IMG/VR virus record: IMGVR_UViG_3300020220_000041 | Direction: 5' to 3' (one strand) | DNA length: 64,000 bases | Origin: a virus | In this document: positions 1-64,000 of the stretch, one piece after another | Layout of the letters: each line of letters opens with the position of its first letter | How positions within the stretch are numbered: position 1 is the first letter of the stretch | Made by a program: the position numbers and the translations under genes | The notes under the pieces: generated by a model | Told to the model about the DNA's origin: nothing | Seen by the model: the letters and a program-made list of their open reading frames with translations, nothing else | The model's database searches: none

Positions 1-275
1 GTTCTCATCCTCGGCCCACAGCTTGACGAGGGATGCCTTCATGTCGTCAGGCAGCCCGAGGGAGTCGAGGAACACGGTGAACATCGCTTCGTAGTCGCCG
101 AGTTCCGCCATGTCGGGGCCGTGTAGGTCATGGATCTCGTCGTGCTTCGAGTCCATCCACTGACCCTTCGCCAGCCACAGGTGGTTGGGGTCTTCGTCGA
201 GGCACCAGCCTCGACGAAGGATGGTCCGGCTGTGCTCGGGGAGGTCGTTGAGGGAGAGGTTGAGAGTCGTGTGAG
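1..275 (-). CDS. Hypothetical protein, partial (C-terminus lies beyond the window start)
   Basis: Open minus-strand frame from a GTG at 273-275 to the window edge. The translation (VAHTTLNLSLNDLPEHSRTILRRGWCLDEDPNHLWLAKGQWMDSKHDEIHDLHGPDMAELGDYEAMF...) is protein-like. A GCGTAGAGGAG -10-like motif lies just upstream. Confidence 0.5.
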
Positions 276-311
276 CCACCGTGGGTCTCCGTGACTCTCC
301 TCTACGCGGTT

Positions 312-352
312 TGAAGGGTGGAGCCGCCGGTGGGAATCGAACCCACGACCTA
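312..352 (-). pseudogene. 3' fragment of a tRNA (T-arm, acceptor 3' strand and CCA) with no matching 5' half
   Basis: Minus strand reads GGTCGTGGGTTCGATTCCCACCGGCGGCTCCA (T-stem GTGGG/CCCAC, TTCGATT loop, CCA encoded). No complementary GCCGCCG acceptor 5' strand or D-arm lies within 120 nt upstream. The stop codon of the adjacent HNH gene falls inside the fragment. Confidence 0.45.
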
Positions 353-865
353 GTAGGACTTCCCTTCGGCGTACCGCTCCCGACGTGCATGCCTGCCCTT
401 ACCCCTGTTTTTCGCCTTGTAGGTGGGCGTAAGCGCGTGGCAGTTAGCGCACAGCAACTTGAGGTTTTCCTCGGCGTTGTTCTCCGAGTTACCGTCGACG
501 TGCTCGGTCTCCAGAGGGATCGGATGTCCCTCCCACTCCGTGCGCGAACAGCCCTGACAAACGTGCCCGCGAGTCCGGAGGAGGTATCTTCTGAGAGTCT
601 GTGGGTCTTTGGTATGCTCTGGAGCCGTGATTCGGTGTAGGCTTTTGCCCATTGCAATGCAGTCAGCACAGAACTTGTTGGCCCTGACGCAGTTGGAAAC
701 CCCACACGCGGCGCAAAGGCGTCGGGGTCGTGTGAGATCCCTGGTATTGCGTTGACCGAAGGGTGAGCATTGCAGACAGAATTTGCGGTTGCCCACGTTT
801 CTTTGCTTTCCCCCAACCACCACGAGGTTGGGGAACCCCGTCAGACATTTTCGGCAAGTTGGCAC
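350..865 (-). CDS. HNH homing endonuclease
   Basis: 171-aa ORF carrying HVDGNSENNAEENLKLLCANCHA (HNH motif) and a Cys-rich N-terminus. It is paralogous to ORF 1189-1713 (both start MPTC.KC and share NRKFCLQCSPFG). Confidence 0.8.
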   Translation of the reverse strand: MPTCRKCLTGFPNLVVVGGKQRNVGNRKFCLQCSPFGQRNTRDLTRPRRLCAACGVSNCVRANKFCADCIAMGKSLHRITAPEHTKDPQTLRRYLLRTRGHVCQGCSRTEWEGHPIPLETEHVDGNSENNAEENLKLLCANCHALTPTYKAKNRGKGRHARRERYAEGKSY

Positions 866-934
866 AGCTTCACCTCGGTGGTTTGCTAAGATGCTGGGCG
901 CATAGCCAAACCATCGAGGTCGAAGTCTTAGCTA

Positions 935-1006
935 AGCTCCTCCAGGGAATCGAACCCTGCTCTGCGGCTTACAAAACCGCTGCATCGCCGACAATGCTTG
1001 AGGAGC
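935..1006 (-). tRNA. tRNA-Thr (anticodon TGT)
   Basis: Manual cloverleaf: acceptor GCTCCTC/GAGGAGC, D-arm GCAT..ATGC, anticodon stem GCGGT/GCCGC with loop TTTGTAA, T-arm CAGGG-TTCGATT-CCCTG. No CCA encoded. Confidence 0.7.
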
Positions 1007-1010
1007 AAAC

Positions 1011-1084
1011 TGGAGCTACCGGTGGGATTTGAACCCACGACCCCACCTTACCAAGGTGGTGCTCTACCACTGAGCCACGGCAGC
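1011..1084 (-). tRNA. tRNA-Thr (anticodon GGT)
   Basis: Acceptor GCTGCCG/CGGTAGC, D-arm GCTC-AGTGGTA-GAGC, anticodon stem CCACC/GGTGG with loop TTGGTAA, T-arm GTGGG-TTCAAAT-CCCAC. CCA encoded. Confidence 0.7.
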
Positions 1085-1089
1085 GTTGA

Positions 1090-1164
1090 TGGAGCCCACG
1101 GTCGGACTTGAACCGACGACCTGCGCGTTACGAGTGCGCTGCACTACCCCTGTGCTACGTGGGC
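1090..1164 (-). tRNA. tRNA-Thr (anticodon CGT)
   Basis: Acceptor GCCCACG/CGTGGGC, D-arm GCAC-AGGGGTA-GTGC, anticodon loop CTCGTAA (one A:C mismatch at the base of the stem), T-arm GTCGG-TTCAAGT-CCGAC. CCA encoded. Confidence 0.65.
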
Positions 1165-1169
1165 GTGGA

Positions 1170-1245
1170 TGGGGCTGGTGGTGGGATTTCAACCCACAGC
1201 CGCTTGGGTACGAACCAAGTGCTCCGGCAGTTGAGCTACACCAGC
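1170..1245 (-). tRNA. tRNA with anticodon CGT (a second Thr-CGT-like gene)
   Basis: Acceptor GCTGGTG/CACCAGC, D-arm GCTC..GAGC, anticodon stem CTTGG/CCAAG with loop TTCGTAC, T-arm GTGGG-TTGAAAT-CCCAC. CCA encoded. Its 3' 57 nt overlap the tail of HNH ORF 1189-1713. Confidence 0.6.
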
Positions 1246-1713
1246 ATGAAGTTCGCGATGACAGCACGCACACAGCAAAACACACTTGTCGATTTCAGCA
1301 CGAATGACGTCCCAAGAACGAGTTCTGGCGATGGCTTGGGAGACGTTGAAGGATTTGTCTCGTAGATGATGGAAGTCAAACGCCATCGCACAGCGTTGGT
1401 ATCCGCAGATCACACAACAACCTCCAGCGTAGGCCACAGCTTTCGCACCCAGAGCTATGCGTCTGGCTTTTGTCGTGCATGAGCTACAACGTCCTCCAGC
1501 CAAAACGGTGCGCCGCTGCGGCTTGGAGGTCCACAATCGCCCGCACTCTACACAGGGGGTCTTGTTACCTGGCGGGATGTGAAGTGGTTTCCGGTTGTTG
1601 ACTCCGAACGGCGAGCATTCGAGGCAATACTTCCGCGCGCTCAAGCAACGTTTCTTCCCGGCTACAGTGACCCATCCAGGAAACACCGCTGAACACTTTA
1701 CACAGGTCGGCAT
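1189..1713 (-). CDS. HNH homing endonuclease (paralog of 350-865)
   Basis: 174-aa ORF ending in CVLLCACCHRELHAG (HNH). It sits between tRNA genes. Confidence 0.75.
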   Translation of the reverse strand: MPTCVKCSAVFPGWVTVAGKKRCLSARKYCLECSPFGVNNRKPLHIPPGNKTPCVECGRLWTSKPQRRTVLAGGRCSSCTTKARRIALGAKAVAYAGGCCVICGYQRCAMAFDFHHLRDKSFNVSQAIARTRSWDVIRAEIDKCVLLCACCHRELHAGVAQLPEHLVRTQAAVG

Positions 1714-1760
1714 GCTATCTCCATGTCGCCTTCTACACTACAGCATTTTCAAAGAACTGA

Positions 1761-1836
1761 TGGTGGGGTCGGCGAGGTTCGAACTCGCGTCTCACGACTT
1801 AAAAGGACGGTGCTCTGCCACTTGAGCTACGACCCC
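1761..1836 (-). tRNA. tRNA-Lys-like (anticodon TTT), with an atypically weak anticodon stem
   Basis: Acceptor GGGGTCG/CGACCCC, D-arm GCTC-AAGTGGCA-GAGC, T-arm GCGAG-TTCGAAC-CTCGC, CCA encoded. The anticodon loop is CTTTTAA, but the flanking stem CCGTC/GTCGT pairs at only 3 of 5 positions. Confidence 0.5.
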
Positions 1837-1860
1837 GAGGTATGGGGCCGCAGGTCGGGT

Positions 1861-1935
1861 TGGTTGGGCGGAGAGGACTCGAACCTCTACTGCTGGGGTC
1901 AAAACCCAGTGTCCTGCCGATTAGACGACCACCCA
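1861..1935 (-). tRNA. tRNA-Gln (anticodon TTG)
   Basis: U1:A72 acceptor TGGGTGG/CCGCCCA (typical of bacterial tRNA-Gln), D-arm GTCT..GGAC, anticodon stem CTGGG/CCCAG with loop TTTTGAC, T-arm AGAGG-TTCGAGT-CCTCT. CCA encoded. Confidence 0.65.
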
Positions 1936-1941
1936 GTACGG

Positions 1942-1977
1942 TGATCTCGAGCCTCCCCGAGGGAAGGAGTCGAGATC
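1942..1977. terminator. Long GC-rich hairpin (8+4 bp stem) between the SLOG gene and the tRNA cluster
   Basis: GATCTCGAGCCTCC...GGAGTCGAGATC forms a perfect inverted repeat. There is no U-tract (an I-shaped, high-GC style). Confidence 0.35.
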
Positions 1978-2095
1978 AGCTACGTTGGGTGGTCCCCGAC
2001 GTTCGGGTCAACAGGCACACGAGACCACGCCCCGCAACCGACGTGCGGCGGGATGTGGTTGTGCGTTTGAGCAGTGCCTGTGACATGTTGAGAAC

Positions 2096-2848
2096 CTACT
2101 CCGGGTCGTCGGACGTGTCAAGAAGGGTGGTCATCATCGCCTGGTTCATCGCCTCACCGATGGAGGCGAGTTCGTGGGCATACACGTCGGCGAACAGGTC
2201 GAGAGCGGAGCCTTCTTCGACCTCGACCCCTTCCGCTGTGAGCCGCTTCTTGATGGCAACACCGTAGGGCGTCCCAAACGAGGTGCCTTTGGCCTGATCC
2301 CGGAGCGACTCGGAGGGCTTCTCGATGCGGAGGTCCCCCGTGCGGGGGTCGATGACGAGCACCTTCCGCCCACGTCGAAGGATCTCCTTCACAGCGGCCC
2401 AGGTGCCTCCAGCTTGCCGCCCGTCCCACACGGCGATGGCAGCCCCCTCGGTCGAGTGGTCGATCATCCAGCGGTTGCGTGCGTGGAAGCGGGCTCCAAT
2501 GTGGGTGGTGGCGTACAGGGGGTCCAGCCACACCCCCACGGTCATGTTCGCGCGATCGAGGGCCTGCTGGTAGCGATCCCTCGCTTCACGAGGCCAGGGC
2601 TCCTGCTGGTTTTCCGTCGGGATGGCCGCCACCAGAGGACAGCCGAGTTCCAGAGCGACTTCGGCGAACTCGATGTCTGTCCCGATGGCCATCCCGCTGA
2701 TGGCGACCACGCCCTCTGGGTTGCGCTCCTTCATCTTGGTCAGGATGCGCTCGAGGGTGCCGCGAACCACGTCAGCCCGTTGCCCACGGACATCGCGATG
2801 GCCCGTGACCATCACCCGAAATCCAGTAGGCCAGCCTTCCTGCGACAT
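2096..2848 (-). CDS. SLOG/DprA-LOG-like Rossmann protein (DUF2493-like)
   Basis: 250 aa. Motifs RVMVTGHRD, ISGMAIGTD and AAIPTENQQEPW are typical of phage SLOG-family proteins. Confidence 0.5.
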   Translation of the reverse strand: MSQEGWPTGFRVMVTGHRDVRGQRADVVRGTLERILTKMKERNPEGVVAISGMAIGTDIEFAEVALELGCPLVAAIPTENQQEPWPREARDRYQQALDRANMTVGVWLDPLYATTHIGARFHARNRWMIDHSTEGAAIAVWDGRQAGGTWAAVKEILRRGRKVLVIDPRTGDLRIEKPSESLRDQAKGTSFGTPYGVAIKKRLTAEGVEVEEGSALDLFADVYAHELASIGEAMNQAMMTTLLDTSDDPE

Positions 2849-2856
2849 GCTGCCTA

Positions 2857-3057
2857 CTACGCGTCTTCGGACTCCTCGAACTCGTCATCCTCATCTTCGT
2901 CCTCGTCGATGTCGATTTCAGAGGACAACTCGTCGAGTAGATCGGCAGCGCGGTCGAGTTCGTTGTCGTCGAGTTCTTCCCACAGATCCCGATCTCCATC
3001 CATCATGGCGTGTAGGGCCGCGTGGAGGATTCGGGCATCGAGCTTGGTCAACTTCAT
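2857..3057 (-). CDS. Small acidic protein
   Basis: 66 aa with a D/E-rich tail. Its stop sits in GCGTAGTAG immediately before the next start. Confidence 0.5.
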   Translation of the reverse strand: MKLTKLDARILHAALHAMMDGDRDLWEELDDNELDRAADLLDELSSEIDIDEDEDEDDEFEESEDA

Positions 3058-3081
3058 CTGGGCCTCCTGGCTCTGCGGATG

Positions 3082-4089
3082 CTACCCGCCAGAGCTAAAA
3101 CCCCGCTTCTGCACGTAACGGTGAACCTTGGCGGGATCGCCTCCCGTCTCCTCCCACATGTCGATGAACCGGTTCATCGACTCGAACCACTCGCCGTGCC
3201 GCTCGGGGTTGGGGCGGGTCGTGACGATGCGCTCGACGTTGTAGGTGTGCCGTCGCAGGTGGCCCCGGGTGCCGTAGTAGTAGCGGTTGTTGAGAACCTG
3301 GCGTTCGATGTAGGGCTTGTCGGCCTTGACGAGGAAGGGAGCCGAGGACGCCCGGTACAGGTCGCGGAGGAAGTCCTCGATGTCGCCGAGGCCGGTGAGC
3401 TTCCGGGCCTCGGTGGGGCCGACGGGGGTCTCCACGTAGCGGTCCTCGTAGACGGTGACGTACTGGTGCAGGTTCCCGTCGTACTTCTGGGCGGGGACGC
3501 GCTCCTGCCAGACGGGCCAGGTCACGGTCTTGTGGCTCATGGAGCGGGTGAGGAGGCGGTGTCCCCAGCCGGTCTCCACGATCTCCCGCAGGAGCCGGAC
3601 CCGACGAGCGTGGCGACGCTCCCGCACGGCCTTCTCCTCGGCCTTCTTCTCCTCGGGGGTGAGGGCGGGCCGGAGACGGAAGCCGTAGCGGAACTCGTCG
3701 GTGCGGAACTCCTCGTAGACCCGAAGGTGGGTGAGGGCGTGCTCCCCGATGAGCCCCTTGGGGAGGATCGACCGCATGTACGACAGGCGGGTCGAGGGGT
3801 CCTCGATGTCCTTGGTGATCTCGACCGCCCACTTCTCGAAGTGCCCGAGCTTGTCGGCCGCCCGACGCTCCGACACGATGTAGCTGATCTTCTCGTCGGG
3901 GTAGTAGAAGAGGTCGACGTCGTCGTCCGCCTCGAACTCCTCGTCGCGGAGCACCTTCCGCAATGCCTGCCGGATCTGGTGCCGGTTCCGCTGCTTGACC
4001 TCGCGAAGCTCGTACCGGGCGGACTTCCGCCGCGTCGAGGGAAGGATGGAACGAGCCATCTCCCGTCGCTTCTCATCACCGTAAAACAT
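3082..4089 (-). CDS. Hypothetical protein
   Basis: 335-aa ORF with protein-like composition (KR/DE-rich, aromatic residues). No recognisable motif. Confidence 0.55.
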   Translation of the reverse strand: MFYGDEKRREMARSILPSTRRKSARYELREVKQRNRHQIRQALRKVLRDEEFEADDDVDLFYYPDEKISYIVSERRAADKLGHFEKWAVEITKDIEDPSTRLSYMRSILPKGLIGEHALTHLRVYEEFRTDEFRYGFRLRPALTPEEKKAEEKAVRERRHARRVRLLREIVETGWGHRLLTRSMSHKTVTWPVWQERVPAQKYDGNLHQYVTVYEDRYVETPVGPTEARKLTGLGDIEDFLRDLYRASSAPFLVKADKPYIERQVLNNRYYYGTRGHLRRHTYNVERIVTTRPNPERHGEWFESMNRFIDMWEETGGDPAKVHRYVQKRGFSSGG

Positions 4090-4240
4090 GACCAGTCCTC
4101 TCGGTGAGGCCGAGAGGTCGGAGGGGAATTCCTCCGGTCTTACCTCACCTAGTGCGTGGTCCAGGCGACCACTAAACTATGGTGGTCGCGACGCCTGGCG
4201 GTGAGGTTGCGGGTCATGGAGAACTCCTGTTGAGGGAACT

Positions 4241-4627
4241 CTACTCGGAATCGGGGACTTGTGCAGCCCCCTCTGGCGGCTTCCAGGTGAGGTCGCTGAC
4301 CCAGGGGTGCATGGTGCCGGGGTAGCCTCGACACCAATGCGAGTCCGAGGGGGACCACTTCGGGCGTTCGGCACCCCGCTTGCCCCGCTTCAGGGCTCGC
4401 TCGGCCTTCAGGGCCTCGGACTGGTTGGCGTAGGGACCGAACACGGCACGAAGCTGCCACGGGCGATGCTTCGCTGTGTACCGGCCTCCGCCGACAATCT
4501 CGCCGTTGTGCTGACGCAGGCGACGGGGGACGAGGGTGGTGCATCCGACGTAGTAGAAGCCAGGAAGGGGGCGACCCCGCTTCCCGAACCTCGGCTCGAG
4601 CGACTGGATGACGTAGACCCACCACAT
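4241..4627 (-). CDS. GIY-YIG nuclease family protein
   Basis: WWVYVIQS...GFYYVGCT...RRLRQHNG matches the GIY-YIG core. The likely start is the ATG at 4627 (the track ORF extends to 4657). Confidence 0.6.
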   Translation of the reverse strand: MWWVYVIQSLEPRFGKRGRPLPGFYYVGCTTLVPRRLRQHNGEIVGGGRYTAKHRPWQLRAVFGPYANQSEALKAERALKRGKRGAERPKWSPSDSHWCRGYPGTMHPWVSDLTWKPPEGAAQVPDSE

Positions 4628-4663
4628 GATGACAGTGTACCCGCCGCCCTGAGACAACTCGGG

Positions 4664-4688
4664 CCGGGATGGTGATGTCCCATCCCGG
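4664..4688. terminator. Hairpin CCGGGATGG-N7-CCATCCCGG downstream of gene 4713-5201
   Basis: Perfect 9-bp stem, 25 nt past the stop codon. Confidence 0.4.
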
Positions 4689-4712
4689 CCCGAGTTTCAA
4701 GTCAACGAGGGA

Positions 4713-5201
4713 CTACGCGAGGGTGCAGCCGTCGTTCTGCGCGACGCGCCAACGGAGGGCCGTACCGTTGTAGACGGCGACAAGCTGGATGCTGTCGTTC
4801 ACGTCGTTGAGGGTGATGACCGTGTTGCCGGCCTGGTTGATCGCCTGAGCGACCGTCACCACGCAGTCCCCGCCGTCCGTCTGGAAGTAGAGGGTGACCA
4901 TCTGGTTGATGAAGGTCGGGATGGCCAGGGTGCGGGTCTGGGCCCCGGTGGTCACCAGCGCACAGGTGCCCGAGCGGGTCACGACGATGGCCCCCGCGTT
5001 CCCCGGGTCGGTGATGATGTTGTCGGGGCGGACGATGCCCAACTCGGCGAGAACCGCCTCGACGGTGGTTCCCGAGAAGTAGCCGGCAGAGTCGACCACG
5101 CCCACGAGGGCCGCTCCGAAGGAAGCGGTCGTGGACGCAAGCTGCGCCTGGAAGTTCGAGACAAGCTGCGAGACCTGACGTGCGGTGAACCGGATGGACA
5201 T
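4713..5201 (-). CDS. Beta-rich structural-type protein, tandem paralog A
   Basis: 162 aa. Its C-terminal ~100 aa are nearly identical to ORF 5231-6022 (GDCVVTVAQAINQAGNTVITLNDVNDSIQLVAVYNGTALRWRVAQNDGCTLA). A good RBS (AGAGGT) precedes the ATG. Confidence 0.6.
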   Translation of the reverse strand: MSIRFTARQVSQLVSNFQAQLASTTASFGAALVGVVDSAGYFSGTTVEAVLAELGIVRPDNIITDPGNAGAIVVTRSGTCALVTTGAQTRTLAIPTFINQMVTLYFQTDGGDCVVTVAQAINQAGNTVITLNDVNDSIQLVAVYNGTALRWRVAQNDGCTLA

Positions 5202-5230
5202 CGTGAACCTCTAGCGAAAAGGTGGGTAGA

Positions 5231-5662
5231 TCAGGAGAGAGCGCAGCCGTCGTTCTCAGCGAGACGCCAACGGAGAGCGGACCCGTTGTAGACCCCGACG
5301 AGTTGGACGCTGTCGTTCACATCGTTGAGGGTGACGATCGTGTTGCCGGCCACGTTGAAGGCGTTCGCCACGGTCACGACGCAATCCCCACCGTCCGTCT
5401 GGAAGTAGAGGACGATGCGCTGGTTCACGAAGGTGGGAGCCGCCAGGGTTCGGGTCTGGGCACCCGAGGTCACGATGGCGCAAGTCCCCGACCGAGTGAC
5501 CGGGATGGCCCCCCCGTTCCCCGGGTCGGTGATGATCGTCCCGACCATCGCGAGACCCAACTCGGCGAGAGCCGCCTCAACGGTGGTTCCCGTGAGGTAG
5601 GCCGCGGTGTCCGCAACACCCACGAGAGCCGCACCGCTGTGGGTGTGGACGAGGCCATACAC
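5231..5662 (-). CDS. Tandem paralog B of 4713-5201 (start uncertain)
   Basis: The homologous region starts near HSGAALVGVADTAAYLTG. The upstream part of track ORF 5231-6022 is a P/S/R-rich read-through. A GTG at 5662 or a TTG at 5761 are candidate starts. Confidence 0.45.
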   Translation of the reverse strand: MYGLVHTHSGAALVGVADTAAYLTGTTVEAALAELGLAMVGTIITDPGNGGAIPVTRSGTCAIVTSGAQTRTLAAPTFVNQRIVLYFQTDGGDCVVTVANAFNVAGNTIVTLNDVNDSVQLVGVYNGSALRWRLAENDGCALS

Positions 5663-5818
5663 GGGCTCGTCGTCTGGACAGCCCCCGTGGGTTGGCGCGT
5701 TCGTGTCGGGGCCGACTTCTGGGTTGATCGCGAGAAGGGAGTGCTCGGCCGTGCAACCCAAGGGCCGTGGGTCGAGGGACAGGGTGCCGAGGTGCTGACG
5801 GGCTACGGCTTCTAGGGC

Positions 5819-6002
5819 ACTACGAGAGCGACACGGACTCGCTCGATACCAACTGCCAGCGGAAGTTGGCTCCGACAAGCACCCCTTGAAGTAGGGCGAA
5901 GTCTCGAAGCCCGTTGAACGTGAGGGTGGTGTTGTTGGCCTTGTTGACGCCACTGGCGAACACGAACTGCCGTGTGCCGCCGAGGGTTGCTGAGCTGCTC
6001 GC
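5819..6002 (-). CDS. C-terminal segment of a gene split by the 6003-6476 insertion
   Basis: Directly left of the TIR, the minus strand reads ASSSATLGGTRQFVFASGVNKANNTTLTFNGLRDFALLQGVLVGANFRWQLVSSESVSLS followed by a stop. It is in frame with ORF 6474-6737 if 6003-6476 is removed exactly. Confidence 0.45.
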
Positions 6003-6476
6003 TGAAACCTACCTAAACCCACCCCAAAGTTAGGCGAACCTCAGGGACAGAAGCGATTCGCCTACAGGGCCCTTGCCAGGGCGTTGTCGGCGAAGGCTCC
6101 TGTCGAGGTCGTGAATCCAGCCTACACTTCGCAGGAATGCCCTTCCTGTGGTCATGTCTCCCGTGGGAATCGCACGGGAACGAAGTTCCAATGCCGTTCA
6201 TGCGGCAGGAAAGCTCACGCCGATTGGGTGGGAGCGTCCGGTGTTCTCAGACGTTCTGGGGATAACGACATCGGACGTGATGATCATCCACGGACCGTGA
6301 AAGCGACGTTGCGAAGGCGATGCCTGCTCCGCAGGCTCAGTCCCGCAAGGTCGTCATGCGAGCCCTCACCGTTGGGCCGGAGTCTTACTACCGAGGTACT
6401 CGTTCAGTCGGGGCTCGGCACAGGCTCGAACTTGGTGCCTGCTCACCTCCCTCTGGGTAGGTTTAGGTAGGTTTCA
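6003..6476. mobile_element. Miniature TIR-bounded element carrying a TnpB (IS605 OrfB) C-terminal remnant
   Basis: Perfect 17-bp terminal inverted repeats: TGAAACCTACCTAAACC at 6003-6019 and GGTTTAGGTAGGTTTCA at 6460-6476. The internal ORF has the TnpB zinc-finger/RuvC-III region. No obvious target-site duplication. Confidence 0.6.
6084..6470 (+). pseudogene. TnpB C-terminal fragment (truncated, lacks RuvC-I/II)
   Basis: NPAYTSQECPSCGHV...TKFQCRSCGRKAHADWVGASGVLRR matches the TnpB zinc ribbon plus RuvC-III. It is only 128 aa and has no N-terminal domains. Confidence 0.65.
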
Positions 6477-6737
6477 AGGAACGGTTGAGCCCACCACGAG
6501 AGAGAGCATCTGACCCGAGTAGATGGGGTTGGCGACCGTGGTGACCTCGGTTGGCCCCGCCGACCCAATCTCGATCGAGATGGCGGTGTTCACCGTCAGA
6601 GCGATGGAGTTGATGCCCGGATCGGGCATGTCTGCGGTGACGAGCGTCGTTCCGTAGATGCTCTCGAGGTAGGAGAGCCTCGAGAGGATCTGAAGGTAGC
6701 CGTGGCGGGGGATGGTCACGAACTCTGGACGCGGCAT
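6474..6737 (-). CDS. N-terminal segment of the gene split by the 6003-6476 element
   Basis: 87-aa ORF (MPRPEFVTIPRHGYLQ...LSLVVGSTVP) whose TGA stop lies inside the right TIR. The ATG is at 6737. Confidence 0.5.
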   Translation of the reverse strand: MPRPEFVTIPRHGYLQILSRLSYLESIYGTTLVTADMPDPGINSIALTVNTAISIEIGSAGPTEVTTVANPIYSGQMLSLVVGSTVP

Positions 6738-6774
6738 TCCGAAGTCCTCTCACCCGAGAGCCGCTATAAGCGGC

Positions 6775-8394
6775 TCAGGGAACGAGCCCGAACGTTTCGG
6801 CGACGGTGCGTCCGTCCGGCAGCCAGGCTTCCTTCAGGGCATCTCGAAGCTGGTCGAGAGCCTTCGTGGCCTGGTCCTGGTACTCGAAGTTGGCCCCGTG
6901 TGCGTACTTCCGCAGTTCCAGCAGGTACACGGCATCCCGAAGGCCCGCCTGGCCCCGCATCCGCACCCGGGTTCCGAGGGGGAGTGCGAGTCCCGCCTGC
7001 ATGAGGTTCCGGTCCGCCATGAACCGGTCGAACACCGCTGTGGAGCGGGCGAGCAGTTCGGGGACCTTGGCCTTCCCGATGTCGGACATGGGCTGGTAGT
7101 GGGAGTCGATCTGGATAGGGCCCGGCTCCGCCGTCAGGTGCTGTGCTCGGACCACCTGGAGGTGCCACGGGTAGGCCGTCCGCTGACGGTGCCAGTCTCG
7201 GGCCACGGCGAGCGAACACCGGAACGTGATGTTGACCTGAGCCAGCGTGTTGGCGAGGGGGTCGAGGTAGGTTTTCTCCCGAGGGCGAGAGAAGGACTGG
7301 ACATCCGACAACCCGCCCGATGCGGCCATCGTAATCTCCGCGTCAGGGCCGTCAGGAGCCGACGAGAACATCGTGGCGAGGTGCCCGGGGATCTGGGAGT
7401 CCGCCCCGTAGACAGCCTCGCGAAGGCCCATGCCCGCGAGTCCTGGGAGGGCTTGCTTGTAGGCTTCGGCGATGTCCTTCCAGACGGCTTCGACGGAGGC
7501 GGCTTTGGATTCCTGCGCTAGCAGGCTGCCGTCCCGGAGAACACGAGCGCGGTCCCGGAGGTGGGAGGTGTGGCCGCACCCGGTGGCGATGGTGCCCGGC
7601 AACGCCCAGCGAGCCCGGTCGAGGGCGGGTCGGAAGGGCTCCTTGTCTCCGATGCCGAGGGCCTTGCGGTTCTCCTCGCTGGAGAGGTGCTCCTTCCACC
7701 AGGCGACCTCGGCCTCGAAGACCTCGAACCAGTCGTTGTGGAGTTCGACGAGGTCGGGGTGTGGCTCGGACTTGTTCGGAATCACGGGGCCTGTGGCTTC
7801 GTCTCCGTCCCCGATCATCCGAAGCTGCGTGCCCGTGGAGGGGAGGTTGCACTCCCGAGCCATCGGCCAGTCGGCGTGCTGAACGGCCCGGGTCGAGAAC
7901 TCCTGACCCGTACAGAGCGGGGAGTCGAACAGGAGCCACGCGGTCAGCCAGGAGATGCCTTCGGCGAAGATTGTGGGGGAACCAGTCAACTCCATCACGG
8001 AACTGTGCCCGTAACGACCTACGAACTCGTCGAAGAACTTTTGGAATCGGGGATGAAGGGGGTACTCGCAGAGCCGATCCTCGGCGATTTGCCGAGCGTC
8101 GTACAGATGTCTCTCGTGGATTTCCTGAAGGACCTTGTCTTCGTACTGCAATGCCAGGGCGTCTTTCCAGGACAGTCCATGGATGTCCTTGTTCCCCGAG
8201 GCGACCCGATCGGTCAGCGGCCCATCCCAGTTGGCCTCGGCGATGGCATCCACGACCTGTCCGTATCGAACGCGGATCCCCCCGACAGGGGCTCTGGACG
8301 ACTGCGCGCATAGACAGGCGCGCACTTCTGGTGTAAGTTTGTGGTCGAGCCAGAAACAACCCGGGCCGACAGGGTGAAGGTACTTGAACACCAT
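6775..8394 (-). CDS. Tandem ThyX-like (flavin-dependent thymidylate synthase family) protein
   Basis: The C-terminal half has ThyX signatures: FRCSLAVARDWHRQRTAYPW (an RHR-like RQR) and LALPLGTRVRMRGQAGLRDAVYLLELRKYAHGANFEYQ (compare LPL..T..NARSL.NFL.LR..HAQWEIQ). The N-terminal half looks like a degenerate second ThyX domain. The start is uncertain (the track ORF extends to 8439). Confidence 0.5.
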   Translation of the reverse strand: MVFKYLHPVGPGCFWLDHKLTPEVRACLCAQSSRAPVGGIRVRYGQVVDAIAEANWDGPLTDRVASGNKDIHGLSWKDALALQYEDKVLQEIHERHLYDARQIAEDRLCEYPLHPRFQKFFDEFVGRYGHSSVMELTGSPTIFAEGISWLTAWLLFDSPLCTGQEFSTRAVQHADWPMARECNLPSTGTQLRMIGDGDEATGPVIPNKSEPHPDLVELHNDWFEVFEAEVAWWKEHLSSEENRKALGIGDKEPFRPALDRARWALPGTIATGCGHTSHLRDRARVLRDGSLLAQESKAASVEAVWKDIAEAYKQALPGLAGMGLREAVYGADSQIPGHLATMFSSAPDGPDAEITMAASGGLSDVQSFSRPREKTYLDPLANTLAQVNITFRCSLAVARDWHRQRTAYPWHLQVVRAQHLTAEPGPIQIDSHYQPMSDIGKAKVPELLARSTAVFDRFMADRNLMQAGLALPLGTRVRMRGQAGLRDAVYLLELRKYAHGANFEYQDQATKALDQLRDALKEAWLPDGRTVAETFGLVP

Positions 8395-9748
8395 GAAGAA
8401 CTCCTGGTCACTGCAAGAGGATGAGATCGTGAAGACCATCTACCCATACCGAGGTTCGGTTGGAGCGGCAGAGGCTCTCCGAGAGGCTGGGTTTCTTCGC
8501 ACACGCAAAGCAACCGGCTTCAGAGCGGGTGTGTTGGGCGTCCAGTTGCTTCCTGAAGGCCGTGCCCTTCTCAATACTCAACAAGCGGACCGTGCTCGTC
8601 AAACCGCCTCTGCGATGTGGGCCGCCATGTCAGATGAGGAGCGACGCCGTAGGTCGGATCTCACTCAGGAAACAAGCACTGCCTACTGGTCACGAGAAGG
8701 ATCCCGAGAGCAACACTCCGATAAGATGCGTGAAGTCCTGACTCAGCGGTGGGCCGCAATGACACCCGATGAACGTGAAGCCCACAGTCAGAAAATGAGG
8801 AGGGTGTGGGAGCTAAAGACACCAGAACAAAAGGAAGCACACGGCAAGCACACTTCGGAGAAAAACATCCGATTCTGGGCGTCCCTCTCTGACGTTGAGC
8901 GAGAACACCTCAAAATAGCCATTGGGGCTGGACAACAACGGCAGTGGGCGAATCTTTCCGAGGAGGAGAGACAACAGGCCCGCGAAAGACATCGGGTCGT
9001 CATGTTGGCGGTGTGGGCTTCCCTATCCGATATTGAGCGGGAGGCGTGGGCGGCCACAGGTACAAAGAACCTCAAGCGGGTTGACTGGGCCTCCTTGTCC
9101 GAGGAGGAAAGCCTTGCCCGTCGCCAAGTTCATGGAGAGCGGACAAAGGCAATGTGGGCATGTTTCACGGATGATGAGCGTGATCGCCTATGCCGTATTT
9201 GGAGTGAACAACTCAAGAAACGCTGGGCGGAAGGCTCTCCGGAGGATGTGGCCAAGATGCTCGCGACAGCACACCAGAACTCCCAACAGGCCATGCGAAA
9301 GAATAACCTAAAGAGCCCGAATAAAGCAGAGACCTCTGTTCGGGATTTTGCCATTCCAGGGCTGGAGATGACGTTGAGTGACCCCGAAGCTAGGGTGCTT
9401 CTGCGTCATCCTGATGGACGGAAGTGGCGGAAGAATCCGGACTTCGCTTTTGAGTGGCGCGGTGCCCGCTCAGATGGGAGCCCACGACTTGTTGTGGAGG
9501 TGATGGGTTTTGGGAAGTGGCACTCCAAAGACGAAGTACAGCATCTTGTCGATGAGTACGCCGTCAAAGGAACAGTGTGTCTCGTGGTAGATGCACGGGA
9601 TCTACAGAAGCATCCTGCCGAGGTGCGGACACGCATCGAAGCAGCTATTGCCGCTCTGGGTCCGGTTCAGCCGCGTCCTGTTCCGGGGTTGTGCAGCGGA
9701 ATGGTCCAGTCATGGATCCAGTCCGAAAAGCGGATCAACCCCAACTGA
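8393..9748 (+). CDS. Homing-endonuclease-like protein: Myb/SANT-like N-terminus, tandem W..LS.EER repeats and a C-terminal Vsr/DUF559 PD-(D/E)xK nuclease
   Basis: WSLQEDEIVKTIYPY (SANT-like). At least six repeats follow (MWAAMSDEERRRR, RWAAMTPDEREAH, RFWASLSDVEREHL and others). The C-terminus DFAFEWRGARSDGSPRLVVEVMGFGKWHSKDE matches the DUF559/Vsr fold. It lies on the plus strand inside a minus-strand block. Confidence 0.5.
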   Translation: MKNSWSLQEDEIVKTIYPYRGSVGAAEALREAGFLRTRKATGFRAGVLGVQLLPEGRALLNTQQADRARQTASAMWAAMSDEERRRRSDLTQETSTAYWSREGSREQHSDKMREVLTQRWAAMTPDEREAHSQKMRRVWELKTPEQKEAHGKHTSEKNIRFWASLSDVEREHLKIAIGAGQQRQWANLSEEERQQARERHRVVMLAVWASLSDIEREAWAATGTKNLKRVDWASLSEEESLARRQVHGERTKAMWACFTDDERDRLCRIWSEQLKKRWAEGSPEDVAKMLATAHQNSQQAMRKNNLKSPNKAETSVRDFAIPGLEMTLSDPEARVLLRHPDGRKWRKNPDFAFEWRGARSDGSPRLVVEVMGFGKWHSKDEVQHLVDEYAVKGTVCLVVDARDLQKHPAEVRTRIEAAIAALGPVQPRPVPGLCSGMVQSWIQSEKRINPN

Positions 9749-9805
9749 TACGCGATTTCGGACAGCGGGTGACCCACCAGGTTGTGAGCGGTCCACTGGA
9801 AGCGT

Positions 9806-10141
9806 TCAGGGAGTCGTGCGAACAGGGGGTTGCCGGTCATGCCCGACCCTACCCGTGATGAGTGCGTCGTGGAGAAGTCGGTGGACTCCATCAGAAGGGT
9901 GTGGCTCGGGGCTCACGTCGGTGTTCCACCCCGTCGGGAGTTCCAGGACGTACACGGCTGCCTTGAAGGGTAGGGCATTGTGCTGGATGAACGCCAGCGC
10001 GTCCTCGGCTGTGCGCCAGACCCATCCCCCCTCATAGGGTGGGTCATCCTCGGGGCGGACACCCAACTTGGTGACGGGGTCAGACTCGGCGAGGGCTCTG
10101 TCGTAGCTCGACTGGCTCCCGATGGTGAAGGCTTGGCTCAC
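9806..10141 (-). CDS. Hypothetical protein
   Basis: Protein-like C-terminal part of ORF 9806-10345. Its GTG start overlaps the upstream stop as GTGA. Confidence 0.45.
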   Translation of the reverse strand: MSQAFTIGSQSSYDRALAESDPVTKLGVRPEDDPPYEGGWVWRTAEDALAFIQHNALPFKAAVYVLELPTGWNTDVSPEPHPSDGVHRLLHDALITGRVGHDRQPPVRTTP

Positions 10142-10464
10142 TCGGGCCACACTGGGGGCATGAAGTTCAGCGGTTCGCCCTCGACCTTCTTCCAGGCCAC
10201 GACGCGCTCGAAGTCGTAGTGGATGGGCGTGGAGACGTGGTCCACCCAGCCGTCGAAGTCGACCCGAGCCCAACCGAACACCGTCTTGCGACCATCCTTG
10301 GCCGTGTACGGGCGGAGGCGCTCGAGGCGGCACTGGGTGGGCCACCGCTTGTCCACCACGACACAGAGGTAGACCTCCACCGAGTCCTTCACGTCCTTCT
10401 CGCGGGCGTTCGGGACGGTGCAGGACTCCTTCGGAAATTTCTCGGTCTCGAAGTCGTTGAACAT
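10138..10464 (-). CDS. Hypothetical protein
   Basis: The real part of ORF 10138-10800 begins MFNDFETEKFPKESCTVPN. It is preceded by the conserved promoter-like motif. Confidence 0.55.
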   Translation of the reverse strand: MFNDFETEKFPKESCTVPNAREKDVKDSVEVYLCVVVDKRWPTQCRLERLRPYTAKDGRKTVFGWARVDFDGWVDHVSTPIHYDFERVVAWKKVEGEPLNFMPPVWPE

Positions 10465-10474
10465 GGGGCCTCCA

Positions 10475-10510
10475 CCCTCTCTACGCGGACGGGCTACTCC
10501 TCTGAACCTT
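10475..10510 (-). promoter_or_regulatory. Conserved promoter-like motif: AGGTTCAGA-N14-GCGTAGAGAGG
   Basis: One copy of the recurrent motif, about 20 nt upstream of the ATG at 10464. Confidence 0.5.
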
Positions 10511-11243
10511 CGCCCTTGTCCCCAGTGACGTTGGCCGTGACATCGGGGTCCTGGTCGTAGATCGGCAGGGCACCTTGAGGAAGCGGTTCGACCAGGAACG
10601 CCTTTCGACCCACGGCCCCGTACTCCCGGGACATCAACTCGGGCTGCGGGAGGGACTGCGACTCCAGCATGTCGAACCGGCGGATCTGAAGGCTCGCCAG
10701 GGGCATTGGCTTGAACTCGTGGGTCGCCGGAGGGCGCTCCGGCCAGGGCGGGTGCTCGATGAAGGTGGGCTGGCTGGCCCAGCGGTCGGACAGGCTCCAC
10801 GGGCCGAGAACTTCCCCTGTGGTGGCATCCCTCTCGACCTCGACGTACACTCGCCCAGCGGCCGGGCCGCCCTGCATCGTCCAGTACTCGTAGCGGTACG
10901 TGCGGCCGTCTCGGTGTACGATGCCTTGTTCGTGCTGGTTGTCTGGGCGCTCCATGTCGAACAGCGGGGCCAGCACCCGACGGGCCAGCACCTTGCCCTC
11001 GGCCTTGGCCGCCTCCGCCGCCTTCCGCTCCTGTTCGAGCAGAGTTTCGACAGAAACGTCCGATGTTCCAACCCAGTCGTGTTTGGTGCGTTCCGGGACG
11101 GATTTCAGGGCAATCGTGATGAACTTGAAGCAGTCCGGGCAGTACGTGTCGCTGTTGTACTCCTGGAAGGTCCAGTAGCCGGACATCTGGTAGGAGTACC
11201 GGACGTGGCAGTGGTTGCAGCGGAGTTCGCGAAAGGTGGACAT
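10494..11243 (-). CDS. Hypothetical Zn-ribbon protein
   Basis: The real start is probably the ATG at 11243 (MSTFRELRCNHCHVRYSYQ...). It has a CxxC...CxxC motif. Confidence 0.5.
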   Translation of the reverse strand: MSTFRELRCNHCHVRYSYQMSGYWTFQEYNSDTYCPDCFKFITIALKSVPERTKHDWVGTSDVSVETLLEQERKAAEAAKAEGKVLARRVLAPLFDMERPDNQHEQGIVHRDGRTYRYEYWTMQGGPAAGRVYVEVERDATTGEVLGPWSLSDRWASQPTFIEHPPWPERPPATHEFKPMPLASLQIRRFDMLESQSLPQPELMSREYGAVGRKAFLVEPLPQGALPIYDQDPDVTANVTGDKGEGSEE

Positions 11244-11248
11244 GAGGG

Positions 11249-11461
11249 CTACGAGTCTTGGGGGTTGCGTTTGGAGGAGCGGCACGTTCTGCACCACGCC
11301 TGATCTGCGATCACGTCGACGCCGTTCCTGCCTGCCCCAATCTTCCGCCGCAATCCGAAGTCGTTGATCTCCTTGAGATCGCCGCAACAGGGGCATTTCT
11401 TGTAGGGCTTGCCGTCTCGAAGTTCGTCGATGTGGATGTTGATGGTGTCTCGCACCCCCAC
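11249..11461 (-). CDS. Small Zn-ribbon protein
   Basis: 70 aa with KKCPCCGDL...CRTCRSSKRN. Confidence 0.5.
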   Translation of the reverse strand: MGVRDTINIHIDELRDGKPYKKCPCCGDLKEINDFGLRRKIGAGRNGVDVIADQAWCRTCRSSKRNPQDS

Positions 11462-11498
11462 CTCCAGTGCCTACTCCCCCTACGCAAAAGAGGGGGCG

Positions 11499-12038
11499 TC
11501 ACACCGTGCGGTGGACGCTTTTCTCAGAGGAGAACCCCTCTGGATACCGGGCCTTGAGCTTGGCCGTGTTGCGGTCACACACCAACTGAAGGCTTACGCC
11601 GGCCATTTCAGCGAGGCTGTCCGCCGAACGCAGAACCAGGCCCAGTCCGGAACGAATCCGTTCCACGTCGGCCGGGTGATTGTGCCCGACCACCTTCTTC
11701 AGGTAGTCCGTCACCTTGCCGGCGTTGACGGACAACTCGGTGGCGTGCCCCAGGAAATCGTCCTGTTCCATGGGGACAGCCTCCTTGGGGGGCATCTCGA
11801 TGCTCTCGAGGGAGATGCCCACGACAGAGGCGGTCTCGGCGATGTACCACATGCAGTCGCCGATCTCCTTGATAAGCACGTCCCGCTCGAAGGGTTGCGC
11901 GGCGTTGTGGTGGTACACGAGGTCAAGCACCTCGGCGGCCTCACCCGCCAGCCCCATCCCCGCGACGGCCAGGCGGAGGGTCTTGTCCGCCGTGTGGTTT
12001 GCGGTTCGCAGCGCGTTCGCCTGGTAGTCGTTCAGCAT
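11499..12038 (-). CDS. MazG-like nucleotide pyrophosphohydrolase
   Basis: ANALRTAN...LAVAGMGLAGEAAEVLDLV...EIGDCMWYIA is typical of phage MazG (the EExxE region). Confidence 0.65.
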   Translation of the reverse strand: MLNDYQANALRTANHTADKTLRLAVAGMGLAGEAAEVLDLVYHHNAAQPFERDVLIKEIGDCMWYIAETASVVGISLESIEMPPKEAVPMEQDDFLGHATELSVNAGKVTDYLKKVVGHNHPADVERIRSGLGLVLRSADSLAEMAGVSLQLVCDRNTAKLKARYPEGFSSEKSVHRTV

Positions 12039-12097
12039 GTAGCGTCCTCGAAGTCGATGACTTCTCTATACCGAGGGGGGGTGAGAGGTCTGACCCC

Positions 12098-13342
12098 ATG
12101 TCTGATGCGGCCCTTCGGCACCACCTCATCCGTCTGGCACACGCACATCCCGAAATGCGGCCCGCACTGCTTCCTTTGCTGAGGAGTGCGCGGGAGTTCC
12201 CGAACGAGGAAGCTCGGAAGAAGTACCTCGAGGACCATCCGAACGCGGACCCCGCCAACCACACCGTGGCGAAGCCGGACGACAAGGGCGATGAGGGTGG
12301 GGGCAAGGCCGCCCCGAAGAAGCCCAAGAAGCTGTTCTCGGACGATGAGATGAGCCTCCCCTCGGTGGCTCGTCAGTCTGTGAGCGACCCCGCCAAGCTG
12401 ATGGAGCAGGCCACGGAGGCGCATGAGCAGCAACTCAACTGGCTCAACCACGGCAAGGGTCTCGACAAGGCCGTGGGCGGCAAGGTGATTCGGTGCGATG
12501 AGATCGACTGCACCAAGGCTGGAGCGGTCGACTACGACCAGGAGGGTCCGATCATCGTCATCGGTCCCGTGAAGAAGAAGCACCGGGTCGAGGAGAAGGT
12601 GGAGAAGGACTACGACGGAGACTGGTCTCGCGTCGGCGATCTGGTGCGCTCCACGGTGGCCTTGGACTCGATGGACCAGGTTGAGGAGGTCATGGACAAG
12701 CTGCGGGCCTCTGGGCTCAAGCTCGCCCGTCCTCCCAAGGACCGTTTCGCGAACCCGACGGACGCGGGCTACCGCGACCTGATGATGAACGTGGTGTACC
12801 CCAATGGGCACATAGGGGAGCTTCAGATCCACCTGAAGCCGATTCTGAAGGCCAAGGAAGAAGCTCACGGAGCCTACGAAGAAGTCAGCGCGATCGGAGC
12901 CAAGGCCAAGAAGGAAGGGCGCACCGACTTGACCGACGAAGAAGCCGCCAAGGTGGACGAGGCGATGCAGAAGATGCGCGACATCTACGAAGCCGCGTGG
13001 AAGAAGTCGACCGCCGCGAAGGGTGGCAAGACCGCAGCCGGAGGGCTCAAGCGCATGGCAGCCAAGGTGCAGTACTTCGACCTCGACGGGATGCCCGCAC
13101 TGTGGGAAGCCAAGAAGTTCCCGGTTCGCCTCTCACCGAAAGGCAAGGAGGTCGTGATCTACGAGTTGGACGAGTTCTTCAACCAGGCCACGCCCATCTC
13201 GAAGGACGCCTATGACAAGCTCGTGAAGGAGAACGCCCCGAAGGAGAAGAAACAGAAGGAAGGTTCCCTTCGGCTGGCGACTATCCGTCTGGCACAGACG
13301 AACTCACAGCTTCGCCCACACCTCCTCGCCCTGCTGAAGTAG
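12098..13342 (+). CDS. RelA/SpoT-fold (RSH-like) nucleotidyltransferase with RLAHAHPE terminal motifs
   Basis: GYRDLMMNVVYPNGHIGELQIHLKPI matches the RSH synthetase motif GYxSxHxxV...EIQIRT. Upstream, KHRVEEKVEKDYDGDWSRVGDLVRSTV matches the G-loop/ITDLxGxR region. N-terminus MSDAALRHHLIRLAHAHPEMRPALLPLL and C-terminus LRLATIRLAQTNSQLRPHLLALLK. The ATG is at 12098 with a GAGG RBS. Confidence 0.5.
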   Translation: MSDAALRHHLIRLAHAHPEMRPALLPLLRSAREFPNEEARKKYLEDHPNADPANHTVAKPDDKGDEGGGKAAPKKPKKLFSDDEMSLPSVARQSVSDPAKLMEQATEAHEQQLNWLNHGKGLDKAVGGKVIRCDEIDCTKAGAVDYDQEGPIIVIGPVKKKHRVEEKVEKDYDGDWSRVGDLVRSTVALDSMDQVEEVMDKLRASGLKLARPPKDRFANPTDAGYRDLMMNVVYPNGHIGELQIHLKPILKAKEEAHGAYEEVSAIGAKAKKEGRTDLTDEEAAKVDEAMQKMRDIYEAAWKKSTAAKGGKTAAGGLKRMAAKVQYFDLDGMPALWEAKKFPVRLSPKGKEVVIYELDEFFNQATPISKDAYDKLVKENAPKEKKQKEGSLRLATIRLAQTNSQLRPHLLALLK

Positions 13343-14458
13343 GTGCCCATGTTCGACGCACATCGAGTCGCATTCCGCTACCTGGCCTCCCGAGATGTCG
13401 AGGCGGCGGGCACCGAAGCGGACATCACCCGGAACCTTCCCACGTTCCTTCAGGCCATGGGCAACCTCTCTGCCGCCATCATGGACAACCAGGCGAAGGG
13501 CAAAGCGGGCGACTCGTTGAGTGCTCGCTACGACGCCAACGGGCCTTGGGTGGCGTTGATTCGGGCGGGGGGTCCGTTGGTGGACGGCATTCTGTCCACC
13601 CGGAGCATCCCGGCTCGTGACGCCAAGGGGATGGAGATGGCGTACCGGCTGATGCACAACAGCCGCCGGATGCCCCAGGATGTCTACAAGTGGTGGGACG
13701 CCAACCTCAAGCGGCTCGACCTGATCACACAGGCAGCGAGGACGTGGGCTCCCAAGCAAGAGGGTTCGGACGAACTGTTCACCCTCGGGTCCTTCAAGGT
13801 CCACAACACGGTGGGGGCCAAGGGGGCCGAACTCGACTCCCTCAAGAACGCCATCGAGCGTGTCGAGAACCTGAGCCGGGCGAACCCCATCCCCGGGTTC
13901 TCTCGGGTCGTGTACGGGGACATCCACGTCGTCGCCCGCATCACGAAGGCCCACCACGCTGCCTGGTACTTCCCCGGAGATGACAGCCTCTACCTACGTC
14001 GGTCCGCGACCACAGGAATCGACGAGGTTCACGCGATGATCCACGAGTTGGGCCATCGTTTCTGGCACAGGTTCGCTCCCGAGGACGCGAAGAAGGAATG
14101 GCAGCGGCACCATTGGCAGGTCGAGGGCAGGCCCGTCGAGGTGGACCTCCCCCAGGTCGGCGACCCAATCCCGGTGAAGATCCCCAAGATCAAGGAGTAC
14201 CCGACCATCACCCGGATCGAGGGCGGTCGGTACTACTACGAGGTCGACATCGGTGGCGGAGAGATGTGGAGGAACTCGCTCTCCGCCATGAAGGTGCGGG
14301 AGTTCTTCACCACGCAACAGAGGGCGGCGAAGAACTTCCCGACCGCCTACTCGGCCCAGAGCGCCGAGGAGCACTTCTGTGACGCCCTGGCGTTGTTGGC
14401 GATGGGGAATCTCACGGCACAGCACGAGATTCCCTTCAACGCCATCTGGAAGCGGTGA
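13343..14458 (+). CDS. Putative HExxH zinc metallopeptidase
   Basis: 371 aa containing VHAMIHELGHRFWH. Confidence 0.45.
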   Translation: MPMFDAHRVAFRYLASRDVEAAGTEADITRNLPTFLQAMGNLSAAIMDNQAKGKAGDSLSARYDANGPWVALIRAGGPLVDGILSTRSIPARDAKGMEMAYRLMHNSRRMPQDVYKWWDANLKRLDLITQAARTWAPKQEGSDELFTLGSFKVHNTVGAKGAELDSLKNAIERVENLSRANPIPGFSRVVYGDIHVVARITKAHHAAWYFPGDDSLYLRRSATTGIDEVHAMIHELGHRFWHRFAPEDAKKEWQRHHWQVEGRPVEVDLPQVGDPIPVKIPKIKEYPTITRIEGGRYYYEVDIGGGEMWRNSLSAMKVREFFTTQQRAAKNFPTAYSAQSAEEHFCDALALLAMGNLTAQHEIPFNAIWKR

Positions 14459-14461
14459 ACC

Positions 14462-15538
14462 TCAGTCGATGCCGCACACCGTCTTGAGGATGCGGGCGGT
14501 CACGACGTAGGGGTCGACGTTCGCACAGGGGCGGCGGTCCTCGAGGTACCCGGAGCCCTTCTCCTTCACGGAGCGGGGGATGCGGATGCTCGCCCCCCGG
14601 TTCGCGATGCCCCAGCGGAACTCCTTGTACGAGCAGGTCTCGTGCTTCCCGGTGAGTCGAGCCTCGATGCCATCCCCGTAGCAGGCGATGTGCTCCGCGT
14701 GCTTCTCCCCGAGCTTCTCGCAGGCGGACTTGATGGCGTAGATGCCGAACTTCTGCTGGGACTCCCGATTGGCCTTCTCGTCCGTGCCGCCGAAAGAGGC
14801 GGGGTCAAGCCGCATCGCCGCCGTCGAGAAGTTGGTGTGGGCACCGGCACCGTTCCAGTCACCACGGGCGGGCTTCGGGTCGAGGGAGGCGTTGATCTCG
14901 TGGTCCTCTCCGAGCCGGTAGAGGAGCCAGCGGGCCAGCCACAGGTGGTCCGCCACCGTGAGCGGGTCCGAGGTCCCGATCTGGAACTCCCACTGGCCGG
15001 GCATGACCTCGGCGTTGGTCCCGTAGAGCAGGAGCCCGGCGTCGAGGCACGCCTTCGTGTGGGCCTCGATCAGAGGGCGACCAACCACCTCGTCGGCTCC
15101 GACGCCGCAGTAGTAGGGGCCCTGGGGAGCCGGGTAGCCGTTGTCCGGGAAGCCGAGCGGACGGGAGCCCTTGAACAGGGTGTACTCCTGCTCGATGCCG
15201 AACCAGGGCTCTTCGACAGCGGCACCCGCGTCGAGGACACGACGAAGCTCGGCCCGGGTGTTCGACTTGTGCGGGGTGACCTCGTCGCCGTTGAGGACTT
15301 CGCACAGGACGAGGTAGTTCGGGACGCCTCGAATCGGGTCCGTGACGACGCGAACGGGCTTCAGAGCGCAGTCAGAGTCGTGACCTTCGGCCTGGTACGT
15401 GGACGAGCCGTCGAAGCCCCACACGGGGAACTTGTCCGGGGTCGGCTCCCCCTCGATCTCCACAATCCGGGTCTTGGAACGTAGCTTCTGGGTGGGCGCG
15501 GCTCCGTCCATCCAGATGTACTCTGCCTGTGAACGCAT
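14462..15538 (-). CDS. glnII: Glutamine synthetase type II
   Basis: YIWMDG...LRSKTR, GIEQEYTLF, GPYYCGVGA, AEVMPGQWEFQIG, GAHTNFST and ASIRIPR. The length of 358 aa is typical of GSII. Confidence 0.8.
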   Translation of the reverse strand: MRSQAEYIWMDGAAPTQKLRSKTRIVEIEGEPTPDKFPVWGFDGSSTYQAEGHDSDCALKPVRVVTDPIRGVPNYLVLCEVLNGDEVTPHKSNTRAELRRVLDAGAAVEEPWFGIEQEYTLFKGSRPLGFPDNGYPAPQGPYYCGVGADEVVGRPLIEAHTKACLDAGLLLYGTNAEVMPGQWEFQIGTSDPLTVADHLWLARWLLYRLGEDHEINASLDPKPARGDWNGAGAHTNFSTAAMRLDPASFGGTDEKANRESQQKFGIYAIKSACEKLGEKHAEHIACYGDGIEARLTGKHETCSYKEFRWGIANRGASIRIPRSVKEKGSGYLEDRRPCANVDPYVVTARILKTVCGID

Positions 15539-15582
15539 GGGTGTCCTCCGATGAGCGAGGGCACCCTACCGAGCGGTCAGGT

Positions 15583-16008
15583 TTAATCTCCACCACCTCC
15601 GCCCCCGCCACCATCACAACCGCCGCCCGAGTCGCTGCTGCCCGAGTCGTAGCCGCCTCCGCAGTCCGAGGAGTGGGAGGAGTCCGAGGAGTGTCCGTGG
15701 GAGGAGCCCCAGTCCGAGGAGTGGATGTGGCGAGCCGGAGGGTCGTCGTAGAACGGGATGGCCGGCACGTACACGGGGGTGTCGTCCGTTGGGTTCGGTG
15801 TGCTGGGCGACGGCTTCCGGTCCCGAGTCTGTGCGGGTTGGGGCCGGTGGAGCGACGGCTTTTCCGGTCGATGCGGAGGAGGTGGGGGGAAGGCCCTGTA
15901 GATGTCCTCGTCCTCGATCGCGACATCTCTCCGGGAACGCCAGAGCATCACGCAGGCTCCGAGAACGAACCCGAGGGACAGCACGCCTAAGATGATGAGG
16001 ATCTCCAC
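15583..16008 (-). CDS. Membrane protein with Pro-rich and Ser/Gly-rich tail
   Basis: N-terminal TM helix MEILIILGVLSLGFVLGACVMLW, then PPPPPHRP, then a poly-Gly/Ser C-terminus. Confidence 0.45.
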   Translation of the reverse strand: MEILIILGVLSLGFVLGACVMLWRSRRDVAIEDEDIYRAFPPPPPHRPEKPSLHRPQPAQTRDRKPSPSTPNPTDDTPVYVPAIPFYDDPPARHIHSSDWGSSHGHSSDSSHSSDCGGGYDSGSSDSGGGCDGGGGGGGGD

Positions 16009-16034
16009 GGGTTCTCCTTACGGGGCCTGTTGCG

Positions 16035-16361
16035 TCAGTGGTACATACCGACCAACATGAGTTCGAGCTTCCGCCCCCGTTCTGTCGGGTAGGGGACGAC
16101 TTCACCCCCATCCTTCTCGATGGACTTCCAGCCTTCGGTGCCCATCCGTAGGGCGGCACAGACGAGCGGCGGCCACTTGAACTGCTCGGGTCGGAGGACG
16201 GCGAAGAGAACCATCTCGTCGGGGGCCTCGTCGTCGTGGTAGTGCTTGCCCTTCTCGAAGACGACGCGGACGACTTCGCGGACGCCATTGCGGTTGGTGA
16301 TCGTCCACCATCGGGGCGACCCGGCGAGGGGCATCTCGACTTTGTTCTCTCGAATGGCCAT
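16035..16361 (-). CDS. Hypothetical protein
   Basis: The real part begins MAIRENKVEMPLAGSPRWW. Its ATG overlaps the upstream stop as ATGA. Confidence 0.5.
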   Translation of the reverse strand: MAIRENKVEMPLAGSPRWWTITNRNGVREVVRVVFEKGKHYHDDEAPDEMVLFAVLRPEQFKWPPLVCAALRMGTEGWKSIEKDGGEVVPYPTERGRKLELMLVGMYH

Positions 16362-16681
16362 CACGCCCCCAGCATGGGTTGGACGGTGAAAAACACATGG
16401 TTCTGGGAGGTCCGCAGCCATTCCCGCATGTCCGTGTCGCTGGGGGCCTGGCTGAAGCTGTTGGCGCTGTTGCGGCTGAAGCAGTACTCCTTCGGGGTCT
16501 GGAGCCCTTGCTGGGCGACCACACAGGTGCGACCCCGGGTCGCCTCCTCGTCCACCCATCGGGCGGCGTCCCTCAGATCCATGAACACGGCGACGATGCT
16601 CCCCCCGTGCATCACGACGAACTCGTGCGGCATCGGCTGCACCAGGGAGCCGTCTCGGACGGTCGCGTTCCAGTACACCAC
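16361..16681 (-). CDS. Hypothetical protein
   Basis: GTG start 1 nt after the upstream TGA. The sequence ...VYWNATVRDGSLVQPMPHEFVVMHGG... is protein-like. Confidence 0.4.
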   Translation of the reverse strand: MVYWNATVRDGSLVQPMPHEFVVMHGGSIVAVFMDLRDAARWVDEEATRGRTCVVAQQGLQTPKEYCFSRNSANSFSQAPSDTDMREWLRTSQNHVFFTVQPMLGA

Positions 16682-16682
16682 C

Positions 16683-16910
16683 TCAATCCCCGGAGGAATG
16701 ATGTGGTACTCGTAGAGGGGGGTAGCTGAGGGCCTCTTTCCCGAAGTGCGAGGCGTTGTACGCCTGGACCCGCAAGAGGTCGTGCTCCTTCTCCATCTGC
16801 TCGAAGCGAGCCGCGTCCGCACCTTCGGCAAAGACGGCTCGGGCCCTCCAATGACGGAGAGCCACGGAGCGGCAGAGGAACAGGTGGCGGGTCGAAAGGT
16901 CCAGGAGCAT
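16683..16910 (-). CDS. Hypothetical protein
   Basis: MLLDLSTRHLFLCRSVALRHW..., with a GGTAGAGG RBS and a GCGTACAAAGGGG -10-like element. Confidence 0.4.
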   Translation of the reverse strand: MLLDLSTRHLFLCRSVALRHWRARAVFAEGADAARFEQMEKEHDLLRVQAYNASHFGKEALSYPPLRVPHHSSGD

Positions 16911-16983
16911 GTCAACCTCTACCCCTTTGTACGCGGCTGAAAGCGGATGGGGGAGTGAGGATGTCCCCCACTCCCCCAAGTCT

Positions 16984-17628
16984 TTACGGAACCTCGATGA
17001 AACGCAGGGTTTCCGCGTTGTTGTAGAAGCGGATGCCCATCTCCTCGACATCGCGACCGCTCTGCTCGTGGATGTGTCCGAACAGGTGCGCCACGATGCG
17101 GTGGGGGCGGTAGGAGAGCGCCCGGGTCAGCGGGCGGTTCCCGCAGCCGTGACCCCCACCGTTGTCGTCGTCGAGGATGCCCGCCGCCGGAGCGTGGGTC
17201 ACGAGGATGGTGGGGTCCGCCTCGAACACCCGATCGACCATCGGGCTGAGGTCGTGCTCCTCACCGTTCCACTCACCCGCAATCCAGGGGATCTCCCGCA
17301 TTCCGGCGATACGGTGACCGTCGATCTCGACCGCTTCCACGGTCGCGTCGAAAGCCGCCTCATAGCCGTTCTCCCGGAGAAGCTCGGCGAGGTTCACGTA
17401 GTCGTGGTTGCCGCCCACCCACACCACCGGCTTGCCGCCGAAGCGCGCGATGAGGCTGCCCACAACCTGCTTGAACCAGGCCGCCTGGAAGGCGGGCTCG
17501 ATCTCGCGGTCACCACGAGTCGCATTGGGGAAGAAGTCCCCGCTGCACACCCACACATCGGGAAGCTCGCTCGAGCCGAGGAGCTTGCTGACGTTGCCGT
17601 GAAGGTCGCTGAAGTGCCCGATACGCAT
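16984..17628 (-). CDS. Calcineurin-like metallophosphoesterase
   Basis: MRIGHFSDLHG, GDFF, VGGNHDY and FGHIH motifs. ATG at 17628 with a GGAGAGG RBS. Confidence 0.7.
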   Translation of the reverse strand: MRIGHFSDLHGNVSKLLGSSELPDVWVCSGDFFPNATRGDREIEPAFQAAWFKQVVGSLIARFGGKPVVWVGGNHDYVNLAELLRENGYEAAFDATVEAVEIDGHRIAGMREIPWIAGEWNGEEHDLSPMVDRVFEADPTILVTHAPAAGILDDDNGGGHGCGNRPLTRALSYRPHRIVAHLFGHIHEQSGRDVEEMGIRFYNNAETLRFIEVP

Positions 17629-17644
17629 GGTGTCCTCTCCGAAC

Positions 17645-17681
17645 ACCTATACTACGCAGCACCCCCGACGACCTGAACCTT
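17645..17681 (-). promoter_or_regulatory. Conserved promoter-like motif: AGGTTCAGG-N14-GCGTAGTATAGG
   Basis: Full copy, 17 nt upstream of the metallophosphatase start. Confidence 0.5.
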
Positions 17682-17682
17682 C

Positions 17683-18498
17683 CTAGAAGTCGTCGTCGGA
17701 GGTCTCGTCCTCGGGCTCCTCGCGGCCGTAGAAGTCGGAGAACTTCGCGGCACCCCCGGCCCGAAGGCCGAAGATGTCGAGGTCGAACACGGCCTGGTAG
17801 CGGTTGGTGCTCGGATACCGGCCTCCGATCTCCTCGCACTTCGCCACCATCCGGCGGTAGTCCTCCACCGTCGGCATCCAGACGAACTGGATGCACTGGT
17901 CGCGACCCGGCTCCGCGTTGTAGCTCGGAATCCGGTTGACCTCGCCCGGCTTCTGCCACCGGTCCTCGGCCTCGAGCCGGATGTCGTCCCGCTTCCGCAG
18001 GATCTCGAGCGCCTTGTCCAGACGGTAGACGGTGTTGTCGAACCGGCCGTCGATGTAGGAGAACCGCATCGCCACGGGGAGCGGGCGCTTGTCCACGTCG
18101 AACAACTGGTGGCTCGAGCCCTGGAAGAACACGATGTCCTGGGCGGTCGCCGACCCCTCCATGAACCGGGTGTAGGGGGTCTTGGAGAGGATCTCGCACT
18201 CCTTGTAGAACTGGTCCGAGCCCCAGCCATACTCACGAGCCAGGGTGAGGAACGCGGGGGTGGCCAGAAGGGCTCCCCACTCCTTCGTGTACGAGGGCAT
18301 GTCCGCAGCCCCCTTCTGGTAAGCCAGGAGTGCCGCCTTCGAGGTGATGCCCTCGGTGACGGTGACGTGCGGCTTCCGACGACCGGACTTCGTGCTCATG
18401 GTGACGCGAAAGACGATCACGTCCTCGTAAACCGCGAGGTACTCGACCACCTTCTCGGTGGTCACGACGGTCTTGGAAGTCATGGTCTGCGGGGTCAT
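17683..18498 (-). CDS. Hypothetical protein
   Basis: 271-aa protein-like ORF with an acidic C-terminus. It is preceded by an AGGTTCAGG -35-like element plus a variant -10 at 18510-18549. Confidence 0.55.
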   Translation of the reverse strand: MTPQTMTSKTVVTTEKVVEYLAVYEDVIVFRVTMSTKSGRRKPHVTVTEGITSKAALLAYQKGAADMPSYTKEWGALLATPAFLTLAREYGWGSDQFYKECEILSKTPYTRFMEGSATAQDIVFFQGSSHQLFDVDKRPLPVAMRFSYIDGRFDNTVYRLDKALEILRKRDDIRLEAEDRWQKPGEVNRIPSYNAEPGRDQCIQFVWMPTVEDYRRMVAKCEEIGGRYPSTNRYQAVFDLDIFGLRAGGAAKFSDFYGREEPEDETSDDDF

Positions 18499-18509
18499 GT
18501 TGTCTCCCT

Positions 18510-18549
18510 ACATCCCTTGTTGCGCCCGGCGATCCGAAACCTGAACCTT
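18510..18549 (-). promoter_or_regulatory. Variant promoter-like motif: AGGTTCAGG-N14-GCGCAACAAGGGATG
   Basis: The -35-like half is identical. The -10 half is the GCGCAACAAGG variant. Confidence 0.4.
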
Positions 18550-18588
18550 GCGGTGACGGTTCTATAGCTGGGACGGATTGGAGGAGGG

Positions 18589-19596
18589 TTGATGCCCTCA
18601 CACGGCATTTGTCTCCGGCTCACGCACACAGGCGTTGTTCCGTCCAACCTGTTCGTGGCCGATGTCCACGACGGCGTGGACGTAAACGGGCGTCGTGCGA
18701 ACGCGAAGCCTGGCCCCCTCTACGTCCCCTTCGGTACCAGCATCGACCTCGTATACACCACACAGGTGGCTCAGTCGTTCGAGACAGGGAACATCCGAGT
18801 CTGGGTGGACATGGGCTACCTGACGGCGGAGTTCTTCTTTGGCACCGAGTTCACGGCTGAAGTAGCAGCCGAATCGGCCATAGAGGTGCAAGACGAGAGC
18901 ATCACCGTCGAAGACATTGCCCACACTTTGAACTTCGTTGGGACGGGGGTAGATGCCACTTCACCATCAGCGGGGGTGGTCGAAGTAGCCATCCCTGGTC
19001 TGTTGGTTCAAGACGATGGTGCAGATGTTGAGGAGCCCACCACTACGCTGAACTTTCTGGGGCCACTCCATGCGACATCGCCCTCGGCGGGTGTAGTCAA
19101 TGTCTCCGTCGCAGGAGTAGGTGGGGCCGTCGTTGTCGAGCAGGACAACGCTGTGGTGCAGGCGACCACGACGGTTCTCAACTTCATCGGTCCGGGACTC
19201 GAAGCCACGGATGCGGGCGGGGGTCAGGTTGATGTAGTAGCAACGGGCACCCTCGGGACGCTGACGTTCGAACTTGGACCTATCCAAGACATCGACGCGG
19301 TGACGGACCAGTTCCTCCCAACGACGACGGCTCATCGGTTCACCGTCACTGGCGGGAACTACACGCTCACCTCGACCCCGACCATCAACTGGCCCGGTGC
19401 GGTGGCTGGTCAGATCGTCGTGTTGATGAACGTCAATCCCAGTGGCTCGAATCACGTCATCTTGAATCGGGGTGTCGCCGAAGGGCTTCGGTTGAGCAAC
19501 GCCAGCAGGAAGCTCGACCCTGGCGGCTCGATGACGCTCATGTACATCGGCTCGGTGTGGGTGGAACTCACCCACACCGAAAGCACAACGACCTAG
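18589..19596 (+). CDS. Repeat-containing fibre-like structural protein
   Basis: Three ~40-aa repeats: TLNFVGTGVDATSPSAGVVEVAIPG, TLNFLGPLHATSPSAGVVNVSVAG and VLNFIGPGLEATDAGGGQVDVVATG. Confidence 0.5.
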   Translation: MMPSHGICLRLTHTGVVPSNLFVADVHDGVDVNGRRANAKPGPLYVPFGTSIDLVYTTQVAQSFETGNIRVWVDMGYLTAEFFFGTEFTAEVAAESAIEVQDESITVEDIAHTLNFVGTGVDATSPSAGVVEVAIPGLLVQDDGADVEEPTTTLNFLGPLHATSPSAGVVNVSVAGVGGAVVVEQDNAVVQATTTVLNFIGPGLEATDAGGGQVDVVATGTLGTLTFELGPIQDIDAVTDQFLPTTTAHRFTVTGGNYTLTSTPTINWPGAVAGQIVVLMNVNPSGSNHVILNRGVAEGLRLSNASRKLDPGGSMTLMYIGSVWVELTHTESTTT

Positions 19597-19599
19597 CGC

Positions 19600-20178
19600 C
19601 TATTCGTCTACGATGTTCGCCCAGGCGGCTTCCCAGCGAGCCTTGGCTTCAGCCGCTTCCTTCTCGTCCTTGGGGCACTGCATCTCGTAGCCCCCGTGGT
19701 GAACGAGGGGCTGCTTGCACTCCTGACAGGGGACATCGCGGTACTCGCGTGCCCACAGGTGCTCGACCCCGGAGAAGTCGGAGTTGGCTTCGACCCACCG
19801 CCGCTCCTCCACAGAGAGTGCGCGGGCCTCCATCACCTCGAACTCGCAGTCCTCTCCGCTCCCGATCATCCGTCCGTGGAGGACGTAGAGGCCGTCAGGC
19901 TCCTTTTCCATGGCGTAGGCGAGGGTCTGGAGAGCCGCACCCGAGTCTCCGCTCACCTCCCAGTCCCAACTGGCTCCCATGGAGGCGAGGACTTCGACGT
20001 GGCCGCTTCGTCCGCCCGACAGGCTCCCTTTCTCCGGAGGAGGGCCGCCCATGTAGACGATGAGGATGCGGGACCACACCTTTCCTACGTCATGGGAAGG
20101 CTCGTAGTGCCCGCTCTTGTACAGTTCGAGGCTGACGATGTTGCTGGGCGCGTCGAGGTCGAGGCGGTCGTTGGACAT
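19600..20178 (-). CDS. Hypothetical protein with C-terminal Zn-binding motif
   Basis: The real part begins MSNDRLDLDAPSNIV (ATG at 20178). It has PCQECK...CPKDE. The track ORF's N-terminal extension is R/H/G-rich read-through. Confidence 0.5.
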   Translation of the reverse strand: MSNDRLDLDAPSNIVSLELYKSGHYEPSHDVGKVWSRILIVYMGGPPPEKGSLSGGRSGHVEVLASMGASWDWEVSGDSGAALQTLAYAMEKEPDGLYVLHGRMIGSGEDCEFEVMEARALSVEERRWVEANSDFSGVEHLWAREYRDVPCQECKQPLVHHGGYEMQCPKDEKEAAEAKARWEAAWANIVDE

Positions 20179-20180
20179 CG

Positions 20181-20906
20181 TTATGCCCCCCGAACGAAGC
20201 CGTAGGATTCGGAGATGTTCACGTCCACCTTGACCCCCTGCTCGGCGAGCGTGGTGTCCGGGGTCGTACCGTAGAAGGTGTTGTTCCCGGCCTTGACGCC
20301 GACGACCTTGTATCCGGCCTTGTAGCCGATGTAGAAGCCGTGATCGACGTTGGTGACGGGGACGCCGTTCGCGTCGGGCATCATCAACGTGGACGTGTGG
20401 AACGCCCGCATGGCGGTGAGGGCGTTGAACATGATGTCCCCGAGGGTGCGCCCGTAGGCCAACCGCGAGAGCCGGTTCGTGGACCGGGTGATCCGACGCA
20501 TCCGCTCCACGAGGGTGATGCCGGAGCCGTAGCCCTCCTCGGTGCAGTCGGACATGGAAGCGAGGAACAGCCACAGGGCTTCCCGACGCCACGCACCGGA
20601 GATGTCCTCGAACGGACCCTTGAAGTCGAGGGGGAGCCCCTGACCCTCGAGCAGGATGCCAGGACCGCGCCAATGTGCGGATTGAATCGCCTCCATTCCA
20701 GAGGCTTCGGTGAGATTGAGCGAAGCACAAATCTCTTTGAACTCATCCGGACAGATGAGGGCGAGGAGAAGTGGATCGGGTCCTTGCACCAAGACCCGGT
20801 TCAGGACCGTGCAGTCTTGAACCGCTGCCGGATCCTCCGAGAAGGTGAGATCCATCAAGAATGGAAGAAGGGCACTGCGAACACGATCTTGGTCTTTATG
20901 TGCCAT
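20181..20906 (-). CDS. Hypothetical protein
   Basis: 241-aa ORF with protein-like composition. Confidence 0.5.
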   Translation of the reverse strand: MAHKDQDRVRSALLPFLMDLTFSEDPAAVQDCTVLNRVLVQGPDPLLLALICPDEFKEICASLNLTEASGMEAIQSAHWRGPGILLEGQGLPLDFKGPFEDISGAWRREALWLFLASMSDCTEEGYGSGITLVERMRRITRSTNRLSRLAYGRTLGDIMFNALTAMRAFHTSTLMMPDANGVPVTNVDHGFYIGYKAGYKVVGVKAGNNTFYGTTPDTTLAEQGVKVDVNISESYGFVRGA

Positions 20907-20948
20907 CGAGAAGCCTCACCGATAATCCATCTATAGTCTACTCGATGT

Positions 20949-21566
20949 ATGCGACAAGCACACACCCTTGCAGAGATTACGTCTGACTTGACCCTTCTGA
21001 ACCTCGGGGGCTGGAACGACCCCATTTTGGTGAGTTGTACTCGATGTGGGGAGACCTGCCCGAAGAAGAAGCACCACATTCGACAAGCAATCAAGGCGAA
21101 ACAAGTGGGGCTGTTCTGCTCGAAATGTCGTGTTGCTTCCTACCGTCGCGAGCAAACACTCGTGGAGCAAGACGGAGAGCAAGGTCGGGTTTGCATCAAG
21201 TGTGGTGTGTGGAAACCGCTCAGAAAGTTCTCTTCGGGTTCTATGTCTCGCACCTGCGCCTACTGTTGGGGTCAGCGTCCGAACATCCGGTTCCACGAGT
21301 ATGAACGCAGGGCCGCGTCAAGGGGGTACCCGTTCTCCCTCACCTTCGAGGAGTTCATGGGGTTCTGGGGGAAACCTTGTTCCTACTGTACAGGGCAAAT
21401 TTCTGGAATCGGCCTCGACCGCATCGACAACGAGAAAGGCTACGCCTTGGACAACGTGACACCCTGTTGTGAGACGTGTAACCGCATGAAACTCCAGATG
21501 GATCGGGCGGAGTTCATACAACATTGCCGTAAGATCGCATCGTCTCACCCCAATGTCGTGGCCTGA
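20949..21566 (+). CDS. HNH endonuclease (AP2-HNH type)
   Basis: GLDRIDNEKGYALDNVTPCCETCNRMK plus an N-terminal Zn-ribbon. Confidence 0.7.
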   Translation: MRQAHTLAEITSDLTLLNLGGWNDPILVSCTRCGETCPKKKHHIRQAIKAKQVGLFCSKCRVASYRREQTLVEQDGEQGRVCIKCGVWKPLRKFSSGSMSRTCAYCWGQRPNIRFHEYERRAASRGYPFSLTFEEFMGFWGKPCSYCTGQISGIGLDRIDNEKGYALDNVTPCCETCNRMKLQMDRAEFIQHCRKIASSHPNVVA

Positions 21567-22108
21567 ACCTGTCGGGCGACAAGAAGTTCCTCGAGCCACT
21601 CGCGGTGGGTCCCAAGCATCCGCACCGGGGCGTACTGGCCCTCGGTCGGGTCGGGGGCGATCTCTTCGCTGGGCCTCCGGGTGTCGGGCTCTGCCACGAG
21701 GAGCTTCGGGTACAGCGTTTCGTACCGGATGAGGAGGGGCACCACCTCGTGCCACCCGCTGATCTGGTAGGGGAGCCACCACTTGTAGCGAGGCCACAGG
21801 ATGCCCCGGTTGGCCTCCATCAAGTAGAAGCGACTCCCGATGAGGCGACCCGTCAGGGTGCCCCGGTCGAAGGGCACATCGACCTTCTGGTGGAGCACGT
21901 CCCGCAGCCCGTCGAGCAGGATGGCGATGGTCTTGGAGTCGCGGGGCATCCACGGCACCTTGTCCGCCCGCACGAGGGTTTCGGTCCTGGAGCCGGGGTT
22001 GTAGAACACGAGGTTGGTGGGGCACACCCGAGAGCGAGTGCGTTGGGCACCCACACAGATGTTGCCGTCCTTGTCGCGGGCTCCGATCACAGCCGGGAAG
22101 TCGAGCAT
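21545..22108 (-). CDS. Hypothetical protein
   Basis: 187-aa protein-like ORF. Confidence 0.5.
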   Translation of the reverse strand: MLDFPAVIGARDKDGNICVGAQRTRSRVCPTNLVFYNPGSRTETLVRADKVPWMPRDSKTIAILLDGLRDVLHQKVDVPFDRGTLTGRLIGSRFYLMEANRGILWPRYKWWLPYQISGWHEVVPLLIRYETLYPKLLVAEPDTRRPSEEIAPDPTEGQYAPVRMLGTHREWLEELLVARQVQATTLG

Positions 22109-22111
22109 GGG

Positions 22112-22342
22112 TCACGCGGCGGGGACGTGGAACAGGCGGCGACCATTGACGGAGATGAGCACCTGCAACCCCTGGGCGTTCACGAACTCGAACCAGCCCT
22201 CGCGGTGGAGCAACACGGGGGTCCAACCCTCGAGGTCGGAGTCCGGGTGGAACGCTTTGGCGGTCCAGAGCGCAGCCAGGGCGTAGGTGTTGACCCGCGT
22301 GCCCGCTGCGATGGGGATGGGAGAAAGTTGAGCGGTCATCAT
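22112..22342 (-). CDS. Hypothetical protein
   Basis: 76-aa ORF. Confidence 0.4.
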   Translation of the reverse strand: MMTAQLSPIPIAAGTRVNTYALAALWTAKAFHPDSDLEGWTPVLLHREGWFEFVNAQGLQVLISVNGRRLFHVPAA

Positions 22343-22394
22343 TGCGACCTCCTCACCTCCCTACGCACCTGGGCCTGAAAGCTGAACCCGCCAG

Positions 22395-22595
22395 CTACGG
22401 GCGGGCACGGACCTCGTCAGCACACCGGGTCCAAGCAGCCTCGGAGGGATCGTCGCCCGTGCATTCGAGGGTGGCGAGCAAGAACTCGTTGTGCGGGCGG
22501 ACCCACGCGAAGTACCAGATGCCGCAAGCGGCGAGGAAGAGGCCCACGATGGCGGCCATTCCACGGATTTCGTTACGCAGTTCGGAGGGGGACAT
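22395..22595 (-). CDS. Small membrane protein
   Basis: 66 aa with the hydrophobic segment AAIVGLFLAACGIWYFAWV. Confidence 0.4.
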   Translation of the reverse strand: MSPSELRNEIRGMAAIVGLFLAACGIWYFAWVRPHNEFLLATLECTGDDPSEAAWTRCADEVRARP

Positions 22596-22620
22596 GGGGA
22601 CTCCTGGGGATTCCTGGGGG

Positions 22621-22896
22621 TTACTTGGAGAAGTACCAGCCGTAGCTGTAGGTCTTGCCGTCTTCGGCGAAGGTCTTGGTCAGGTGGTACACCGTGACCG
22701 GCTCCTCGGACCAGGGAACTCGAACCTCGGCGGTCTTGCTGAAGGTCTGTTCCCCGATGACCGTGCGGACCGTCCCGGAAGCCTCGACCACGTTGCGAAG
22801 CACGCGGTCGTAGGACTTCTGGTGCCAGGGGTCAGCGCCCTGGCAACCACAGTTACAGGGCTCGATCCGCTTCGTGATGGTGGTCTTGGTGCTCAT
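22621..22896 (-). CDS. Hypothetical protein
   Basis: 91 aa. A full promoter-like motif ends 1 nt before its ATG. Confidence 0.5.
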   Translation of the reverse strand: MSTKTTITKRIEPCNCGCQGADPWHQKSYDRVLRNVVEASGTVRTVIGEQTFSKTAEVRVPWSEEPVTVYHLTKTFAEDGKTYSYGWYFSK

Positions 22897-22933
22897 GCCT
22901 CTACTACGCAGAGACGTGCCAGACCTGAACCTC
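22897..22933 (-). promoter_or_regulatory. Conserved promoter-like motif: AGGTTCAGG-N14-GCGTAGTAGAGGC
   Basis: The GAGG of the motif doubles as the RBS. The ATG follows directly. Confidence 0.5.
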
Positions 22934-22946
22934 TACTGCTCCGAAA

Positions 22947-23513
22947 TCAGATCATGCTGTTGAGGATTTCGTCGGCCTTCGCGATCTGCTCGGGGCTCAT
23001 GTAGGGCTTCATCTTGCTCGGGCCGCACTTGTAGGTGCGCCAGGGCTGCCCCTCGGGGCTCACGATGAACGACCGCTTGACCTGGGCGACGACCACGTAG
23101 TTCTTGCCGTAGATACGGCACTTGTCGCCCGGCTTGAAGCTCTTGGACTGCGTACCCTTGCGGGTCTCGGCCACCTCGCGAACCCGCTTCCGCCAGGCCA
23201 CCGCGTAGTCCTCGGTGGGCTCGGTGGTCATGTCGAGGAGTTCGACCGGGCAGTCGATCTCGACCGGCCCCATGAACTCGTCGATCTCTTTCACCGCGTA
23301 GCCGTAGTCCCCGCCCGTGCGGCTGCCCGAGATCAGGTAGAGGATTACGAACTTGAGCTTCGGCGTCTGAATCGCCACCCACAGGTGACGGCCGTAGGAA
23401 GTGCTGCGATGAGCCAACACCACCTGGCCTACGTCAGGGCGGTTGAGGTCGCGGAGAGTTTCCTCGCGCACCGTTGAAGGGGAAGTCCAGTTTGGGGAAG
23501 AAGTCCAGCCCAT
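22947..23513 (-). CDS. Hypothetical protein
   Basis: 188-aa protein-like ORF. Confidence 0.5.
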   Translation of the reverse strand: MGWTSSPNWTSPSTVREETLRDLNRPDVGQVVLAHRSTSYGRHLWVAIQTPKLKFVILYLISGSRTGGDYGYAVKEIDEFMGPVEIDCPVELLDMTTEPTEDYAVAWRKRVREVAETRKGTQSKSFKPGDKCRIYGKNYVVVAQVKRSFIVSPEGQPWRTYKCGPSKMKPYMSPEQIAKADEILNSMI

Positions 23514-23530
23514 CGTCGTAGTCTCCTTAC

Positions 23531-23567
23531 ACCATTACTACGCAGAGGCCCGGCCAAACTGAACCTC
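23531..23567 (-). promoter_or_regulatory. Conserved promoter-like motif: AGGTTCAGT-N14-GCGTAGTAATGG
   Basis: Full copy upstream of 22947-23513. Confidence 0.5.
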
Positions 23568-23626
23568 AATTCGTCGTTGGCGAGCCTATACACGGAGAGC
23601 GATGAGAACTCTCCGTGGAGATCCCT

Positions 23627-24958
23627 ATGTCTGACCGTCTCCTGCGTGCTGGTCTGATCCGGCTGGCCCATGCCCACCCCGAGTTTCGGGCCGACATTCT
23701 GCCGCTGGTGACGGCCACCTACGAGCAGGACGTGGCGCAAGACGCGGACCCGAACTCCAAGGATCAGTCGAAGGCCGACTACTGGAACGGCCTCGCCCCC
23801 CAGAAGCCTGCGATCGACGAGCCCGCCCTCCCTCCCAAGACGGCAGCGGGGGCCATTGGGCCAAGCCTCGCCAAGATGAAGAACGACACCAATTTGTCGT
23901 TCTCCGATGGTGCAAACACGGTGTTTGCCCATGTCTGGTTCGACACCGGGGTGGCGCAGTACGACCGGGGTGGGGTTGCGCCTGACAGCGGTGAGTGGGA
24001 CGTCATGGTCAGCACCAGTCCCGACCGGTTGAACCTCAACCCTCGCGGAAAGGAGTTGGGCCGTCAGACTTTCCGTTACGCAGAGGCGCGTTCCCGCCCC
24101 ATCGTTCTTGACGCCGCCGAGAAGTACATCGTCACGATGCTTGCGCGGCACCGCTCCAAGACGGCGAAGCTCATGTCCCGTCAGGAGACCCTTCTCCAGA
24201 AGTACATGGAGACGGCGGCTCGGAGCGGGGGACGGGCGGCCACGGGCTGGGACGAGTTGCCCGATTCCGTCCGCAAGGCCCTCCGTGCGGTGAAGGATCA
24301 GGAGACGTTGTGGATGGACGTGGACCGCTGGTTCATGGACAACGCTCCTCCAGGTGGACTCCGTTGGGCCTCGGGCGAGGGTCAGTCGGCGGACGACTAC
24401 TGGAATGGGCTCGAGCCGAAGAAGCCCGCCATCGACGAGCCTGCTCTCCCGCCGAAGCAGGCCGCGTCCAAGACGGCGTTTGAAATCAAGATTGAGTACA
24501 AGGTTCGAGGCGGCCCGTGGCAGACCAAGCAGTTCAGGAATGGCCGTGAGTTCGAGGCTTGGTCCGACAAGATGCAGAAGGTACCCGGCTTCGAGATCAA
24601 CCCCGATTCTGTCGATGGTCACTCCGAGGAGTATCTCCGCAGCCTCCTCGCCAAGAACCAGTCGAAGGCCGCCGCGTGGGAGAACCTCCCGCCGGGATGG
24701 ACGCAGGAGTCGGTTCAGAGCTTCTGGGACAGCCTCACGGGCGACGTGAAGCACAAGGTCACCAAGTGCATGAAGGAGATGGAGGGCAAGGTGGACAACA
24801 CCGGAGCCTTCTGTGGCTCCCTCGGTGCCGCCGTGGGCTACCGGGCGGCCTCGTCTGGGAAGAACGCCTCTCTGTTTCGGAAGGCGGCCATCCGGGTTGC
24901 TCACGAGAACCCCGAGCATCGGGCGGCCATCCTCCCCTCCCTCTCGAAGAAGGCTTGA
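23627..24958 (+). CDS. RLAHAHPE-motif protein with internal DYWNGL...PAIDEPALPPK repeats
   Basis: N-terminus MSDRLLRAGLIRLAHAHPEFRADILPLV and C-terminus AAIRVAHENPEHRAAILPSLSKKA. A ~35-aa internal repeat occurs twice. Confidence 0.55.
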   Translation: MSDRLLRAGLIRLAHAHPEFRADILPLVTATYEQDVAQDADPNSKDQSKADYWNGLAPQKPAIDEPALPPKTAAGAIGPSLAKMKNDTNLSFSDGANTVFAHVWFDTGVAQYDRGGVAPDSGEWDVMVSTSPDRLNLNPRGKELGRQTFRYAEARSRPIVLDAAEKYIVTMLARHRSKTAKLMSRQETLLQKYMETAARSGGRAATGWDELPDSVRKALRAVKDQETLWMDVDRWFMDNAPPGGLRWASGEGQSADDYWNGLEPKKPAIDEPALPPKQAASKTAFEIKIEYKVRGGPWQTKQFRNGREFEAWSDKMQKVPGFEINPDSVDGHSEEYLRSLLAKNQSKAAAWENLPPGWTQESVQSFWDSLTGDVKHKVTKCMKEMEGKVDNTGAFCGSLGAAVGYRAASSGKNASLFRKAAIRVAHENPEHRAAILPSLSKKA

Positions 24959-25025
24959 GGCCCATCCTCATCCCCGGTCGGGGACGAACGTGAACACCTT
25001 GTTGACCCTTTCAGGAGACCACCCC

Positions 25026-25748
25026 ATGTCTGACGCCGCTCTTCGCAAGCAACTGATTCGCCTCGCCCATGCGAACCCCGAGATGCGCCCTCACATCCTC
25101 CCCCTGCTCCGCGAGGCTGGGACGGTGAAGAAGGCACACGGGCCGGTCGCCATCCAGGGGCCGCAGGTGATGCTGTACGCCATCGACGCCGAGAAGAACC
25201 AGTCGAAGTTCTACGAGATGACGGTGGTTCCGTTCGGCACCACCGTGGACCGGGCTCGTCCGACCGTGAAGAAGGACAAGGACTTCCGCCGGATGGGCAT
25301 GGGCGGCTACACGCTCGCGAAGCGGTGGGGCCGTCTCACGGACACGGGCGGCATCTCCGGCCGGTTCGACGGCATGGACGAGTTCTACGACAGCGAGGCG
25401 GCGGCTCTCGGTGCGATGCGGGCCACCAAGGCCGACAAGATGCGTGGGTCGGGTTCGGCCGCGTACAAGGATGTGTCGGACACCCGGGAGTACCCGATCG
25501 GCCTCGGGGCCGCAGGGTTCGGTTGGGGCGGCCAGGCGGCCTGTGCCTACATCCCCGAACTGGCGGAACTCCACACGGCGATCGAAGCCAACCTCAAGAA
25601 CGTCACGCGCCTCAAGGCATACGTGGCGGCCATCGCTCGACGGGACTCGTCGATGGGTAAGAAGCTCGACCTGATGCTCGAGCCGCTCATCGAGCAGATG
25701 TCGTCCATCGACACCTACCTCGAGATGCAACTCTCCGAGTGCCGGTAA
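25026..25748 (+). CDS. WGR-domain protein with N-terminal RLAHANPE motif
   Basis: N-terminus MSDAALRKQLIRLAHANPEMRPHILPLL. SKFYEMTVV...YTLAKRWGRLTDTGG matches the WGR domain. Confidence 0.5.
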   Translation: MSDAALRKQLIRLAHANPEMRPHILPLLREAGTVKKAHGPVAIQGPQVMLYAIDAEKNQSKFYEMTVVPFGTTVDRARPTVKKDKDFRRMGMGGYTLAKRWGRLTDTGGISGRFDGMDEFYDSEAAALGAMRATKADKMRGSGSAAYKDVSDTREYPIGLGAAGFGWGGQAACAYIPELAELHTAIEANLKNVTRLKAYVAAIARRDSSMGKKLDLMLEPLIEQMSSIDTYLEMQLSECR

Positions 25749-25773
25749 GCCGGAACCTCAAGGAACGAACACC

Positions 25774-28700
25774 ATGAAGTCGTCGACCAATCGAGTTGCC
25801 AGTCGGTGGATGCAAGCCGAGAACACGGACGAGCCGTCCGAGTCTGTCGGTGACGTGTCCCCCGGTGCCTTCGTGGACCTCATGGCGTTCTTCCAGGCGG
25901 TCGCGGCCTACCGTGCGCTGAAAGGAGACGAGGACCCCCAGACGCGGCGTGCGGCTCCCCTGGTTCGTCGTTTCCAGAGCGATCTGGTGGCGGGAGCGAA
26001 CCGGTACTTCGCACCCCTGACCGACGACACGGCCTTCGCCGGGTTGCGGAATGAGGTTCGGACGCTGACTCGGGGGACTCGTGGTCTCGACCACGCCTCC
26101 GAGCAAGCGGCGGCTCTCCGGAAGATTCTGTGGACCCTGCATCCGAAGCCGCAGGTGGTCCGCGAGGTGTTCTCGGACTCGCGTTCCTACACGGCGGTGA
26201 TGCGTCTGGCGGCCTTGGCCGCCACCGACTCTGCGGGAAGCCTGCTGAACAGCGTGGCGTCCCTCACCCCGGCCTCCCGGCTTCAACTGACCCGGAAGTG
26301 GATCCGTGACGCGGCGGAGGCGGCCAACGTGGCCCCCTCCAAGGTGGAGACGGTGCTGTCGGATGCGGAGAACGCTCGCCACCTGGGTGAGGATCTCCAC
26401 ACGGTCGAAGTCCAGTTGGCGACTGCGGACCCGGTGTCCCAGCGTGCCGCCGACCTCCAGGTCGAGAAGCAAGCCATCATCGACCAGATCGAGAAGGTGG
26501 TCGCGGACAGCCCCTCTCCGGCGGTGGTGTTGTCGGCGGCGGCCTCGGCTACGACACAGCCCCAGGACTACGCCACGGCCACGGCGAAGCGGTCCAGGCT
26601 CTCGCCAGACCAAGAGCGGGCGATGATGGCCCGTGGGAAGGCGATCATCGCGGCGGGTGCGGGTTCTGGAAAGACCGCAACCCTGGCCTCGAAGGTGGCC
26701 TACCACGTCAACGAACTTGGCGTCCCTCCTGGAGCGGTCATCGCGACCTCGTTCTCCCGGAAGTCGGCCGCTGAGCTTCGGCGGCGGATTGCCAAGTACG
26801 GGGCCGACATCCCGGACTCGGCGAGCACAGGGTTCGGCACCACTCACTCGGTCGCGGGCAAGCTCCTCCGGGAGTATGGCGGCGGTGGCCGGAATGGGAT
26901 GAAGAGCTACCAGCAGACCGACCTGGTTCGGTTGGCGATGGAGCAGGTCCAGATGGTCGGACCTGGTGTCGCGCCTCCGCCTCCCACGAGTCTGTTCGAC
27001 GTGTCCTCGGACGCCCCGGTCGGCATCAAGTTCCGCGATGCCATCCAGATGGCCTTCGATCGCCGCCACAAGCTCGACCCCTGGTCGAAGGGGTTCATCG
27101 AGTCGTTCTACAACCCGAGCGACCAGTGGTACGCCCGGACGATGCGGGCCACGGGGAACCTGACGAATCCGCATGGGCTGTCCGACAAGCAGCGTGAGAT
27201 CGTCAAGAAGGTCTTCGGGCGGTTGGGCATCAACTACTCGCCGACCACGGACCCCGGCCTGGCTCCCGCGCAGACCCAGCCCGCTCCTCGAGTGGCGGCC
27301 AAGGACAAGAACAAGGGGCTCCGCGAGAAGTACAAGTTCTTCTCCCAGCCCGCGAACGAGTGGTTCAACCTCGGCCTCGAACTGGTCGAGGAGGACGGTC
27401 AGGGCAACAAAAAGCCCATCCCGACCGGGTTCTTCAAGAACGCCATCTCCAAGTTCAAGGGTCGGGCGGTGTCGCCCTCCGAGGCTTGGGCGCTCTCCAA
27501 CGGGTCCCCCGAGGCGGCGGTGTACGCGGCCTATGAGTGGCTGAAGGGGTCGAAGGGCGAGACGGACTTCCAGGGTCTCGGCGACTTCGACGACGTGCTC
27601 CTCGACGTGTCGAAGATGCTCCTGTCGTCTCCTCGGGTGAGGCAGCAGGTCCAGTCGCGGTTCAAGGTGGCCCTCGTGGACGAGGCCCAGGATCTCAACC
27701 GGGCACAGCACCTCATGTTCGGCCTCATCACCGGGTTCGTGGACCCGGCGAAGGTGCCCAACATCGCCACCGCGAAAAAGATGGGCGAACTCGCCAAGGA
27801 TGACGGCTCGATGACGGCCGACACCTACTGCTTCATCGGCGACGACAAGCAGTGCGTGGAAGCCAATTCCTTGGTTGAGACTCAGAATGGGCCTCGACGT
27901 GTCGGAGACCTCGCTCCTGGCGATGAGGTACTTGCCTACCGCAATGGGAAGGTGCTTCTGCAGGCTGTACGCCATGTCGTCCCCTCGTCCTGGACATGGG
28001 GCTACAAAGTCACGATGGAGTCTGGGCAAACGCTGACGATGAGCCCCAACCACAAGCTCTGGGCAACCGAGCCTCAGACCGAAGATGGTCAGGTGGCCGT
28101 GTACCTGATGTATCGAAAGGACATGGGGTTCCGCGTTGGGATCACCAACAAGGGCAAGGTGGGCTCCGAGGAGGACTACCTGAACTCTTACGGGGGTCGA
28201 GTCTTCCTGGAGAAGGCCGAACGTCTGTGGGTTCTGGACATCTGCTCTAGCCGGGAGGAGGCTCTGCTGACAGAGACGGATCTCTCCCTGACCTACGGTA
28301 TCCCCACCACAGTGTTCAACGGGGAACACCGTGATCTCAATCAGGATCGGATCAACACCATCTTCCAGAAGCATGGGAAGAATGGAGGCCGCCTGTTGGA
28401 GGAGCGAAACCTCTCTTTTGATCTGCCCCATTGGATGAGCCAGAGCTACACAAAGCATGGCCGGGACCGGCACACTCTTCAGTTCTTGGCCCACAGCACG
28501 AAGGGCTCTCAGGTCGCGATGGAGTGGGTGGGTGACAAGTTCGACAAGGTGTTGCAGGATGTGAGCTTCAACATCACGGGTGAGCGCCGTCGGCTACGGC
28601 GGTGGTTCGGAAACTACCGTGAGGGCCTCGCTCATGCCGAGGAGGTGGCTCGTCGCACGGGTGCCAATCTGTCCTACCGGATGGCTACCCCCGAAGGAAC

Positions 28701-30306
28701 ATTGCGGGAAACGACCGCATCCGGGTTGTTCGTCGGAATGTCCATTCCCGTGCTCGATCAAGAGAACGAAACGATCGCTCTCGATCGAGTTGCCTGCATT
28801 GAACGGGTGGACGGCAGCTTCATCGATCTCGATGTGTTGGATGCCAGCAACTTCTTCGCCAACGGCATCCTGACTTCCAACAGCATCTACGAGTTCCGTG
28901 CGGCGGACCCCGAGGCGTTCATCGACATGAGCGAACTCGTGGCGGGTGGGGCCGGGTTCAAGACCGAGGTGCTGAAGACCAACTACCGGTCGGGGCAGTT
29001 GATCGTGGAGGCGGCCAACCGGCTCATCTCCTACAACACCAAGCAGATCCCGATGACCTGTGCCGCGAACCCACAGCGCGTGGACCGGGGTGGCATCGAG
29101 GCGGTCAACTTCGCTCCGGTCGAAGGTCGGGACATGAGTGCCCCGGCCGAGTGGCTCGCCACCTCCATCGCCGAGACGATGGAGGAAGGACGTGCGGGGG
29201 CCAAGGGCTACGACGCCTTCGGGGTGGGGCTGCGGTCCAACGCCGAGGCATACACCTACGGCATCGAGCTTCTGAAGAAGGGCATCCCGTTCCGCTCCAA
29301 GGCCAACTTCTTCGGCGACCCGACCACCAAGGCGCTGTTGCACTGGCTCACCATCGCCGATGAGGGTGTTGGTGGGAGTGTGGACCGGGTCAACGAGGCG
29401 GTACTGGGTGCCCGCAAGGCTCCAGCGTCGAAGCTCGGGGACAAGTTCGAGGAGATCCTGACCCAGCGGGCCACCGGGAACTACCTGACCTGGCTTCAGG
29501 ACAACTGGACCGAGGTGTACGGCTCTCGGGGCGACTGGGCGATGCTGGTTCGGTCCTTCGTGGACAACCTGCTGGCGGTCGCCGGGATGAAGGGCGGAGC
29601 CTCCGAACAGGTGCTCGAGACGATCCTCGACCTCACGGGGCACGACGGTCGGTCGGTCCGCCAGGTGCTCGTCGACCGGGTGTCCGAGGATGAGGAGGCC
29701 ATCGCCGAGCTTCGGGCCGAGTCCCCCACGGGCACAGTCACGGACGAGGAGATCGAGTCGATGGCGTTCGCGCCCATCGCTCCTCTGAAGGGTCTGTTGG
29801 GTGCTCGGGCGGACCTCAGCGAGGCGATGAAGTACGTCCGGCAGCTTCAGTCCGCGAACGAGAAGCTGGCTGCGGACGACGACCCCGACAACAAGAAGGC
29901 TCGTGAGCCCGCCGTCACGCTGGGCACGATGCACTCCTGGAAGGGCCTCGAAGTCGAGAACATGTACATCCCCTTCGTCGGCGGCCGGTTCCCCCGGTTC
30001 GATGCGGACGAGGAGGATCTGGCCTCCGAGCGTCGTCTCGCCTACGTGGCGGTGACTCGCGGTGAGAACCGGGTCGTGGTGATGAACATCCCGACGGTGC
30101 GTCGGACGAAGCAGGGAGCCGTCACCCAGACGAGCCAGTTCGTCGGCGAACTGTGCATCCCTCCGGCGGTGGACAGTCCATTCAGCGCGGGAGATGAGGA
30201 CGCCGAGCAGGAAGTGCTGCGGCTCGAGGAGCGGATGAACCGAACCGCGTCCTACCTCTCGGACGAAGCCATCTCGGCCTACCTCTCGGGCCAAAAGGGG
30301 CGGTGA
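25774..30306 (+). CDS. UvrD/PcrA-like superfamily 1 helicase with ~280-aa N-terminal extension, interrupted by an intein
   Basis: Motif I AIIAAGAGSGKTATL, motif II ALVDEAQDLN, and motif III split as GDDKQ|C...N|SIYEFRAAD. Total 1510 aa. Confidence 0.7.
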   Translation: MKSSTNRVASRWMQAENTDEPSESVGDVSPGAFVDLMAFFQAVAAYRALKGDEDPQTRRAAPLVRRFQSDLVAGANRYFAPLTDDTAFAGLRNEVRTLTRGTRGLDHASEQAAALRKILWTLHPKPQVVREVFSDSRSYTAVMRLAALAATDSAGSLLNSVASLTPASRLQLTRKWIRDAAEAANVAPSKVETVLSDAENARHLGEDLHTVEVQLATADPVSQRAADLQVEKQAIIDQIEKVVADSPSPAVVLSAAASATTQPQDYATATAKRSRLSPDQERAMMARGKAIIAAGAGSGKTATLASKVAYHVNELGVPPGAVIATSFSRKSAAELRRRIAKYGADIPDSASTGFGTTHSVAGKLLREYGGGGRNGMKSYQQTDLVRLAMEQVQMVGPGVAPPPPTSLFDVSSDAPVGIKFRDAIQMAFDRRHKLDPWSKGFIESFYNPSDQWYARTMRATGNLTNPHGLSDKQREIVKKVFGRLGINYSPTTDPGLAPAQTQPAPRVAAKDKNKGLREKYKFFSQPANEWFNLGLELVEEDGQGNKKPIPTGFFKNAISKFKGRAVSPSEAWALSNGSPEAAVYAAYEWLKGSKGETDFQGLGDFDDVLLDVSKMLLSSPRVRQQVQSRFKVALVDEAQDLNRAQHLMFGLITGFVDPAKVPNIATAKKMGELAKDDGSMTADTYCFIGDDKQCVEANSLVETQNGPRRVGDLAPGDEVLAYRNGKVLLQAVRHVVPSSWTWGYKVTMESGQTLTMSPNHKLWATEPQTEDGQVAVYLMYRKDMGFRVGITNKGKVGSEEDYLNSYGGRVFLEKAERLWVLDICSSREEALLTETDLSLTYGIPTTVFNGEHRDLNQDRINTIFQKHGKNGGRLLEERNLSFDLPHWMSQSYTKHGRDRHTLQFLAHSTKGSQVAMEWVGDKFDKVLQDVSFNITGERRRLRRWFGNYREGLAHAEEVARRTGANLSYRMATPEGTLRETTASGLFVGMSIPVLDQENETIALDRVACIERVDGSFIDLDVLDASNFFANGILTSNSIYEFRAADPEAFIDMSELVAGGAGFKTEVLKTNYRSGQLIVEAANRLISYNTKQIPMTCAANPQRVDRGGIEAVNFAPVEGRDMSAPAEWLATSIAETMEEGRAGAKGYDAFGVGLRSNAEAYTYGIELLKKGIPFRSKANFFGDPTTKALLHWLTIADEGVGGSVDRVNEAVLGARKAPASKLGDKFEEILTQRATGNYLTWLQDNWTEVYGSRGDWAMLVRSFVDNLLAVAGMKGGASEQVLETILDLTGHDGRSVRQVLVDRVSEDEEAIAELRAESPTGTVTDEEIESMAFAPIAPLKGLLGARADLSEAMKYVRQLQSANEKLAADDDPDNKKAREPAVTLGTMHSWKGLEVENMYIPFVGGRFPRFDADEEDLASERRLAYVAVTRGENRVVVMNIPTVRRTKQGAVTQTSQFVGELCIPPAVDSPFSAGDEDAEQEVLRLEERMNRTASYLSDEAISAYLSGQKGR
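27853..28881 (+). other. Intein (343 aa: Cys1 ... terminal Asn, +1 Ser) inside UvrD motif III
   Basis: The host motif GDDxQSIYxFRGA is broken between Q and S. The insert starts CVEANS and ends ANGILTSN. Its size allows an endonuclease domain. Confidence 0.6.
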
Positions 30307-31130
30307 TGCCAACCTACGTTCAACTCACCCGCGAAGAGTTCGAGGACTGGCTCAACGGCCTGGCCCATCGTTGGCGGCTGAAGCCGGGCACGGTGGGCAT
30401 CTACGAAGTCCCGATGTCGGAGACGGTGTCGGTCGAAATCTCGTCCTCGATGACGGGACGCGATGACGTGATGAACCGTGCTCAAGCGTCGATGGGCTGT
30501 CGGCTCGTCAGCATGATCACGGGGTTCACGCTCAACAAGAAGGCGCAGGAACAGTCCCACGTCAAGCGGACGATCAACTGGCGGGACAACCTGAAGAAGG
30601 TCTACCAGCGGATGGTGGACGCCTACGAGAAGTCCTCGGCCTTCTACGACGCTCTCGCCGAGATCCGCGACCGTGACGCCTACAAGCGGGATTGGATGGA
30701 GCGCATCGAGGAGGTCCCGGGTTGGCAGTCCAACACGTTCCTCTCCGACATGCACTCGCGGCTGGCCGACAACGGCATCATGACTCTCCGTCAGCGAGAT
30801 GCGGTGGAGAGGGCTTTGAGCCGCCCCCAGGCTGCCCCCGCACCCGCCCCGGCTCCCACACCTCCGTCGTCGGGAGTAGACTCGGTGCTTCTGGCCCAAG
30901 TCCGCGCCCTGTACGTGGTGGCGAAGGGCCGTGGGAATCAGTGGGCGATGGACTTCGCGAAGTCCGTCGGCGAGTTGATCAAGGCGGGCCGGAGCCTCTC
31001 GAGCAAGCAGCGGGACGTGCTCGACCGCCTGCTGAACGAGAACCGTGGGGAAGTGGAACGGTACGTGGACACCCACCCGCAGGTCGCACGGATCGCCTCT
31101 CGTCACCTGGCGCAGTTGGGAGTTCTGTGA
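30303..31130 (+). CDS. Hypothetical protein
   Basis: 275-aa ORF. Its stop overlaps the next start as TGATG. Confidence 0.5.
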   Translation: MMPTYVQLTREEFEDWLNGLAHRWRLKPGTVGIYEVPMSETVSVEISSSMTGRDDVMNRAQASMGCRLVSMITGFTLNKKAQEQSHVKRTINWRDNLKKVYQRMVDAYEKSSAFYDALAEIRDRDAYKRDWMERIEEVPGWQSNTFLSDMHSRLADNGIMTLRQRDAVERALSRPQAAPAPAPAPTPPSSGVDSVLLAQVRALYVVAKGRGNQWAMDFAKSVGELIKAGRSLSSKQRDVLDRLLNENRGEVERYVDTHPQVARIASRHLAQLGVL

Positions 31131-34100
31131 TGACGACCTCCGCTTCACGAAATCGCATGGTTCGGCGGATCGCTGACACCTACCTGGGTTCCATCCGGGT
31201 CGCTGAGGAGGAGGCTCCATTCGAGGACGACTCGGCCGACGAGCCGCTCCCTACTCGACCCATGTTCTCGTCGAGTGCCCGCCAGAAGTTGTTCCGAGCC
31301 TTTGGTCCCAGAGGCATCGCGTTCTTCGATCTCTACGACGCCCTCCGCCAGGTCGCCGTAGGGGGTCTGCCTCCGGAGAGTGGCTTCGTCCATGAGTTCC
31401 GGGCGTTGTCTCGCATCGTGGCTCGGTTCCTCACAACGGAGCCGACCAAGGGCAAGCTCGCGGATATCGCCTCCAGGCTACGCCCGTTGTTCGACCGCAT
31501 CGACAGCGGAAGGGCCAGTCGCGCCGTGTTCCGCACAGCGGCAGGTCTGTACGCGACTCTCGTACAGGAGGTGGCTTCCGACCGCGACGTCCACCTCGCA
31601 CCGATGTCCGGCGGTGCTCCGGGCTGGGTGGCGTTCAAGCTCATGTCCGCCCGCGAGGAGAAACTCGACGAGTTGATGCGGAACGACCCCGAGGCGTTCA
31701 ACGTCATCCAGCGGTCGAGGTCGATCGTCCGACAGATCGATCGGTCCATCGAGAAGGAAATCTCCGATGGCGGCCTCATCCCCAGCAAGAAGGAGATCCT
31801 CGGCCGTCCTGTGCAGACGGGGAAGGATCCTGTATCGGGCGACGAGTACGTGTTCGACACCGACGGAGAGATGCTCTCCATCCCCTCCTTCATCGAGAAG
31901 CGTCGCAAGGCTCTCGAATCCCAGGAAGCGGCCCGCCGAGTATTCCCCCGCAACGTGGCGGACTTGAGGTCGCTGAACGACGAGGAACTGGACGCCTTCA
32001 CGGTGGGGAGCATGGAGTACGTCGCTCTCACCGACGACAAGGCCAAGTCAGGTGGGCTCACGCGCATCTACCCGGCGAAGCGCACCGTGGACGGCGACCT
32101 GGTGGTTGTCGATGGTCGGTTCAAGGGCATCTACATCGACGACCTCGTGAACCGTGCGGGTCGGATGATCGAAGGTGTGGCCTTCGACGTCGATCCGAAG
32201 AACGGCGTGCCTGTCCCGATGGAGACACGAAACCCGGATGGCACCCCCAACGTTCGCTCGAGCCGCGAGCCTTACGTCACGGTCGGCACCAAGGGGTCGC
32301 TCTACCTTCGCATCCCAAGCGGACACGGGTTCACGGCGGCCCGCAACGCCCTGACGGCTCTTTCCAAGAGCATCCCGTCCCTTCAATACGTGGAGGGGTC
32401 GCGGAAGTCGGCCTTCACGTTTGAGCCGAAGGACTTCGCCACGGTTCGCGAGGCTCTGGGTGGGCTTGCGCTCTCCACGGCAGCCACGAAGCTGCTCCGG
32501 GACTTCTTCTCGGGCCTCGCCAAGCACGAACTCGCCATCTCCAGCGAGAACCTGCAACTCTTCGACACCGACCGTATCGGCGGCTTCAAGCCGGGGCGTC
32601 GCCTCTACAACAAGCAGAAGGAGGCGATGGCCTGGCTTGAGTCCCGTGGGCACTCGGGCGTCGTCGCCCTTGACACCGGCCTGGGCAAGACCGCGACCAC
32701 CATCGCCTCGATGCAGAAGATCATCCGGGATGGGCTCATCGAGGAGAACCAGCAGTTCCTCTACGTGTGCCCCAAGGCGTTGAAGGGGAATCTCCCGAAG
32801 GAAATCGTCGCGTTCGTCGAGGATCCCGAGACGCTCCTCTCGCGCGTGAAGGTGATGACCTACCAGGAGTTCACTCGAGCCGTCAAAGACGACCCGAACT
32901 TCGCGGACCGCTACGCGGCTGTGTTCTTCGACGAGGCCCAGGCGCTCAAGAACTCGAAGTCCGGTCCAGGTCGGGCTGCGATGGCCCTCCGACACCCGAA
33001 GAAGGTGCTGTTCACGGCGAGCCCCATGGAGAAGTCTCCCATGGAGGTCTTCAACCTCGTCGCCATCACCAACAACATCGACCTGAACACGCGCGAGGGT
33101 GCAGCACAGGCTCGAGCCTTCCGTCGGCGGTTCGCCGAAGAGGTGGGTGGGAAGATCATCGGGATCAAGAACGACCCCGTCACGGCTCGGGATTTCCGCG
33201 TCTGGGTGAAGCGGAACCTCTACTTCGCCGACAAGCGGGACGTGGAGGAGGTCGTTCTCCCGCAACTCCGGTCCCAGACCGTGGCCATCACGATGGACCC
33301 CGAAGTCGAGGCTCGCTACCGCGAGGTGGCCAAGAGCGTCGAAGGGGTGCTCGCTGGGATGGTGGCGAAGTACCGCGACCGTGACCCATCCGCGAAGGAT
33401 CCAGCCATCGAAGCGGCTCGGGTGCGTCTGCGGAAGGAGTTCGGAATCCTGTTTGAACTGGCCAATGCCCCGCAGAAGGCCGTCCCAGGGGCCTCGAACC
33501 CGAAGATGACCCACCTCGTTGACATCCTCGACGAGCGGGTGGGCGCGAATAGACGGACCCTGGTATTCACGGACAGTCCGGACCTTGCGGGCGAAACCGC
33601 AGAGATCCTCTCGACCCGATTCCCCGGGCATAGCGTGGCCGAGTGTCTCGCGCAGTCCATCCGGGAATGGAAGGGCGGCCGGGTGGTCCAGGTCTACAGG
33701 GAGGCCAAGTACACGGATGGCAAGCGGACCTGGCCCAAGAGCGACTGGAAGGTCTACGTCCTCGACCGGATCGTGAGCCCCGATCCCGACTACATCGCCT
33801 GTGTCCTCACATCGACATACGCCGTGGGTCAGAACCTCCAGCAGTTCGACACGGTCGTCCACCTCGACCGCGATGCGTGGAACAACGAGGTGATGAAGCA
33901 GCGCACGGCCCGAGCGTGGCGGAGCGGGCAGCAGCACTCAGTCGAGGAGTACGTGCTCGACGCCGTGTACTCTGACCCGGCCAATGACCGGGACGAGACG
34001 CTCGACCAGATCGTCGCCCACCTCCAGCGGCTCGAGTCCGAGTTGTTCGACCAGGTCATCATCGAGAGCCAGTCGGAAGCCCTCGGGAAGGAGTGGTTCG

Positions 34101-34222
34101 GGATGAAGCGACTCCACTCCTCCTTCGTCGAGTTGAGTCGGCGAATGCTCGAACTCTCGATGTCCCCTTACGCGCAACGTCTTGGGCTCCATGAGGTTCA
34201 GGAAATGGCCCAGAAAGCGTAG
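31130..34222 (+). CDS. SNF2/RAD54-family helicase with long N-terminal region
   Basis: ALDTGLGKTATTIA (motif I), FFDEAQALKN (DEAH box) and YAVGQNLQQFDTVVHLDRDAWNNEVMKQRTARAWRSGQ (motif VI). Confidence 0.7.
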   Translation: MTTSASRNRMVRRIADTYLGSIRVAEEEAPFEDDSADEPLPTRPMFSSSARQKLFRAFGPRGIAFFDLYDALRQVAVGGLPPESGFVHEFRALSRIVARFLTTEPTKGKLADIASRLRPLFDRIDSGRASRAVFRTAAGLYATLVQEVASDRDVHLAPMSGGAPGWVAFKLMSAREEKLDELMRNDPEAFNVIQRSRSIVRQIDRSIEKEISDGGLIPSKKEILGRPVQTGKDPVSGDEYVFDTDGEMLSIPSFIEKRRKALESQEAARRVFPRNVADLRSLNDEELDAFTVGSMEYVALTDDKAKSGGLTRIYPAKRTVDGDLVVVDGRFKGIYIDDLVNRAGRMIEGVAFDVDPKNGVPVPMETRNPDGTPNVRSSREPYVTVGTKGSLYLRIPSGHGFTAARNALTALSKSIPSLQYVEGSRKSAFTFEPKDFATVREALGGLALSTAATKLLRDFFSGLAKHELAISSENLQLFDTDRIGGFKPGRRLYNKQKEAMAWLESRGHSGVVALDTGLGKTATTIASMQKIIRDGLIEENQQFLYVCPKALKGNLPKEIVAFVEDPETLLSRVKVMTYQEFTRAVKDDPNFADRYAAVFFDEAQALKNSKSGPGRAAMALRHPKKVLFTASPMEKSPMEVFNLVAITNNIDLNTREGAAQARAFRRRFAEEVGGKIIGIKNDPVTARDFRVWVKRNLYFADKRDVEEVVLPQLRSQTVAITMDPEVEARYREVAKSVEGVLAGMVAKYRDRDPSAKDPAIEAARVRLRKEFGILFELANAPQKAVPGASNPKMTHLVDILDERVGANRRTLVFTDSPDLAGETAEILSTRFPGHSVAECLAQSIREWKGGRVVQVYREAKYTDGKRTWPKSDWKVYVLDRIVSPDPDYIACVLTSTYAVGQNLQQFDTVVHLDRDAWNNEVMKQRTARAWRSGQQHSVEEYVLDAVYSDPANDRDETLDQIVAHLQRLESELFDQVIIESQSEALGKEWFGMKRLHSSFVELSRRMLELSMSPYAQRLGLHEVQEMAQKA

Positions 34223-34241
34223 TATAGGTGAGGAGTAGACC

Positions 34242-34538
34242 ATGGACACTGCATCACCTGAAGGACCGAAGACACTCACCGAGTGGCGAACCTACGTGGC
34301 TGGGCTTGGCGGCCCAGACCTCATGTCGAAAGCGAGGGCCGCGAACAGCATCGCGTTCGTCCGTGCCCTGGAAGCAGACGGGCTGTCACCCGATGACATC
34401 ACCGACGTGCTCCTGGCTTTCGCCCAACGGCTCGTCGAAGACGGACAAGAGCCCCCGACGAGGCACGCGGGCTTCTACATCGACTACCAGCGGTTGCTCA
34501 ATCCCCGCCGGATCGTCGCCGAGATCGTGCCGGACTAA
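34242..34538 (+). CDS. Hypothetical protein
   Basis: 98-aa ORF. Confidence 0.45.
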   Translation: MDTASPEGPKTLTEWRTYVAGLGGPDLMSKARAANSIAFVRALEADGLSPDDITDVLLAFAQRLVEDGQEPPTRHAGFYIDYQRLLNPRRIVAEIVPD

Positions 34539-34855
34539 CGAGCCACGAAGGGCCGCTTGATGCCCTTCGTGAACCACTCCGAGTCCGTGGGCCACGCCTC
34601 GATGCCGAGGGCTTCGCGAAGCATCACGGCAACGCACGAGGCGTCGATCTCGTTGAGGCCCATCTTCTCCATCACGTAGGAGAAGTGGAGCCCGCCGTCG
34701 AGGGACACGACCATCGCCCGGAGCTTGTCCGAGAAGGGTCCGACCACGATGAACCCTCCCCCACTGGAACCGAAGATGGGGGTCTCGACCCTGGTGACCA
34801 GGAGTTCGTAGCGGGTTCCGTTCCCGGGTTCCCAGAGCAGACGAGTGGATTCCAT
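34535..34855 (-). CDS. Hypothetical protein
   Basis: 106 aa. Preceded by the promoter-like motif. Confidence 0.5.
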   Translation of the reverse strand: MESTRLLWEPGNGTRYELLVTRVETPIFGSSGGGFIVVGPFSDKLRAMVVSLDGGLHFSYVMEKMGLNEIDASCVAVMLREALGIEAWPTDSEWFTKGIKRPFVAR

Positions 34856-34871
34856 GTGGGGGTCCTCCTGT

Positions 34872-34906
34872 TCTGACTACGCCGACGCCAGGGGATTCTG
34901 AACCTC
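34872..34906 (-). promoter_or_regulatory. Conserved promoter-like motif: AGGTTCAGA-N14-GCGTAGTCAGAACAGGAGG
   Basis: Full copy. Confidence 0.5.
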
Positions 34907-35695
34907 TGCGTCGATGACGGCCTGGTAGATTTCGGCCCCCATACACCCGCTGTACTTGGACATCCAGTCCCGAGCCTTCTCGGCGGTGATGCCGACCTTG
35001 GCGGCGTAGGCGAGGCAGGCTTCCTTGGCGATGGCCGGAGGGACCAGCCAGTAGGTCCGCCAGTCGTCGTGGCTGTTGGCGTCTTCACGGTAGATGGTGA
35101 CGCCGTTGTAGGTGAACTCCGAGAGGGTCAGCTTGTACGAGCCCGAGTTGTCGCGAGCGACCTCCCGCACCCGAACGAGCTTCGACGGGTCGGCCATTTC
35201 GCAGGACACCGACACCATCCCATCAGCAACGGCTCGGGCGGCCTTGTAGGCAGCGGCCTCGGCCTCATCGGCAGCCTTCTTCTCGGCGGCCTTCACCTTG
35301 GCTTCCTCGGCGGCCTTCTGGCGAGCCACCTTGGCCTCTTCCTTGTTGGCCTTGCATCGGGCGTGGTCGAGGCAGTAGACGTGCCACCCGCCGTGGTCGT
35401 GGTGCTTCATGCACCCGGAGTCCTCGACGCAGTAGACCAGTTCGCCCTGGCCCACCTTGAGGTAGTCCCCGCACGAGTCGCAGTACCCGGCCTTCTGGTT
35501 CGTCTTCTGGCCCTTGCCCCGGTTGGCGGCACCGGTGCCGCCCGCCACGAGCCCGACGAGCGGCTGCTGGGCCGTGGGGCAGGAGGCGTGCTCGGTGACA
35601 CCGCCGCCCCACATGATCTCCGTGCCCGCCGCGAACTTGGAGCCGCACTTGCGGCAGGTACCCGGGTAACGCGCCGTCATCTTCTTCATAGACAT
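34877..35695 (-). CDS. Hypothetical Cys-rich protein with K/A/E-rich central region
   Basis: The start is probably the ATG at 35695 (MSMKKMTARYPGTCRKCG), with a GGGAGGG RBS. Confidence 0.5.
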   Translation of the reverse strand: MSMKKMTARYPGTCRKCGSKFAAGTEIMWGGGVTEHASCPTAQQPLVGLVAGGTGAANRGKGQKTNQKAGYCDSCGDYLKVGQGELVYCVEDSGCMKHHDHGGWHVYCLDHARCKANKEEAKVARQKAAEEAKVKAAEKKAADEAEAAAYKAARAVADGMVSVSCEMADPSKLVRVREVARDNSGSYKLTLSEFTYNGVTIYREDANSHDDWRTYWLVPPAIAKEACLAYAAKVGITAEKARDWMSKYSGCMGAEIYQAVIDAEVQNPLASA

Positions 35696-35717
35696 TGCTG
35701 TGCCCTCCCACTGGGTG

Positions 35718-35754
35718 TTCTGACTACGCAAGTGGGTGGCAGGGCTGAACCTTC
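35718..35754 (-). promoter_or_regulatory. Conserved promoter-like motif: AGGTTCAGC-N14-GCGTAGTCAGAAC
   Basis: Full copy. Confidence 0.5.
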
Positions 35755-35781
35755 AGTTCAAACGATCTTGAAAGCCCAGGT

Positions 35782-35997
35782 TCAAGGCTTCTTCGATTTG
35801 AACAGATCCCGAATGCGAGGCCCTTCGGGTGTACGGATGGGGATGTTCTGGAGGTTGGGACCCCGCCCATACAGAGCCCCGAAGTTGATCGCTCGAGCGG
35901 CTTCACGCTGCTCGGGGGTCACCTGGTCCTCGGGCACGCCGAACATCTCGGCAGCGGTCTTGCGGTGGATGTCCTGGCTCATGTTCTCGTCTCCCAC
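35782..35997 (-). pseudogene. Scrambled DNA polymerase I (family A) fragment
   Basis: [36 protein letters not shown] (motif B / O-helix region) is followed directly by [18 protein letters not shown], which normally lies upstream of motif A. The ORF is only 71 aa. Confidence 0.55.
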
Positions 35998-36500
35998 AGG
36001 GCGGATAACCTACGCAGTTCCGCTGAAATCAGCCGATCTTGGCTTGCGTACTGTGCCTCGAACCCGCTCGCCTTTTCGTCGTCTTCCCGCCACCAGCGAG
36101 GCGCTGGCGAGAACCCGTGCTCATCCGCAATCCACTGCTCCTGACGTTCGGTCGGAGTGGGCCACTCCGTTGCAAGGAGGATGGGTTCCGAGCGTTGGTT
36201 GTCGAGGTTGAGCCAGGGGACAGACTTCAGGATGCCCTCGCCTTTGAAGGGTCGGCGTTTCCCGACTCGGAGGGCCATCCACTTGAGGACCGCATGTTCC
36301 CAGTCGTGGGGGCTGTTGAACCCGAGTTGGAGGGGGCCGTGTCCGTACTTGATGCCCCCTTGCTGAACGAGCCCCTGGAAACGGGGCCGAAGTCCCGTCG
36401 CCAGCACTTCGGACCCATCCCTGAGATGCTTCTCGGCGAAGGCCACCATCTCCCCGAGAGCCGCTTCAGAGCGGCAGGTGAAGGAGAAGCTGTAGCCCAT
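35979..36500 (-). CDS. Hypothetical protein
   Basis: The real part begins [26 protein letters not shown]. Its ATG overlaps the asnS stop as TGATG. Confidence 0.5.
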
Positions 36501-37840
36501 CAGATGCTCCCCGGAGTCCTGGGGTACGGAAGCACGTCGCGGATGTTCGGGACGCCCAGGAGCCACATCAGGATGCGTTCGAGGCCGAGCCCGAACCCAC
36601 CGTGAGGCACCGTGCCGTACCGGCGGAGGTCGATGTAGTGCCGGTAGTCGGACGGGTCGAGCTTGCACCGCTCGATCTGTGCGAGGAGCTTGTCGAGGCG
36701 CTCTTCACGCTGGGAGCCCCCGATGATCTCGCCCACACCGGGCACGAGCAGGTCGAAGCACGCGACCGTCTGACGACCAGGGACACATCCGTCGTTGAGC
36801 CGCATGTAGAACGACTTGTGCTGCGCGGGGTAGTCGGTGACGAACACCGGCCCCTGAAACACGACCTCGGCGATGTACCGCTCGTGCTCCGTCTGGAGGG
36901 GGTGCTCCCACCCAACGGGGTGCTCGAACTTCCGGCCGCTCTCCTCGAGGATTTCGAGGGCGTGCGCGTAGGTGATCCGAGCGAACGGGTCGAAGGAGAG
37001 GGCCACCTTGGCGGACTCCTGGATGGCTCCGGTCACCGAGAGAGCATGGGCACAGGCACGCACCAGTCCCTCGGCCAGGTCCATCACGTCGCCCACGTCC
37101 GCGAAGGCCACCTCGGGCTCGATCATCCAGAACTCGGCCGCATGGCGGGCCGTGTTGCTGTTCTCGGCCCGGAAGGTCGGCCCGAACGTGTAGACCTTCG
37201 AGAAGGCACAGGCGAACGGCTCCACGTCCAACTGGCCGGAGACAGTCAGGTACGCGGGCTGTCCGAAGAACGGCTCATCGTCCGTCTCCTTCTCGTGGAC
37301 GACCCCGAACATCTCACCCGCCCCCTCGCAGTCGGAGGCCGTGAGGATGGGCGTGTGTACCCACATGAACCCCCGCGTGCGGAAGAACTCGTGGATGGCA
37401 GTGGACACGGTGTTCCGAGCGATGAAAACGCGCTGGAACTCCTGCGTGCGGACGCGAAGATGGGGGATCGTCCGGTAGAACTCCGGAGACGCCTCCTTCT
37501 TCTGAACCGGGAAGTCCGAGGCGTCGCAGTCGCCCACGACGGTCACGCCCTCGAGGGTGGCCTTGATCTCGTGGGGCTGCTCGGGGCCTGGAGAGGCCGC
37601 GAACACGCCCGTCACGTCGAGGGCCGCCCCCACACCCAGGCGAGCCCGTAGGGCGTCGTCAGCGGGCGGGGAGAGGACGATCTGGACGGTCTTCTCGGTC
37701 GAGCCGTCGTACAGGTGGATGAACGTGACCTTCTTGGCGAAGCGAGACGTGCGGATCCAGCCCTGGACGCGGACGTGGGCACCTTCGGGAGTGATCCCCG
37801 TGAGCAGGCGGCGCACGGAGATGGGGTCAACGGGAACCAT
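36500..37840 (-). CDS. asnS: Asparaginyl-tRNA synthetase (class II)
   Basis: FRAENSNTARHAAEFWMIEPE, GGSQREER and YGTVPHGGFGLGLERILMWLLGVPNIRDVLPYPR. The N-terminal OB domain starts VRVQGWIRTSR. Confidence 0.8.
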   Translation of the reverse strand: MVPVDPISVRRLLTGITPEGAHVRVQGWIRTSRFAKKVTFIHLYDGSTEKTVQIVLSPPADDALRARLGVGAALDVTGVFAASPGPEQPHEIKATLEGVTVVGDCDASDFPVQKKEASPEFYRTIPHLRVRTQEFQRVFIARNTVSTAIHEFFRTRGFMWVHTPILTASDCEGAGEMFGVVHEKETDDEPFFGQPAYLTVSGQLDVEPFACAFSKVYTFGPTFRAENSNTARHAAEFWMIEPEVAFADVGDVMDLAEGLVRACAHALSVTGAIQESAKVALSFDPFARITYAHALEILEESGRKFEHPVGWEHPLQTEHERYIAEVVFQGPVFVTDYPAQHKSFYMRLNDGCVPGRQTVACFDLLVPGVGEIIGGSQREERLDKLLAQIERCKLDPSDYRHYIDLRRYGTVPHGGFGLGLERILMWLLGVPNIRDVLPYPRTPGSI

Positions 37841-37858
37841 GAAACACCTCAACGCCCA

Positions 37859-38095
37859 CTACGCGGAAGCGGCCATCCGGATGAAGGGACCCTGGGTGTC
37901 GAAGGTGATGCGGGTGCCCACCTGGGCCGCCCAGCCGTCACCCGCAGGGGGGACAGGGACACCCGTGATGGTGCCGAACCCACGACCCTTCCAGTTCGGG
38001 TCCATCCCCTCGAACCGCACGGGCACCCACACGGGCACGTCCGCCAGCGAGTTCCGCCAGTCCAGTTCGATCGCACAGCCAGGGGTCAGGTCCAT
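37859..38095 (-). CDS. Hypothetical protein
   Basis: MDLTPGCAIELDWRNS... with a GAGGAG RBS. Confidence 0.45.
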   Translation of the reverse strand: MDLTPGCAIELDWRNSLADVPVWVPVRFEGMDPNWKGRGFGTITGVPVPPAGDGWAAQVGTRITFDTQGPFIRMAASA

Positions 38096-38110
38096 GGTGA
38101 ATCTCCTCGC

Positions 38111-38146
38111 TTTGTTATACGCGGCCGGAGAGTCAAGCTGAACCTC
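38111..38146 (-). promoter_or_regulatory. Conserved promoter-like motif: AGGTTCAGC-N14-GCGTATAACAAAGCGAGGAG
   Basis: Full copy. Confidence 0.45.
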
Positions 38147-38585
38147 ACTTGTAGTCGATCTTGGGGATCTCTCCGCCGTCAGAAGGCTCAAAACGACGCT
38201 TGAGCTTCTCATAGAGGAAACGTGCGTAGTTGTCCGAAAGGCTCTTGAAGCGACCTCGAAGTTTCACGGCCATGTCCACGCGGTTGTCCACCTCGTTTCC
38301 ACGAAGGAGATGCTCGGGGTTGGCACAGGAGGGGTTGTCGCAGAGGTGGAGGATGGTGTCCGCTGGAGTGAGCTTCACCCCGTAAACCACCTCATAGACG
38401 ACGCGATGGACATAGAAAGTGCCTTCGGCGAGTCCGATCACGCCTTGCCCGCCCCTAGATTTTGACTTTGCGCCTTTCCAAACCCAACAGTCCCCTTCGG
38501 GCACATCCCAATTCAGTCCGAGCCAGAGCTTCACCTCCAACGGCACCCCGCGTTCCTTGTTCGGCAGCAGTTCCTTGTCCGGCAT
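38145..38585 (-). CDS. HNH endonuclease
   Basis: HLCDNPSCANPEHLLRGNEVDN (HNH_3). Confidence 0.65.
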   Translation of the reverse strand: MPDKELLPNKERGVPLEVKLWLGLNWDVPEGDCWVWKGAKSKSRGGQGVIGLAEGTFYVHRVVYEVVYGVKLTPADTILHLCDNPSCANPEHLLRGNEVDNRVDMAVKLRGRFKSLSDNYARFLYEKLKRRFEPSDGGEIPKIDYK

Positions 38586-38728
38586 GAACCCTCCCCACAA
38601 GAAACTTTATCAATCTGATAACGAACCTTGTGGTGTGTTACCCCTGCTCCCGCGAAAACGGGCGTTTTCCCGTTCTCGGACGCAGGCACGGAAGATGCTT
38701 TGAGGGGAGGCAAGGAGGTCTACAGACC

Positions 38729-38974
38729 ATGATCGTTCGGTTCGAGTGCGGGTGTGTGGGGCTGGTGGGCGTCCAGGGCGTTGAGGAGGGTCGGCACCTC
38801 CTCCTGCAAGCCTGCGACGCGGACGACAACTCCCTCGGCCTGTTCCCACGGGACATGAGCGGGAAAGCCCACGAGCCCGTCTCAGAGGAGAAGGCTCGAG
38901 GGCTCATAGAGGAAATGTCCCGGCTGATGATGGAGGGGTACAGGCTCCGGACCATCCGGAGCCTGCTCCAGTGA
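38729..38974 (+). CDS. Hypothetical small protein
   Basis: ATG with an AGGAGG RBS. 81 aa. Confidence 0.45.
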   Translation: MIVRFECGCVGLVGVQGVEEGRHLLLQACDADDNSLGLFPRDMSGKAHEPVSEEKARGLIEEMSRLMMEGYRLRTIRSLLQ

Positions 38975-38977
38975 TCC

Positions 38978-39472
38978 TCATTTTGGTTTGCGGGGTTTGT
39001 ACACGCTGTCGTCATCTAAGAAGGTGGGAACCATCTCGGGAAACTGATGGGGACACTTCCCATAGAGTCCCTTTGAAATGTTGCAGTTGTGACAAAGCAC
39101 CTGGAAAACCGGTGGGTAGTTGTTGGAGATGATCCACGTCATGAGTGGGCCCCCGTGCCCCACTTCACGGCGATGTTCGGAGCCGCCCCCATCAACATGG
39201 TCCAGTGCGAGGAAAGGCAACCTGTCCTCCCCACAACATGTACACACACCCCCGTACTTCTGAATCACCGCAGCACGTCGCCGTCGATGCGACATGGCAC
39301 TTCGCCGTCTGTTGACGTTGGGGTCGACGGTTCGACGAATTCGACACGCCTCACAAGACTTCTTTCCGGGTGTAACTGGGGCTTTCCAGCAGTTCGAGCA
39401 GAGACCTTTACTTTGGGCCTCCGCCCGTTTCTGTTTGCCGTAAGTGCTGTTGTACTGGGTTCGGTCTGGCAT
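38978..39472 (-). CDS. HNH endonuclease
   Basis: FLALDHVDGGGSEHR...LCHNCN. The internal ATG at 39472 is the likely start. Confidence 0.6.
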   Translation of the reverse strand: MPDRTQYNSTYGKQKRAEAQSKGLCSNCWKAPVTPGKKSCEACRIRRTVDPNVNRRRSAMSHRRRRAAVIQKYGGVCTCCGEDRLPFLALDHVDGGGSEHRREVGHGGPLMTWIISNNYPPVFQVLCHNCNISKGLYGKCPHQFPEMVPTFLDDDSVYKPRKPK

Positions 39473-39518
39473 ATGCGTTGAATCCCCATTCAACGCATAG
39501 CACAGCCTCGGGTTGGGT

Positions 39519-40418
39519 TCAAGCGGCTTCGGCGTTCTGCTCCTCTTCTTCGTCTTCCGCACCCGCGTTCAGGATGAGGTCAACTGCCTGCTGTGCCGCC
39601 CGAGCGGCCCCAAACACTGCATACTTGTCCCCTCGAAGCACCTTCAACCAGTGGGCCAGGTAGTTCGGGTGTTGCAGATCACCCTCAACTCCGAGATGAG
39701 CACACAGGAAGGCCGCGCCGATTTCGGCCACCAGTTCCTCCATCGCGTAGGCATCCGAGCCGAACCTGTTCTTGAGGTCTCGGTTCAACCTGCCTTCGGC
39801 TCCAGTCCAGTGGAGCGTTTCGTGCGCCCGGGTCGCCAAGTAGTTCTCGATCGTGTGGAACTGCTCGACGTTGGGGAGGCGAATGCAGTCCTCGGCCGGG
39901 GAATAGCAGGCGTGATCACCACCGTGACGGACATCAGCCCCCACAGCTTCGAGTACCGTCATCGCTTCCGTGTGGGTGCCCGCCAGGTGGATCGAAGGGG
40001 CGACTTCCCCCACATCAGCAGGCAGACCTTCTACTTGTTCCCGGTTAAAGACAGTAAAGACGCGGAGGAGCGGGATCTTCTTGCCCGTCTCGACGCCCTC
40101 GACCTTTTCGGGGATGAACTGCCAGTAGACGATCTTCGTGCCCTTCTCGCCCTTGCGGACGTTCGCACCGAGATCCTTGGCCTGGTTGAAGGTGTACCAG
40201 CGGGCGTCGCTGTAGCCCGCGATGGCGAGCAACCAGATGTTGAGGCCGTTGTAGTGCCGACCCGACTTGCCGTTGCGGGGCATGCCGTTGATGCCCATGG
40301 ACTTCCAGGGCTTCGACCACTCCCCGGGGCCGGCTTCGAGGGCCGCGACGATGCGGTCGGTCACGTCCTGGTACCAGTCGTTCTTGGGGGCGGTGGTGGT
40401 CTTGGTGCTGCGGGCCAT
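39519..40418 (-). CDS. ardC: ArdC-like antirestriction protein
   Basis: N-terminal ssDNA-binding region (KPW...NGxxYxGxN...) plus a C-terminal zincin HExxH (ATRAHETLHWTGA). Confidence 0.7.
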   Translation of the reverse strand: MARSTKTTTAPKNDWYQDVTDRIVAALEAGPGEWSKPWKSMGINGMPRNGKSGRHYNGLNIWLLAIAGYSDARWYTFNQAKDLGANVRKGEKGTKIVYWQFIPEKVEGVETGKKIPLLRVFTVFNREQVEGLPADVGEVAPSIHLAGTHTEAMTVLEAVGADVRHGGDHACYSPAEDCIRLPNVEQFHTIENYLATRAHETLHWTGAEGRLNRDLKNRFGSDAYAMEELVAEIGAAFLCAHLGVEGDLQHPNYLAHWLKVLRGDKYAVFGAARAAQQAVDLILNAGAEDEEEEQNAEAA

Positions 40419-40435
40419 TGTGGTGTCCTCCTGAC

Positions 40436-40472
40436 ACCCGTACTACGCGGGGCACCCGACGACCTGAACCTT
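40436..40472 (-). promoter_or_regulatory. Conserved promoter-like motif: AGGTTCAGG-N14-GCGTAGTACGGG
   Basis: Full copy upstream of ardC. Confidence 0.5.
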
Positions 40473-40644
40473 ATCCGTGAAGTCCTGCATCACATTTCTC
40501 ATCTTCAGTGGCCCCGCAGATTGGGCACCGGATGTCTCTGGAGTCCACATCGGCCACATGGGCGAGGAAGGGCTCCCAGTCGTTGGTGAGCCACATCCAC
40601 CACGCCCGCCACCACGGGATGTCCACCTGTTGAATGACAGCCAT
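40471..40644 (-). CDS. Small Trp-rich Zn-ribbon protein (57 aa, not in the ORF track)
   Basis: ATG with a GGAGAGG RBS. MAVIQQVDIPWWRAWWMWLTNDWEPF...CPICG. Confidence 0.4.
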   Translation of the reverse strand: MAVIQQVDIPWWRAWWMWLTNDWEPFLAHVADVDSRDIRCPICGATEDEKCDAGLHG

Positions 40645-40718
40645 GAAGAACCTCTCCGTCCTCCCTACGCGGTAGGGAGGACTCGCTGAGCCCCGCGTAG
40701 GGTGGGTAGGAGATTCTG

Positions 40719-41525
40719 ATGAGCCACCCGCTTCAGCGTGCCAGTGAGTCCCGCGACCTCGAGGAGTTCCTCAACCTTGCGTTCCCGTCCGACTGGGGCG
40801 GCATCGCAGCCCGCATCGTCGAGACAGGGGCGGAGATGTCCGTCGAGAAGTGCGGTTGGGCACCCCGGTGGTCGAAGATTCCGCCCACCGTTCGTAAAGG
40901 GTCCGCCTCGATCGAGACGGCGGCCAAGTCCGTGATCTTCCGGGTTCACGACTGCCTGCACCAGTTGTGGGGGCTCCCCCACCCGGGCTCGTTCAGCGAG
41001 GACGACTTCTACTACTACAAGCGTGCCCAGATGTGCGGTGAGGTGGCCGTTCTCACGCTCACCGAGTTCGTCTACTGCGACTACCTGCGGCGGCAGTATC
41101 CCGAGCTTGCTCCTCTGATCTGGAGCCGCAACGCCATCCCCCTTCTGGAGGGTCCGATGGCGGGCAAGAGTACGGAGCAAGTCGCGATGAGGCTCGACGA
41201 CCTACTCCACAAGAAAAGCCGTCCGAAGTGGGTTCGAGAGAACCCCATCGCCCTCGCGTTCGTCGAGGACTACGTGCCCATGTTGGAGCGAGATCGCGAG
41301 CAGATCGACCTGAACTGGGCGGCCATGAAGGCGGCGAACTGGCTTCCCGAGGGGGCACCCAAGGCCAAGTTCGGTCCGAGTCTGGATGGGCTCGAACTCA
41401 CCGTGTGGATGATCCGCGACTTCGAGCACCTGATCTCGTCGTCGCCCGACATCGATCGTGCTTTGGCGGCCTTCAACCGGGAAAGGCGTGCCCGTCTCGT
41501 CCTTCCGCCTGGATGGGCCAGTTGA
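40719..41525 (+). CDS. Hypothetical protein
   Basis: 268-aa ORF preceded by GCGTAGGGTGGGTAGGAG. Confidence 0.5.
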   Translation: MSHPLQRASESRDLEEFLNLAFPSDWGGIAARIVETGAEMSVEKCGWAPRWSKIPPTVRKGSASIETAAKSVIFRVHDCLHQLWGLPHPGSFSEDDFYYYKRAQMCGEVAVLTLTEFVYCDYLRRQYPELAPLIWSRNAIPLLEGPMAGKSTEQVAMRLDDLLHKKSRPKWVRENPIALAFVEDYVPMLERDREQIDLNWAAMKAANWLPEGAPKAKFGPSLDGLELTVWMIRDFEHLISSSPDIDRALAAFNRERRARLVLPPGWAS

Positions 41526-41528
41526 GGG

Positions 41529-41756
41529 TCAGCCTTCGGGACGGCGTAGCGGGAAGGGGCTGACGCAGGAGAGGTGGACGGGGCGTTGGGGGACAGCCGC
41601 CCCGCTCCGCCCATCAATGGGAGTCCCTGTCTGAACCGTCTCGATGGCCCACGAGACGAGGAGGAACCAGGAGCCCTTCTCCACAGCCTTCCCACACACG
41701 GGGCACAGAAGAGGGCCCGGCTCACCAACAGACGGCACTTGTGCGTTTGTGCTCAC
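41529..41756 (-). CDS. Small Zn-ribbon protein
   Basis: 75 aa with CPVCGK. Confidence 0.4.
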   Translation of the reverse strand: MSTNAQVPSVGEPGPLLCPVCGKAVEKGSWFLLVSWAIETVQTGTPIDGRSGAAVPQRPVHLSCVSPFPLRRPEG

Positions 41757-41785
41757 GGGTTCACCTCGGTCGACATCGTCCTCTC

Positions 41786-42244
41786 CTACAGTTGACTCGC
41801 CCGGTACTCGTCCCAGCGTTCCTGCCAGTCCTCGACGTACTCATCGGAACAGCGAGGGCATAGGAGACGCGGACGATTGGGGTCTTCTCCCTGTTGGTCC
41901 CAACTGTAGGCGGTCATGGCTGCCGTGGGCCTCAGCACGAGGCCGTCGGGGCACTCTTGCCGATGACCTTCGCATCGGGGAAGGGCCAGCTTGAGTTGCC
42001 GAGCGACATCCTCGAGGGCGGTCTCGTGCTGGGAGAGCCATTGCACGAGCCGGTCGACGGACTGTGCCGCTTTGGGCGGGGTAACAGCGGCGACCGCATG
42101 GCGTTCGGGGAAGCGACAGGTGGGGCCGGCGTGGACCACGCCGCAGTAGTCGCATCTCCCCTGTGACCGGAGGTCCCTCCGGCGTTCGAGTTCGCCGAGG
42201 AGTTCCGCTTCGGTGATCTCGTCGAGGTCGCGGGGGTAGCTCAT
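41786..42244 (-). CDS. Hypothetical Cys-rich protein
   Basis: The real part begins MSYPRDLDEITEAELL and contains several CxxC pairs. Confidence 0.45.
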   Translation of the reverse strand: MSYPRDLDEITEAELLGELERRRDLRSQGRCDYCGVVHAGPTCRFPERHAVAAVTPPKAAQSVDRLVQWLSQHETALEDVARQLKLALPRCEGHRQECPDGLVLRPTAAMTAYSWDQQGEDPNRPRLLCPRCSDEYVEDWQERWDEYRASQL

Positions 42245-42543
42245 CGCCGGGTCACCGTGAGGCCCGTGAAGCCCGTGGCATCGCACCGGGACACGAAGCC
42301 CGAGGCCACCTCACACCGGACGTATTTGGACCCTCGGAGCAGCACTGCCTCACCCGTGAAGGGTGACCAACACCCCACGACTTCTCCTACGGAAAGGTCG
42401 CACGAAAACACCCGCCCATCGGAGCGTTCGACTGGGGCCGTGCCGGTGAACGACGTGGCCCGGCATGTTTGCACCTGGCCCACGGAGATGTCGCACTCGC
42501 GGTAGAGGGGTCCGGCTGCGAGCGCGAGACCCAACCAGATCAC
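42241..42543 (-). CDS. Small secreted/membrane protein
   Basis: Its GTG overlaps the upstream stop as GTGA. The N-terminus VIWLGLALAAGPLY is hydrophobic and several cysteines follow. Confidence 0.4.
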   Translation of the reverse strand: MIWLGLALAAGPLYRECDISVGQVQTCRATSFTGTAPVERSDGRVFSCDLSVGEVVGCWSPFTGEAVLLRGSKYVRCEVASGFVSRCDATGFTGLTVTRR

Positions 42544-42989
42544 TTGAACAAGTCCTCGAACTCCGCGTCCGAGAACTCCTTCGCGATGGGGACGGGAGGG
42601 GGTTCCGTCTGCGGCGAGAAGTCCTTGAAGATGTCGTCGATGGCGGGGTCGTCGATGATCTCCCGCTTGACCTTGCCCGTCAACGCTTCGGGGGTGCGGA
42701 CTTCCGACTTGGTCGAGCAGTACGTCCCAAGTTCGGGGTGGTCCTCGATCAGCCGCAGGCCGATGTACCGCCGGTAGGCGTTGGGGATGGCGAAGTCCTT
42801 CTTCTTGAACCGGATGCTCGCGTCCCAGCGCACGACTTCGGTGAGGGCGTACACCGAGAAGTGCTCGCCCCGAGCGACCTTCTCCTGTGCCAGTTCCTCG
42901 AACCGGGCATAGGCTTCGGGGTTGTCCCGAATCCAGTCTTGTGTTTCGTCGTACAGGTCGAGCCGACGACGCTCCTTCGCGACATCCAT
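42540..42989 (-). CDS. Hypothetical acidic protein
   Basis: 149-aa ORF. Confidence 0.5.
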   Translation of the reverse strand: MDVAKERRRLDLYDETQDWIRDNPEAYARFEELAQEKVARGEHFSVYALTEVVRWDASIRFKKKDFAIPNAYRRYIGLRLIEDHPELGTYCSTKSEVRTPEALTGKVKREIIDDPAIDDIFKDFSPQTEPPPVPIAKEFSDAEFEDLFK

Positions 42990-43060
42990 ACGAGTAGCCC
43001 TCTACACCCACTACCCGGATTCGGTGGTCTGCCTATCCCCTACTTCAGGAGAGGGAATCC

Positions 43061-43558
43061 ATGCCGAACCAACCTTTGAGTACACGCCCAGACTACGGAA
43101 AGGGTGACGCCGCACTCCCTCGGGGTGCGGATTCTTCCAAGCCGTCGGCGGCTCGTGTCGCCGAGAGGTTCAGGTCGGCCGCTGTGGCGCGTAGTCTCCC
43201 CAAGGAGGCTGCCATGAGCGCACTCGATGGGATGTCCAAGCGCAAGGCGAAGGATGTGGTCAATCGGCTGATGGATCCCCACACCAAGGGGATGTTCCGC
43301 GACAAGTACTGGACTCCGATCAACGCCATCTGGAAGGCGCTCGAGACGCAGAACATCTCGTTTGCCCGCACGGACTCGAAATACGAGTACGACGACCCCC
43401 GGAGCAATGGCCCGTCCCGTAAGGTGTGGTGGTTCGTGGTCGACTTCCGCAATGATCGGGGCCACGAGGACACGTTGTATGGGCGAATCACGGCGGCGGG
43501 CGCGGGACCGGTCCACGATCTCCTCGAAGTCTACGACGTGACTGCCTACGTCTCCTGA
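43061..43558 (+). CDS. Hypothetical protein
   Basis: 165 aa. This is the first gene of the long plus-strand block. Confidence 0.5.
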   Translation: MPNQPLSTRPDYGKGDAALPRGADSSKPSAARVAERFRSAAVARSLPKEAAMSALDGMSKRKAKDVVNRLMDPHTKGMFRDKYWTPINAIWKALETQNISFARTDSKYEYDDPRSNGPSRKVWWFVVDFRNDRGHEDTLYGRITAAGAGPVHDLLEVYDVTAYVS

Positions 43559-43806
43559 GGAGCCCTCTGATGGCACGGACATCGGACAGGCTGACCTCGC
43601 CACCCTCTACTCGAGCAAGGACGAGGCGTTGAAGGCCGTGCTCCTCCACGCGAACGAGGCCCTGACGAAGTGGAAGCTGCCCGACGAGGAGGCGGACATT
43701 CCCGAGGAGTCTCTCTGGACCCGGTGGTTCGGCCGCAAGGCCGACTTGTCTGAGTAGACAGATCGCGCTTGTCTCGGCAGACAAGCCACATTTTCTTTCG
43801 CCCGAC

Positions 43807-43842
43807 AGGTTCAGGAACCCCCCTCTCTTGCGTAGTAGAGGT
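43807..43842 (+). promoter_or_regulatory. Conserved promoter-like motif: AGGTTCAGG-N14-GCGTAGTAGAGG
   Basis: Plus-strand copy, 15 nt before an AGGAGG RBS and the ATG at 43857. Confidence 0.5.
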
Positions 43843-43856
43843 GTAAGGAGGTTCCG

Positions 43857-44444
43857 ATGTCGCTTCGCAACGTGATGTACTGGTTCAACCAGGTTCCCCT
43901 CGTCCCCCGCTTCGTGGGTCGGGGGAAGTCCCGGCGCGAAGTCGAGTACAACGGGCCGACCCAGGCGGCCATCCTCGTCCGGGACGGCTCCCTCGTCCAC
44001 ATCGACTTCAAGGTGCCGACGGACCGTGCCCGAGCCGCTGCGACCTGGGAGCAGTACGTGGGTCACGTCATCCTCGTCCCGGCCTCGGGCCAGTGGAGCG
44101 GCGAGGGTCCGCATCCGATCCAGCCCTCGTGGACGGTTCGGGTGAGCGGCTTCAACACGCCGGAGGAGGCCGCCTCGGCTCTCCGCCGCGACATCGCCAA
44201 GGCGAAGGCGGACGAAGAGGCCATCCAGGGGGACCCGGCGGCTCACCTCGAGCGGGAACTGGCGGGGCATGACTGGACGGCAGCCTACAGCGACTCCCCC
44301 GGGGTGAGTTCCGCAGCGGACCGCCACTGGAGCATCATCCAGGCGCTTCGGGCCAAGGTCGCCCCCGAGGTCTACGAAGCCCTCCTGGTGAAGTACAACC
44401 CGTGGCTCAACGGACAGGTTCAGGAGACGCCCTCTCCCGCGTAG
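43857..44444 (+). CDS. Hypothetical protein
   Basis: 195-aa ORF. Confidence 0.5.
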   Translation: MSLRNVMYWFNQVPLVPRFVGRGKSRREVEYNGPTQAAILVRDGSLVHIDFKVPTDRARAAATWEQYVGHVILVPASGQWSGEGPHPIQPSWTVRVSGFNTPEEAASALRRDIAKAKADEEAIQGDPAAHLERELAGHDWTAAYSDSPGVSSAADRHWSIIQALRAKVAPEVYEALLVKYNPWLNGQVQETPSPA

Positions 44445-44456
44445 TCGCTATAGAGG
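44415..44456 (+). promoter_or_regulatory. Conserved promoter-like motif: AGGTTCAGG-N14-GCGTAGTCGCTATAGAGG
   Basis: Embedded in the 3' end of the upstream gene. The TAG stop lies inside the GCGTAG. Confidence 0.5.
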
Positions 44457-44463
44457 TGCAAAC

Positions 44464-44655
44464 ATGAAGCGTCATCTGGAAGCTCGCGTTCATCGGACCC
44501 GGGGAGGTCATGCCGCCAACCTGGTCCTGGCCCGCATCGAGGAGATGTCGGAGGCAGAGGCGGAGCAGTGGTTCCGCCTCTTTCAGAACGTGGAGGAGGA
44601 CGCGAAGCGAGATGGAGAGCGGAAGGGCGCTCGGGAGCCCTGGCGTCGTTGGTGA
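44464..44655 (+). CDS. Small hypothetical protein
   Basis: 63 aa. Confidence 0.4.
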   Translation: MKRHLEARVHRTRGGHAANLVLARIEEMSEAEAEQWFRLFQNVEEDAKRDGERKGAREPWRRW

Positions 44656-44712
44656 TCTGCCTCTAGTTCGGTAGGGTGAGAAGTAGAACCCACCCATAGC
44701 AGGATTCCGGTC

Positions 44713-44931
44713 TTGGCTTCCGACGATCTGATCGAGGTAGAGGGCGTCGTCACCGAGGTATTTCCGAGCGGCAAGTTCATGGTGACGCTAGACGGAGAAC
44801 GCACCGTGATCGCCCACCTGGGCGGGAAGCTCCGGCAATTTCGCATCCGGGTGGTGCTCGGGGACAAGGTGACGGTAGGGTTGTCCCCCTACGATCTGAC
44901 GCGAGGTCGGATCACGTACCGCCACAAGTGA
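44713..44931 (+). CDS. infA: Translation initiation factor IF-1
   Basis: LIEVEGVVTEVFPSGKFMVTLDGERTVIAHLGGKLRQFRIRVVLGDKVTVGLSPYDLTRGRITYRHK aligns along its full length with the bacterial IF-1 S1-like fold. TTG start with an AGGA RBS. Confidence 0.75.
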   Translation: MASDDLIEVEGVVTEVFPSGKFMVTLDGERTVIAHLGGKLRQFRIRVVLGDKVTVGLSPYDLTRGRITYRHK

Positions 44932-44938
44932 GGTCGCC

Positions 44939-45133
44939 GTGAACGCCTGGACCATCGTGCCGAAGGGGGAGGGGGACTTGTCCTTCCGCGTGGGTTTGAA
45001 GCCCGGGGAGAAGCAAGCCATCGAGATGACCTTGTTCACACACCCCGAGCACGCCAAGGCCGCCTGGAAGAAGCTCCCGAAGGCCCAGCAGGTGCTCTCC
45101 GAGGTCATCCAGGTCGAGGTCTCGGTACGGTGA
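44939..45133 (+). CDS. Small hypothetical protein
   Basis: GTG start. 64 aa. Confidence 0.4.
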   Translation: MNAWTIVPKGEGDLSFRVGLKPGEKQAIEMTLFTHPEHAKAAWKKLPKAQQVLSEVIQVEVSVR

Positions 45134-45181
45134 AGGGACCCGTGGGGGTTCAGGAATTCGGCCCTTCGGCGTAAGGGGGGC

Positions 45182-45946
45182 ATGAAGAACGACTCCCTGG
45201 GCGACCGCATGAAGCGGTACGAGTTGGCTGGACGACAGCTTCTTGTGCCTCGAACCCCGGTCATCGCGCGCATCGACGGTAGGGCCTTCCACACCTTCAC
45301 GAAGGGGTGTGCTCGTCCCTACGACGAGGATCTGCACGCCTGTATGTGGGAAGCAGCCAAGGCGGTTGCGGCCGACATCGCGGGTTGCCGGCTGGCCTAC
45401 GTCCAGTCGGACGAGATCAGCCTGCTCCTGGTGGACTACGAGTCGAACGCCTCCCAGGCGCACTTCGACTACGAGGTGCCGAAGCTGACCTCGACGGCGG
45501 CGGCCACGGCGTCCGTGACGTTCCTCGTCGAGTTCCTCAACCGGTTCCCGGACCGTCGGGACCGGCTCATGTCGAAGCGGGGGCTCCCGACGTTCGACGC
45601 GAGGTTCTACAACGTTCCTCGAGAGGATGTGGACAACTACTTCCTGTGGCGACAGCGGGACGCGGAGCGGAACTCGCTGACGATGCAGGCCCAGGCGCAC
45701 TACTCCCACAAGGAACTTCACGGGAAGTCTCGTGCGGAGAGGCACGACCTCTTGCACGCCAAGGGCATCAACTGGAACGACCTCCCCACTCCTCGGAAGC
45801 GGGGGGTGTGCGTGGTCCGCGAGACCTATCAGAAGGGGGAGGGCCTGCGCTCTCGGTGGACTGTGGATGAGGACATCCCGATCTTCTCGACCCCCGAAGG
45901 CCGTCAGTACCTCGAACGCTTCGTGAATCCCCCTGCTTCTTCGTGA
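45182..45946 (+). CDS. Thg1-like protein (tRNA-His guanylyltransferase family, 3'-5' nucleotide addition)
   Basis: VIARIDGRAFHTFTKGCARPYDEDL and AYVQSDEISLLL match the Thg1 catalytic carboxylate motifs. Confidence 0.65.
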   Translation: MKNDSLGDRMKRYELAGRQLLVPRTPVIARIDGRAFHTFTKGCARPYDEDLHACMWEAAKAVAADIAGCRLAYVQSDEISLLLVDYESNASQAHFDYEVPKLTSTAAATASVTFLVEFLNRFPDRRDRLMSKRGLPTFDARFYNVPREDVDNYFLWRQRDAERNSLTMQAQAHYSHKELHGKSRAERHDLLHAKGINWNDLPTPRKRGVCVVRETYQKGEGLRSRWTVDEDIPIFSTPEGRQYLERFVNPPASS

Positions 45947-46386
45947 ATGGAGGTCTCGTGCAAGCCCACCTTGATGTGCCAGAGGAGTTCTGGCAGGCCC
46001 TGTACAAAGGCACCGTCCTCTGGGACGACCGGTCTGGGGCTTCCATCTGTCGATACGCGCTCCACGAACTCTACGTGGACCTGTTCGTCGACACGACGGG
46101 CCTTCAGCCGCCCGCCGAAGGTCCGCCCAAGGGCACACGCCACCTTCAGGTCAAGGCACAGTCTCCCGAGGAGGAGAGGCGGTGGGAGGCGTTGATTGCC
46201 CGCTACGGCTCGGGGTCGAAAGCCCTTGGAGTCGCGGTGCGGCATCTTCACGACTCCCTCTACTACGTCGATCCCTCACAAGAGCCGGAGCCGGAGCCCG
46301 CGAAGGTGACCTCGAAGGAAGTCTCCCAGTGGCGGAAGAAGCGGGCTGTGTCGAAGAAGGTTCAGACCGGCAGGGGTCGAGCGTAG
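45943..46386 (+). CDS. Hypothetical protein
   Basis: GTGA overlap with the Thg1-like stop. 147 aa. Confidence 0.45.
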   Translation: MNGGLVQAHLDVPEEFWQALYKGTVLWDDRSGASICRYALHELYVDLFVDTTGLQPPAEGPPKGTRHLQVKAQSPEEERRWEALIARYGSGSKALGVAVRHLHDSLYYVDPSQEPEPEPAKVTSKEVSQWRKKRAVSKKVQTGRGRA

Positions 46387-46399
46387 GGGGTGTAGGAGG
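46357..46399 (+). promoter_or_regulatory. Conserved promoter-like motif: AGGTTCAGA-N14-GCGTAGGGGGTGTAGGAGG
   Basis: Full copy ending in the RBS of the 46404 gene. Confidence 0.5.
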
Positions 46400-46403
46400 A
46401 GCG

Positions 46404-46769
46404 ATGCCCACCACAACCCCCACGACGATCGAGACGGACGGCAGGCTCCTGAAGGACATCTGTGCGGACATCCGTGCTGTCCTTCAGGCCGAGGATCTTC
46501 TCGACGACAGCTTCGGGCTGGCCCCGCTCATCGGCATGGACAGCGCGCAGTACAACAGCCGTCGTTGGCCGACCCGCTATCAGTGGGTGTCGGTGTTCGT
46601 CGTCACGGGCGGCTCGGAGGGGCACTACCTCCACGTCGAGATCATCACCCCGCCCACGAACCCGCGAGAGCAGGGTCCTCGTGAGATGGTGTTCCTCGCC
46701 AAGACCTTCATGGGTTGGGACTACGCCTGGCGTCAGGCCAAGCGCGTAGCCGAGCTTTTGGGGGCGTGA
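46404..46769 (+). CDS. Hypothetical protein
   Basis: MPTTTPTTIETDGRLLKD..., with an AGGAGGA RBS. Confidence 0.5.
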   Translation: MPTTTPTTIETDGRLLKDICADIRAVLQAEDLLDDSFGLAPLIGMDSAQYNSRRWPTRYQWVSVFVVTGGSEGHYLHVEIITPPTNPREQGPREMVFLAKTFMGWDYAWRQAKRVAELLGA

Positions 46770-47155
46770 TGCGCGGAACCCGCAAGGACTACGTGAGGCC
46801 CACCCGGGTCGAGGTGATGAACCTCATCCAGGCGTTCTTCGACGCCCCTCAACGGGAGTCGAAGCGCGGTGGGTTCGCCGAGGTGCTGGAGGGCGACAAG
46901 GACGAACTCGACGCCCTCATCCTCGCTCTCGTGAAGTACCGATACGAGCCAGACTCCGACGGGGACCGCCCGATCCGGTGGTCCCTGTGTGACTGGACCC
47001 GCGAGGAGCCCGGACACTACGTCAACCTCCCCAGGCTCGAGGACGACTGCTCGAACGGAAGCAAGGTGCTCGACCGGGCCCTCCTCAACCTCGCCCACGC
47101 GAACGAGGCCGTGCAGCAGGTCCACCGGATGATGAAGTTCCGGGAGGAGGGATGA
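46766..47155 (+). CDS. Hypothetical protein
   Basis: GTGA overlap. 129 aa. Confidence 0.45.
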   Translation: MMRGTRKDYVRPTRVEVMNLIQAFFDAPQRESKRGGFAEVLEGDKDELDALILALVKYRYEPDSDGDRPIRWSLCDWTREEPGHYVNLPRLEDDCSNGSKVLDRALLNLAHANEAVQQVHRMMKFREEG

Positions 47156-47397
47156 CTCCGTTCTACGTCTACTTCTACCGTGGGGGCCGGGATGCCTCGG
47201 AGCAGTTGGTCATCGTCCCCGAGGAGACGTTCAAGGCGCTCTGGCCGCATCGGGACGCTCTCGACAGCACCTACAATGTGCCGCCCGACGTGATGAACAT
47301 GGCCGAGGGCTTGCTCAAGCTCCCGCACGTCGATCTTCGGGAGTCCGAGTACGAAGACATCCCCGACGATCACTTCATCCGCGTCACCCTGTACTAG
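47152..47397 (+). CDS. Hypothetical protein
   Basis: ATGA overlap. 81 aa. Confidence 0.45.
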   Translation: MTPFYVYFYRGGRDASEQLVIVPEETFKALWPHRDALDSTYNVPPDVMNMAEGLLKLPHVDLRESEYEDIPDDHFIRVTLY

Positions 47398-47406
47398 AGG
47401 CCGGTC

Positions 47407-48021
47407 ATGTCCTTGTTTCTCACCAATCTCCGAGAGGCTCTTCGCAACGCAACGGTGGACGAGATCGTGGAGGCGTTGGCCTCGGCGGAGGAGCATCGTC
47501 CCGGGCTCGCCTACGAGGTGGGGATTCGCCTGTGGGAGCGGGATGTCTCGAAGGAGTTCCCCGGCCCGAACCCGTTCGACCACAACCCGAAGTCGGCGGA
47601 CAGGGGCGCGGTGCTCGCTGTGGCCTATGACCCGGCTCGTCGAGAGGAAGCCATCACGGGCTACCGCATCCTCTGCAACAACCCGATCCCCAGCTACGAT
47701 GAGAACGACCCGAAGTGGTTGAAGGCCCCGAAGGCGGAGCGTCGAGCCGCCAAGAGGGCTGTGGAGGAGTGGGCCCTGCCGAACCGCGACCGGGCACCCG
47801 TGTTCATCGCAACCCTCGACCAGGCGATGTCGGACACCAACATCCACCACAGGATCCGGGTTCACACCTACACCGATGCCCCAAGGAGCCGTGCCGAGGC
47901 CGAAGCTCTCCAGGCGAAGTGGGCCATGTACGGCGTCGTGACCATCATCGAAGGGTTCGAGGAGCCGGACAGGAGCCATCGACGGTCGATGCGGGACCTC
48001 TCTGCGGGCCCTGTCGGGTAG
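47407..48021 (+). CDS. Hypothetical protein
   Basis: 204 aa. Confidence 0.5.
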   Translation: MSLFLTNLREALRNATVDEIVEALASAEEHRPGLAYEVGIRLWERDVSKEFPGPNPFDHNPKSADRGAVLAVAYDPARREEAITGYRILCNNPIPSYDENDPKWLKAPKAERRAAKRAVEEWALPNRDRAPVFIATLDQAMSDTNIHHRIRVHTYTDAPRSRAEAEALQAKWAMYGVVTIIEGFEEPDRSHRRSMRDLSAGPVG

Positions 48022-48029
48022 GGGTCACC

Positions 48030-48647
48030 ATGAACAAGAATCTCAAGGTCGCCGAGCAGATGCTAGGCGAGGTCAGCGCGAACTGGTCGTGTCGGAGCAA
48101 GGAAGACTTCTTGGCGGCTGTCCGAGCCGCCTCGATGCTCTTGGACGGGTACGAACCCGTGGCCCTTCCCACAGACCCCTGGCTTCGAGCCATGGCTCCG
48201 AAGCCGGAAGAGGCGCGAAGGGTGCTCCAAGAGCCCCTCTCCCGGAATCCGGACGACCTCTACAAGTCCAACCTCATGGAGGTGGTCGGTCGTGCCCTGG
48301 GCTTCTTGCGGGGGTACGAACTGCCCAAGAACGTGCTTTCCAAGTACAAGTGCTCCTTCTGCGGGGCTTCCCACGTCAAGCTCTGGCGGGGCATCGGCTC
48401 AGCCCAGGAAGCCTGGTGCTCGAAGTGCGCGATGGCTCAAGCGGGTTTCCACGACACCATCGACGACGAGGGGATGCACATCGCGGAGTTCTCTGGACGG
48501 GCGGATGGGCGTTCGGACCAGATTTACAACTCCAAGAAGGGTCAGAACCTGCTTCCGTGGGTGCCCGCTCCCGATGGGGAGACGTGGGGCTACACCTCGG
48601 TGCCGCCCGAGGGTTGTGAGTGGTGGCGGGCCGTTCCGACTCGGTAG
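48030..48647 (+). CDS. Hypothetical Cys-containing protein
   Basis: Internal ATG of the track ORF. MNKNLKVAEQMLGEV...CSFCGASH...CSKCAM. Confidence 0.5.
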   Translation: MNKNLKVAEQMLGEVSANWSCRSKEDFLAAVRAASMLLDGYEPVALPTDPWLRAMAPKPEEARRVLQEPLSRNPDDLYKSNLMEVVGRALGFLRGYELPKNVLSKYKCSFCGASHVKLWRGIGSAQEAWCSKCAMAQAGFHDTIDDEGMHIAEFSGRADGRSDQIYNSKKGQNLLPWVPAPDGETWGYTSVPPEGCEWWRAVPTR

Positions 48648-48651
48648 TCGA

Positions 48652-49326
48652 TCAGGAGAACGCCCGGAACGTCACCGAGATCCGCCGCTTCTTGAACCGT
48701 GCAAAGTGGGGGACCTCGTGTGTCACCGCCAGGTTGGTCTCCCACGGCAGTATGACCACGTCTCCGTGCCCCACCTCCAAATCGAAGCACCCTCCAGGAG
48801 CCCGGAACGGCCGTAGCCGGAACACTCGCTCTCCTCCAAGGGACATCGTGACGATCGGGGAGCCGGGGATCAGTCCGATCGTGGAGTCCCGGTGTTTCCC
48901 GATGTAGTGCTCGAGTCCCGGGTCGTACCAGTTCAACAGGGGCGCATCCAACCTCGGATGAAGTCCCTGTGCCCACTCCACGAACGGCCCCAAGGCCGCC
49001 GGAGTCGGCAACGCCTGGTTCCGCTGTCCCGAGAACACGTAGTCGCGGTGGTACGCCTGCTGCCACCTCGGAAGGTTGGTCGGCGTGCTGTACATCATGA
49101 TCGACGGGAAGTGGTCGGGATGAAGGTCCCACAACTCGTCGAAGTCGCACCCAGCCAACTCGTCGGGGATCCGACCCACCCACACCTTGTGGCCGTTCTG
49201 CACCTGGACGGCCCGGAAGTCTTTGTTGGTCCGCGCGACAGGCCAGGGCCGTTCGCCCCCAGGTTCGGGTGGCCTCAACCCAGCAAGCTGCTCCAGAAAG
49301 TCGTCTTCCACAACACTCTCCTCCAA
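48652..49326 (-). CDS. AlkB-like 2OG-Fe(II) dioxygenase
   Basis: YDPGLEHYIGKHRDSTIGLIPGSPIVTMSLGGERVFRL ... GDVVILPWETNLAVTHEV (HxD...H and the RxS context). Confidence 0.6.
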   Translation of the reverse strand: MEESVVEDDFLEQLAGLRPPEPGGERPWPVARTNKDFRAVQVQNGHKVWVGRIPDELAGCDFDELWDLHPDHFPSIMMYSTPTNLPRWQQAYHRDYVFSGQRNQALPTPAALGPFVEWAQGLHPRLDAPLLNWYDPGLEHYIGKHRDSTIGLIPGSPIVTMSLGGERVFRLRPFRAPGGCFDLEVGHGDVVILPWETNLAVTHEVPHFARFKKRRISVTFRAFS

Positions 49327-49354
49327 CCTCGGCCCACACCCTTCCTACACGTTG

Positions 49355-49392
49355 ACGGTTCAGGTTTCTCCCCCCTGCGCGTAGGTGGGGGA
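49355..49392 (+). promoter_or_regulatory. Conserved promoter-like motif: CGGTTCAGG-N14-GCGCGTAGGTGGGGGAGG
   Basis: Full copy upstream of the macro-domain gene. Confidence 0.5.
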
Positions 49393-49405
49393 GGAAGGAG
49401 CAGTC

Positions 49406-50002
49406 ATGCGTGTCACTGTCGTTCGAGGCGACATCACCCAGCAGTCCGACGTGGACTGCATCGTCAACGCGGCTCACCCGAGCCTGGAAGGTGGAGGTGG
49501 GGTCGACGGGGCCATCCACCGTGCGGCCGGACAGCGGCTGCTCGAGGAGTGCATCACCTTCCCCGAAGTGCCAGGCGACAAGGTGGGTCCGAGCACCCGG
49601 TTCGTCCTGACCCGTGACGCCCCCTGGCGTACCCGCAAGATCCGGTGCGAGGTCGGGGACGCGGTGATCACGGGGGCCTATGCCCTGTCTCCCATCCAGC
49701 ACATCGTCCACACGGTCGGGCCGCTCTACGACCCGTCGCAGCCGGTGGAGATGGCGAACCTCCTGGCCACGGCCTTCGCGAACTCCTTGAAGCTCGCCCA
49801 GGAGAATGGCTGCAAGCGGGTGGCGTTGCCCGCCATCTCGTGCGGCGTGTTCCGGTTCCCCCTGGACGAAGCCGCCAAGATCGCGATGATGGTGGCCCGC
49901 CGTCCCGAGTGGACGTTCGACGAGATCCGGTTCGTTCTGTTCGAGGAGCCGGTCTACACGACGTTCTCCGAGGCTCTGAGTTCTGTGGAAGGTGCGTCGT
50001 GA
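49406..50002 (+). CDS. Macro-domain protein (ADP-ribose binding/hydrolase)
   Basis: IVNAAHPSLEGGGGVDGAIHRAAG. Confidence 0.7.
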   Translation: MRVTVVRGDITQQSDVDCIVNAAHPSLEGGGGVDGAIHRAAGQRLLEECITFPEVPGDKVGPSTRFVLTRDAPWRTRKIRCEVGDAVITGAYALSPIQHIVHTVGPLYDPSQPVEMANLLATAFANSLKLAQENGCKRVALPAISCGVFRFPLDEAAKIAMMVARRPEWTFDEIRFVLFEEPVYTTFSEALSSVEGAS

Positions 50003-50322
50003 CCTTGAACTACCGGGACCTGGAAGGCCGGACGAGGACGGCAACGTGGGCCGAGGTGTTCGAGTCCGCCAAGCGGATCCAGGACTTCTTCACGGCGGTG
50101 CGGCACAGGTTCGTCGAGCGGGACGAGCAAGAGGTGTGTGTCTTGTGGGCTGAGGAATCGGGCTGCTCCGGTGGCCCCCGGAACGATGTTCGGAAAGTGG
50201 GTGGCTCTCTCGGAAGGTCCACCTTCAGCGAACGGTCGGCAACTCCTCTGTCGATGTGCGTGTGGGACCGAGAAGCTCGTGGGCCTGAAGGCTTTGGAGA
50301 GTGGCAAGAGTGGCAAGTGTGA
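49999..50322 (+). CDS. Hypothetical protein (extent uncertain; overlaps the next HNH gene)
   Basis: GTGA overlap with the macro stop. The first ~60 aa are protein-like and the remainder may be read-through. Confidence 0.3.
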   Translation: MTLNYRDLEGRTRTATWAEVFESAKRIQDFFTAVRHRFVERDEQEVCVLWAEESGCSGGPRNDVRKVGGSLGRSTFSERSATPLSMCVWDREARGPEGFGEWQEWQV

Positions 50323-50689
50323 GGCTTGCCGTGCTCATTTTCGAGATTGCGGGGTTCACTCCACCACCTGGAGCCGAATCGTCTCGAACGCCAAACGTAG
50401 GGGACTACCTGTCACCCTCACCCCCAACGAAGTCTGGGACCTGCTGGTTCAACAGGAGTTCCGATGCAGGTTGTCGGGCTTGCCTATCCAGGAGCGCGAA
50501 AACGCCTCACTGGATCGTATCGACAACACCAAGGGCTACGTCGCCGGCAATGTGCAGTGGGTCCACAAGGACATCAACAGGATGAAGAACACGCACACGC
50601 AGGCATACTTCACGGACCTGTGTAGGGCCGTGGCAGAGGTTTCCCATGCGACAGATGTTGGACAGGTTGCTGCTCGGCGCACAGCCTGA
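50186..50689 (+). CDS. HNH endonuclease (AP2-HNH type)
   Basis: SLDRIDNTKGYVAGNVQWVHKDINRMK. Confidence 0.65.
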   Translation: MFGKWVALSEGPPSANGRQLLCRCACGTEKLVGLKALESGKSGKCEACRAHFRDCGVHSTTWSRIVSNAKRRGLPVTLTPNEVWDLLVQQEFRCRLSGLPIQERENASLDRIDNTKGYVAGNVQWVHKDINRMKNTHTQAYFTDLCRAVAEVSHATDVGQVAARRTA

Positions 50690-51941
50690 CCTGAAAGAAC
50701 TCACGAATGTCTTTGGGGATGCCGTCCCCGCCCTTCACCGGCTGGACGCGACTCCGCAGGATCCGGAATGGCATGGGGAAGGTTCGGTCGGAACGCACAC
50801 CCAGATGGTGCTCGACGAACTCTATCGGGCTTTCGATACGGATATCGGAAAGTCGATATCCCCCGTCGTCCGGCGGGAGTTGATCCTCGGGGTCTTGTTC
50901 CACGACGTGGCGAAGCCCTGGACGACCCGACGGATGGAGATCCGGGGAGTCGAGCGAGTCGTGGCTCCCCGCCATGAGTCCCAGGGGCGGTCCATCATCG
51001 CTCCGGCCCTCGTGGACGCGGGGCTGCCCTGGGAGAGTCTGTGGCACGTCATGGGCATCGTGGGGAGCCACCAGGAACCGAAGCTCCTGGTCGTCAAGGA
51101 CAAGCCTCCGGGCGAGTACAAGCGGCTCTCCCGCAAGGTGGACCCGTTCCGCGTCACGTTCATGGAGCAAGCCGACATGCGGGGGCGCATCTGCCCCGAT
51201 CTCCCGAAGCAGTTGGAGCACCTCGAGATGTTCCTTCTGGGGGCGGAGGAGTACGCTCCGACTGGGTGGCTGGAGGAGTGGCGGGCGCACTTCGCCGAAC
51301 TGACGGTAGGCCGTCCCACTGCGTTCCGGGACCGGGTGTTCGGCGAGGCTATTCGAGCCGTGGAGGAGGGCAAGATCACGACCCTCGAGGAGGGTGGGTT
51401 CCTCGTGTTCCAGGAGAACCCAACGCCTCCCGAACTCGTCGTGCTCTGCGGCCCGAGCGGCAGCGGGAAGTCCACGTTCATCCAGAAGCACCTCCCCGAC
51501 TACGAGGTGGTGTCCCTCGACAACCTCCGGGAGGAGATGTCGGGCGACCGGGCGGACCAGACGATGAACGGCCAGGTGCGGCAGGAGGCGCAGTTCCAGT
51601 TGAAGGCGGCCCTCCGGCCAGGTCGGAAGGTCGTGTGGGACGCGACGAACCTCCGCAAGGACTTCCGGTCGATGGTGTGTGCCACGGGGTTCGACTACCG
51701 GGCGCTTGTCACCCTGGTCGTCATCCACCTGAAGCCCGAGGATTATGCCGCTCGCAACCTGAAGCGAACCCAGGCGGTGCCATCCAAGGTGCTATCCTCG
51801 CAACTTGAGGGCTGGGAGTACCCAGACGTGGACGAGGCTCACCGGATGCTCGTACTCGACGGCACGGGTCATGTTCGCGGGGCGTTCGGGTTCACCGAGG
51901 GCTTGCCGTGGGGACTTCAGGCTGCCGGGGGGCGAACATGA
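50646..51941 (+). CDS. HD-domain phosphohydrolase fused to P-loop kinase (polynucleotide kinase/phosphatase-like RNA/DNA end-healing enzyme)
   Basis: HGEGSVGTHT...LGVLFHDVAKP (HD), then VVLCGPSGSGKSTF...VVWDATNL (Walker A and AAA_33-type kinase). Confidence 0.6.
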   Translation: MRQMLDRLLLGAQPDLKELTNVFGDAVPALHRLDATPQDPEWHGEGSVGTHTQMVLDELYRAFDTDIGKSISPVVRRELILGVLFHDVAKPWTTRRMEIRGVERVVAPRHESQGRSIIAPALVDAGLPWESLWHVMGIVGSHQEPKLLVVKDKPPGEYKRLSRKVDPFRVTFMEQADMRGRICPDLPKQLEHLEMFLLGAEEYAPTGWLEEWRAHFAELTVGRPTAFRDRVFGEAIRAVEEGKITTLEEGGFLVFQENPTPPELVVLCGPSGSGKSTFIQKHLPDYEVVSLDNLREEMSGDRADQTMNGQVRQEAQFQLKAALRPGRKVVWDATNLRKDFRSMVCATGFDYRALVTLVVIHLKPEDYAARNLKRTQAVPSKVLSSQLEGWEYPDVDEAHRMLVLDGTGHVRGAFGFTEGLPWGLQAAGGRT

Positions 51942-52261
51942 CTCGAATCGAAGGAGTAGGCCCCCTCCTCGACATCCTGAAGGTGTCCGACGCGGAGGTT
52001 CACAGCGCGTTCCGGGTCGGGTCGTGGGTGTACGGGTGTGCCACGGAGTCCTCGGACGAGGACTTCCTGGTGGTGCTGCATCAGGGAAAGAGGGACCTCG
52101 TGTTCCGGCCCGGCATCAACATCACTGTCCACACGGTCGAGTCGTTCGAGGCGTCGTTGGCGGGGCACTCGATGTTCGCGCTGGAGTGTCTGTTCGCCCC
52201 AAAGGAGGCTCAGATGCAGGTATCCGAGGTTCATCTGCTCCAAAGAACGGTCTGGGCCTGA
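51938..52261 (+). CDS. Minimal nucleotidyltransferase (Pol-beta-like NTase fold)
   Basis: GSWVYGCATESSDEDFLVV (GS...DxD). ATGA overlap. Confidence 0.55.
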   Translation: MTRIEGVGPLLDILKVSDAEVHSAFRVGSWVYGCATESSDEDFLVVLHQGKRDLVFRPGINITVHTVESFEASLAGHSMFALECLFAPKEAQMQVSEVHLLQRTVWA

Positions 52262-52472
52262 CGCTTAAAGTATCAGGCCGGGCCGTGTTTCCAGCCTTGC
52301 ACCAGTTTCTATATGACGGGGCTACGGTGTGGATGCCTCGTAAACGTGCCCTCGTTGAGCGTGCGGTTCTTCAAGAGCCGAACCACGTTCAGACGAGTGA
52401 CCACTGGATGCACTCGGCCATTGTCCCCAATCGGCTTCGTGGGTAGCGTCGCACCTCCAATGGAGGTGCGAC

Positions 52473-52706
52473 ATGCCTGCTGACCCTTACGTTGAGCTAC
52501 GAGCCTTTTGGGACAAATGGGCCTCCCTTCAAGCCGAGCATGCCTGGCGTATATACCGTTCGGGAGAACTCACACCCAAGGTCGAAAAGGTAGTTATGAA
52601 CGCAGCAACAGGTGTGTTCGAGGTGACCTTTGCAGGAGGTGACGTGTATGTCGTGGAGCCGTCGGGGATGGGGCGGGTGCATCACCGACCGCCTCATTCC
52701 GCGTAG
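52473..52706 (+). CDS. Small hypothetical protein
   Basis: 77 aa. Confidence 0.4.
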   Translation: MPADPYVELRAFWDKWASLQAEHAWRIYRSGELTPKVEKVVMNAATGVFEVTFAGGDVYVVEPSGMGRVHHRPPHSA

Positions 52707-52730
52707 AGACCTCCACGGAGGACACCCACT

Positions 52731-53291
52731 GTGTCGAAGGATGACATCTACATCAGCGTGGACATCGAGTCGGACGGTCCGATTCCAGGTCCCAATTCCA
52801 TGCTCTCTCTGGGCGCGGCAGCGTTCCGTGCCGGGAGTCGAGAGCCCCTCGCTACGTTCGAGGTGAACCTCACGCCGCTGTCGGGGGCCACCCCGGACCC
52901 CGAGACGATGGCGTGGTGGAGCAAGCAAGACCCCGAGGTATGGAAGCACGTCACCAGCAATCCGCTTGAGCCCCGGTCTGCGATGACGGCATTCGCGGAC
53001 TGGGTTCGGGGGCTCGGGGGCGACCCCGTGATGGTGGTGTACCCGACGTGGGACTCAGTCTGGATGCACTGGTACCTGGTTCGATTTTTGGGGAAGTCTC
53101 CCTTCGGACTGGGTGCGTTGGATGTCAAGACCCTGGCCTTCTCGAAGCTGGGAGGCCGAGATTTCAAAGGAACATCAAAGCGCAAGATGCCGAGTCAGTG
53201 GTTTGAGGGCTGCCCGCCCCACACCCACAAGGGGCTTGACGACGCCATCGGGCAGGGGATCTTGTTCATCAACATCTTGGAACAGAAGTAG
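52731..53291 (+). CDS. DEDDh 3'-5' exonuclease (DnaQ/RNase T-like)
   Basis: YISVDIESDGP ... HKGLDDAIGQG. Confidence 0.6.
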   Translation: MSKDDIYISVDIESDGPIPGPNSMLSLGAAAFRAGSREPLATFEVNLTPLSGATPDPETMAWWSKQDPEVWKHVTSNPLEPRSAMTAFADWVRGLGGDPVMVVYPTWDSVWMHWYLVRFLGKSPFGLGALDVKTLAFSKLGGRDFKGTSKRKMPSQWFEGCPPHTHKGLDDAIGQGILFINILEQK

Positions 53292-53323
53292 ACACCAGCG
53301 CACCCACGGGGTACACTGGTGTC

Positions 53324-53947
53324 ATGCCTTGTCCGAAATGCGGTGCGGATCGACCTCACTTTGCCAAGGGTCTGTGCAAAAGCTGCTACAACGGCGAGCA
53401 CAAGATCGCGGTGCCGCAGTCGTTGTCAGATCCCGCCTTGGCACAAAGATTTTGGTCGAAAGTCCAACACGGTTCCACGGACGCCTGCTGGCCGTGGCTG
53501 CACTCAACCACCAAGAAAGGGTACGGGAAGTTCAACTTCAACGGGAAAGGGTGGATGGCCCACCGGCTGGCGTGGGCCATCCACCACCAACGCGAACCCC
53601 TGCCCGACGAAGCCGTGTGTCATCAGTGCGACACCCCCGCTTGCTGCAACCCGACCCACTTGTGGGTCGGGTCTCGTAAGGACAACCTTCGCGACATGGT
53701 GGCGAAAGGCAGGCACGGAGCCACCAGACCCCGCGCCCTTCTCTTGCGGCTTATGGGCTTCGTTGATTCCAGGGGTTTAACAATCCCCGAACCCCTCCGT
53801 ACCGACCTTCAAACCTACTTGAAGGACTCCGCCCGGTGGCAGAACATCAAGGCTTCTTCGGCAACCCCTGTAGGAGCGGATTCCGAGGCTCCGATTCCGA
53901 CGGAGTCGGGGGCGGAGGAGGGGGTGGGGGAAACTGCGTCCGGCTGA
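53324..53947 (+). CDS. HNH endonuclease
   Basis: CHQCDTPACCNPTHLWVGSRKDN, with an N-terminal CPKCG...CKSC. Confidence 0.65.
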   Translation: MPCPKCGADRPHFAKGLCKSCYNGEHKIAVPQSLSDPALAQRFWSKVQHGSTDACWPWLHSTTKKGYGKFNFNGKGWMAHRLAWAIHHQREPLPDEAVCHQCDTPACCNPTHLWVGSRKDNLRDMVAKGRHGATRPRALLLRLMGFVDSRGLTIPEPLRTDLQTYLKDSARWQNIKASSATPVGADSEAPIPTESGAEEGVGETASG

Positions 53948-54075
53948 CCCTTGGGGACGGCTTCGCGGGTTTGGTCTTGATGGGTGCCTTTCGACAGTTA
54001 CAGCCCACGACGAGTGGCCTCCAGGTTCAGAGTAGCCCACATCGGGCGTAGATGAGGTGGAGTACAAGCTCAGCC

Positions 54076-54627
54076 ATGACACCGAAGAACTACGTCGAGA
54101 CCCACCAGCGTGAGGCGCTGCTGGGATACCAGATGACCGAGATCACGCCCCTAAACTCACCGGTGAGGGCGTTCCGACTCGACGCTCCAGCGGACGAGCC
54201 GCAGATGTCGGTGCTGATCACGTTCACGCCCGAGGGGCTCATCCTCCAGGGGCCGATGGGACCGAGGGGGACTGAAGGGAATGGAGTGGTGGCGGCCAAG
54301 GGATGCGACCTCAACTGGTTCTGTCGGGTGGAGTCACAGGAAGAGCTTCTGAAGGCGTTCTTCGCCCTCAAGGTCTACCAGGTAGAGGCGGCCTACCGCG
54401 ACCTCGTGAAGATGGCTGCAGGGTCGCCTCTCGACAACAGGATTCGCACGTTGTCCGAGGACTCCAAGGCCCTCCTGGACCAGGGCGTCATGATGCGTCG
54501 GCTGCTGGACCTGGGCTTCTCGATGGACGTGGCTTCGGAGGTAGGAGTGGACTACCCGCTCGATGATGCGGGGTGGATTTGCGCCATCCACGACAAGTTC
54601 GTCGAGCTTCGCCTTCAGGTGATGTGA
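54076..54627 (+). CDS. Hypothetical protein
   Basis: Internal ATG (MTPKNYVETHQ). Confidence 0.45.
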   Translation: MTPKNYVETHQREALLGYQMTEITPLNSPVRAFRLDAPADEPQMSVLITFTPEGLILQGPMGPRGTEGNGVVAAKGCDLNWFCRVESQEELLKAFFALKVYQVEAAYRDLVKMAAGSPLDNRIRTLSEDSKALLDQGVMMRRLLDLGFSMDVASEVGVDYPLDDAGWICAIHDKFVELRLQVM

Positions 54628-55025
54628 TGGGTCGTCCGCACTACAACCCCTTCGAGTTCGACATCCGCCCCCAACGGCGGCTGGAGTGCTCGTGGGAGGA
54701 AGTAGACGAGGAAAACCCTCGGGTTGCGCTCAAGGTGCTGTCCCGGTTTCGGCGAGAGAACCCAAAGCTGGGTGAGATTGCCGCCGAGAGGTTGTTGTGG
54801 GGCTACATCTGGACGGAAGGGGCGGGCCCGCTCGACCTGAGCCTCTCCGTCTCTGAACGGGCCGCGAAACGGGAAAACGCCGTGCAGACCGTGGTTCTGT
54901 TCTGTCAGCACGGGGATGTGACTGCGTTCAGCCAGAGTCTCATCTGGCCTCCCGATCTCGTGTGTGACGCCATCCTTGCGGAAGAAGAGGGGCGTCCCTC
55001 TATGAGCACTGTCCGAAACGGGTAG
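54627..55025 (+). CDS. Hypothetical protein
   Basis: TGATG overlap. MGRPHYNPFEFD... Confidence 0.45.
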   Translation: MGRPHYNPFEFDIRPQRRLECSWEEVDEENPRVALKVLSRFRRENPKLGEIAAERLLWGYIWTEGAGPLDLSLSVSERAAKRENAVQTVVLFCQHGDVTAFSQSLIWPPDLVCDAILAEEEGRPSMSTVRNG

Positions 55026-55045
55026 GGTCCGTCCACGAGGTCACC

Positions 55046-55528
55046 GTGGACGAACACGAAGCACTGAAGGCTGCGACGACGGCGGCCCGGATGTCCCCCT
55101 GTGCCAAGTCCAAACGGGGCGTGGTCGTATGGAGCCCCAAGCATGGGGTGTTCGCCGCATGCAATAACGGGCCCCCGCCAGGCTTCTCGTGCGACGGGTC
55201 CACAACGTGTCGGGCCTCCTGTGGCAAGGTAGCCGTCCACGCAGAACAAGCCGCCATCCTCGACTGCCACCGGTGGGGCAAGCCTGTCGCCCGGATGGAG
55301 ATGCTCCACGTCAAGGTTGAGAAGCGAGACGGGGAGTGGGTCGCAGTCACAAGCGGTGGCCCGTCGTGCCCCGACTGCTCGAAGCTCATCCTCGAATGCG
55401 GGATTGCGGGCATGTGGCTCTACGAGGAAGGGCCCGATGGCCCACGGTTGGTACGGTACACCGCCCACCAGTTCCACGACCTCACTCTGCGAAACTGCGG
55501 CCTCCACCCCTACAAGAAGGTTCCATGA
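55046..55528 (+). CDS. Cytidine/dCMP deaminase-fold protein
   Basis: VHAEQAAI ... PSCPDCSKLI (HAE / PCxxC zinc-binding). Confidence 0.65.
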   Translation: MDEHEALKAATTAARMSPCAKSKRGVVVWSPKHGVFAACNNGPPPGFSCDGSTTCRASCGKVAVHAEQAAILDCHRWGKPVARMEMLHVKVEKRDGEWVAVTSGGPSCPDCSKLILECGIAGMWLYEEGPDGPRLVRYTAHQFHDLTLRNCGLHPYKKVP

Positions 55529-56140
55529 TCATCGGCGATCCGCTTCTCGAACCACTTTCCGACACGACTCGATGAACTCTTCCACGCTTTGCGTGCCTTT
55601 CATCTTGTTGCAGATAAAACAAGCTGAAACACAGTTGTCCTCGAAGTAATCCTTGGAGCTATCTACCCGATCGAGCCCCAGAGTCTCATTTGGGCCGCCA
55701 CAGTAAAAACACGGCTTACCCACTACAAGTCTTTCCCAAACATCTTCGGGGAGGGCCGTTCGACCAGTGGTGCGGGTAGACCCCACATACGTCAAATAAC
55801 GGCCGTGTTGGGTTTTCCGGGAAAGACTCGAAGCCCGGTTCATACAAGCACGACACCACGAGTGTCGTCCATCCAATGATGAGGACAACACAGGGAAATC
55901 CGTCATTAGTTGCTCGACCGCACAACTACGGCACGTCTTCCTCCCTGTTTGAAGCCTTGTGTGCGCTGCTTCTCGCTGAGCCGTTTCAAGAAGCGCAGCT
56001 TTCGGGGGGCGGGTCTCCCGTTTGTATGCCGCAACGCAGCTTTTGCACCAGTAGTGGAGGGGCCGACCTCGCGACCCCTTGCAAAAGTCGGAGGCGGGTA
56101 GGGTCTGGCGACAACGATGGCATTCGACTTGTTCAGACAT
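55529..56140 (-). CDS. HNH endonuclease (AP2-HNH type)
   Basis: LGLDRVDSSKDYFEDNCVSACFICNKMKG. It lies on the minus strand inside the plus-strand block. Confidence 0.65.
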   Translation of the reverse strand: MSEQVECHRCRQTLPASDFCKGSRGRPLHYWCKSCVAAYKRETRPPKAALLETAQREAAHTRLQTGRKTCRSCAVEQLMTDFPVLSSSLDGRHSWCRACMNRASSLSRKTQHGRYLTYVGSTRTTGRTALPEDVWERLVVGKPCFYCGGPNETLGLDRVDSSKDYFEDNCVSACFICNKMKGTQSVEEFIESCRKVVREADRR

Positions 56141-56154
56141 GCTGGAGTATAGCC

Positions 56155-56766
56155 GTGACCGAACGAAGCGTAAAGATTTTTGCGATCAGCGGGAAGAAGC
56201 GTCACGGCAAGGATTCTGTGGCTCGCGTCCTCAACGAGTGGGGCGTTCACCGCCTGGCTTTCGCGGACCACCTGAAGTGGCTGGCGATGAAGACGTGGGA
56301 CCTGTCGTTCGAGCAGGTGTACGGGGATGACCTGAAGGAAGTGGTGGACGAGCGTTGGGGGCTCACGCCTCGGTTCATGCTTCAGCAACTCGGCACCCAG
56401 GTTGGCCGCAACATCCACGAGATGACGTGGGTGCGGAAGGCGCTCGACACCATCGAGAAGGCCGCGAGGGGTGAGCCAGTCATCCTGCCGAACCTCGAGA
56501 CGCGGAAGTTCGAGGAGACCGAGTTCGCCGAAGGGTGGGCAGACCGGTGGTGCATCCCCGACTGCCGTTTCCCTGGGGAGGCGGATGCGGTCAAGGCGAG
56601 GGGGGGCATCGTCATCAAGGTGGTGCGGCCGTCCCTCGTGTCGAACGACACGCACGCCAGCGAGACCGAGGTGGACAACGTGAAGGAGGACTACCTCGTC
56701 ATGAACGACGGGTCGATCGCCGACCTTCACGCAGGGATTCAAGCCATCATCGACCGGGTGCTGTGA
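56155..56766 (+). CDS. Deoxynucleoside monophosphate kinase (T4 gp1-like)
   Basis: IFAISGKKRHGKDSVA (P-loop). GTG start. Confidence 0.6.
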   Translation: MTERSVKIFAISGKKRHGKDSVARVLNEWGVHRLAFADHLKWLAMKTWDLSFEQVYGDDLKEVVDERWGLTPRFMLQQLGTQVGRNIHEMTWVRKALDTIEKAARGEPVILPNLETRKFEETEFAEGWADRWCIPDCRFPGEADAVKARGGIVIKVVRPSLVSNDTHASETEVDNVKEDYLVMNDGSIADLHAGIQAIIDRVL

Positions 56767-57323
56767 TGCGGCGGGTCATCCTCGACGTGGACGGGGTGTC
56801 GGCGGACTTCGTGACGCACACCCTCCGGACGCTGGCCGCTCTGGGCGGCCCTCAGATGCAGCACGACGACATCGGCACCTGGGACATCTTCGGCTCGGTG
56901 CCGAGGGAGTGGGAGGACCGCGTGGTGGCGGAGTGGCATCGCCCCGGCTGGTGTGCGGGGATTCCGCTCTACGACGGGGCGCGTGAAGCCATCATGGCCT
57001 TGCGCGAGGTCGCGGAGGTTGTGTTCGTCACGACCGCGATGGAGGACGCTCCTCACTGGATGTGGGAGCGAGATCGGTGGCTCCGGCACCGGCTCAACGC
57101 GGGTGCTCGGGACATCATCTTCGCTGCCTCGAAGAAGCACATCGCTGCAGACCTGTTCATCGACGACAAGGCCAGCAACGTCAGCGAGTGGCACCGGGCT
57201 CACCCGGAGTCGGTTGCCATCCTGTGGGATCAGCCGTACAACAGGCAAGAACGCTTGCCCGACGGCGTGATTCGCTCACGTTCTTGGGAGCAGATTGTCC
57301 AGTTGGCGTCACGTACCGTGTAG
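56766..57323 (+). CDS. HAD-superfamily 5'(3')-deoxyribonucleotidase
   Basis: ILDVDGVSADF (DxDGV), with DD near the C-terminus. ATG overlaps the upstream TGA. Confidence 0.6.
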   Translation: MRRVILDVDGVSADFVTHTLRTLAALGGPQMQHDDIGTWDIFGSVPREWEDRVVAEWHRPGWCAGIPLYDGAREAIMALREVAEVVFVTTAMEDAPHWMWERDRWLRHRLNAGARDIIFAASKKHIAADLFIDDKASNVSEWHRAHPESVAILWDQPYNRQERLPDGVIRSRSWEQIVQLASRTV

Positions 57324-57341
57324 GGAACGGCGGGAGGAGCG

Positions 57342-57536
57342 GTGTTCAACAACAGCATTCAACTCGCCGACGGGTCGGTGGTCGAGGAGTTCAAGATCGA
57401 CGGAGAGTCCGTGTCGGGGACGCGCATCCTTCCGACGGGCCAGCGGGTCCGGTTCTGGACCAGCAGGGCCAACTGGGACGAGATTTGCCGGGAAAACGCC
57501 CGTCGTTCCCAGTCTCCCCAAGCGCCCAACCCGTAG
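57342..57536 (+). CDS. Small hypothetical protein
   Basis: 64 aa. Confidence 0.35.
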   Translation: MFNNSIQLADGSVVEEFKIDGESVSGTRILPTGQRVRFWTSRANWDEICRENARRSQSPQAPNP

Positions 57537-57579
57537 TCCGGTCGGAACCCTATACCTCTCGGAGAGTGGAGGAACGCCA

Positions 57580-57963
57580 GTGAGGCCATCATCCACCCGA
57601 GTCGCGTTCCGGCACCTCATCGCCGCCAAGCCGGGCTCACCCGAAGACCTCCTCCGGATCTGGTTGGGTGAGGTCGGGAACTTCGTGGCGCAGATGGTGG
57701 GTGGTTCCTCGAGGCTGGAGTTCAAGAAGGGCCACATCGTCGTCGTGGATGTCCGGAACCCCGAGATGGTGGAGCGCATCGGCATCCGGTTCGAGGGCTA
57801 CAAGATGGTCCTGTCCCTCCATCACCAACTCGGCGCGGACGTGGGTGAGGTGGACTCCCTCGACTTCCCCATCTTCATGAAGATGCCGCCCCGTGAAGCC
57901 GCGACTTGGGCGGTAGAGAACACTCACGGGAGGGCACAGGTGGCCCTCTTCAAGAGGGGATGA
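57580..57963 (+). CDS. Hypothetical protein
   Basis: GTG with a GGAGAGTGGAGGA RBS. Confidence 0.45.
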   Translation: MRPSSTRVAFRHLIAAKPGSPEDLLRIWLGEVGNFVAQMVGGSSRLEFKKGHIVVVDVRNPEMVERIGIRFEGYKMVLSLHHQLGADVGEVDSLDFPIFMKMPPREAATWAVENTHGRAQVALFKRG

Positions 57964-58217
57964 TGCGGCGTCGAACCTTCCTGGTGCAAGACCTCACCAC
58001 CCTGACCCTCCAACTGGTCGAGGCAGACGGCACTCTGCTGTGCAGCATCTCCTTCAGTTGGGCGGATGCGGGCGTGGTAGTGGTGTTGCCACCGGGGAGC
58101 TTGAGGCACATGGGGTCGTTCCAGGATGTGTTCAACCTGCTCATCCGGTACCCGGAATCGACCAGAGATCAAGTCGTTGCTTCGCTTCCCCGCTACGGGT
58201 ACACGTCCGCGCAATAG
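57960..58217 (+). CDS. Hypothetical protein
   Basis: ATGA overlap. 85 aa. Confidence 0.4.
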   Translation: MMRRRTFLVQDLTTLTLQLVEADGTLLCSISFSWADAGVVVVLPPGSLRHMGSFQDVFNLLIRYPESTRDQVVASLPRYGYTSAQ

Positions 58218-58307
58218 GGTTCTCGACTTCGCCGTACTTCTGGTCCGTGTCCGGGGGGTCGGTTTCCCCTCCTCCCCGTGTAAAGACGGGCAGGAGGCTG
58301 AACAGCG

Positions 58308-58949
58308 ATGCTCGAGTGGATCCAGGGCTGGTACAATTGGCCGTTTCTCCTATCGCTTTTCGTCGGGCTCGGGCTCGCAACGCTCTCGGTGCTCGGCTTC
58401 TCCAAGGACGGCGGTGTAGACCTGGACGGAGACGGAGTCCCGGACATCGGGGCTCCAGGCAGGCATGAGCCTGGTCACCTCTCGATGGAGGGGTTCGGCT
58501 GGCTCGGCTTGGGCAAGGCTCCGCTGTCGGTGCTCCTCCAGACGCTCACCCTGACGTTCGGCCTCGTGGGCTTGTTGGTCAACGCCTTCGCCCATGATGT
58601 TGTCGGCGACTGGGACGTTCTGGCGTTCCCGCTGTCGTTCGGGGTGGCCGCCGTCGGTTCAATGGCTGCCACCCGGGGCGTCGCCTCTCTGTTCTTCCGG
58701 TTCATGCCGCCCGAGCGGGCCACGGGCGCACAGCCCGGTGAGTTCGTCGGCAAGAGCGGCAAGGCCGCATCCGGCATCACCCTTTCGTTTGGGCAAGTGC
58801 AGGTCGAGGAGGAGAACAGCAACGCTCTCCTCAACGCTTGTGTTGCCCCTGGAGCCTCCGAAATCGAACGCGGCACGGAGGTTCTGTTGGTTGGCTACGA
58901 CAAAGAACGCCGCATTTACCTCGCAATCTCCATCCCTTCGGAGACGTGA
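58308..58949 (+). CDS. NfeD-like membrane protein
   Basis: Three TM segments, then a soluble beta-rich C-terminus (GEFVGKSGKAASGITLSFGQVQVEEENSNALLNA...). It sits immediately upstream of the flotillin gene. Confidence 0.5.
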   Translation: MLEWIQGWYNWPFLLSLFVGLGLATLSVLGFSKDGGVDLDGDGVPDIGAPGRHEPGHLSMEGFGWLGLGKAPLSVLLQTLTLTFGLVGLLVNAFAHDVVGDWDVLAFPLSFGVAAVGSMAATRGVASLFFRFMPPERATGAQPGEFVGKSGKAASGITLSFGQVQVEEENSNALLNACVAPGASEIERGTEVLLVGYDKERRIYLAISIPSET

Positions 58950-58955
58950 AGCATC

Positions 58956-61031
58956 ATGGACGCAATGCCTACCACCCTGATCATGCTGGCTGTCGCAGCC
59001 GTTGCCGTGATCGTGTTCATCGTGAGCACGATGGCTGCCATCAAGGCGTTCTACAAGGTCCCCAACGCGGACGAAGCCCTCGTCAAGACGGGCGGCAAAG
59101 AGCCCGTGGTGAGCACGGGCGGTGGCCTGTGGGTCATCCCGATGTTCCACAAGGTCACGAAGGTCAGCCTCCGTGCCGTGAAGATCCCCATCAACCGCAC
59201 GGGTGATGACGCCCTCCCGACGGCGAACAAGATCCCCGCCGAGATCATCGGTGAGTTGATCGTCCGCGTGGACTCGTCGAACACCGCGCACATCATCCTC
59301 GCGGCCCAGGCGTTGGGCTCCGAGTCCGAGTCCACGGGCCACATCGAAGGCCGGATGAGCCAGATCATCCAGCAGCAGGTGGACAGCCTCGTCACCGACG
59401 CTCTCCGTACCGCCGCCTTCAAGAAGGCGTTCGAGAAGCTCAACTCCGAGAAGAAGGAGTTCGCCGACGAGGTGACCCAGCTTCTCGGTGAAGACCTCGC
59501 GAAGCTCGGCCTCGTGCTCGTGGCCGTGACCATCCCGAGCATCAAGCAGGGTGCCTTCACGAAGGACGCTGGTGACGTGTTCGCGGCCGAAGGTCAGCGC
59601 AACGTCGCCGAGACGGTCGCCAAGAACAAGCAGGAGACCAACCTCATCAACCGCGAGGCCGAGGTCAAGATCCAGGAGCAGGACGTGGCGGCCCGGAAGC
59701 GCCAGCTTGCGTTGGACCTCGAGCGGAAGCAACTCGAAGCCGACCAGACCCGCCAGGTGTCCGAGTACGAGGCCACCCAGGCGACCGAGACGAAGAAGGC
59801 CGTGTTGGCCCAGGAACAGGCACAGGCCGTGGCATCGGCCACCCAGGCCGAGCAGGTCGCCAAGGCGGAGATCGCTCGCGACCAGTCCGTGAAGGCGGCC
59901 GAGATCGCCCGTGACCAGACCTTGGCCACCCAGCAGGCCAAGGCCGCTGCGGAACAGAAGAAGGCCGAGGAGGAGGCCGCCCGGATCAAGTCCGAGGCCG
60001 AGATCGCCCGTCAGAAGGCGGTCGAGGCGGCGGCCATCGAGAAGGACCAGACCATCAAGGTCGCCGACCAGAAGCGTCAGCAAGCGGTGTCCGAGGCCGA
60101 GATCGCCCGTGAGGTCGCCGTCGCACAGCGGAAGGCCGAGGAGGCACAGGCTCGGGCGACCCAGGCGACTGCGGAAGCCGAGAAGCAGAAGGCCGAACAG
60201 GCCATCGTGACGGTCGAGGCCGAGGCGAAGGCCGACCGTGAGAAGCGCGTCGTCACCATCAAGGCCGAGGAGGAGGCCACCAAGGCCAAGGTCGCTGCCG
60301 ACCGGGACGCCTACGTCCAGACGAAGAAGGCGGAAGCCGATCGCGACGCGGCCCAGAAGCGGGCCGAGGCGGCCAAGGTCGAGGCCGAAGGAAAGGCCCA
60401 GGCGGTCACCGCCGAAGCGGATGGTCGGGCTCGGGCGTTGAAGGCGGACGCCACCGGTAAGGCCGAAGCGGCCAAGTCCGAGGCGGAGGGTCGTGCCGAG
60501 GCCCTGAAGCTCCAGGCGCAGGCCGAAGCGGAGGCCCGTACCATCAAGGCGAACGCGGAGTCCGAGGCGGCCGACAAGGAAGCCAAGGCGAAGATCGCCC
60601 TGGCGGGGGCCATCCTCGAGGAAGGCAAGGCCCGTGCGGAGGCCGAGCGCCTGCTCACCGAGGCCAAGAACGCCGTCTCGAAGGAGACGATGATCCGCGA
60701 CGTGTCGCTGAAGCTCGTCGAACAGGCTCCGGCCATCGTCCGCGAGTTCATGGCTCCGATCACGAAGGTCTCCGACGTGAAGGTGCTCCAGATCAACGGG
60801 CTCGGTGGCGGCGACGGGGATGGGTCGAACCTCCCGGCGACCATCATGGGTGCGGGGCTGGCTGCCTCCGGGGCTCTCCCGCTCGTGAAGGAGGCCATGA
60901 AGGGGCTCGTCCAGAACCCCGAGGTGCAGGAGATCACCAGCATCCTCGGGAACGTCGCCAAGGACACCCTCCGTGGTGCGGCCTCGGCGGTGCGCGAGGG
61001 TGCGGGTCACTCTCCCGACAACGGAGCTTGA
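58956..61031 (+). CDS. Flotillin-like SPFH/band-7 protein with long Ala/Glu/Lys coiled coil
   Basis: N-terminal TM, then an SPFH core (ALVKTGGKEPVVSTGGGLWVIPMFHKVTKVSLRAVKIPI), then ~400 aa of AEAK-type heptads. Confidence 0.7.
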   Translation: MDAMPTTLIMLAVAAVAVIVFIVSTMAAIKAFYKVPNADEALVKTGGKEPVVSTGGGLWVIPMFHKVTKVSLRAVKIPINRTGDDALPTANKIPAEIIGELIVRVDSSNTAHIILAAQALGSESESTGHIEGRMSQIIQQQVDSLVTDALRTAAFKKAFEKLNSEKKEFADEVTQLLGEDLAKLGLVLVAVTIPSIKQGAFTKDAGDVFAAEGQRNVAETVAKNKQETNLINREAEVKIQEQDVAARKRQLALDLERKQLEADQTRQVSEYEATQATETKKAVLAQEQAQAVASATQAEQVAKAEIARDQSVKAAEIARDQTLATQQAKAAAEQKKAEEEAARIKSEAEIARQKAVEAAAIEKDQTIKVADQKRQQAVSEAEIAREVAVAQRKAEEAQARATQATAEAEKQKAEQAIVTVEAEAKADREKRVVTIKAEEEATKAKVAADRDAYVQTKKAEADRDAAQKRAEAAKVEAEGKAQAVTAEADGRARALKADATGKAEAAKSEAEGRAEALKLQAQAEAEARTIKANAESEAADKEAKAKIALAGAILEEGKARAEAERLLTEAKNAVSKETMIRDVSLKLVEQAPAIVREFMAPITKVSDVKVLQINGLGGGDGDGSNLPATIMGAGLAASGALPLVKEAMKGLVQNPEVQEITSILGNVAKDTLRGAASAVREGAGHSPDNGA

Positions 61032-61032
61032 G

Positions 61033-61797
61033 ATGACGGTGGGGACGCCGCACGCAACCCAGGAGAGCCAGAAGGGGTGGCCCCTTCTGGCTCCGCTCAC
61101 TCCCTCCGAGGTGGCCTCGATCCTGGAGGAGCTTGCGGACGCCCTGGAGAGGCGTCCCCACCTTCAGAACGACCCTGCGTTCATGGGCTCGATGCGGCTG
61201 GCTCTGACGGCCGCATCGGCCTCCAGGGTCCACGTCGAGAGGGTGTACGAGAGTGCTCCGCCTGTTGAGGTGGTTCGCGAAGTGGTCCGCGAGGTGCCCG
61301 TCTTCGACGCCACGAGCCTGACCACGCTCAACCTCGAAGTAGAGCGGCTCAAGCTGGCTCTGACCTCCGCCCGTTCTGAGTTGGAGGAAGCCAACATGGA
61401 ACGGGTGGGCGCACAGGTTCGGCTCGAGGAGGTCGCGACCAAGCTGAAAGACGCTCGGGCCAAGATCGCCAAGGTCATCCAAGAACACACCGACCGCGTC
61501 GAGCAGCTTCAGGCGGAAGCTGTGGCCCAGTGTACGGACAGGGACACCCGGCTGGCGACGACACGAGAACAGGTGGCCAAGCTGGAGTCCAACCGCGACC
61601 AGGTGGTCAAGCTCCTTCAAGCCGCCCAGTTCTCGGGCCAAAGCGCGAAGTACCAGTTCCAGAAGACCCGCAAACCCATCCCGTGTTGTCCTATCTGTGG
61701 CGGGCTCACCACGGATGCGGGTCTGACCGCCGATAAAGATGTCGGCCATCGAAAGAACTGCTGGATTAGCGGGGCGTTGCTTGCACTGACCCGGTAG
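61033..61797 (+). CDS. Coiled-coil protein with C-terminal CCPICG motif
   Basis: 254 aa. The stop of the flotillin gene abuts its ATG. Confidence 0.5.
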   Translation: MTVGTPHATQESQKGWPLLAPLTPSEVASILEELADALERRPHLQNDPAFMGSMRLALTAASASRVHVERVYESAPPVEVVREVVREVPVFDATSLTTLNLEVERLKLALTSARSELEEANMERVGAQVRLEEVATKLKDARAKIAKVIQEHTDRVEQLQAEAVAQCTDRDTRLATTREQVAKLESNRDQVVKLLQAAQFSGQSAKYQFQKTRKPIPCCPICGGLTTDAGLTADKDVGHRKNCWISGALLALTR

Positions 61798-61832
61798 ACC
61801 TTTGATGTCCTCTGTTTGTAGAGGAGGCGCAC

Positions 61833-62090
61833 ATGGTCATCGACATGAACCACCCTCTGGCCCCGTACTGCGTTGTGCTGCGGAAAGGGAAGCCAGTCGG
61901 GTTCGTGACCCGGATCGACACCCACACCATGACCTTGTGGCGTACCGGTCCCGAGTTGACTGGTGACACCCCCGGTTCGCAGGCGGTGTACGCGGAGAAG
62001 TTCGACGAGGTTCGGTACAGCCCGGACCTTCCGACGTACCTAAGGGTGCTTCTCCCGAAGGGCTGGAAGCCGGTCACCATCATCAACTGA
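61833..62090 (+). CDS. Hypothetical protein
   Basis: GAGGAGG RBS. 85 aa. Confidence 0.5.
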   Translation: MVIDMNHPLAPYCVVLRKGKPVGFVTRIDTHTMTLWRTGPELTGDTPGSQAVYAEKFDEVRYSPDLPTYLRVLLPKGWKPVTIIN

Positions 62091-62126
62091 CCTCGTTCGG
62101 GTAAAGCGTGTCCAGGAGGGCGCGCG

Positions 62127-63164
62127 ATGTCCGAAGTCGATGTCAGTCGTGTGCGTGCGGTGGTGTACGGCCAGGCGATCGGGGACGCCCTCGGGTTGCC
62201 GGTCGAGTTCCAGTCGGCGAAGGCCATCCAAGGCCGGCTCGAGGTGTGGAACGACGAGTGGCCGAAGGTGTACCGGGACACGAACCGGTCCACCTCCAAG
62301 TGGAAAGCCGGCGAATGGAGTGACGATACCGAGCAAGCCATCTGCCTTCTCGATGCCTACCTGGAGGGGGTCGAGACGGGCCGGGCTCCCTCGGACAGCA
62401 TCGACGTGAGGCTCGTGTCGAAGCACTTCCTCAACTGGGGGACGACGAACGGGCGGGGCATGGGGAATCACACGGGGAAGGTGTTCGAGCACTTCCTGTT
62501 CCCACTCGAACCGCTCACGGCGTCGCTGGACATCTGGGAGCAGTCGGGCCGACAGGCAGCTCCCAACGGGGCGGTGATGAGGACGGCCTACATCGGCATC
62601 GTCCGACCCTGGGACCTCGACTGGACCTCCGAGGTAGCGGCCGAGTGTGCGGCCGTGACTCACGCGGATCCCCGCTGCAAGGCGTCCGCTGTGGCCGTGA
62701 GCGTCGCCATCGCGGAGATGGTGATGGGGGCTCCCGTGTCGGAGGCCATCGCCCATGCGGCGGAACGGGCATCCAAGCACGACCCCACCGTCCACGCCTG
62801 GATGCTCGACAAGGACATCGCCGAGTTCAACCTCGACGAGGGCCTCGACACCTACAAGAAAGGCAACCCTTTCCCGCCCATCGGCTTCACCTACAAGTGC
62901 CTCGGGGCCGCGTTCTGGGCTCTCCGCCAGGCGCAACTGTTGACCCCGCTTCGGATGTCTTCCCGGGAACGCTTCCGCAGGGCTCTCGAGGGGGTCATCT
63001 TGGCGGGCGGGGACACCGACACCAACGGGGCGGTCGCAGGAGCCTTGCTGGGAGCCTACCTGGGGATGGACGGGTTGCCTCCGGTGCTCGCTGAAGGGCT
63101 TCAACCACGCATCACCCTGGACACCAGGTTGATGAAGCTGCTGGCGGTCCACAAGCGTCGGTAG
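62127..63164 (+). CDS. ADP-ribosylglycohydrolase (ARH/DraG family)
   Basis: VVYGQAIGDALGLPVEF is the N-terminal signature. 345 aa. Confidence 0.7.
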   Translation: MSEVDVSRVRAVVYGQAIGDALGLPVEFQSAKAIQGRLEVWNDEWPKVYRDTNRSTSKWKAGEWSDDTEQAICLLDAYLEGVETGRAPSDSIDVRLVSKHFLNWGTTNGRGMGNHTGKVFEHFLFPLEPLTASLDIWEQSGRQAAPNGAVMRTAYIGIVRPWDLDWTSEVAAECAAVTHADPRCKASAVAVSVAIAEMVMGAPVSEAIAHAAERASKHDPTVHAWMLDKDIAEFNLDEGLDTYKKGNPFPPIGFTYKCLGAAFWALRQAQLLTPLRMSSRERFRRALEGVILAGGDTDTNGAVAGALLGAYLGMDGLPPVLAEGLQPRITLDTRLMKLLAVHKRR

Positions 63165-63182
63165 GGTGACCCAATTCCCGAG

Positions 63183-63935
63183 GTGCCTGTGTCACCCCAC
63201 GTCTGTCCAGTCTGCAATGGTCGTCAGCGGGTTGCCCGCTCCTTCTACGAAGAGGTGTCCGGTCCGGATGAGGAGGTCCCCTGTCGCTCGTGCCATGGGA
63301 CAGGGGTGGTCTGGCCGGTGTCCTCGGAACAGCGAGCGGACCTCGACCTGGTGGTGGGCTTCGCGTCCACCGTCACGGCGACCGACCCCGACCTGTGGTG
63401 CGGGGCTGACCCCGTCTCGTTCGAGATCACGCCCGATTTCAACGCGGGCATCTCATTGGGCACGGTGGACATGCAGCCGTCCACGAACGTGCTGATCTAC
63501 CACGCGACAGAAGGCCACGAGTTCAGCCTCCGGGACTGCCGCATCGAGGTCGGAGACGCGGGAGGAGGCATCGTCGTCCTCGGGAACCTGGGCGTGACCA
63601 CCATCGAGGGCAACTACGTCGAGCGGGTCGACGGCCTGCAGGGGATTCGGATCCACCCACGAGTGCCGGAGGTACACCCCGAGCGGAAGCGGGTGCTCGA
63701 CCTCCTGGCGACGTTGCCCGAGGACATGCCCCTGTTGGTTCTGACCCCCAGGTCGGTCGTGGAGATCGACACCGCCAAGGACTACCGGGGGCAGATGCAG
63801 AGGGGCAGCGTTCAGCAGCGGGGCGTTGAGGCCCTGGTCAACCGCATGAACGACTACCAGGGAAGCCGTGGCAAGTACCCGGTCGAGGTGTCCCCGCGTC
63901 TCGCGGGGCTTCCCGTCTCGGAAGGAGATGAGTGA
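63183..63935 (+). CDS. Hypothetical protein with N-terminal Zn-ribbon
   Basis: CPVCNG...CRSCHGTG. Confidence 0.5.
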   Translation: MPVSPHVCPVCNGRQRVARSFYEEVSGPDEEVPCRSCHGTGVVWPVSSEQRADLDLVVGFASTVTATDPDLWCGADPVSFEITPDFNAGISLGTVDMQPSTNVLIYHATEGHEFSLRDCRIEVGDAGGGIVVLGNLGVTTIEGNYVERVDGLQGIRIHPRVPEVHPERKRVLDLLATLPEDMPLLVLTPRSVVEIDTAKDYRGQMQRGSVQQRGVEALVNRMNDYQGSRGKYPVEVSPRLAGLPVSEGDE

Positions 63936-64000
63936 TGTCGATCCCGCCCCCCGATGTCCCCTACGACCTCCCGCAGCCCGTGACTGCCCTCAACGTCCGC
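63935..64000 (+). CDS. Hypothetical protein, partial
   Basis: ATG overlapping the upstream TGA. The ORF runs off the window. Confidence 0.35.
   Translation, partial: MSIPPPDVPYDLPQPVTALNVR

Follow-up and report, generated by a model that had tools for sequence, protein, structure and literature searches.

A large uncultured freshwater phage encodes a protein that, judged from its sequence and modelled structure, is a catalytically intact 3'-pyrophosphokinase of the RelA/SpoT (RSH) fold, and short peptides at its ends recur in large phages, as a portable module, on hundreds of proteins that are otherwise unrelated. Phages were already known to encode this type of enzyme; what is new and interesting is the tag system. 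Our best explanation, to which we give about an even chance, is that the tagged protein is an exchangeable, probably virion-delivered adenosine 3'-pyrophosphokinase effector.

We analysed 64 kb of a metagenomic record, IMGVR_UViG_3300020220_000041 (the window). The phage appears to be of a lytic type. The window also encodes 6 tRNAs, an intein-bearing UvrD helicase, an aaRS, ThyX and similar genes, and an identical copy is present on a Lake-type JGI metagenome contig. Relatives are found on viral contigs of 40-497 kb in IMG/VR, which points to a phage origin.

A predicted RelA/SpoT-fold pyrophosphokinase

The RSH gene starts with ATG at 12098, behind a GAGAGG-type ribosome-binding site, and stops with TAG at 13340-13342. 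Its features are:

12098..13342, plus strand: tagged RelA/SpoT-fold (Tas1/Apk-like) pyrophosphokinase gene, 414 aa (ORF, Pfam, Tas1 match, AF2, Foldseek)
12113..12181, plus strand: N-terminal tag motif 1, LRHHLIRLAHAHPEMRPALLPLL, a predicted helix-turn-helix, aa 6-28 (motif HMM 35.2 bits; AF2 helices 3-16 and 18-28)
12188..12277, plus strand: N-terminal tag motif 2, EFPNEEARKKYLEDHPNADPANHTV, aa 31-60, then a K/G/E-rich linker
12380..13027, plus strand: RSH catalytic core, about aa 95-310 (invariant or near-invariant columns; alignment to Tas1 residues 247-376)
syn1 within the core: K159/R163/K167
syn2 within the core: D181-x-x-R184-S-T(186)
syn3 within the core: G224-Y225-R226-D227 (GYRDLM, through M229)
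syn4 within the core: E241-L-Q243-I-H245, then H257/Y260
13061..13237, plus strand: C-terminal beta-rich domain, family-specific, aa ~322-380 (AF2 strands 324-367 with pLDDT >90; kept in the family consensus)
13268..13336, plus strand: C-terminal tag copy, LRLATIRLAQTNSQLRPHLLALL (motif HMM 34.5 bits)

A sequence-only reading of this DNA had recognised an RSH synthetase signature in the ORF, and we agree. Nucleotides 12767-12841 translate exactly to the signature peptide, GYRDLMMNVVYPNGHIGELQIHLKP. The catalytic D, E and Q residues, whose loss would have counted against that reading, are all in place: all 84 homologs keep K159, K167, D181, R184, R226, E241 and Q243, 79 of them have R163, and 83 have Y225. 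Tas1 (6OX6) is the only sequence match in the PDB, with E 2.8e-6 from the single sequence and 3.7e-8 from a profile of the 84 homologs. The AF2 model has a pLDDT of 90, and Foldseek matches it to Tas1 (best), CapRel (second-best), RelP, Rel and RelQ, all with probability 1.00. All 28 of the PDB matches with E<=1e-3 are RSH/SAS structures, with target-normalised TM up to 0.63.

The profile search that had been proposed, with PF04607 and the CapRel/toxSAS models, gave a more equivocal answer. The Pfam RelA_SpoT match spans profile positions 3-105 of 113 and is below the gathering score (18.6 bits vs 27; E 0.0024), NCBIfam has no match, and PADLOC has none at E<=1. Pfam found no domain outside the RSH region. 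Ten of the listed homologs do have a precomputed PF04607 match, and the homolog from a cultured phage, Bordetella phage PHB04 (39.6% identity, E 8e-29), is above the gathering score (30.6 bits vs 27). So we base family membership on the profile-to-PDB search, the fold, and the PHB04 homolog that passes Pfam.

Of the enzymes characterised so far, those closest to our protein are Tas1/Apk1 and phage Apk2, toxins that synthesise (p)ppApp. With Tas1/Apk1, a type VI secretion (p)ppApp synthetase of Pseudomonas aeruginosa, our protein shares the motifs K..R...K..DY.GD...DL.R.T and GE.Q, but identity is about 19-25% over about 110-135 residues; furthermore, Tas1 is PAAR/T6SS-delivered and neutralised by Tis1, and neither is in the window. 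By Pfam, there is no delivery domain at the N-terminus, whether PAAR as in Apk1 or MuF as in Apk2. Apk2 proteins are MuF-fused toxins of temperate phages with IapK/Aph1 immunity (PMC10083569, PMC12226406). Like them, our protein is phage-encoded and has a Tas1-like RSH core with syn2 and syn4 of the adenosine type. Unlike them, it has short helix-turn-helix tags and an extra C-terminal beta domain instead of MuF, its syn3 is GYRD rather than GY.G.N, there is no IapK/Aph1 nearby, and its phage is large and apparently lytic.

The downstream gene

The RSH gene and the gene after it make up a two-gene island on the plus strand, with a gap of 0-6 nt and no terminator-like site between them. The features of the second gene are:

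13349..14458, plus strand: solo zincin-like metallopeptidase gene, 369 aa (alternative GTG start at 13343)
about 13415-13744, plus strand: N-terminal four-helix bundle
about 13775-14449, plus strand: zincin domain with an SH3-like insert
14042-14056, plus strand: HELGH
14360-14401, plus strand: SAEEHFCDALALLA

The ATG at 13349 is the likelier start, because AGGTG precedes it and because the same start was called on the identical JGI contig. That this neighbour is an HExxH metallopeptidase had been proposed from HELGH, and the homologs bear this out: H234, E235 and H238 are invariant in 58 of them, and E343 is nearly so. In the AF2 model, HELGH lies on a helix (226-243) that follows a three-stranded sheet (strands 192-219), with a downstream Glu ligand and a helix at 341-353 that carries EEHF, and the model resembles solved zincins. 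We take the gene to encode a solo zincin-type metallopeptidase. At the sequence level it matches no peptidase in Pfam or the PDB, and PHROGs, NCBIfam and PADLOC also gave nothing. The four-helix bundle, and the SH3-like insert between the HExxH and Glu helices, set it apart from minimal gluzincins (ATLF-like, MtfA and SprT/Wss1).

The peptidase is adjacent to RSH in the window and in its close relatives, and this is where the proposed partnership ends. Among the RSH loci in IMG/VR, 13 of 14 have no peptidase within 10 kb, and in the remaining one the two are ~3 kb apart; 37 peptidase loci lack RSH. So the peptidase is not a conserved partner of RSH. The combination had also been called unusual. 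It is less so, as both RelA/SpoT and zincin MPTase domains recur in polyvalent proteins, where the zincin MPTase is the hub domain and RelA/SpoT is a phage-specific member (PMC5512222), and as (p)ppApp synthetases fused to MuF have already been characterised from phages (PMC10083569, PMC12226406).

Relatives and gene neighbourhoods

Distant homologs of both genes are in fact domains of such proteins (Iyer et al. 2017, PMC5512222). Those of RSH are within polyvalent proteins of 4,400-4,500 aa, alongside ddrB-ParB, ART-PolyVal, SNF2 and methylase domains. Those of the peptidase (35% identity over aa 18-362) are within ORFs of 2,100-3,100 aa that directly follow portal genes and also carry InPase, PolyA_pol, 2H and TopoIB domains. 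The window differs from this arrangement in that its domains are separate genes, and the effectors, each with a terminal tag of its own, are not covalently chained. In GTDB genomes, a search with the RSH profile matched a single MAG contig.

Other RSH homologs directly follow portal genes. In PHB04, whose post-portal protein has 493 aa, the order is portal, RSH, a 69-aa ORF, and an HD_4 hydrolase, and locus L016 is similar (portal, RSH, 69 aa, SAH). This is comparable to the order of apk2-iapK-aph1 loci (PMC12226406, PMC10083569). The HD_4 small alarmone hydrolase adjoins the RSH gene in PHB04, L016 and L011. We did not detect an SAH or a Tis1/IapK-type immunity gene in the window (the best SAH tblastn hit, at E 0.2, is within the SNF2 gene). 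Unlike toxSAS/CapRel defence modules, the window has neither a match to the defence HMMs of PADLOC nor a conserved cognate antitoxin (pZFD, Tis1-like or SAH).

On the other side of the RSH gene, and divergent from it, is this gene:

11499..12038, minus strand: MazG-like NTP pyrophosphohydrolase gene (Pfam MazG E 1.8e-7; PHROG 229 E 3.7e-33)

MazG is a possible counter-enzyme to RSH. A role as a dedicated counter-enzyme or immunity protein is not supported: the gene is absent from other RSH loci, and it is beside the cassette in L001-L006 even where the cargo has been swapped. Because it is kept in place when RSH is replaced, MazG is not tied to RSH.

A portable terminal tag

The protein was described as flanked by RLAHAHPE termini. 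This is literal for the N-terminus only, which reads MSDAALRHHLIRLAHAHPEMRPALLPLL, because the C-terminal copy, LRLATIRLAQTNSQLRPHLLALLK, has diverged; the reading of the ends as peptide-like and conserved stands. The consensus of the N-terminal tag is a 23-aa helix-turn-helix, LRxxxIRLAHxxPxLRxxLLPLL, followed by EFPxxEAxxKYLxxHPxADxxxHxV, and the C-terminus has a second copy of the helix-turn-helix. By exhaustive HMMER search (E<=1e-3), the 60-aa N-terminal module is in at least 508 representative protein clusters. Among the best 146 of these 508, the tag is N-terminal in 110 and at both ends in 20, with internal repeats in long proteins, and only 2 of the 146 have the RSH core. Zeta toxin, HEPN, GNAT, pentapeptide repeats and WGR (WGR E 9e-11) are among the other cargo domains, and many of the tagged proteins are small and have no enzymatic cargo that can be recognised. 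Motif 2, in which two His residues are invariant, is conserved in 47 of 90 representatives of the RSH family and also occurs in numerous unrelated tagged proteins. Motif 1 is absent from many members of the RSH family, which means that enzyme function does not depend on the tag.

The window itself contains two more tagged genes:

23627..24958, plus strand: second tagged gene, with tags at both ends (motif HMM 38.6 and 39.8 bits)
25026..25748, plus strand: third tagged gene, with an N-terminal tag and a weak WGR-like cargo (motif HMM 47.2 bits; Pfam WGR E 5.9e-4, sub-threshold)

The cargo of the second tagged gene has no match in Pfam, PHROG or NCBIfam. We considered whether the tags are recent DNA repeats or recombination scars and rejected this, as the window's five copies are conserved at the protein level only.

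Sister phage L006 keeps both tags, MazG and the peptidase and has a different cargo. The DNA of the two phages is homologous at 10142-12268 and at 13254-15002; the cargo in between has been replaced, with breakpoints at the tags, and the L006 peptidase follows a non-RSH cargo. Comparison of the two sequences thus shows an exchange of cargo between the tags, and it illustrates how such phages exchange effectors. The alternative cargo of L006 and P0091 has a DGHHRW motif that suggested ParB; neither Pfam nor the PDB confirmed this, so we refer to the L006 cargo only as different.

As far as we can tell, the tag system was previously undescribed. It has no match in Pfam and is not among the families derived from the work on polyvalent proteins, a word-indexed protein search with the 60-aa tag gave no match, and neither did a search of GTDB genomes with the consensus. 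A full-text literature search for the tag strings found no paper.

Tagged genes show a modest or weak enrichment next to peptidase homologs: they directly adjoin one at only about 5-6 of ~26 non-redundant loci, and tags are mostly missing near polyvalent proteins that contain the peptidase domain.

Possible substrates and roles

We think that the RSH protein probably turns ATP into a toxic alarmone. It would transfer the beta-gamma pyrophosphate of ATP to the 3'-OH of an adenosine substrate, most likely ATP or ADP, and the formation of (p)ppApp would drain ATP and block purine synthesis in the infected cell. The published signatures are R.T (syn2), G.N (syn3) and.H (syn4) for Apk, and A.R, S.H and IR for guanosine RSH (PMC12226406). 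Syn2 (D-x-x-R-S-T) and syn4 (E-x-Q-I-H) of our protein are the 'R.T' and '.H' of the Apk type; syn3 (GYRDLM) matches neither the 'GxN' of Apk nor the 'SxH' of RSH, so the sequence does not settle the choice of acceptor. A (p)ppGpp synthetase that sets off a stringent-like response in the host would also have this fold and a complete set of catalytic motifs, and the RelA/SpoT domains of polyvalent proteins were originally predicted to make alarmones (PMC5512222). Nevertheless, this seems improbable to us given the adenosine-type residues of syn2 and syn4, the absence of the guanine-reading S-x-H of syn3 (PMC12226406), and Tas1 as the nearest relative by sequence. We take somewhat more seriously, while still thinking it rather unlikely, that the pyrophosphate goes to the 3'-CCA adenosine of tRNA, as with CapRel, FaRel2 and PhRel2, which have the same fold; the outcome would then be shutdown of translation rather than depletion of ATP. 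CapRel is the second-best structural match, adenosine-type syn2 and syn4 fail to separate nucleotides from tRNA A76 as acceptors, the additional C-terminal beta domain, which is conserved, might serve in RNA binding or in regulation, and promiscuous SAH antitoxins can also reverse tRNA pyrophosphorylation (PMC11782079). On the other hand, sequence and profile searches reached Tas1 only and not CapRel, PADLOC's CapRel/toxSAS models had no match, we saw no pseudo-Zn-finger antitoxin domain, and the PHB04 locus mirrors apk2-iapK-aph1. Also, conserved basic residues (R216, R226, K247 and K253) surround the base-stacking Y225 and resemble the nucleotide-phosphate patch of alarmone synthetases, which is smaller in the tRNA-targeting FaRel2 (PMC11782079).

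As for role, the tagged proteins probably share a common fate. Under the virion-delivery explanation, the tags would be a sorting or packaging signal, RSH and other effectors would be packaged in the virion and would enter the host together with the DNA, and they would be the stand-alone equivalents of effectors that are elsewhere MuF-fused or part of polyvalent proteins. The peptidase would mature or release them, a role already proposed for MPTase domains in polyvalent proteins. This explanation is weakest at two steps, the packaging and the action of the peptidase on its substrates. Two observations also count against it: the RSH and peptidase genes are set among auxiliary genes (MazG, GlnII and a phosphatase) and not within a structural module, and we saw neither a portal nor a capsid gene in the 64-kb window. 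More speculatively, and we would call this possible rather than probable, the tag could be a widespread sorting signal in large and huge phages that loads varied stand-alone effectors (RSH, Zeta-toxin, HEPN, GNAT, WGR and pentapeptide cargos, plus many unknowns) into the capsid or into a phage-built compartment, with the solo peptidase binding the tag via its four-helix bundle and removing it: a "tag-and-trim" alternative to covalent polyvalent proteins. We have similar doubts about an unpackaged enzyme, that is, an early or middle alarmone synthetase for host takeover or regulation that is balanced by the adjacent MazG, with tags for hub assembly, localisation to a phage compartment, regulated turnover or autoinhibition. 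The auxiliary-gene setting, the divergent MazG, the two-gene island and the many small tagged proteins would suit it, as would a 485-kb phage genome whose 11 tagged ORFs are scattered and do not cluster with the portal. But relatives of RSH and of the peptidase are post-portal or inside polyvalent proteins, locus L045 has the order portal, a small fully tagged ORF, solo peptidase, and MazG remains when the RSH cargo is replaced. Finally, the tight coupling of the two genes might suggest that they work as a pair, in a toxin-antitoxin system, abortive infection or superinfection exclusion, in which the HExxH protein would be the antitoxin of a toxSAS or give immunity to it; toxin-antitoxin modules with a toxSAS are common, and phages carry some of them (PMC7229694). 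We consider this very unlikely, and genomic context largely refutes it. The pairing is specific to the window's lineage and is therefore not a toxin-antitoxin pair; in L006 the peptidase follows another cargo, its catalytic site is invariant, and PADLOC had no match.

So far, the phage-borne (p)ppApp synthetases that have been characterised are all MuF fusions from temperate phages. The family described here would extend such enzymes to large environmental phages, as stand-alone proteins that Pfam, NCBIfam and PADLOC miss. More broadly, the tags pick out a large group of phage proteins that lack annotation, with at least 508 clusters in all and 11 genes in a single genome of 485 kb. Should the tag prove to direct packaging or sorting, the injected or compartment-targeted effectors of huge phages could be listed from sequence alone, and foreign cargo could be loaded into such phages.

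Short terminal peptides that are common to unrelated cargo of one virus or compartment have precedents in the CTS of T4 internal proteins, the C-terminal helix-turn-helix of the P22 scaffold, and the cargo-loading peptides of encapsulins. The helix-turn-helix of the tag, with its conserved Arg, recalls the coat-binding domain of the P22 scaffold. The tag has no sequence relationship to any of these peptides, and it also differs from them in its placement, as it is found N-terminal, C-terminal and between domains.

An RSH-fold enzyme beside a zincin-like metallopeptidase

The sequence-only reading proposed that a RelA/SpoT-fold (RSH) enzyme is encoded next to a metallopeptidase, and both of the motifs that it quoted, the RSH signature and HELGH, are where it placed them. 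The genes at this locus are:

11499-12038 (-), MazG
12098-13342 (+), RSH gene, 414 aa; ATG start with an RBS-like GAGAGG 5' of it; TAG stop at 13340-13342
13349-14458 (+), peptidase gene, 369 aa; the start is most likely ATG 13349, 6 nt downstream, with AGGTG ahead (alternative GTG start at 13343)
14462-15538 (-), GlnII-type glutamine synthetase (NCBIfam equivalog, 502 bits vs. a cut-off of 500)

There is no terminator-like site between the RSH and peptidase genes. The GlnII gene comes immediately after the peptidase gene, in the opposite orientation, and is kept in sister contigs.

Profile searches for the RSH domain gave a mixed result. Pfam RelA_SpoT (PF04607) has a nearly end-to-end but sub-threshold match to the RSH protein (18.6 bits vs. 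27), and no NCBIfam or PADLOC model, including the CapRel-type models, matches it. The one homolog from a cultured phage, Bordetella phage vB_BbrM_PHB04 (493 aa, 39.6% identity), is above the Pfam threshold (30.6 bits). The fold is settled by three independent lines of evidence. The only solved protein that sequence searches reach is the type VI (p)ppApp synthetase Tas1, at E = 2.8e-6 for the single-sequence query and 3.7e-8 when the query is a profile built from 84 homologs. Every structure that the AF2 model (pLDDT 90) matches at E ≤ 1e-3 is an RSH or an SAS, with Tas1, CapRel, and RelP at the top. And the residues that define RSH catalysis (K159, K167, D181, R184, R226, E241, and Q243, including the acidic and glutamine residues that the earlier reading had singled out) are invariant across the 84 homologs, at identities down to about 30%, while R163, Y225, H245, K247, H257, and Y260 are near-invariant. 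So the first gene encodes an RSH-fold enzyme, a predicted pyrophosphokinase, whose active site is intact and of the Tas1/Apk type. Its family is a new, database-invisible branch of the known phage-delivered Tas1/Apk-like RSH effectors.

None of the sequence libraries that we searched recognizes the peptidase. Across 58 homologs, H234, E235, and H238 of the HExxH motif are invariant, as are R239, W253, and H257, and E343 and H344, within the helix SAEEHFCDALALLA, are near-invariant. The AF2 model (pLDDT 90) has a four-helix bundle at the N-terminus, followed by a three-stranded sheet that leads into the HExxH helix; the Glu-bearing helix comes after an SH3-like insert. This layout agrees with the metallopeptidase that had been proposed, and the protein is zincin-like. 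Both the RSH family (P0006) and the peptidase family (P0140/P0157) have metagenomic members with an N-terminal fusion to HAD_SAK_1 (PF10307, "Swiss Army Knife RNA repair").

A portable terminal tag

At its N-terminus the RSH protein carries a 23-aa predicted helix-turn-helix, LRHHLIRLAHAHPEMRPALLPLL (motif 1); after it come EFPNEEARKKYLEDHPNADPANHTV and then a linker rich in K, G, and E, and a second copy of the helix-turn-helix is at the C-terminal end. Two other genes in the window carry this tag:

23627-24958 (+), tagged at both ends; internal duplicated segment DYWNGL.P.KPAIDEPALPPK
25026-25748 (+), tagged at the N-terminus; weak WGR-like domain

Conservation among the five copies in the window is confined to their protein sequence; they are not DNA repeats.

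The conserved, peptide-like termini noted earlier turn out to be portable. With the first 60 residues of the RSH protein as the query, exhaustive HMMER searching (E ≤ 1e-3) detected the tag in 508 representative clusters. Of the best 146 of these 508, 110 have the tag at the N-terminus and 20 have it at both ends, and it also repeats between the domains of long proteins (one protein of 1,780 aa has five copies, the maximum); an RSH core is present in 2 and the peptidase in none. The recognizable cargos include Zeta toxin, HEPN, GNAT, pentapeptide repeats, WGR, and a P-loop kinase, and the majority have no recognizable identity. The complete 485-kb genome of an uncultured phage (LR745208.1) has 11 tagged ORFs, most of which open with MT(T)LRSKLIRLAH right at the start codon. 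The peptidase has two solo homologs in this genome, and the RSH family has none. At 350193-352533 of that genome, an HD_4-like hydrolase ORF is just 5' of two consecutive tagged ORFs, whose cargos matched nothing that we tested. Within the RSH family (90 members) the tag is optional: motif 1 is present in about 16, motif 2 (residues 31-60) in 47, and neither in 33. The tag is not covered by any Pfam, PHROG, or NCBIfam family, and no paper in the searchable full-text literature contains its sequence. The tag system is the novel element here, and it is widespread.

A sister phage (L006) has a peptidase that is 88% identical and a conserved MazG, and between them is a different protein of 410 aa, whose similarity to the RSH protein is limited to the N-terminal module and the C-terminal tag. 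The DNA of the window aligns to L006 at 10142-12268 (75%) and 13254-15002 (84%), and the 985 nt between these blocks, exactly the RSH core, are replaced. Therefore, the tags delimit exchangeable cargo; polymorphic-toxin loci also have exchangeable cargo, which here is bounded by tags. The replacement has a DGHHRW motif that is reminiscent of ParB/Srx, an identity for which searches of Pfam and the PDB gave no confirmation. The idea that MazG is a dedicated immunity to the RSH enzyme is unsupported, as MazG is conserved in L006 despite the other cargo.

Stand-alone versions of polyvalent-protein domains

The adjacency of the RSH and peptidase genes is real in the window, but a conserved partnership is not. 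The order MazG(-), RSH(+), peptidase(+), GlnII(-) is limited to close relatives (L001-L005); in IMG/VR, a distant peptidase homolog is within 10 kb of an RSH homolog at 1 of 14 loci, and none of 37 peptidase loci has an RSH. The pair is lineage specific, and we rejected a toxin-antitoxin reading of it on genomic context.

Distant homologs of the RSH enzyme occur as domains within proteins of 4,426 and 4,519 aa, alongside ddrB-ParB, ART-PolyVal, SNF2, and Eco57I-type methylase domains. Peptidase homologs (35% identity, residues 18-362) are embedded as domains in proteins of 2,100-3,100 aa that also bear InPase, PolyA_pol, 2H, and TopoIB domains and are encoded immediately after the portal. These giants are what Iyer et al. 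(PMC5512222) call "polyvalent proteins"; the authors list RelA/SpoT, DdrB-ParB, and InPase as phage-specific domains and describe the MPTase as the hub domain, which they predict to process the chain. Polyvalent proteins are presumed to be packaged and to enter the host along with the DNA. Thus, the two genes in the window are unbundled, stand-alone versions of two such domains, and they share one biological theme even though they are not a conserved pair. At L033 (3272-6580), the product of a portal-like gene beside a polyvalent protein has grown to 1,103 aa through an insert of the LAGLIDADG type, which is probably either an intein or a homing endonuclease.

What the enzyme may make

Adenosine 3'-pyrophosphokinases differ from guanosine RSHs at syn2 (R.T vs. 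A.R), syn3 (G.N vs. S.H), and syn4 (.H vs. IR) (Paulet et al., PMC12226406). In the RSH family, syn2 (D-x-x-R-S/A-T/S) and syn4 (E-x-Q-I/L-H) are of the adenosine type rather than the guanosine type, which leaves (p)ppGpp as a minor alternative; syn3 (G-Y-R-D-x-M/L) is of neither type. The main alternative is that the enzyme 3'-pyrophosphorylates tRNA. Against this, the base-stacking Tyr is ringed by conserved basic residues, a feature of the alarmone synthetases that use nucleotides, unlike the tRNA-specific FaRel2 (PMC11782079). An HD_4 small alarmone hydrolase (SAH) adjoins the RSH gene in three related loci (PHB04, L016, and L011). In PHB04 and L016 the order is portal, RSH protein, (69-aa ORF), SAH, which resembles apk2-iapK-aph1 (PMC12226406, PMC10083569):

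PHB04 (MF663786.1) 5545-9555, portal, 493-aa "hypothetical protein" with RelA_SpoT above threshold, 69-aa ORF, and HD_4 hydrolase (annotated as a bifunctional (p)ppGpp synthetase/hydrolase)

An apk2-iapK-aph1-like module had gone unrecognized in this cultured myophage. No SAH gene was found in the window. Because of the types of syn2 and syn4, the basic residues at the Tyr, the adjacent SAH, and the apk2-like gene order, we favor the synthesis of (p)ppApp from ATP.

A possible role for the tag

We suggest that the RSH enzyme would pyrophosphorylate adenosine nucleotides and so intoxicate or reprogram the host, and that the tag may serve as a signal for sorting or packaging, in place of a covalent link to a polyvalent or MuF protein. 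The role of the tag is suggested by the homologs that follow the portal, by the gene order at L045 (portal, a small fully tagged ORF, a solo peptidase), and by the effector-like spectrum of cargos. Two observations speak against packaging: auxiliary genes surround the RSH/peptidase locus, and the tagged genes of LR745208 are dispersed. The peptidase might trim or release the tagged proteins. The support for trimming is weaker: in about 5-6 of about 26 lineages, a peptidase homolog has a tagged gene as its immediate neighbor, and the four-helix bundle has only a generic resemblance to helical-peptide-binding domains.

The surrounding genome

The window (GC about 63%, densely coding on both strands) looks like a portion of a large phage. 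Besides an SNF2 helicase, it contains:

935-1935 (-), cluster of six tRNA genes: four Thr with three different anticodons, Lys-TTT, and Gln-TTG
6775-8439 (-), 554-aa protein with a ThyX-like domain at the C-terminus
8384-9748 (+), 454-aa ORF with about eight tandem W(A/S)xLSxEER-type repeats and no family match
25774-30306 (+), UvrD/REP-type helicase, 1,510 aa, with a Hint/intein-like insert (about residues 692-1035)
36500-37852 (-), class II aminoacyl-tRNA synthetase (tRNA-synt_2, E = 3e-70)
50646-51941 (+), HD plus AAA_33/polynucleotide-kinase fusion
58956-61031 (+), flotillin/SPFH protein
62127-63164 (+), ADP-ribosylglycohydrolase

The synthetase, ThyX-like, HD/kinase, flotillin, and ADP-ribosylglycohydrolase genes are an auxiliary set that is typical of very large phages. 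Other copies of the RSH gene are on a JGI freshwater metagenome contig (100% identity) and on a 166-kb contig (86% identity).

Follow-up and report, generated by a model that had tools for sequence, protein, structure and literature searches.

Aminoacyl-tRNA synthetases (aaRS) are encoded by giant eukaryotic viruses, such as Mimivirus, Megavirus (with an asparaginyl-tRNA synthetase, AsnRS), Klosneuviruses and Tupanvirus; these aaRS-bearing giant viruses belong to the Nucleocytoviricota and infect eukaryotes. Huge bacteriophages were described as carrying tRNAs, up to 15 aaRS, the initiation factors IF1/IF3 and tRNA-modification/repair enzymes, with translation genes "distinct from but related to" the host copies (Al-Shayeb et al., 2020, Nature 578:425; PMC7162821). 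Among the genomes in the supplementary GenBank files of that study, dozens have an annotated IF-1, and there are entries for "asparaginyl" and "glutamine synthetase" as well. For glutamine synthetase (GS), the HPGC preprint reports 248 genes in 247 huge phages (215 freshwater or marine) and proposes that, when nitrogen is limiting, the enzyme provides the glutamine needed for nucleotides and amino acids (bioRxiv 10.1101/2025.02.27.640493). Thg1-like proteins also occur in jumbo phages, according to Iyer et al. (2021, Viruses 13:63; PMC7824862).

Here we analysed a stretch of 64 kb from an environmental metagenome (the window), which encodes an AsnRS, a type II GS (GSII) and IF-1. We consider it probable, at roughly 80%, that the window is part of a jumbo/huge bacteriophage genome (defined here as Caudoviricetes with a genome of at least 200 kb), in which the three are unlinked auxiliary genes, inherited vertically within a phage lineage and with their function kept by selection. 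An intact and selection-maintained AsnRS, IF-1 and GSII in a large phage is a new lineage of an already documented phenomenon. The sequence-only reading had regarded these genes as rare cargo, which holds for small cultured phages only and not for huge phages, where aaRS, IF1 and GS have all been published. It had also given positions 14462–37840 as the span of the observation; this interval is not a single feature, since it comprises some 40 genes, most of them unrelated. GSII, AsnRS and infA, the last of which lies outside the interval although it was named together with the other two, are physically unlinked and lie in three separate transcription units, each gene being preceded by a Shine-Dalgarno site. 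The identities of the three genes are not due to chance (E-values from 1e-26 to 1e-155) and all three score above curated equivalog cutoffs.

The gene content of the window is phage-like, in agreement with the phage context assumed earlier. It includes multiple HNH and GIY-YIG homing endonucleases, a T4-type dNMP kinase (phrog_139), endonuclease VII, a phage depolymerase domain (Phage_depo_C), MazG, ThyX, dCMP deaminase and ArdC, the last also reported for huge phages in the HPGC preprint (bioRxiv 10.1101/2025.02.27.640493). Many ORFs are orphans, and most have no Pfam or PHROG match. Shine-Dalgarno sites, a bacterial-type infA and T4-type enzymes are bacterial signals. No capsid, portal or terminase gene was found among the scanned ORFs of the window or in the retrieved flanks, and the phage assignment is therefore based on the genes present, on synteny and on what is known of relatives; since the window is only part of a genome, missing virion hallmarks do not exclude membership of a huge phage. 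The sizes at hand, 64 kb for the window and up to 68.5 kb for the contigs with an IF-1 99% identical to that of the window, compare with the huge-phage criterion of at least 200 kb, and no deposited phage matches the window at the nucleotide level.

The unseen virion structural genes and terminase could also be explained if the window came from a bacterial chromosome, a megaplasmid or another large extrachromosomal element, the three genes being ordinary housekeeping copies; GSII, AsnRS and IF-1 are indeed all of typical bacterial types, and ArdC is classically found on plasmids. We regard this as highly improbable, given that the T4-type dNMP kinase, endonuclease VII, the many homing endonucleases and the depolymerase domain are typical of phages, that most ORFs match neither Pfam nor PHROG families, and that the window contains no cellular core operon. 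The housekeeping-type genes stand isolated among orphan ORFs, outside their usual operons, in a setting clearly unlike that of genuine cellular IF-1 genes, and the orphan ORF beside GSII (orf371) matches only a published huge phage of 485 kb and "Virus Rctr197k".

The class IIb AsnRS is encoded on the minus strand at 36500–37840. Its longest ORF extends to a TTG codon (36500–37852); the favoured start is the ATG at 37840, with a GAGG Shine-Dalgarno sequence, which gives a protein of 446 aa, equal in length to a 96%-identical database protein (P0001). The stop codon overlaps the ATG of the next gene (TGATG), indicating translational coupling. The sequence-only reading of this enzyme as complete was borne out: an OB-fold anticodon-binding domain (PF01336, tRNA_anti-codon, residues 27–97) precedes the catalytic core (PF00152, tRNA-synt_2, residues 128–446), and the two asnS equivalog models score 516 and 493 bits (cutoffs 414 and 343), with the paralogue models all below their own cutoffs (AspRS at most 248, LysRS at most 108 and AsnA at most 138 bits). 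Aligned to the solved AsnRS 6PQH and 5ZG8, class II motifs 1–3 read FMWVHTPILT, FRAENSNTARHAAEFWMIEPE and GFGLGLERILMWLLGVPNIRDVLPYPR, and 6PQH has the same LTVSGQL loop. Loss of the motif 2/3 arginines had been named as an example of what would count against the earlier reading; both are present, and these arginines, motifs 1–3 and the SGQL loop are invariant in a 26-member clade, which also shows a clade-specific "RHA" change in motif 2.

The GSII gene (14462–15538, minus strand, 358 aa) starts with an ATG preceded by a GGAGGA Shine-Dalgarno sequence and is the final gene of a leftward run, convergent with orf371 across a gap of 3 nt. Its product has the two-domain architecture (PF03951, Gln-synt_N, residues 6–83; PF00120, Gln-synt_C, residues 94–353) and the length class (about 330–370 aa) of GSII enzymes. 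The NCBIfam GlnII equivalog NF041605 is passed marginally (502 bits, cutoff 500), because of a lineage-specific loop insertion, and GSI and GSIII models give only 53–55 bits against cutoffs above 429. Full length and intact catalytic signatures, as reported earlier, were found again: in an alignment to human GS, all 19 metal-, ATP- and glutamate-/ammonium-site positions are kept (human numbering D63, S66, E134, E136, Y162, E196, E203, N248, G249, H253, S257, R262, R299, E305, R319, R324, Y336, E338 and R340), and they are invariant in a 19-member clade and in 202 aligned homologues. The human reference sequence was verified by its length and by the residue types at the published numbers. An AlphaFold2 monomer model has a confident fold (mean pLDDT 91.2).

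The label "eukaryote-type" applied to this enzyme is a historical family nickname only. The best solved match is Streptomyces coelicolor GlnII (4BAX, 439 bits), whereas plant and human GS score about 350 bits, and the closest named cellular relatives are proteins from Bdellovibrionota, Planctomycetota and Gammaproteobacteria MAGs, at 62–64% identity. By its sequence, the window GSII is thus assigned to the bacterial GlnII lineage and not to a eukaryote-derived one. It shares with S. coelicolor GlnII the two-domain architecture, the length class and all catalytic residues; it differs in being encoded by a phage genome, in having nearest cellular relatives that are not actinomycetes, and in carrying an insertion after R243. 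This insertion (18–21 residues; about aa 244–264, 14746–14808, minus strand, LDPASFGGTDEKANRESQQKF), identified as a gap against the PDB references and human GS, is absent from every solved GSII structure, and is modelled as an additional short helix (residues 254–261, pLDDT 82–91). It is variable within the lineage: two relatives (P0122 and P0132) have it, in others it takes a different form, and the closest one (P0121) lacks it, so that it is considered dispensable. Neither the GlnII subtype nor the structure of the clades nor the variable loop is mentioned in the accessible part of the HPGC preprint (bioRxiv 10.1101/2025.02.27.640493).

The variability of this loop, the marginal GlnII equivalog score and the "RHA" change in AsnRS are features that would fit if the two enzymes had acquired new functions, with GSII using some amine in place of ammonia for ligation to glutamate, or acting as a regulator or decoy, and AsnRS working as an asparagine synthetase-like enzyme or Ap4A producer instead of a tRNA ligase. 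Such a change of function seems very unlikely, as the ammonium-, glutamate- and ATP-site residues of GSII are invariant, including D43, S46, Y143 and E300, the closest relative does without the insertion, and AsnRS still has an OB domain for anticodon binding, and its scores with AsnRS models are well above those with AsnA models.

The third gene, infA, is located on the plus strand at 44713–44931 and encodes, from a TTG start, a translation initiation factor IF-1 of 72 aa, as had been recognized earlier (PF01176, residues 7–70; TIGR00008, 91 bits, cutoff 61). The protein aligns end to end with the solved IF-1s 2N8N and 4QL5. The gene belongs to a rightward run and is followed by orf64 and by a gene for a Thg1-like protein, a gene order that is kept in a relative (L146). 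In the IF-1 tree, bootstrap values are at most 38 everywhere beyond the 99%-identical twin, and a cellular IF-1, at 71% identity, follows at little extra distance.

For AsnRS and GSII, the phylogeny that had been suggested as a check places both proteins in phage-lineage clades and does not present them as recent host copies. We used neighbour-joining trees of sequences chosen by similarity to the window, in which the clade members are mostly metagenomic proteins. AsnRS falls in the clade of 26 members (bootstrap 76) and GSII in one of 11 members (bootstrap 91), and both clades are apart from named bacteria, from IMG/VR viral copies and from published huge-phage copies; all five of the clade members whose context was inspected look phage-like. 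The published huge-phage copies (LR745206 and LR756501-3) share 30–33% (AsnRS) and 45–49% (GSII) identity with those of the window, and because they lie outside its clades they represent independent acquisitions or very deep splits. AsnRS homologues on giant-virus MAG contigs of IMG/VR are 36–45% identical to that of the window, whose clade is separate from giant-virus AsnRS and whose signals are bacterial. Overall, the viral loci counted in IMG/VR numbered at least 50 for AsnRS and at least 127 for GSII.

The relatives of the window also share its gene order. Synteny is conserved in a 166-kb contig (L001) and in L146 and L147, which come from one sample with both IF-1 and AsnRS, and a 244-kb contig (L138) contains the same UvrD-intein/SNF2/Metallophos/GSII/MazG/ThyX module and a matching Gln-Lys-Thr-Thr tRNA cluster. 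An AsnRS of the window's clade is also encoded by a 530-kb contig with dense orphan ORFs (L137), which has Cas3/Cse1, as do the huge phages of Al-Shayeb et al. (2020). GSII, AsnRS and IF-1 are under purifying selection, with dN/dS values of 0.126 (GSII, against L001), 0.138 (AsnRS, against L147) and 0.134 (IF-1, against L146), at unsaturated dS values of 0.39–0.52; neighbouring phage genes give similar values.

These results bear on whether the genes could be recent passengers, taken from the current host, functionally irrelevant and heading to decay. Phages do take up host genes sporadically, and the sequences are of bacterial type; nevertheless, this explanation is largely refuted, and we give it hardly any weight, in view of dN/dS values of about 0.13 within the phage lineage, the synteny kept across relatives and active-site residues that are invariant in AsnRS and GSII clades reaching down to 56–69% identity. 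In addition, no named cellular AsnRS was found above about 57% identity in the protein search or above 53% among the species-representative genomes sampled, and no named cellular GSII above 64% in the protein search.

Vertically inherited auxiliary genes of a large phage thus remain our preferred reading, in which enzymatic activity, tRNA substrate, expression timing, host and benefit to the phage are inferred. AsnRS, with its anticodon-binding domain and catalytic core, most likely charges tRNA-Asn, which would be encoded by the host or elsewhere in the phage genome (ARAGORN found no tRNA-Asn in the window), and may sustain the supply of Asn-tRNA during infection. IF-1, a bacterial-type OB-fold protein, most likely binds the A site of the host 30S subunit, and the phage copy could top up or substitute the host factor and so maintain initiation on phage mRNAs. 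For GSII, the most likely reaction is the ATP-dependent formation of glutamine from glutamate and ammonium; enzymes of this type are free of the adenylylation control that acts on host GSI. Additional glutamine might supply the amidotransferases in the purine and pyrimidine pathways, needed by a large GC-rich genome; this role in nucleotide synthesis, already proposed from the sequence, fits the position of GSII in a nucleotide-metabolism neighbourhood (MazG at 2.4 kb, ThyX at 6 kb, and dNMP kinase and dCMP deaminase genes), a link that is one of gene neighbourhood.

The suggestion that the phage encodes many translation components and may partly replace host translation was overstated. The window encodes one aaRS, compared with up to 15 in huge phages, together with IF-1, a Thg1-like enzyme and a cluster of six tRNA genes (935–1935, minus strand; four Thr, Lys(UUU) and Gln(UUG), by ARAGORN and Rfam); such a set adds to host translation but is not sufficient to take its place. 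A tentative extension, to which we attach clearly less than even odds, is that AsnRS, IF-1, the Thg1-like enzyme, the tRNA cluster and RNA-repair-like genes do more than boost supply and form a backup kit, replacing translation parts that are destroyed or inhibited by abortive-infection systems of the host, such as tRNA nucleases and toxins that target translation, or by the phage's own host shut-off. The same roles were proposed by Al-Shayeb et al. (2020) and Iyer et al. (2021), and tRNA-centred genes do occur together here (the six tRNAs, Thg1, a PNK/AAA_33 protein and a 3'-5' exoribonuclease, with an RNA ligase and a tRNA_bind protein in one relative), near the anti-defence genes ArdC, Macro and ADP-ribosylglycohydrolase. 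Yet these genes are scattered and do not form a single module, neither AsnRS nor IF-1 has a specific link to a known defence target, and GSII is left unexplained; the proposal is compatible with the auxiliary-gene reading preferred here.

The Thg1-like gene (45182–45946, plus strand), predicted to encode a tRNA-His guanylyltransferase (3'-5' polymerase; PF04446, E=3.5e-29, with Thg1C), is a fourth translation-related gene, absent from the earlier list. It has a dN/dS of 0.31 and is kept downstream of infA in L146; the accessible text of Iyer et al. (2021; PMC7824862) does not describe this infA-orf64-Thg1 neighbourhood, in which the Thg1-like gene lies two genes after infA.

All three genes singled out by the sequence-only reading, encoding a GlnII-type glutamine synthetase (GSII), an asparaginyl-tRNA synthetase (AsnRS) and IF-1 (infA), were found among the ORF calls of the window. 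Their third-position GC of 0.79-0.89, in a window of 63% GC, indicates that they are real coding frames. The dN/dS values, calculated by the Nei-Gojobori method against close relatives at unsaturated dS (0.39-0.52), amount to 0.126 for GSII, 0.138 for AsnRS and 0.134 for IF-1, compared with 0.165-0.17 for neighbouring phage genes. The span nominally assigned to this gene set (14462-37840) leaves out infA and takes in around 40 mostly unrelated genes.

The GSII gene (14462-15538, minus strand) has an ATG start and a Shine-Dalgarno motif, and encodes a 358-aa protein with Pfam domains Gln-synt_N and Gln-synt_C. We observed that all 19 residues of the metal, ATP, glutamate and ammonium sites of human GS are kept in this protein and are invariant among 202 aligned homologues; the human sequence is one that we take to be the reference, its length of 373 aa and its residue types at published positions having been checked. 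The AlphaFold2 model is confident (mean pLDDT 91.2, pTM 0.91). The description of this enzyme as eukaryote-type is misleading, and an origin from eukaryotes was ruled out, since the match to Streptomyces coelicolor GlnII (4BAX; 439 bits) is stronger than those to plant and human GS (about 350 bits), which places it in the bacterial GlnII lineage. Its only oddity is a hypervariable insertion of 18-21 residues after R243 (aa 244-264; 14746-14808, minus strand), because of which the NCBIfam GlnII equivalog is only marginally passed (score 502, cutoff 500). This loop, modelled as a predicted extra short surface helix, occurs neither in any solved GSII structure nor in the closest relative (88% identity), and differs in both length and sequence between the clade members that carry an insertion.

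For AsnRS (36500-37840, minus strand; Pfam tRNA_anti-codon and tRNA-synt_2), the longest ORF extends to a TTG start (36500-37852), but we accepted the ATG at 37840, which follows a GAGG Shine-Dalgarno site and yields a length of 446 aa, equal to that of the 96%-identical database protein P0001. The protein passes both NCBIfam asnS equivalogs (516, cutoff 414; 493, cutoff 343), and scores under the cutoffs of the AspRS, LysRS and AsnA models. The solved AsnRS structures 6PQH and 5ZG8 align with it over class II motifs 1-3 and the LTVSGQL loop, and within the AsnRS clade neither the motif 2 nor the motif 3 arginine varies. Inactivating substitutions, of which loss of these arginines had been put forward as an example, were looked for in both enzymes and not found: the arginines of AsnRS and the site residues of GSII are intact. 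The gene has a Shine-Dalgarno motif and its stop codon overlaps the ATG of the next gene (TGATG), which makes it part of a leftward run with translational coupling. An 'amide nitrogen' module formed by AsnRS and GSII was rejected, since the two lie 21 kb apart in different transcription units, and neither asparagine synthetase nor GatCAB is present in the window. Control of the genes by a glutamine riboswitch or T-box was likewise ruled out by an Rfam scan, which at gathering thresholds returned six tRNAs only.

Two further features were noticed around AsnRS. A stand-alone 71-aa ORF (35782-35997, minus strand) contains a strong 40-residue match to family A DNA polymerase (profile positions 183-222 of 381, 70 bits). 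Its 64-aa equivalent in the related contig L147 (3606-3800) comes immediately after AsnRS, and a 137-aa one lies near AsnRS in another relative. This conserved mini PolA fragment is possibly a split polymerase. An ArdC-like anti-restriction protein (ArdcN and zincin-like metallopeptidase; 39519-40418, minus strand) is also found near AsnRS in L147 and in a second relative, L139.

The infA gene (44713-44931, plus strand; TTG start, Shine-Dalgarno motif, Pfam eIF-1a) encodes a protein that scores 91 against the NCBIfam infA equivalog (cutoff 61) and aligns with solved IF-1 proteins from residue 1. Two genes downstream, in a common rightward run, we identified a Thg1-like tRNA-His guanylyltransferase, a 3'-5' polymerase (45182-45946, plus strand; PF04446 at 3.5e-29), which is a fourth translation or tRNA-repair gene, unlisted in the sequence-only reading. 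The order infA-orf64-...-Thg1, in which orf64 is an ORF between the two genes, is kept in a related contig, L146.

The origin of the proteins was addressed by neighbour-joining trees with 100 bootstraps. In these distance-based trees, whose taxa were selected for similarity to the window and whose clades consist mostly of unlabelled sequences, AsnRS falls in a 26-member clade of metagenomic proteins only (bootstrap 76) and GSII in a clade of 11 members (bootstrap 91; 19 with weak support), which a split of bootstrap 87 sets apart from about 95 bacterial and unnamed sequences. The context of three AsnRS clade members was inspected and is phage-like in all of them. The AsnRS of IMG/VR, giant viruses and published huge phages lie outside the clade, and the GSIIs of IMG/VR and of published huge phages represent further lineages. 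The phylogenetic placement proposed for each protein was thus obtained for AsnRS and GSII, both in phage-lineage clades; the IF-1 tree gives none, being without resolution because the protein is short. By these trees, AsnRS and GSII belong to lineage-specific phage clades and were not copied recently from a host, and the phage genes for both enzymes fall into several lineages, not a single one.

The nearest named cellular proteins are Myxococcota and Alpha- and Deltaproteobacteria MAGs for AsnRS (~55-57% identity), the best named matches of IF-1 being in the same groups, and Bdellovibrionota (the best match), Planctomycetota and Gammaproteobacteria for GSII (62-64%). A host call from these matches was dropped as too weak and inconsistent across proteins; the short MAG contigs among them may themselves be mis-binned phage. 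Against species-representative genomes, AsnRS reaches at most 53% identity among the matches listed, which come from mixed phyla and point to no donor or host. Since the IMG/VR matches listed are all at or below 50% (AsnRS) and 60% (GSII) identity, the lineage of the window seems absent from that database.

The lineage was recovered in metagenomes. An identical GSII, flanked by the same genes, is present in JGI metagenome 3300020200 and in two SRA runs (SRR7979709 and SRR7053297, which with the former make up the samples holding exact proteins), and relatives were found in ERZ1066135, ERZ13692958, ERR14789940 and ERZ24794666. An 88%-identical GSII lies among the same neighbouring ORFs on a 166 kb contig (L001), and a 69%-identical one on a 244 kb contig (L138) that shares the UvrD-intein, 282-aa ORF and SNF2 module, together with Metallophos, MazG, ThyX and a Gln-Lys-Thr-Thr tRNA cluster (17421-18290). 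L147 (91% AsnRS), in which the order ArdC...AsnRS...SNF2 is kept, and L146 (89% IF-1) share a sample of origin. Among the more distant AsnRS clade members, which are surrounded by orphan ORFs, one lies on a contig of 53 kb together with a second aaRS, PhoH and ArdC, and another on an orphan-ORF-dense 530 kb contig (L137; ERZ24794666 NODE_2). Unlike the clade relatives, a 71%-identical IF-1 stands in an ordinary bacterial context. In L137, Cas3 (HD and helicase) and Cse1 (16830-21521) are encoded ~5 kb from the clade AsnRS, which suggests a CRISPR-Cas-bearing huge phage related via the AsnRS clade.

We hypothesized, at a probability of only about 15%, that AsnRS and GSII each go back to a single ancient capture, and that the GSII loop is a phage-specific adaptation. 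The capturing phage would be the ancestor of a so far undescribed GC-rich lineage of jumbo and huge phages, with genomes of ~166 to 530 kb, in which both genes would since have evolved as bona fide viral gene families, and the loop might, for instance through changed regulation or partner binding, allow escape from host nitrogen control. If this holds, the lineage would be a tractable model for phage takeover of nitrogen assimilation and tRNA charging.

Cargo of this type is less rare than had been claimed. Huge phages with tRNAs, IF1/IF3, tRNA repair genes and as many as 15 aaRS in one genome have been described, and the supplementary GenBank files of that study hold IF-1 in dozens of genomes as well as 'asparaginyl' and 'glutamine synthetase' entries (Al-Shayeb et al., 2020; PMC7162821). 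A 2025 preprint counts 248 GS genes across 247 huge phages, mostly freshwater or marine, proposes a rationale for GS equal to that given here, and also describes ArdC in huge phages, as in the window (bioRxiv 10.1101/2025.02.27.640493); Thg1 is sporadic in jumbo phages (Iyer et al., 2021; PMC7824862). IMG/VR holds at least 50 viral loci with AsnRS and at least 127 with GSII. The earlier interpretation is partly right, its scope being overstated along with the rarity: the window is a new lineage carrying already known huge-phage translation and nitrogen auxiliary genes, and a well-documented case of very large phages with their own parts of both machineries, backed by clade structure, synteny, purifying selection and unbroken active sites. 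Mildly new are the evidence for phage clades kept up by selection in relatives of ~166-530 kb, the variable GSII loop and the conservation of the infA-Thg1 neighbourhood. Both phenomenon and rationale are already published and no new question is opened; of practical use are the related contigs, as a defined set, and a GSII variant whose variable loop is dispensable, both of which could serve biochemical work on phage GS and AsnRS.

With gene identity, intact active sites, constraint and phage-lineage inheritance established, roles can be proposed. AsnRS would charge tRNA-Asn, a partner not encoded within the window, whose six-tRNA cluster (935-1935, minus strand) comprises Thr(UGU), Thr(GGU), two Thr(CGU), Lys(UUU) and Gln(UUG). 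IF-1 would take the 30S A site at initiation, supplementing or replacing host IF-1. GSII, a type of enzyme without the adenylylation control of GSI, would make glutamine, which may provide amide nitrogen for nucleotide biosynthesis; GSII is the last gene of a leftward run, and its setting fits this supply role, since MazG lies 2.4 kb and ThyX 6 kb away and a dNMP kinase and a dCMP deaminase are encoded elsewhere in the window. In an alternative that is compatible with these roles, the translation genes would join Thg1, the tRNAs and the RNA-repair-like enzymes as spares against host defences that target tRNA or translation. Supply and spare-parts roles are both proposed in the huge and jumbo phage literature (PMC7162821; 10.1101/2025.02.27.640493; PMC7824862).

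The gene content of the window is that of a large-phage replication and nucleotide region, with an intein-bearing UvrD helicase, a SNF2 helicase, a ThyX-like protein, MazG, a T4-type dNMP kinase (phrog_139), dCMP deaminase, endonuclease VII, several HNH and GIY-YIG homing endonucleases, a phage depolymerase domain, ArdC, Macro and ADP-ribosylglycohydrolase domains and a PNK-like kinase; numerous ORFs are without any match, and no virion genes were detected among the ORFs scanned in the 64 kb. No DNA-level match emerged when 24 kb were compared by megablast with 50,697 phage records, so the phage is not close to any deposited genome. The only matches of an orphan ORF adjoining GSII are to a 485 kb published huge phage and to 'Virus Rctr197k'; the IMG/VR scan gave none. 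The SNF2 helicase (31133-34222, plus strand) gave no tblastn match in the phage collection despite hitting phrog_62 at 2e-38, which may be a filtering artefact.

The UvrD-family helicase (25774-30306, plus strand; 1510 aa) has a ~370-residue insert (aa 694-1065) with Hint/intein-splicing matches below Pfam cutoffs, and its L138 homologue (1959-6107) has a recorded Intein_splicing match. In the ThyX-like ORF (6775-8439, minus strand; 554 aa) the Thy1 domain matches residues 400-533 only, the long N-terminal part being without family match; the ThyX of L138 is normal (300 aa). A Macro-domain protein (49385-50002) and an ADP-ribosylglycohydrolase (62127-63164), both on the plus strand, and a PARP-domain ORF in L001 (6741-7631) may counter or use ADP-ribosylation in host conflict. 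RNA-repair-like genes on the plus strand encode an AAA_33 protein, polynucleotide-kinase-like at its C-terminus (50646-51941), and a Rv2179c-like 3'-5' exoribonuclease (52731-53291), and an RNA ligase and a tRNA_bind/intein protein occur in the AsnRS neighbourhood of a relative. Finally, a membrane gene pair (58308-61031, plus strand), in which a YqiJ/NfeD-like protein precedes a 691-aa SPFH/flotillin protein, is unusual phage cargo.
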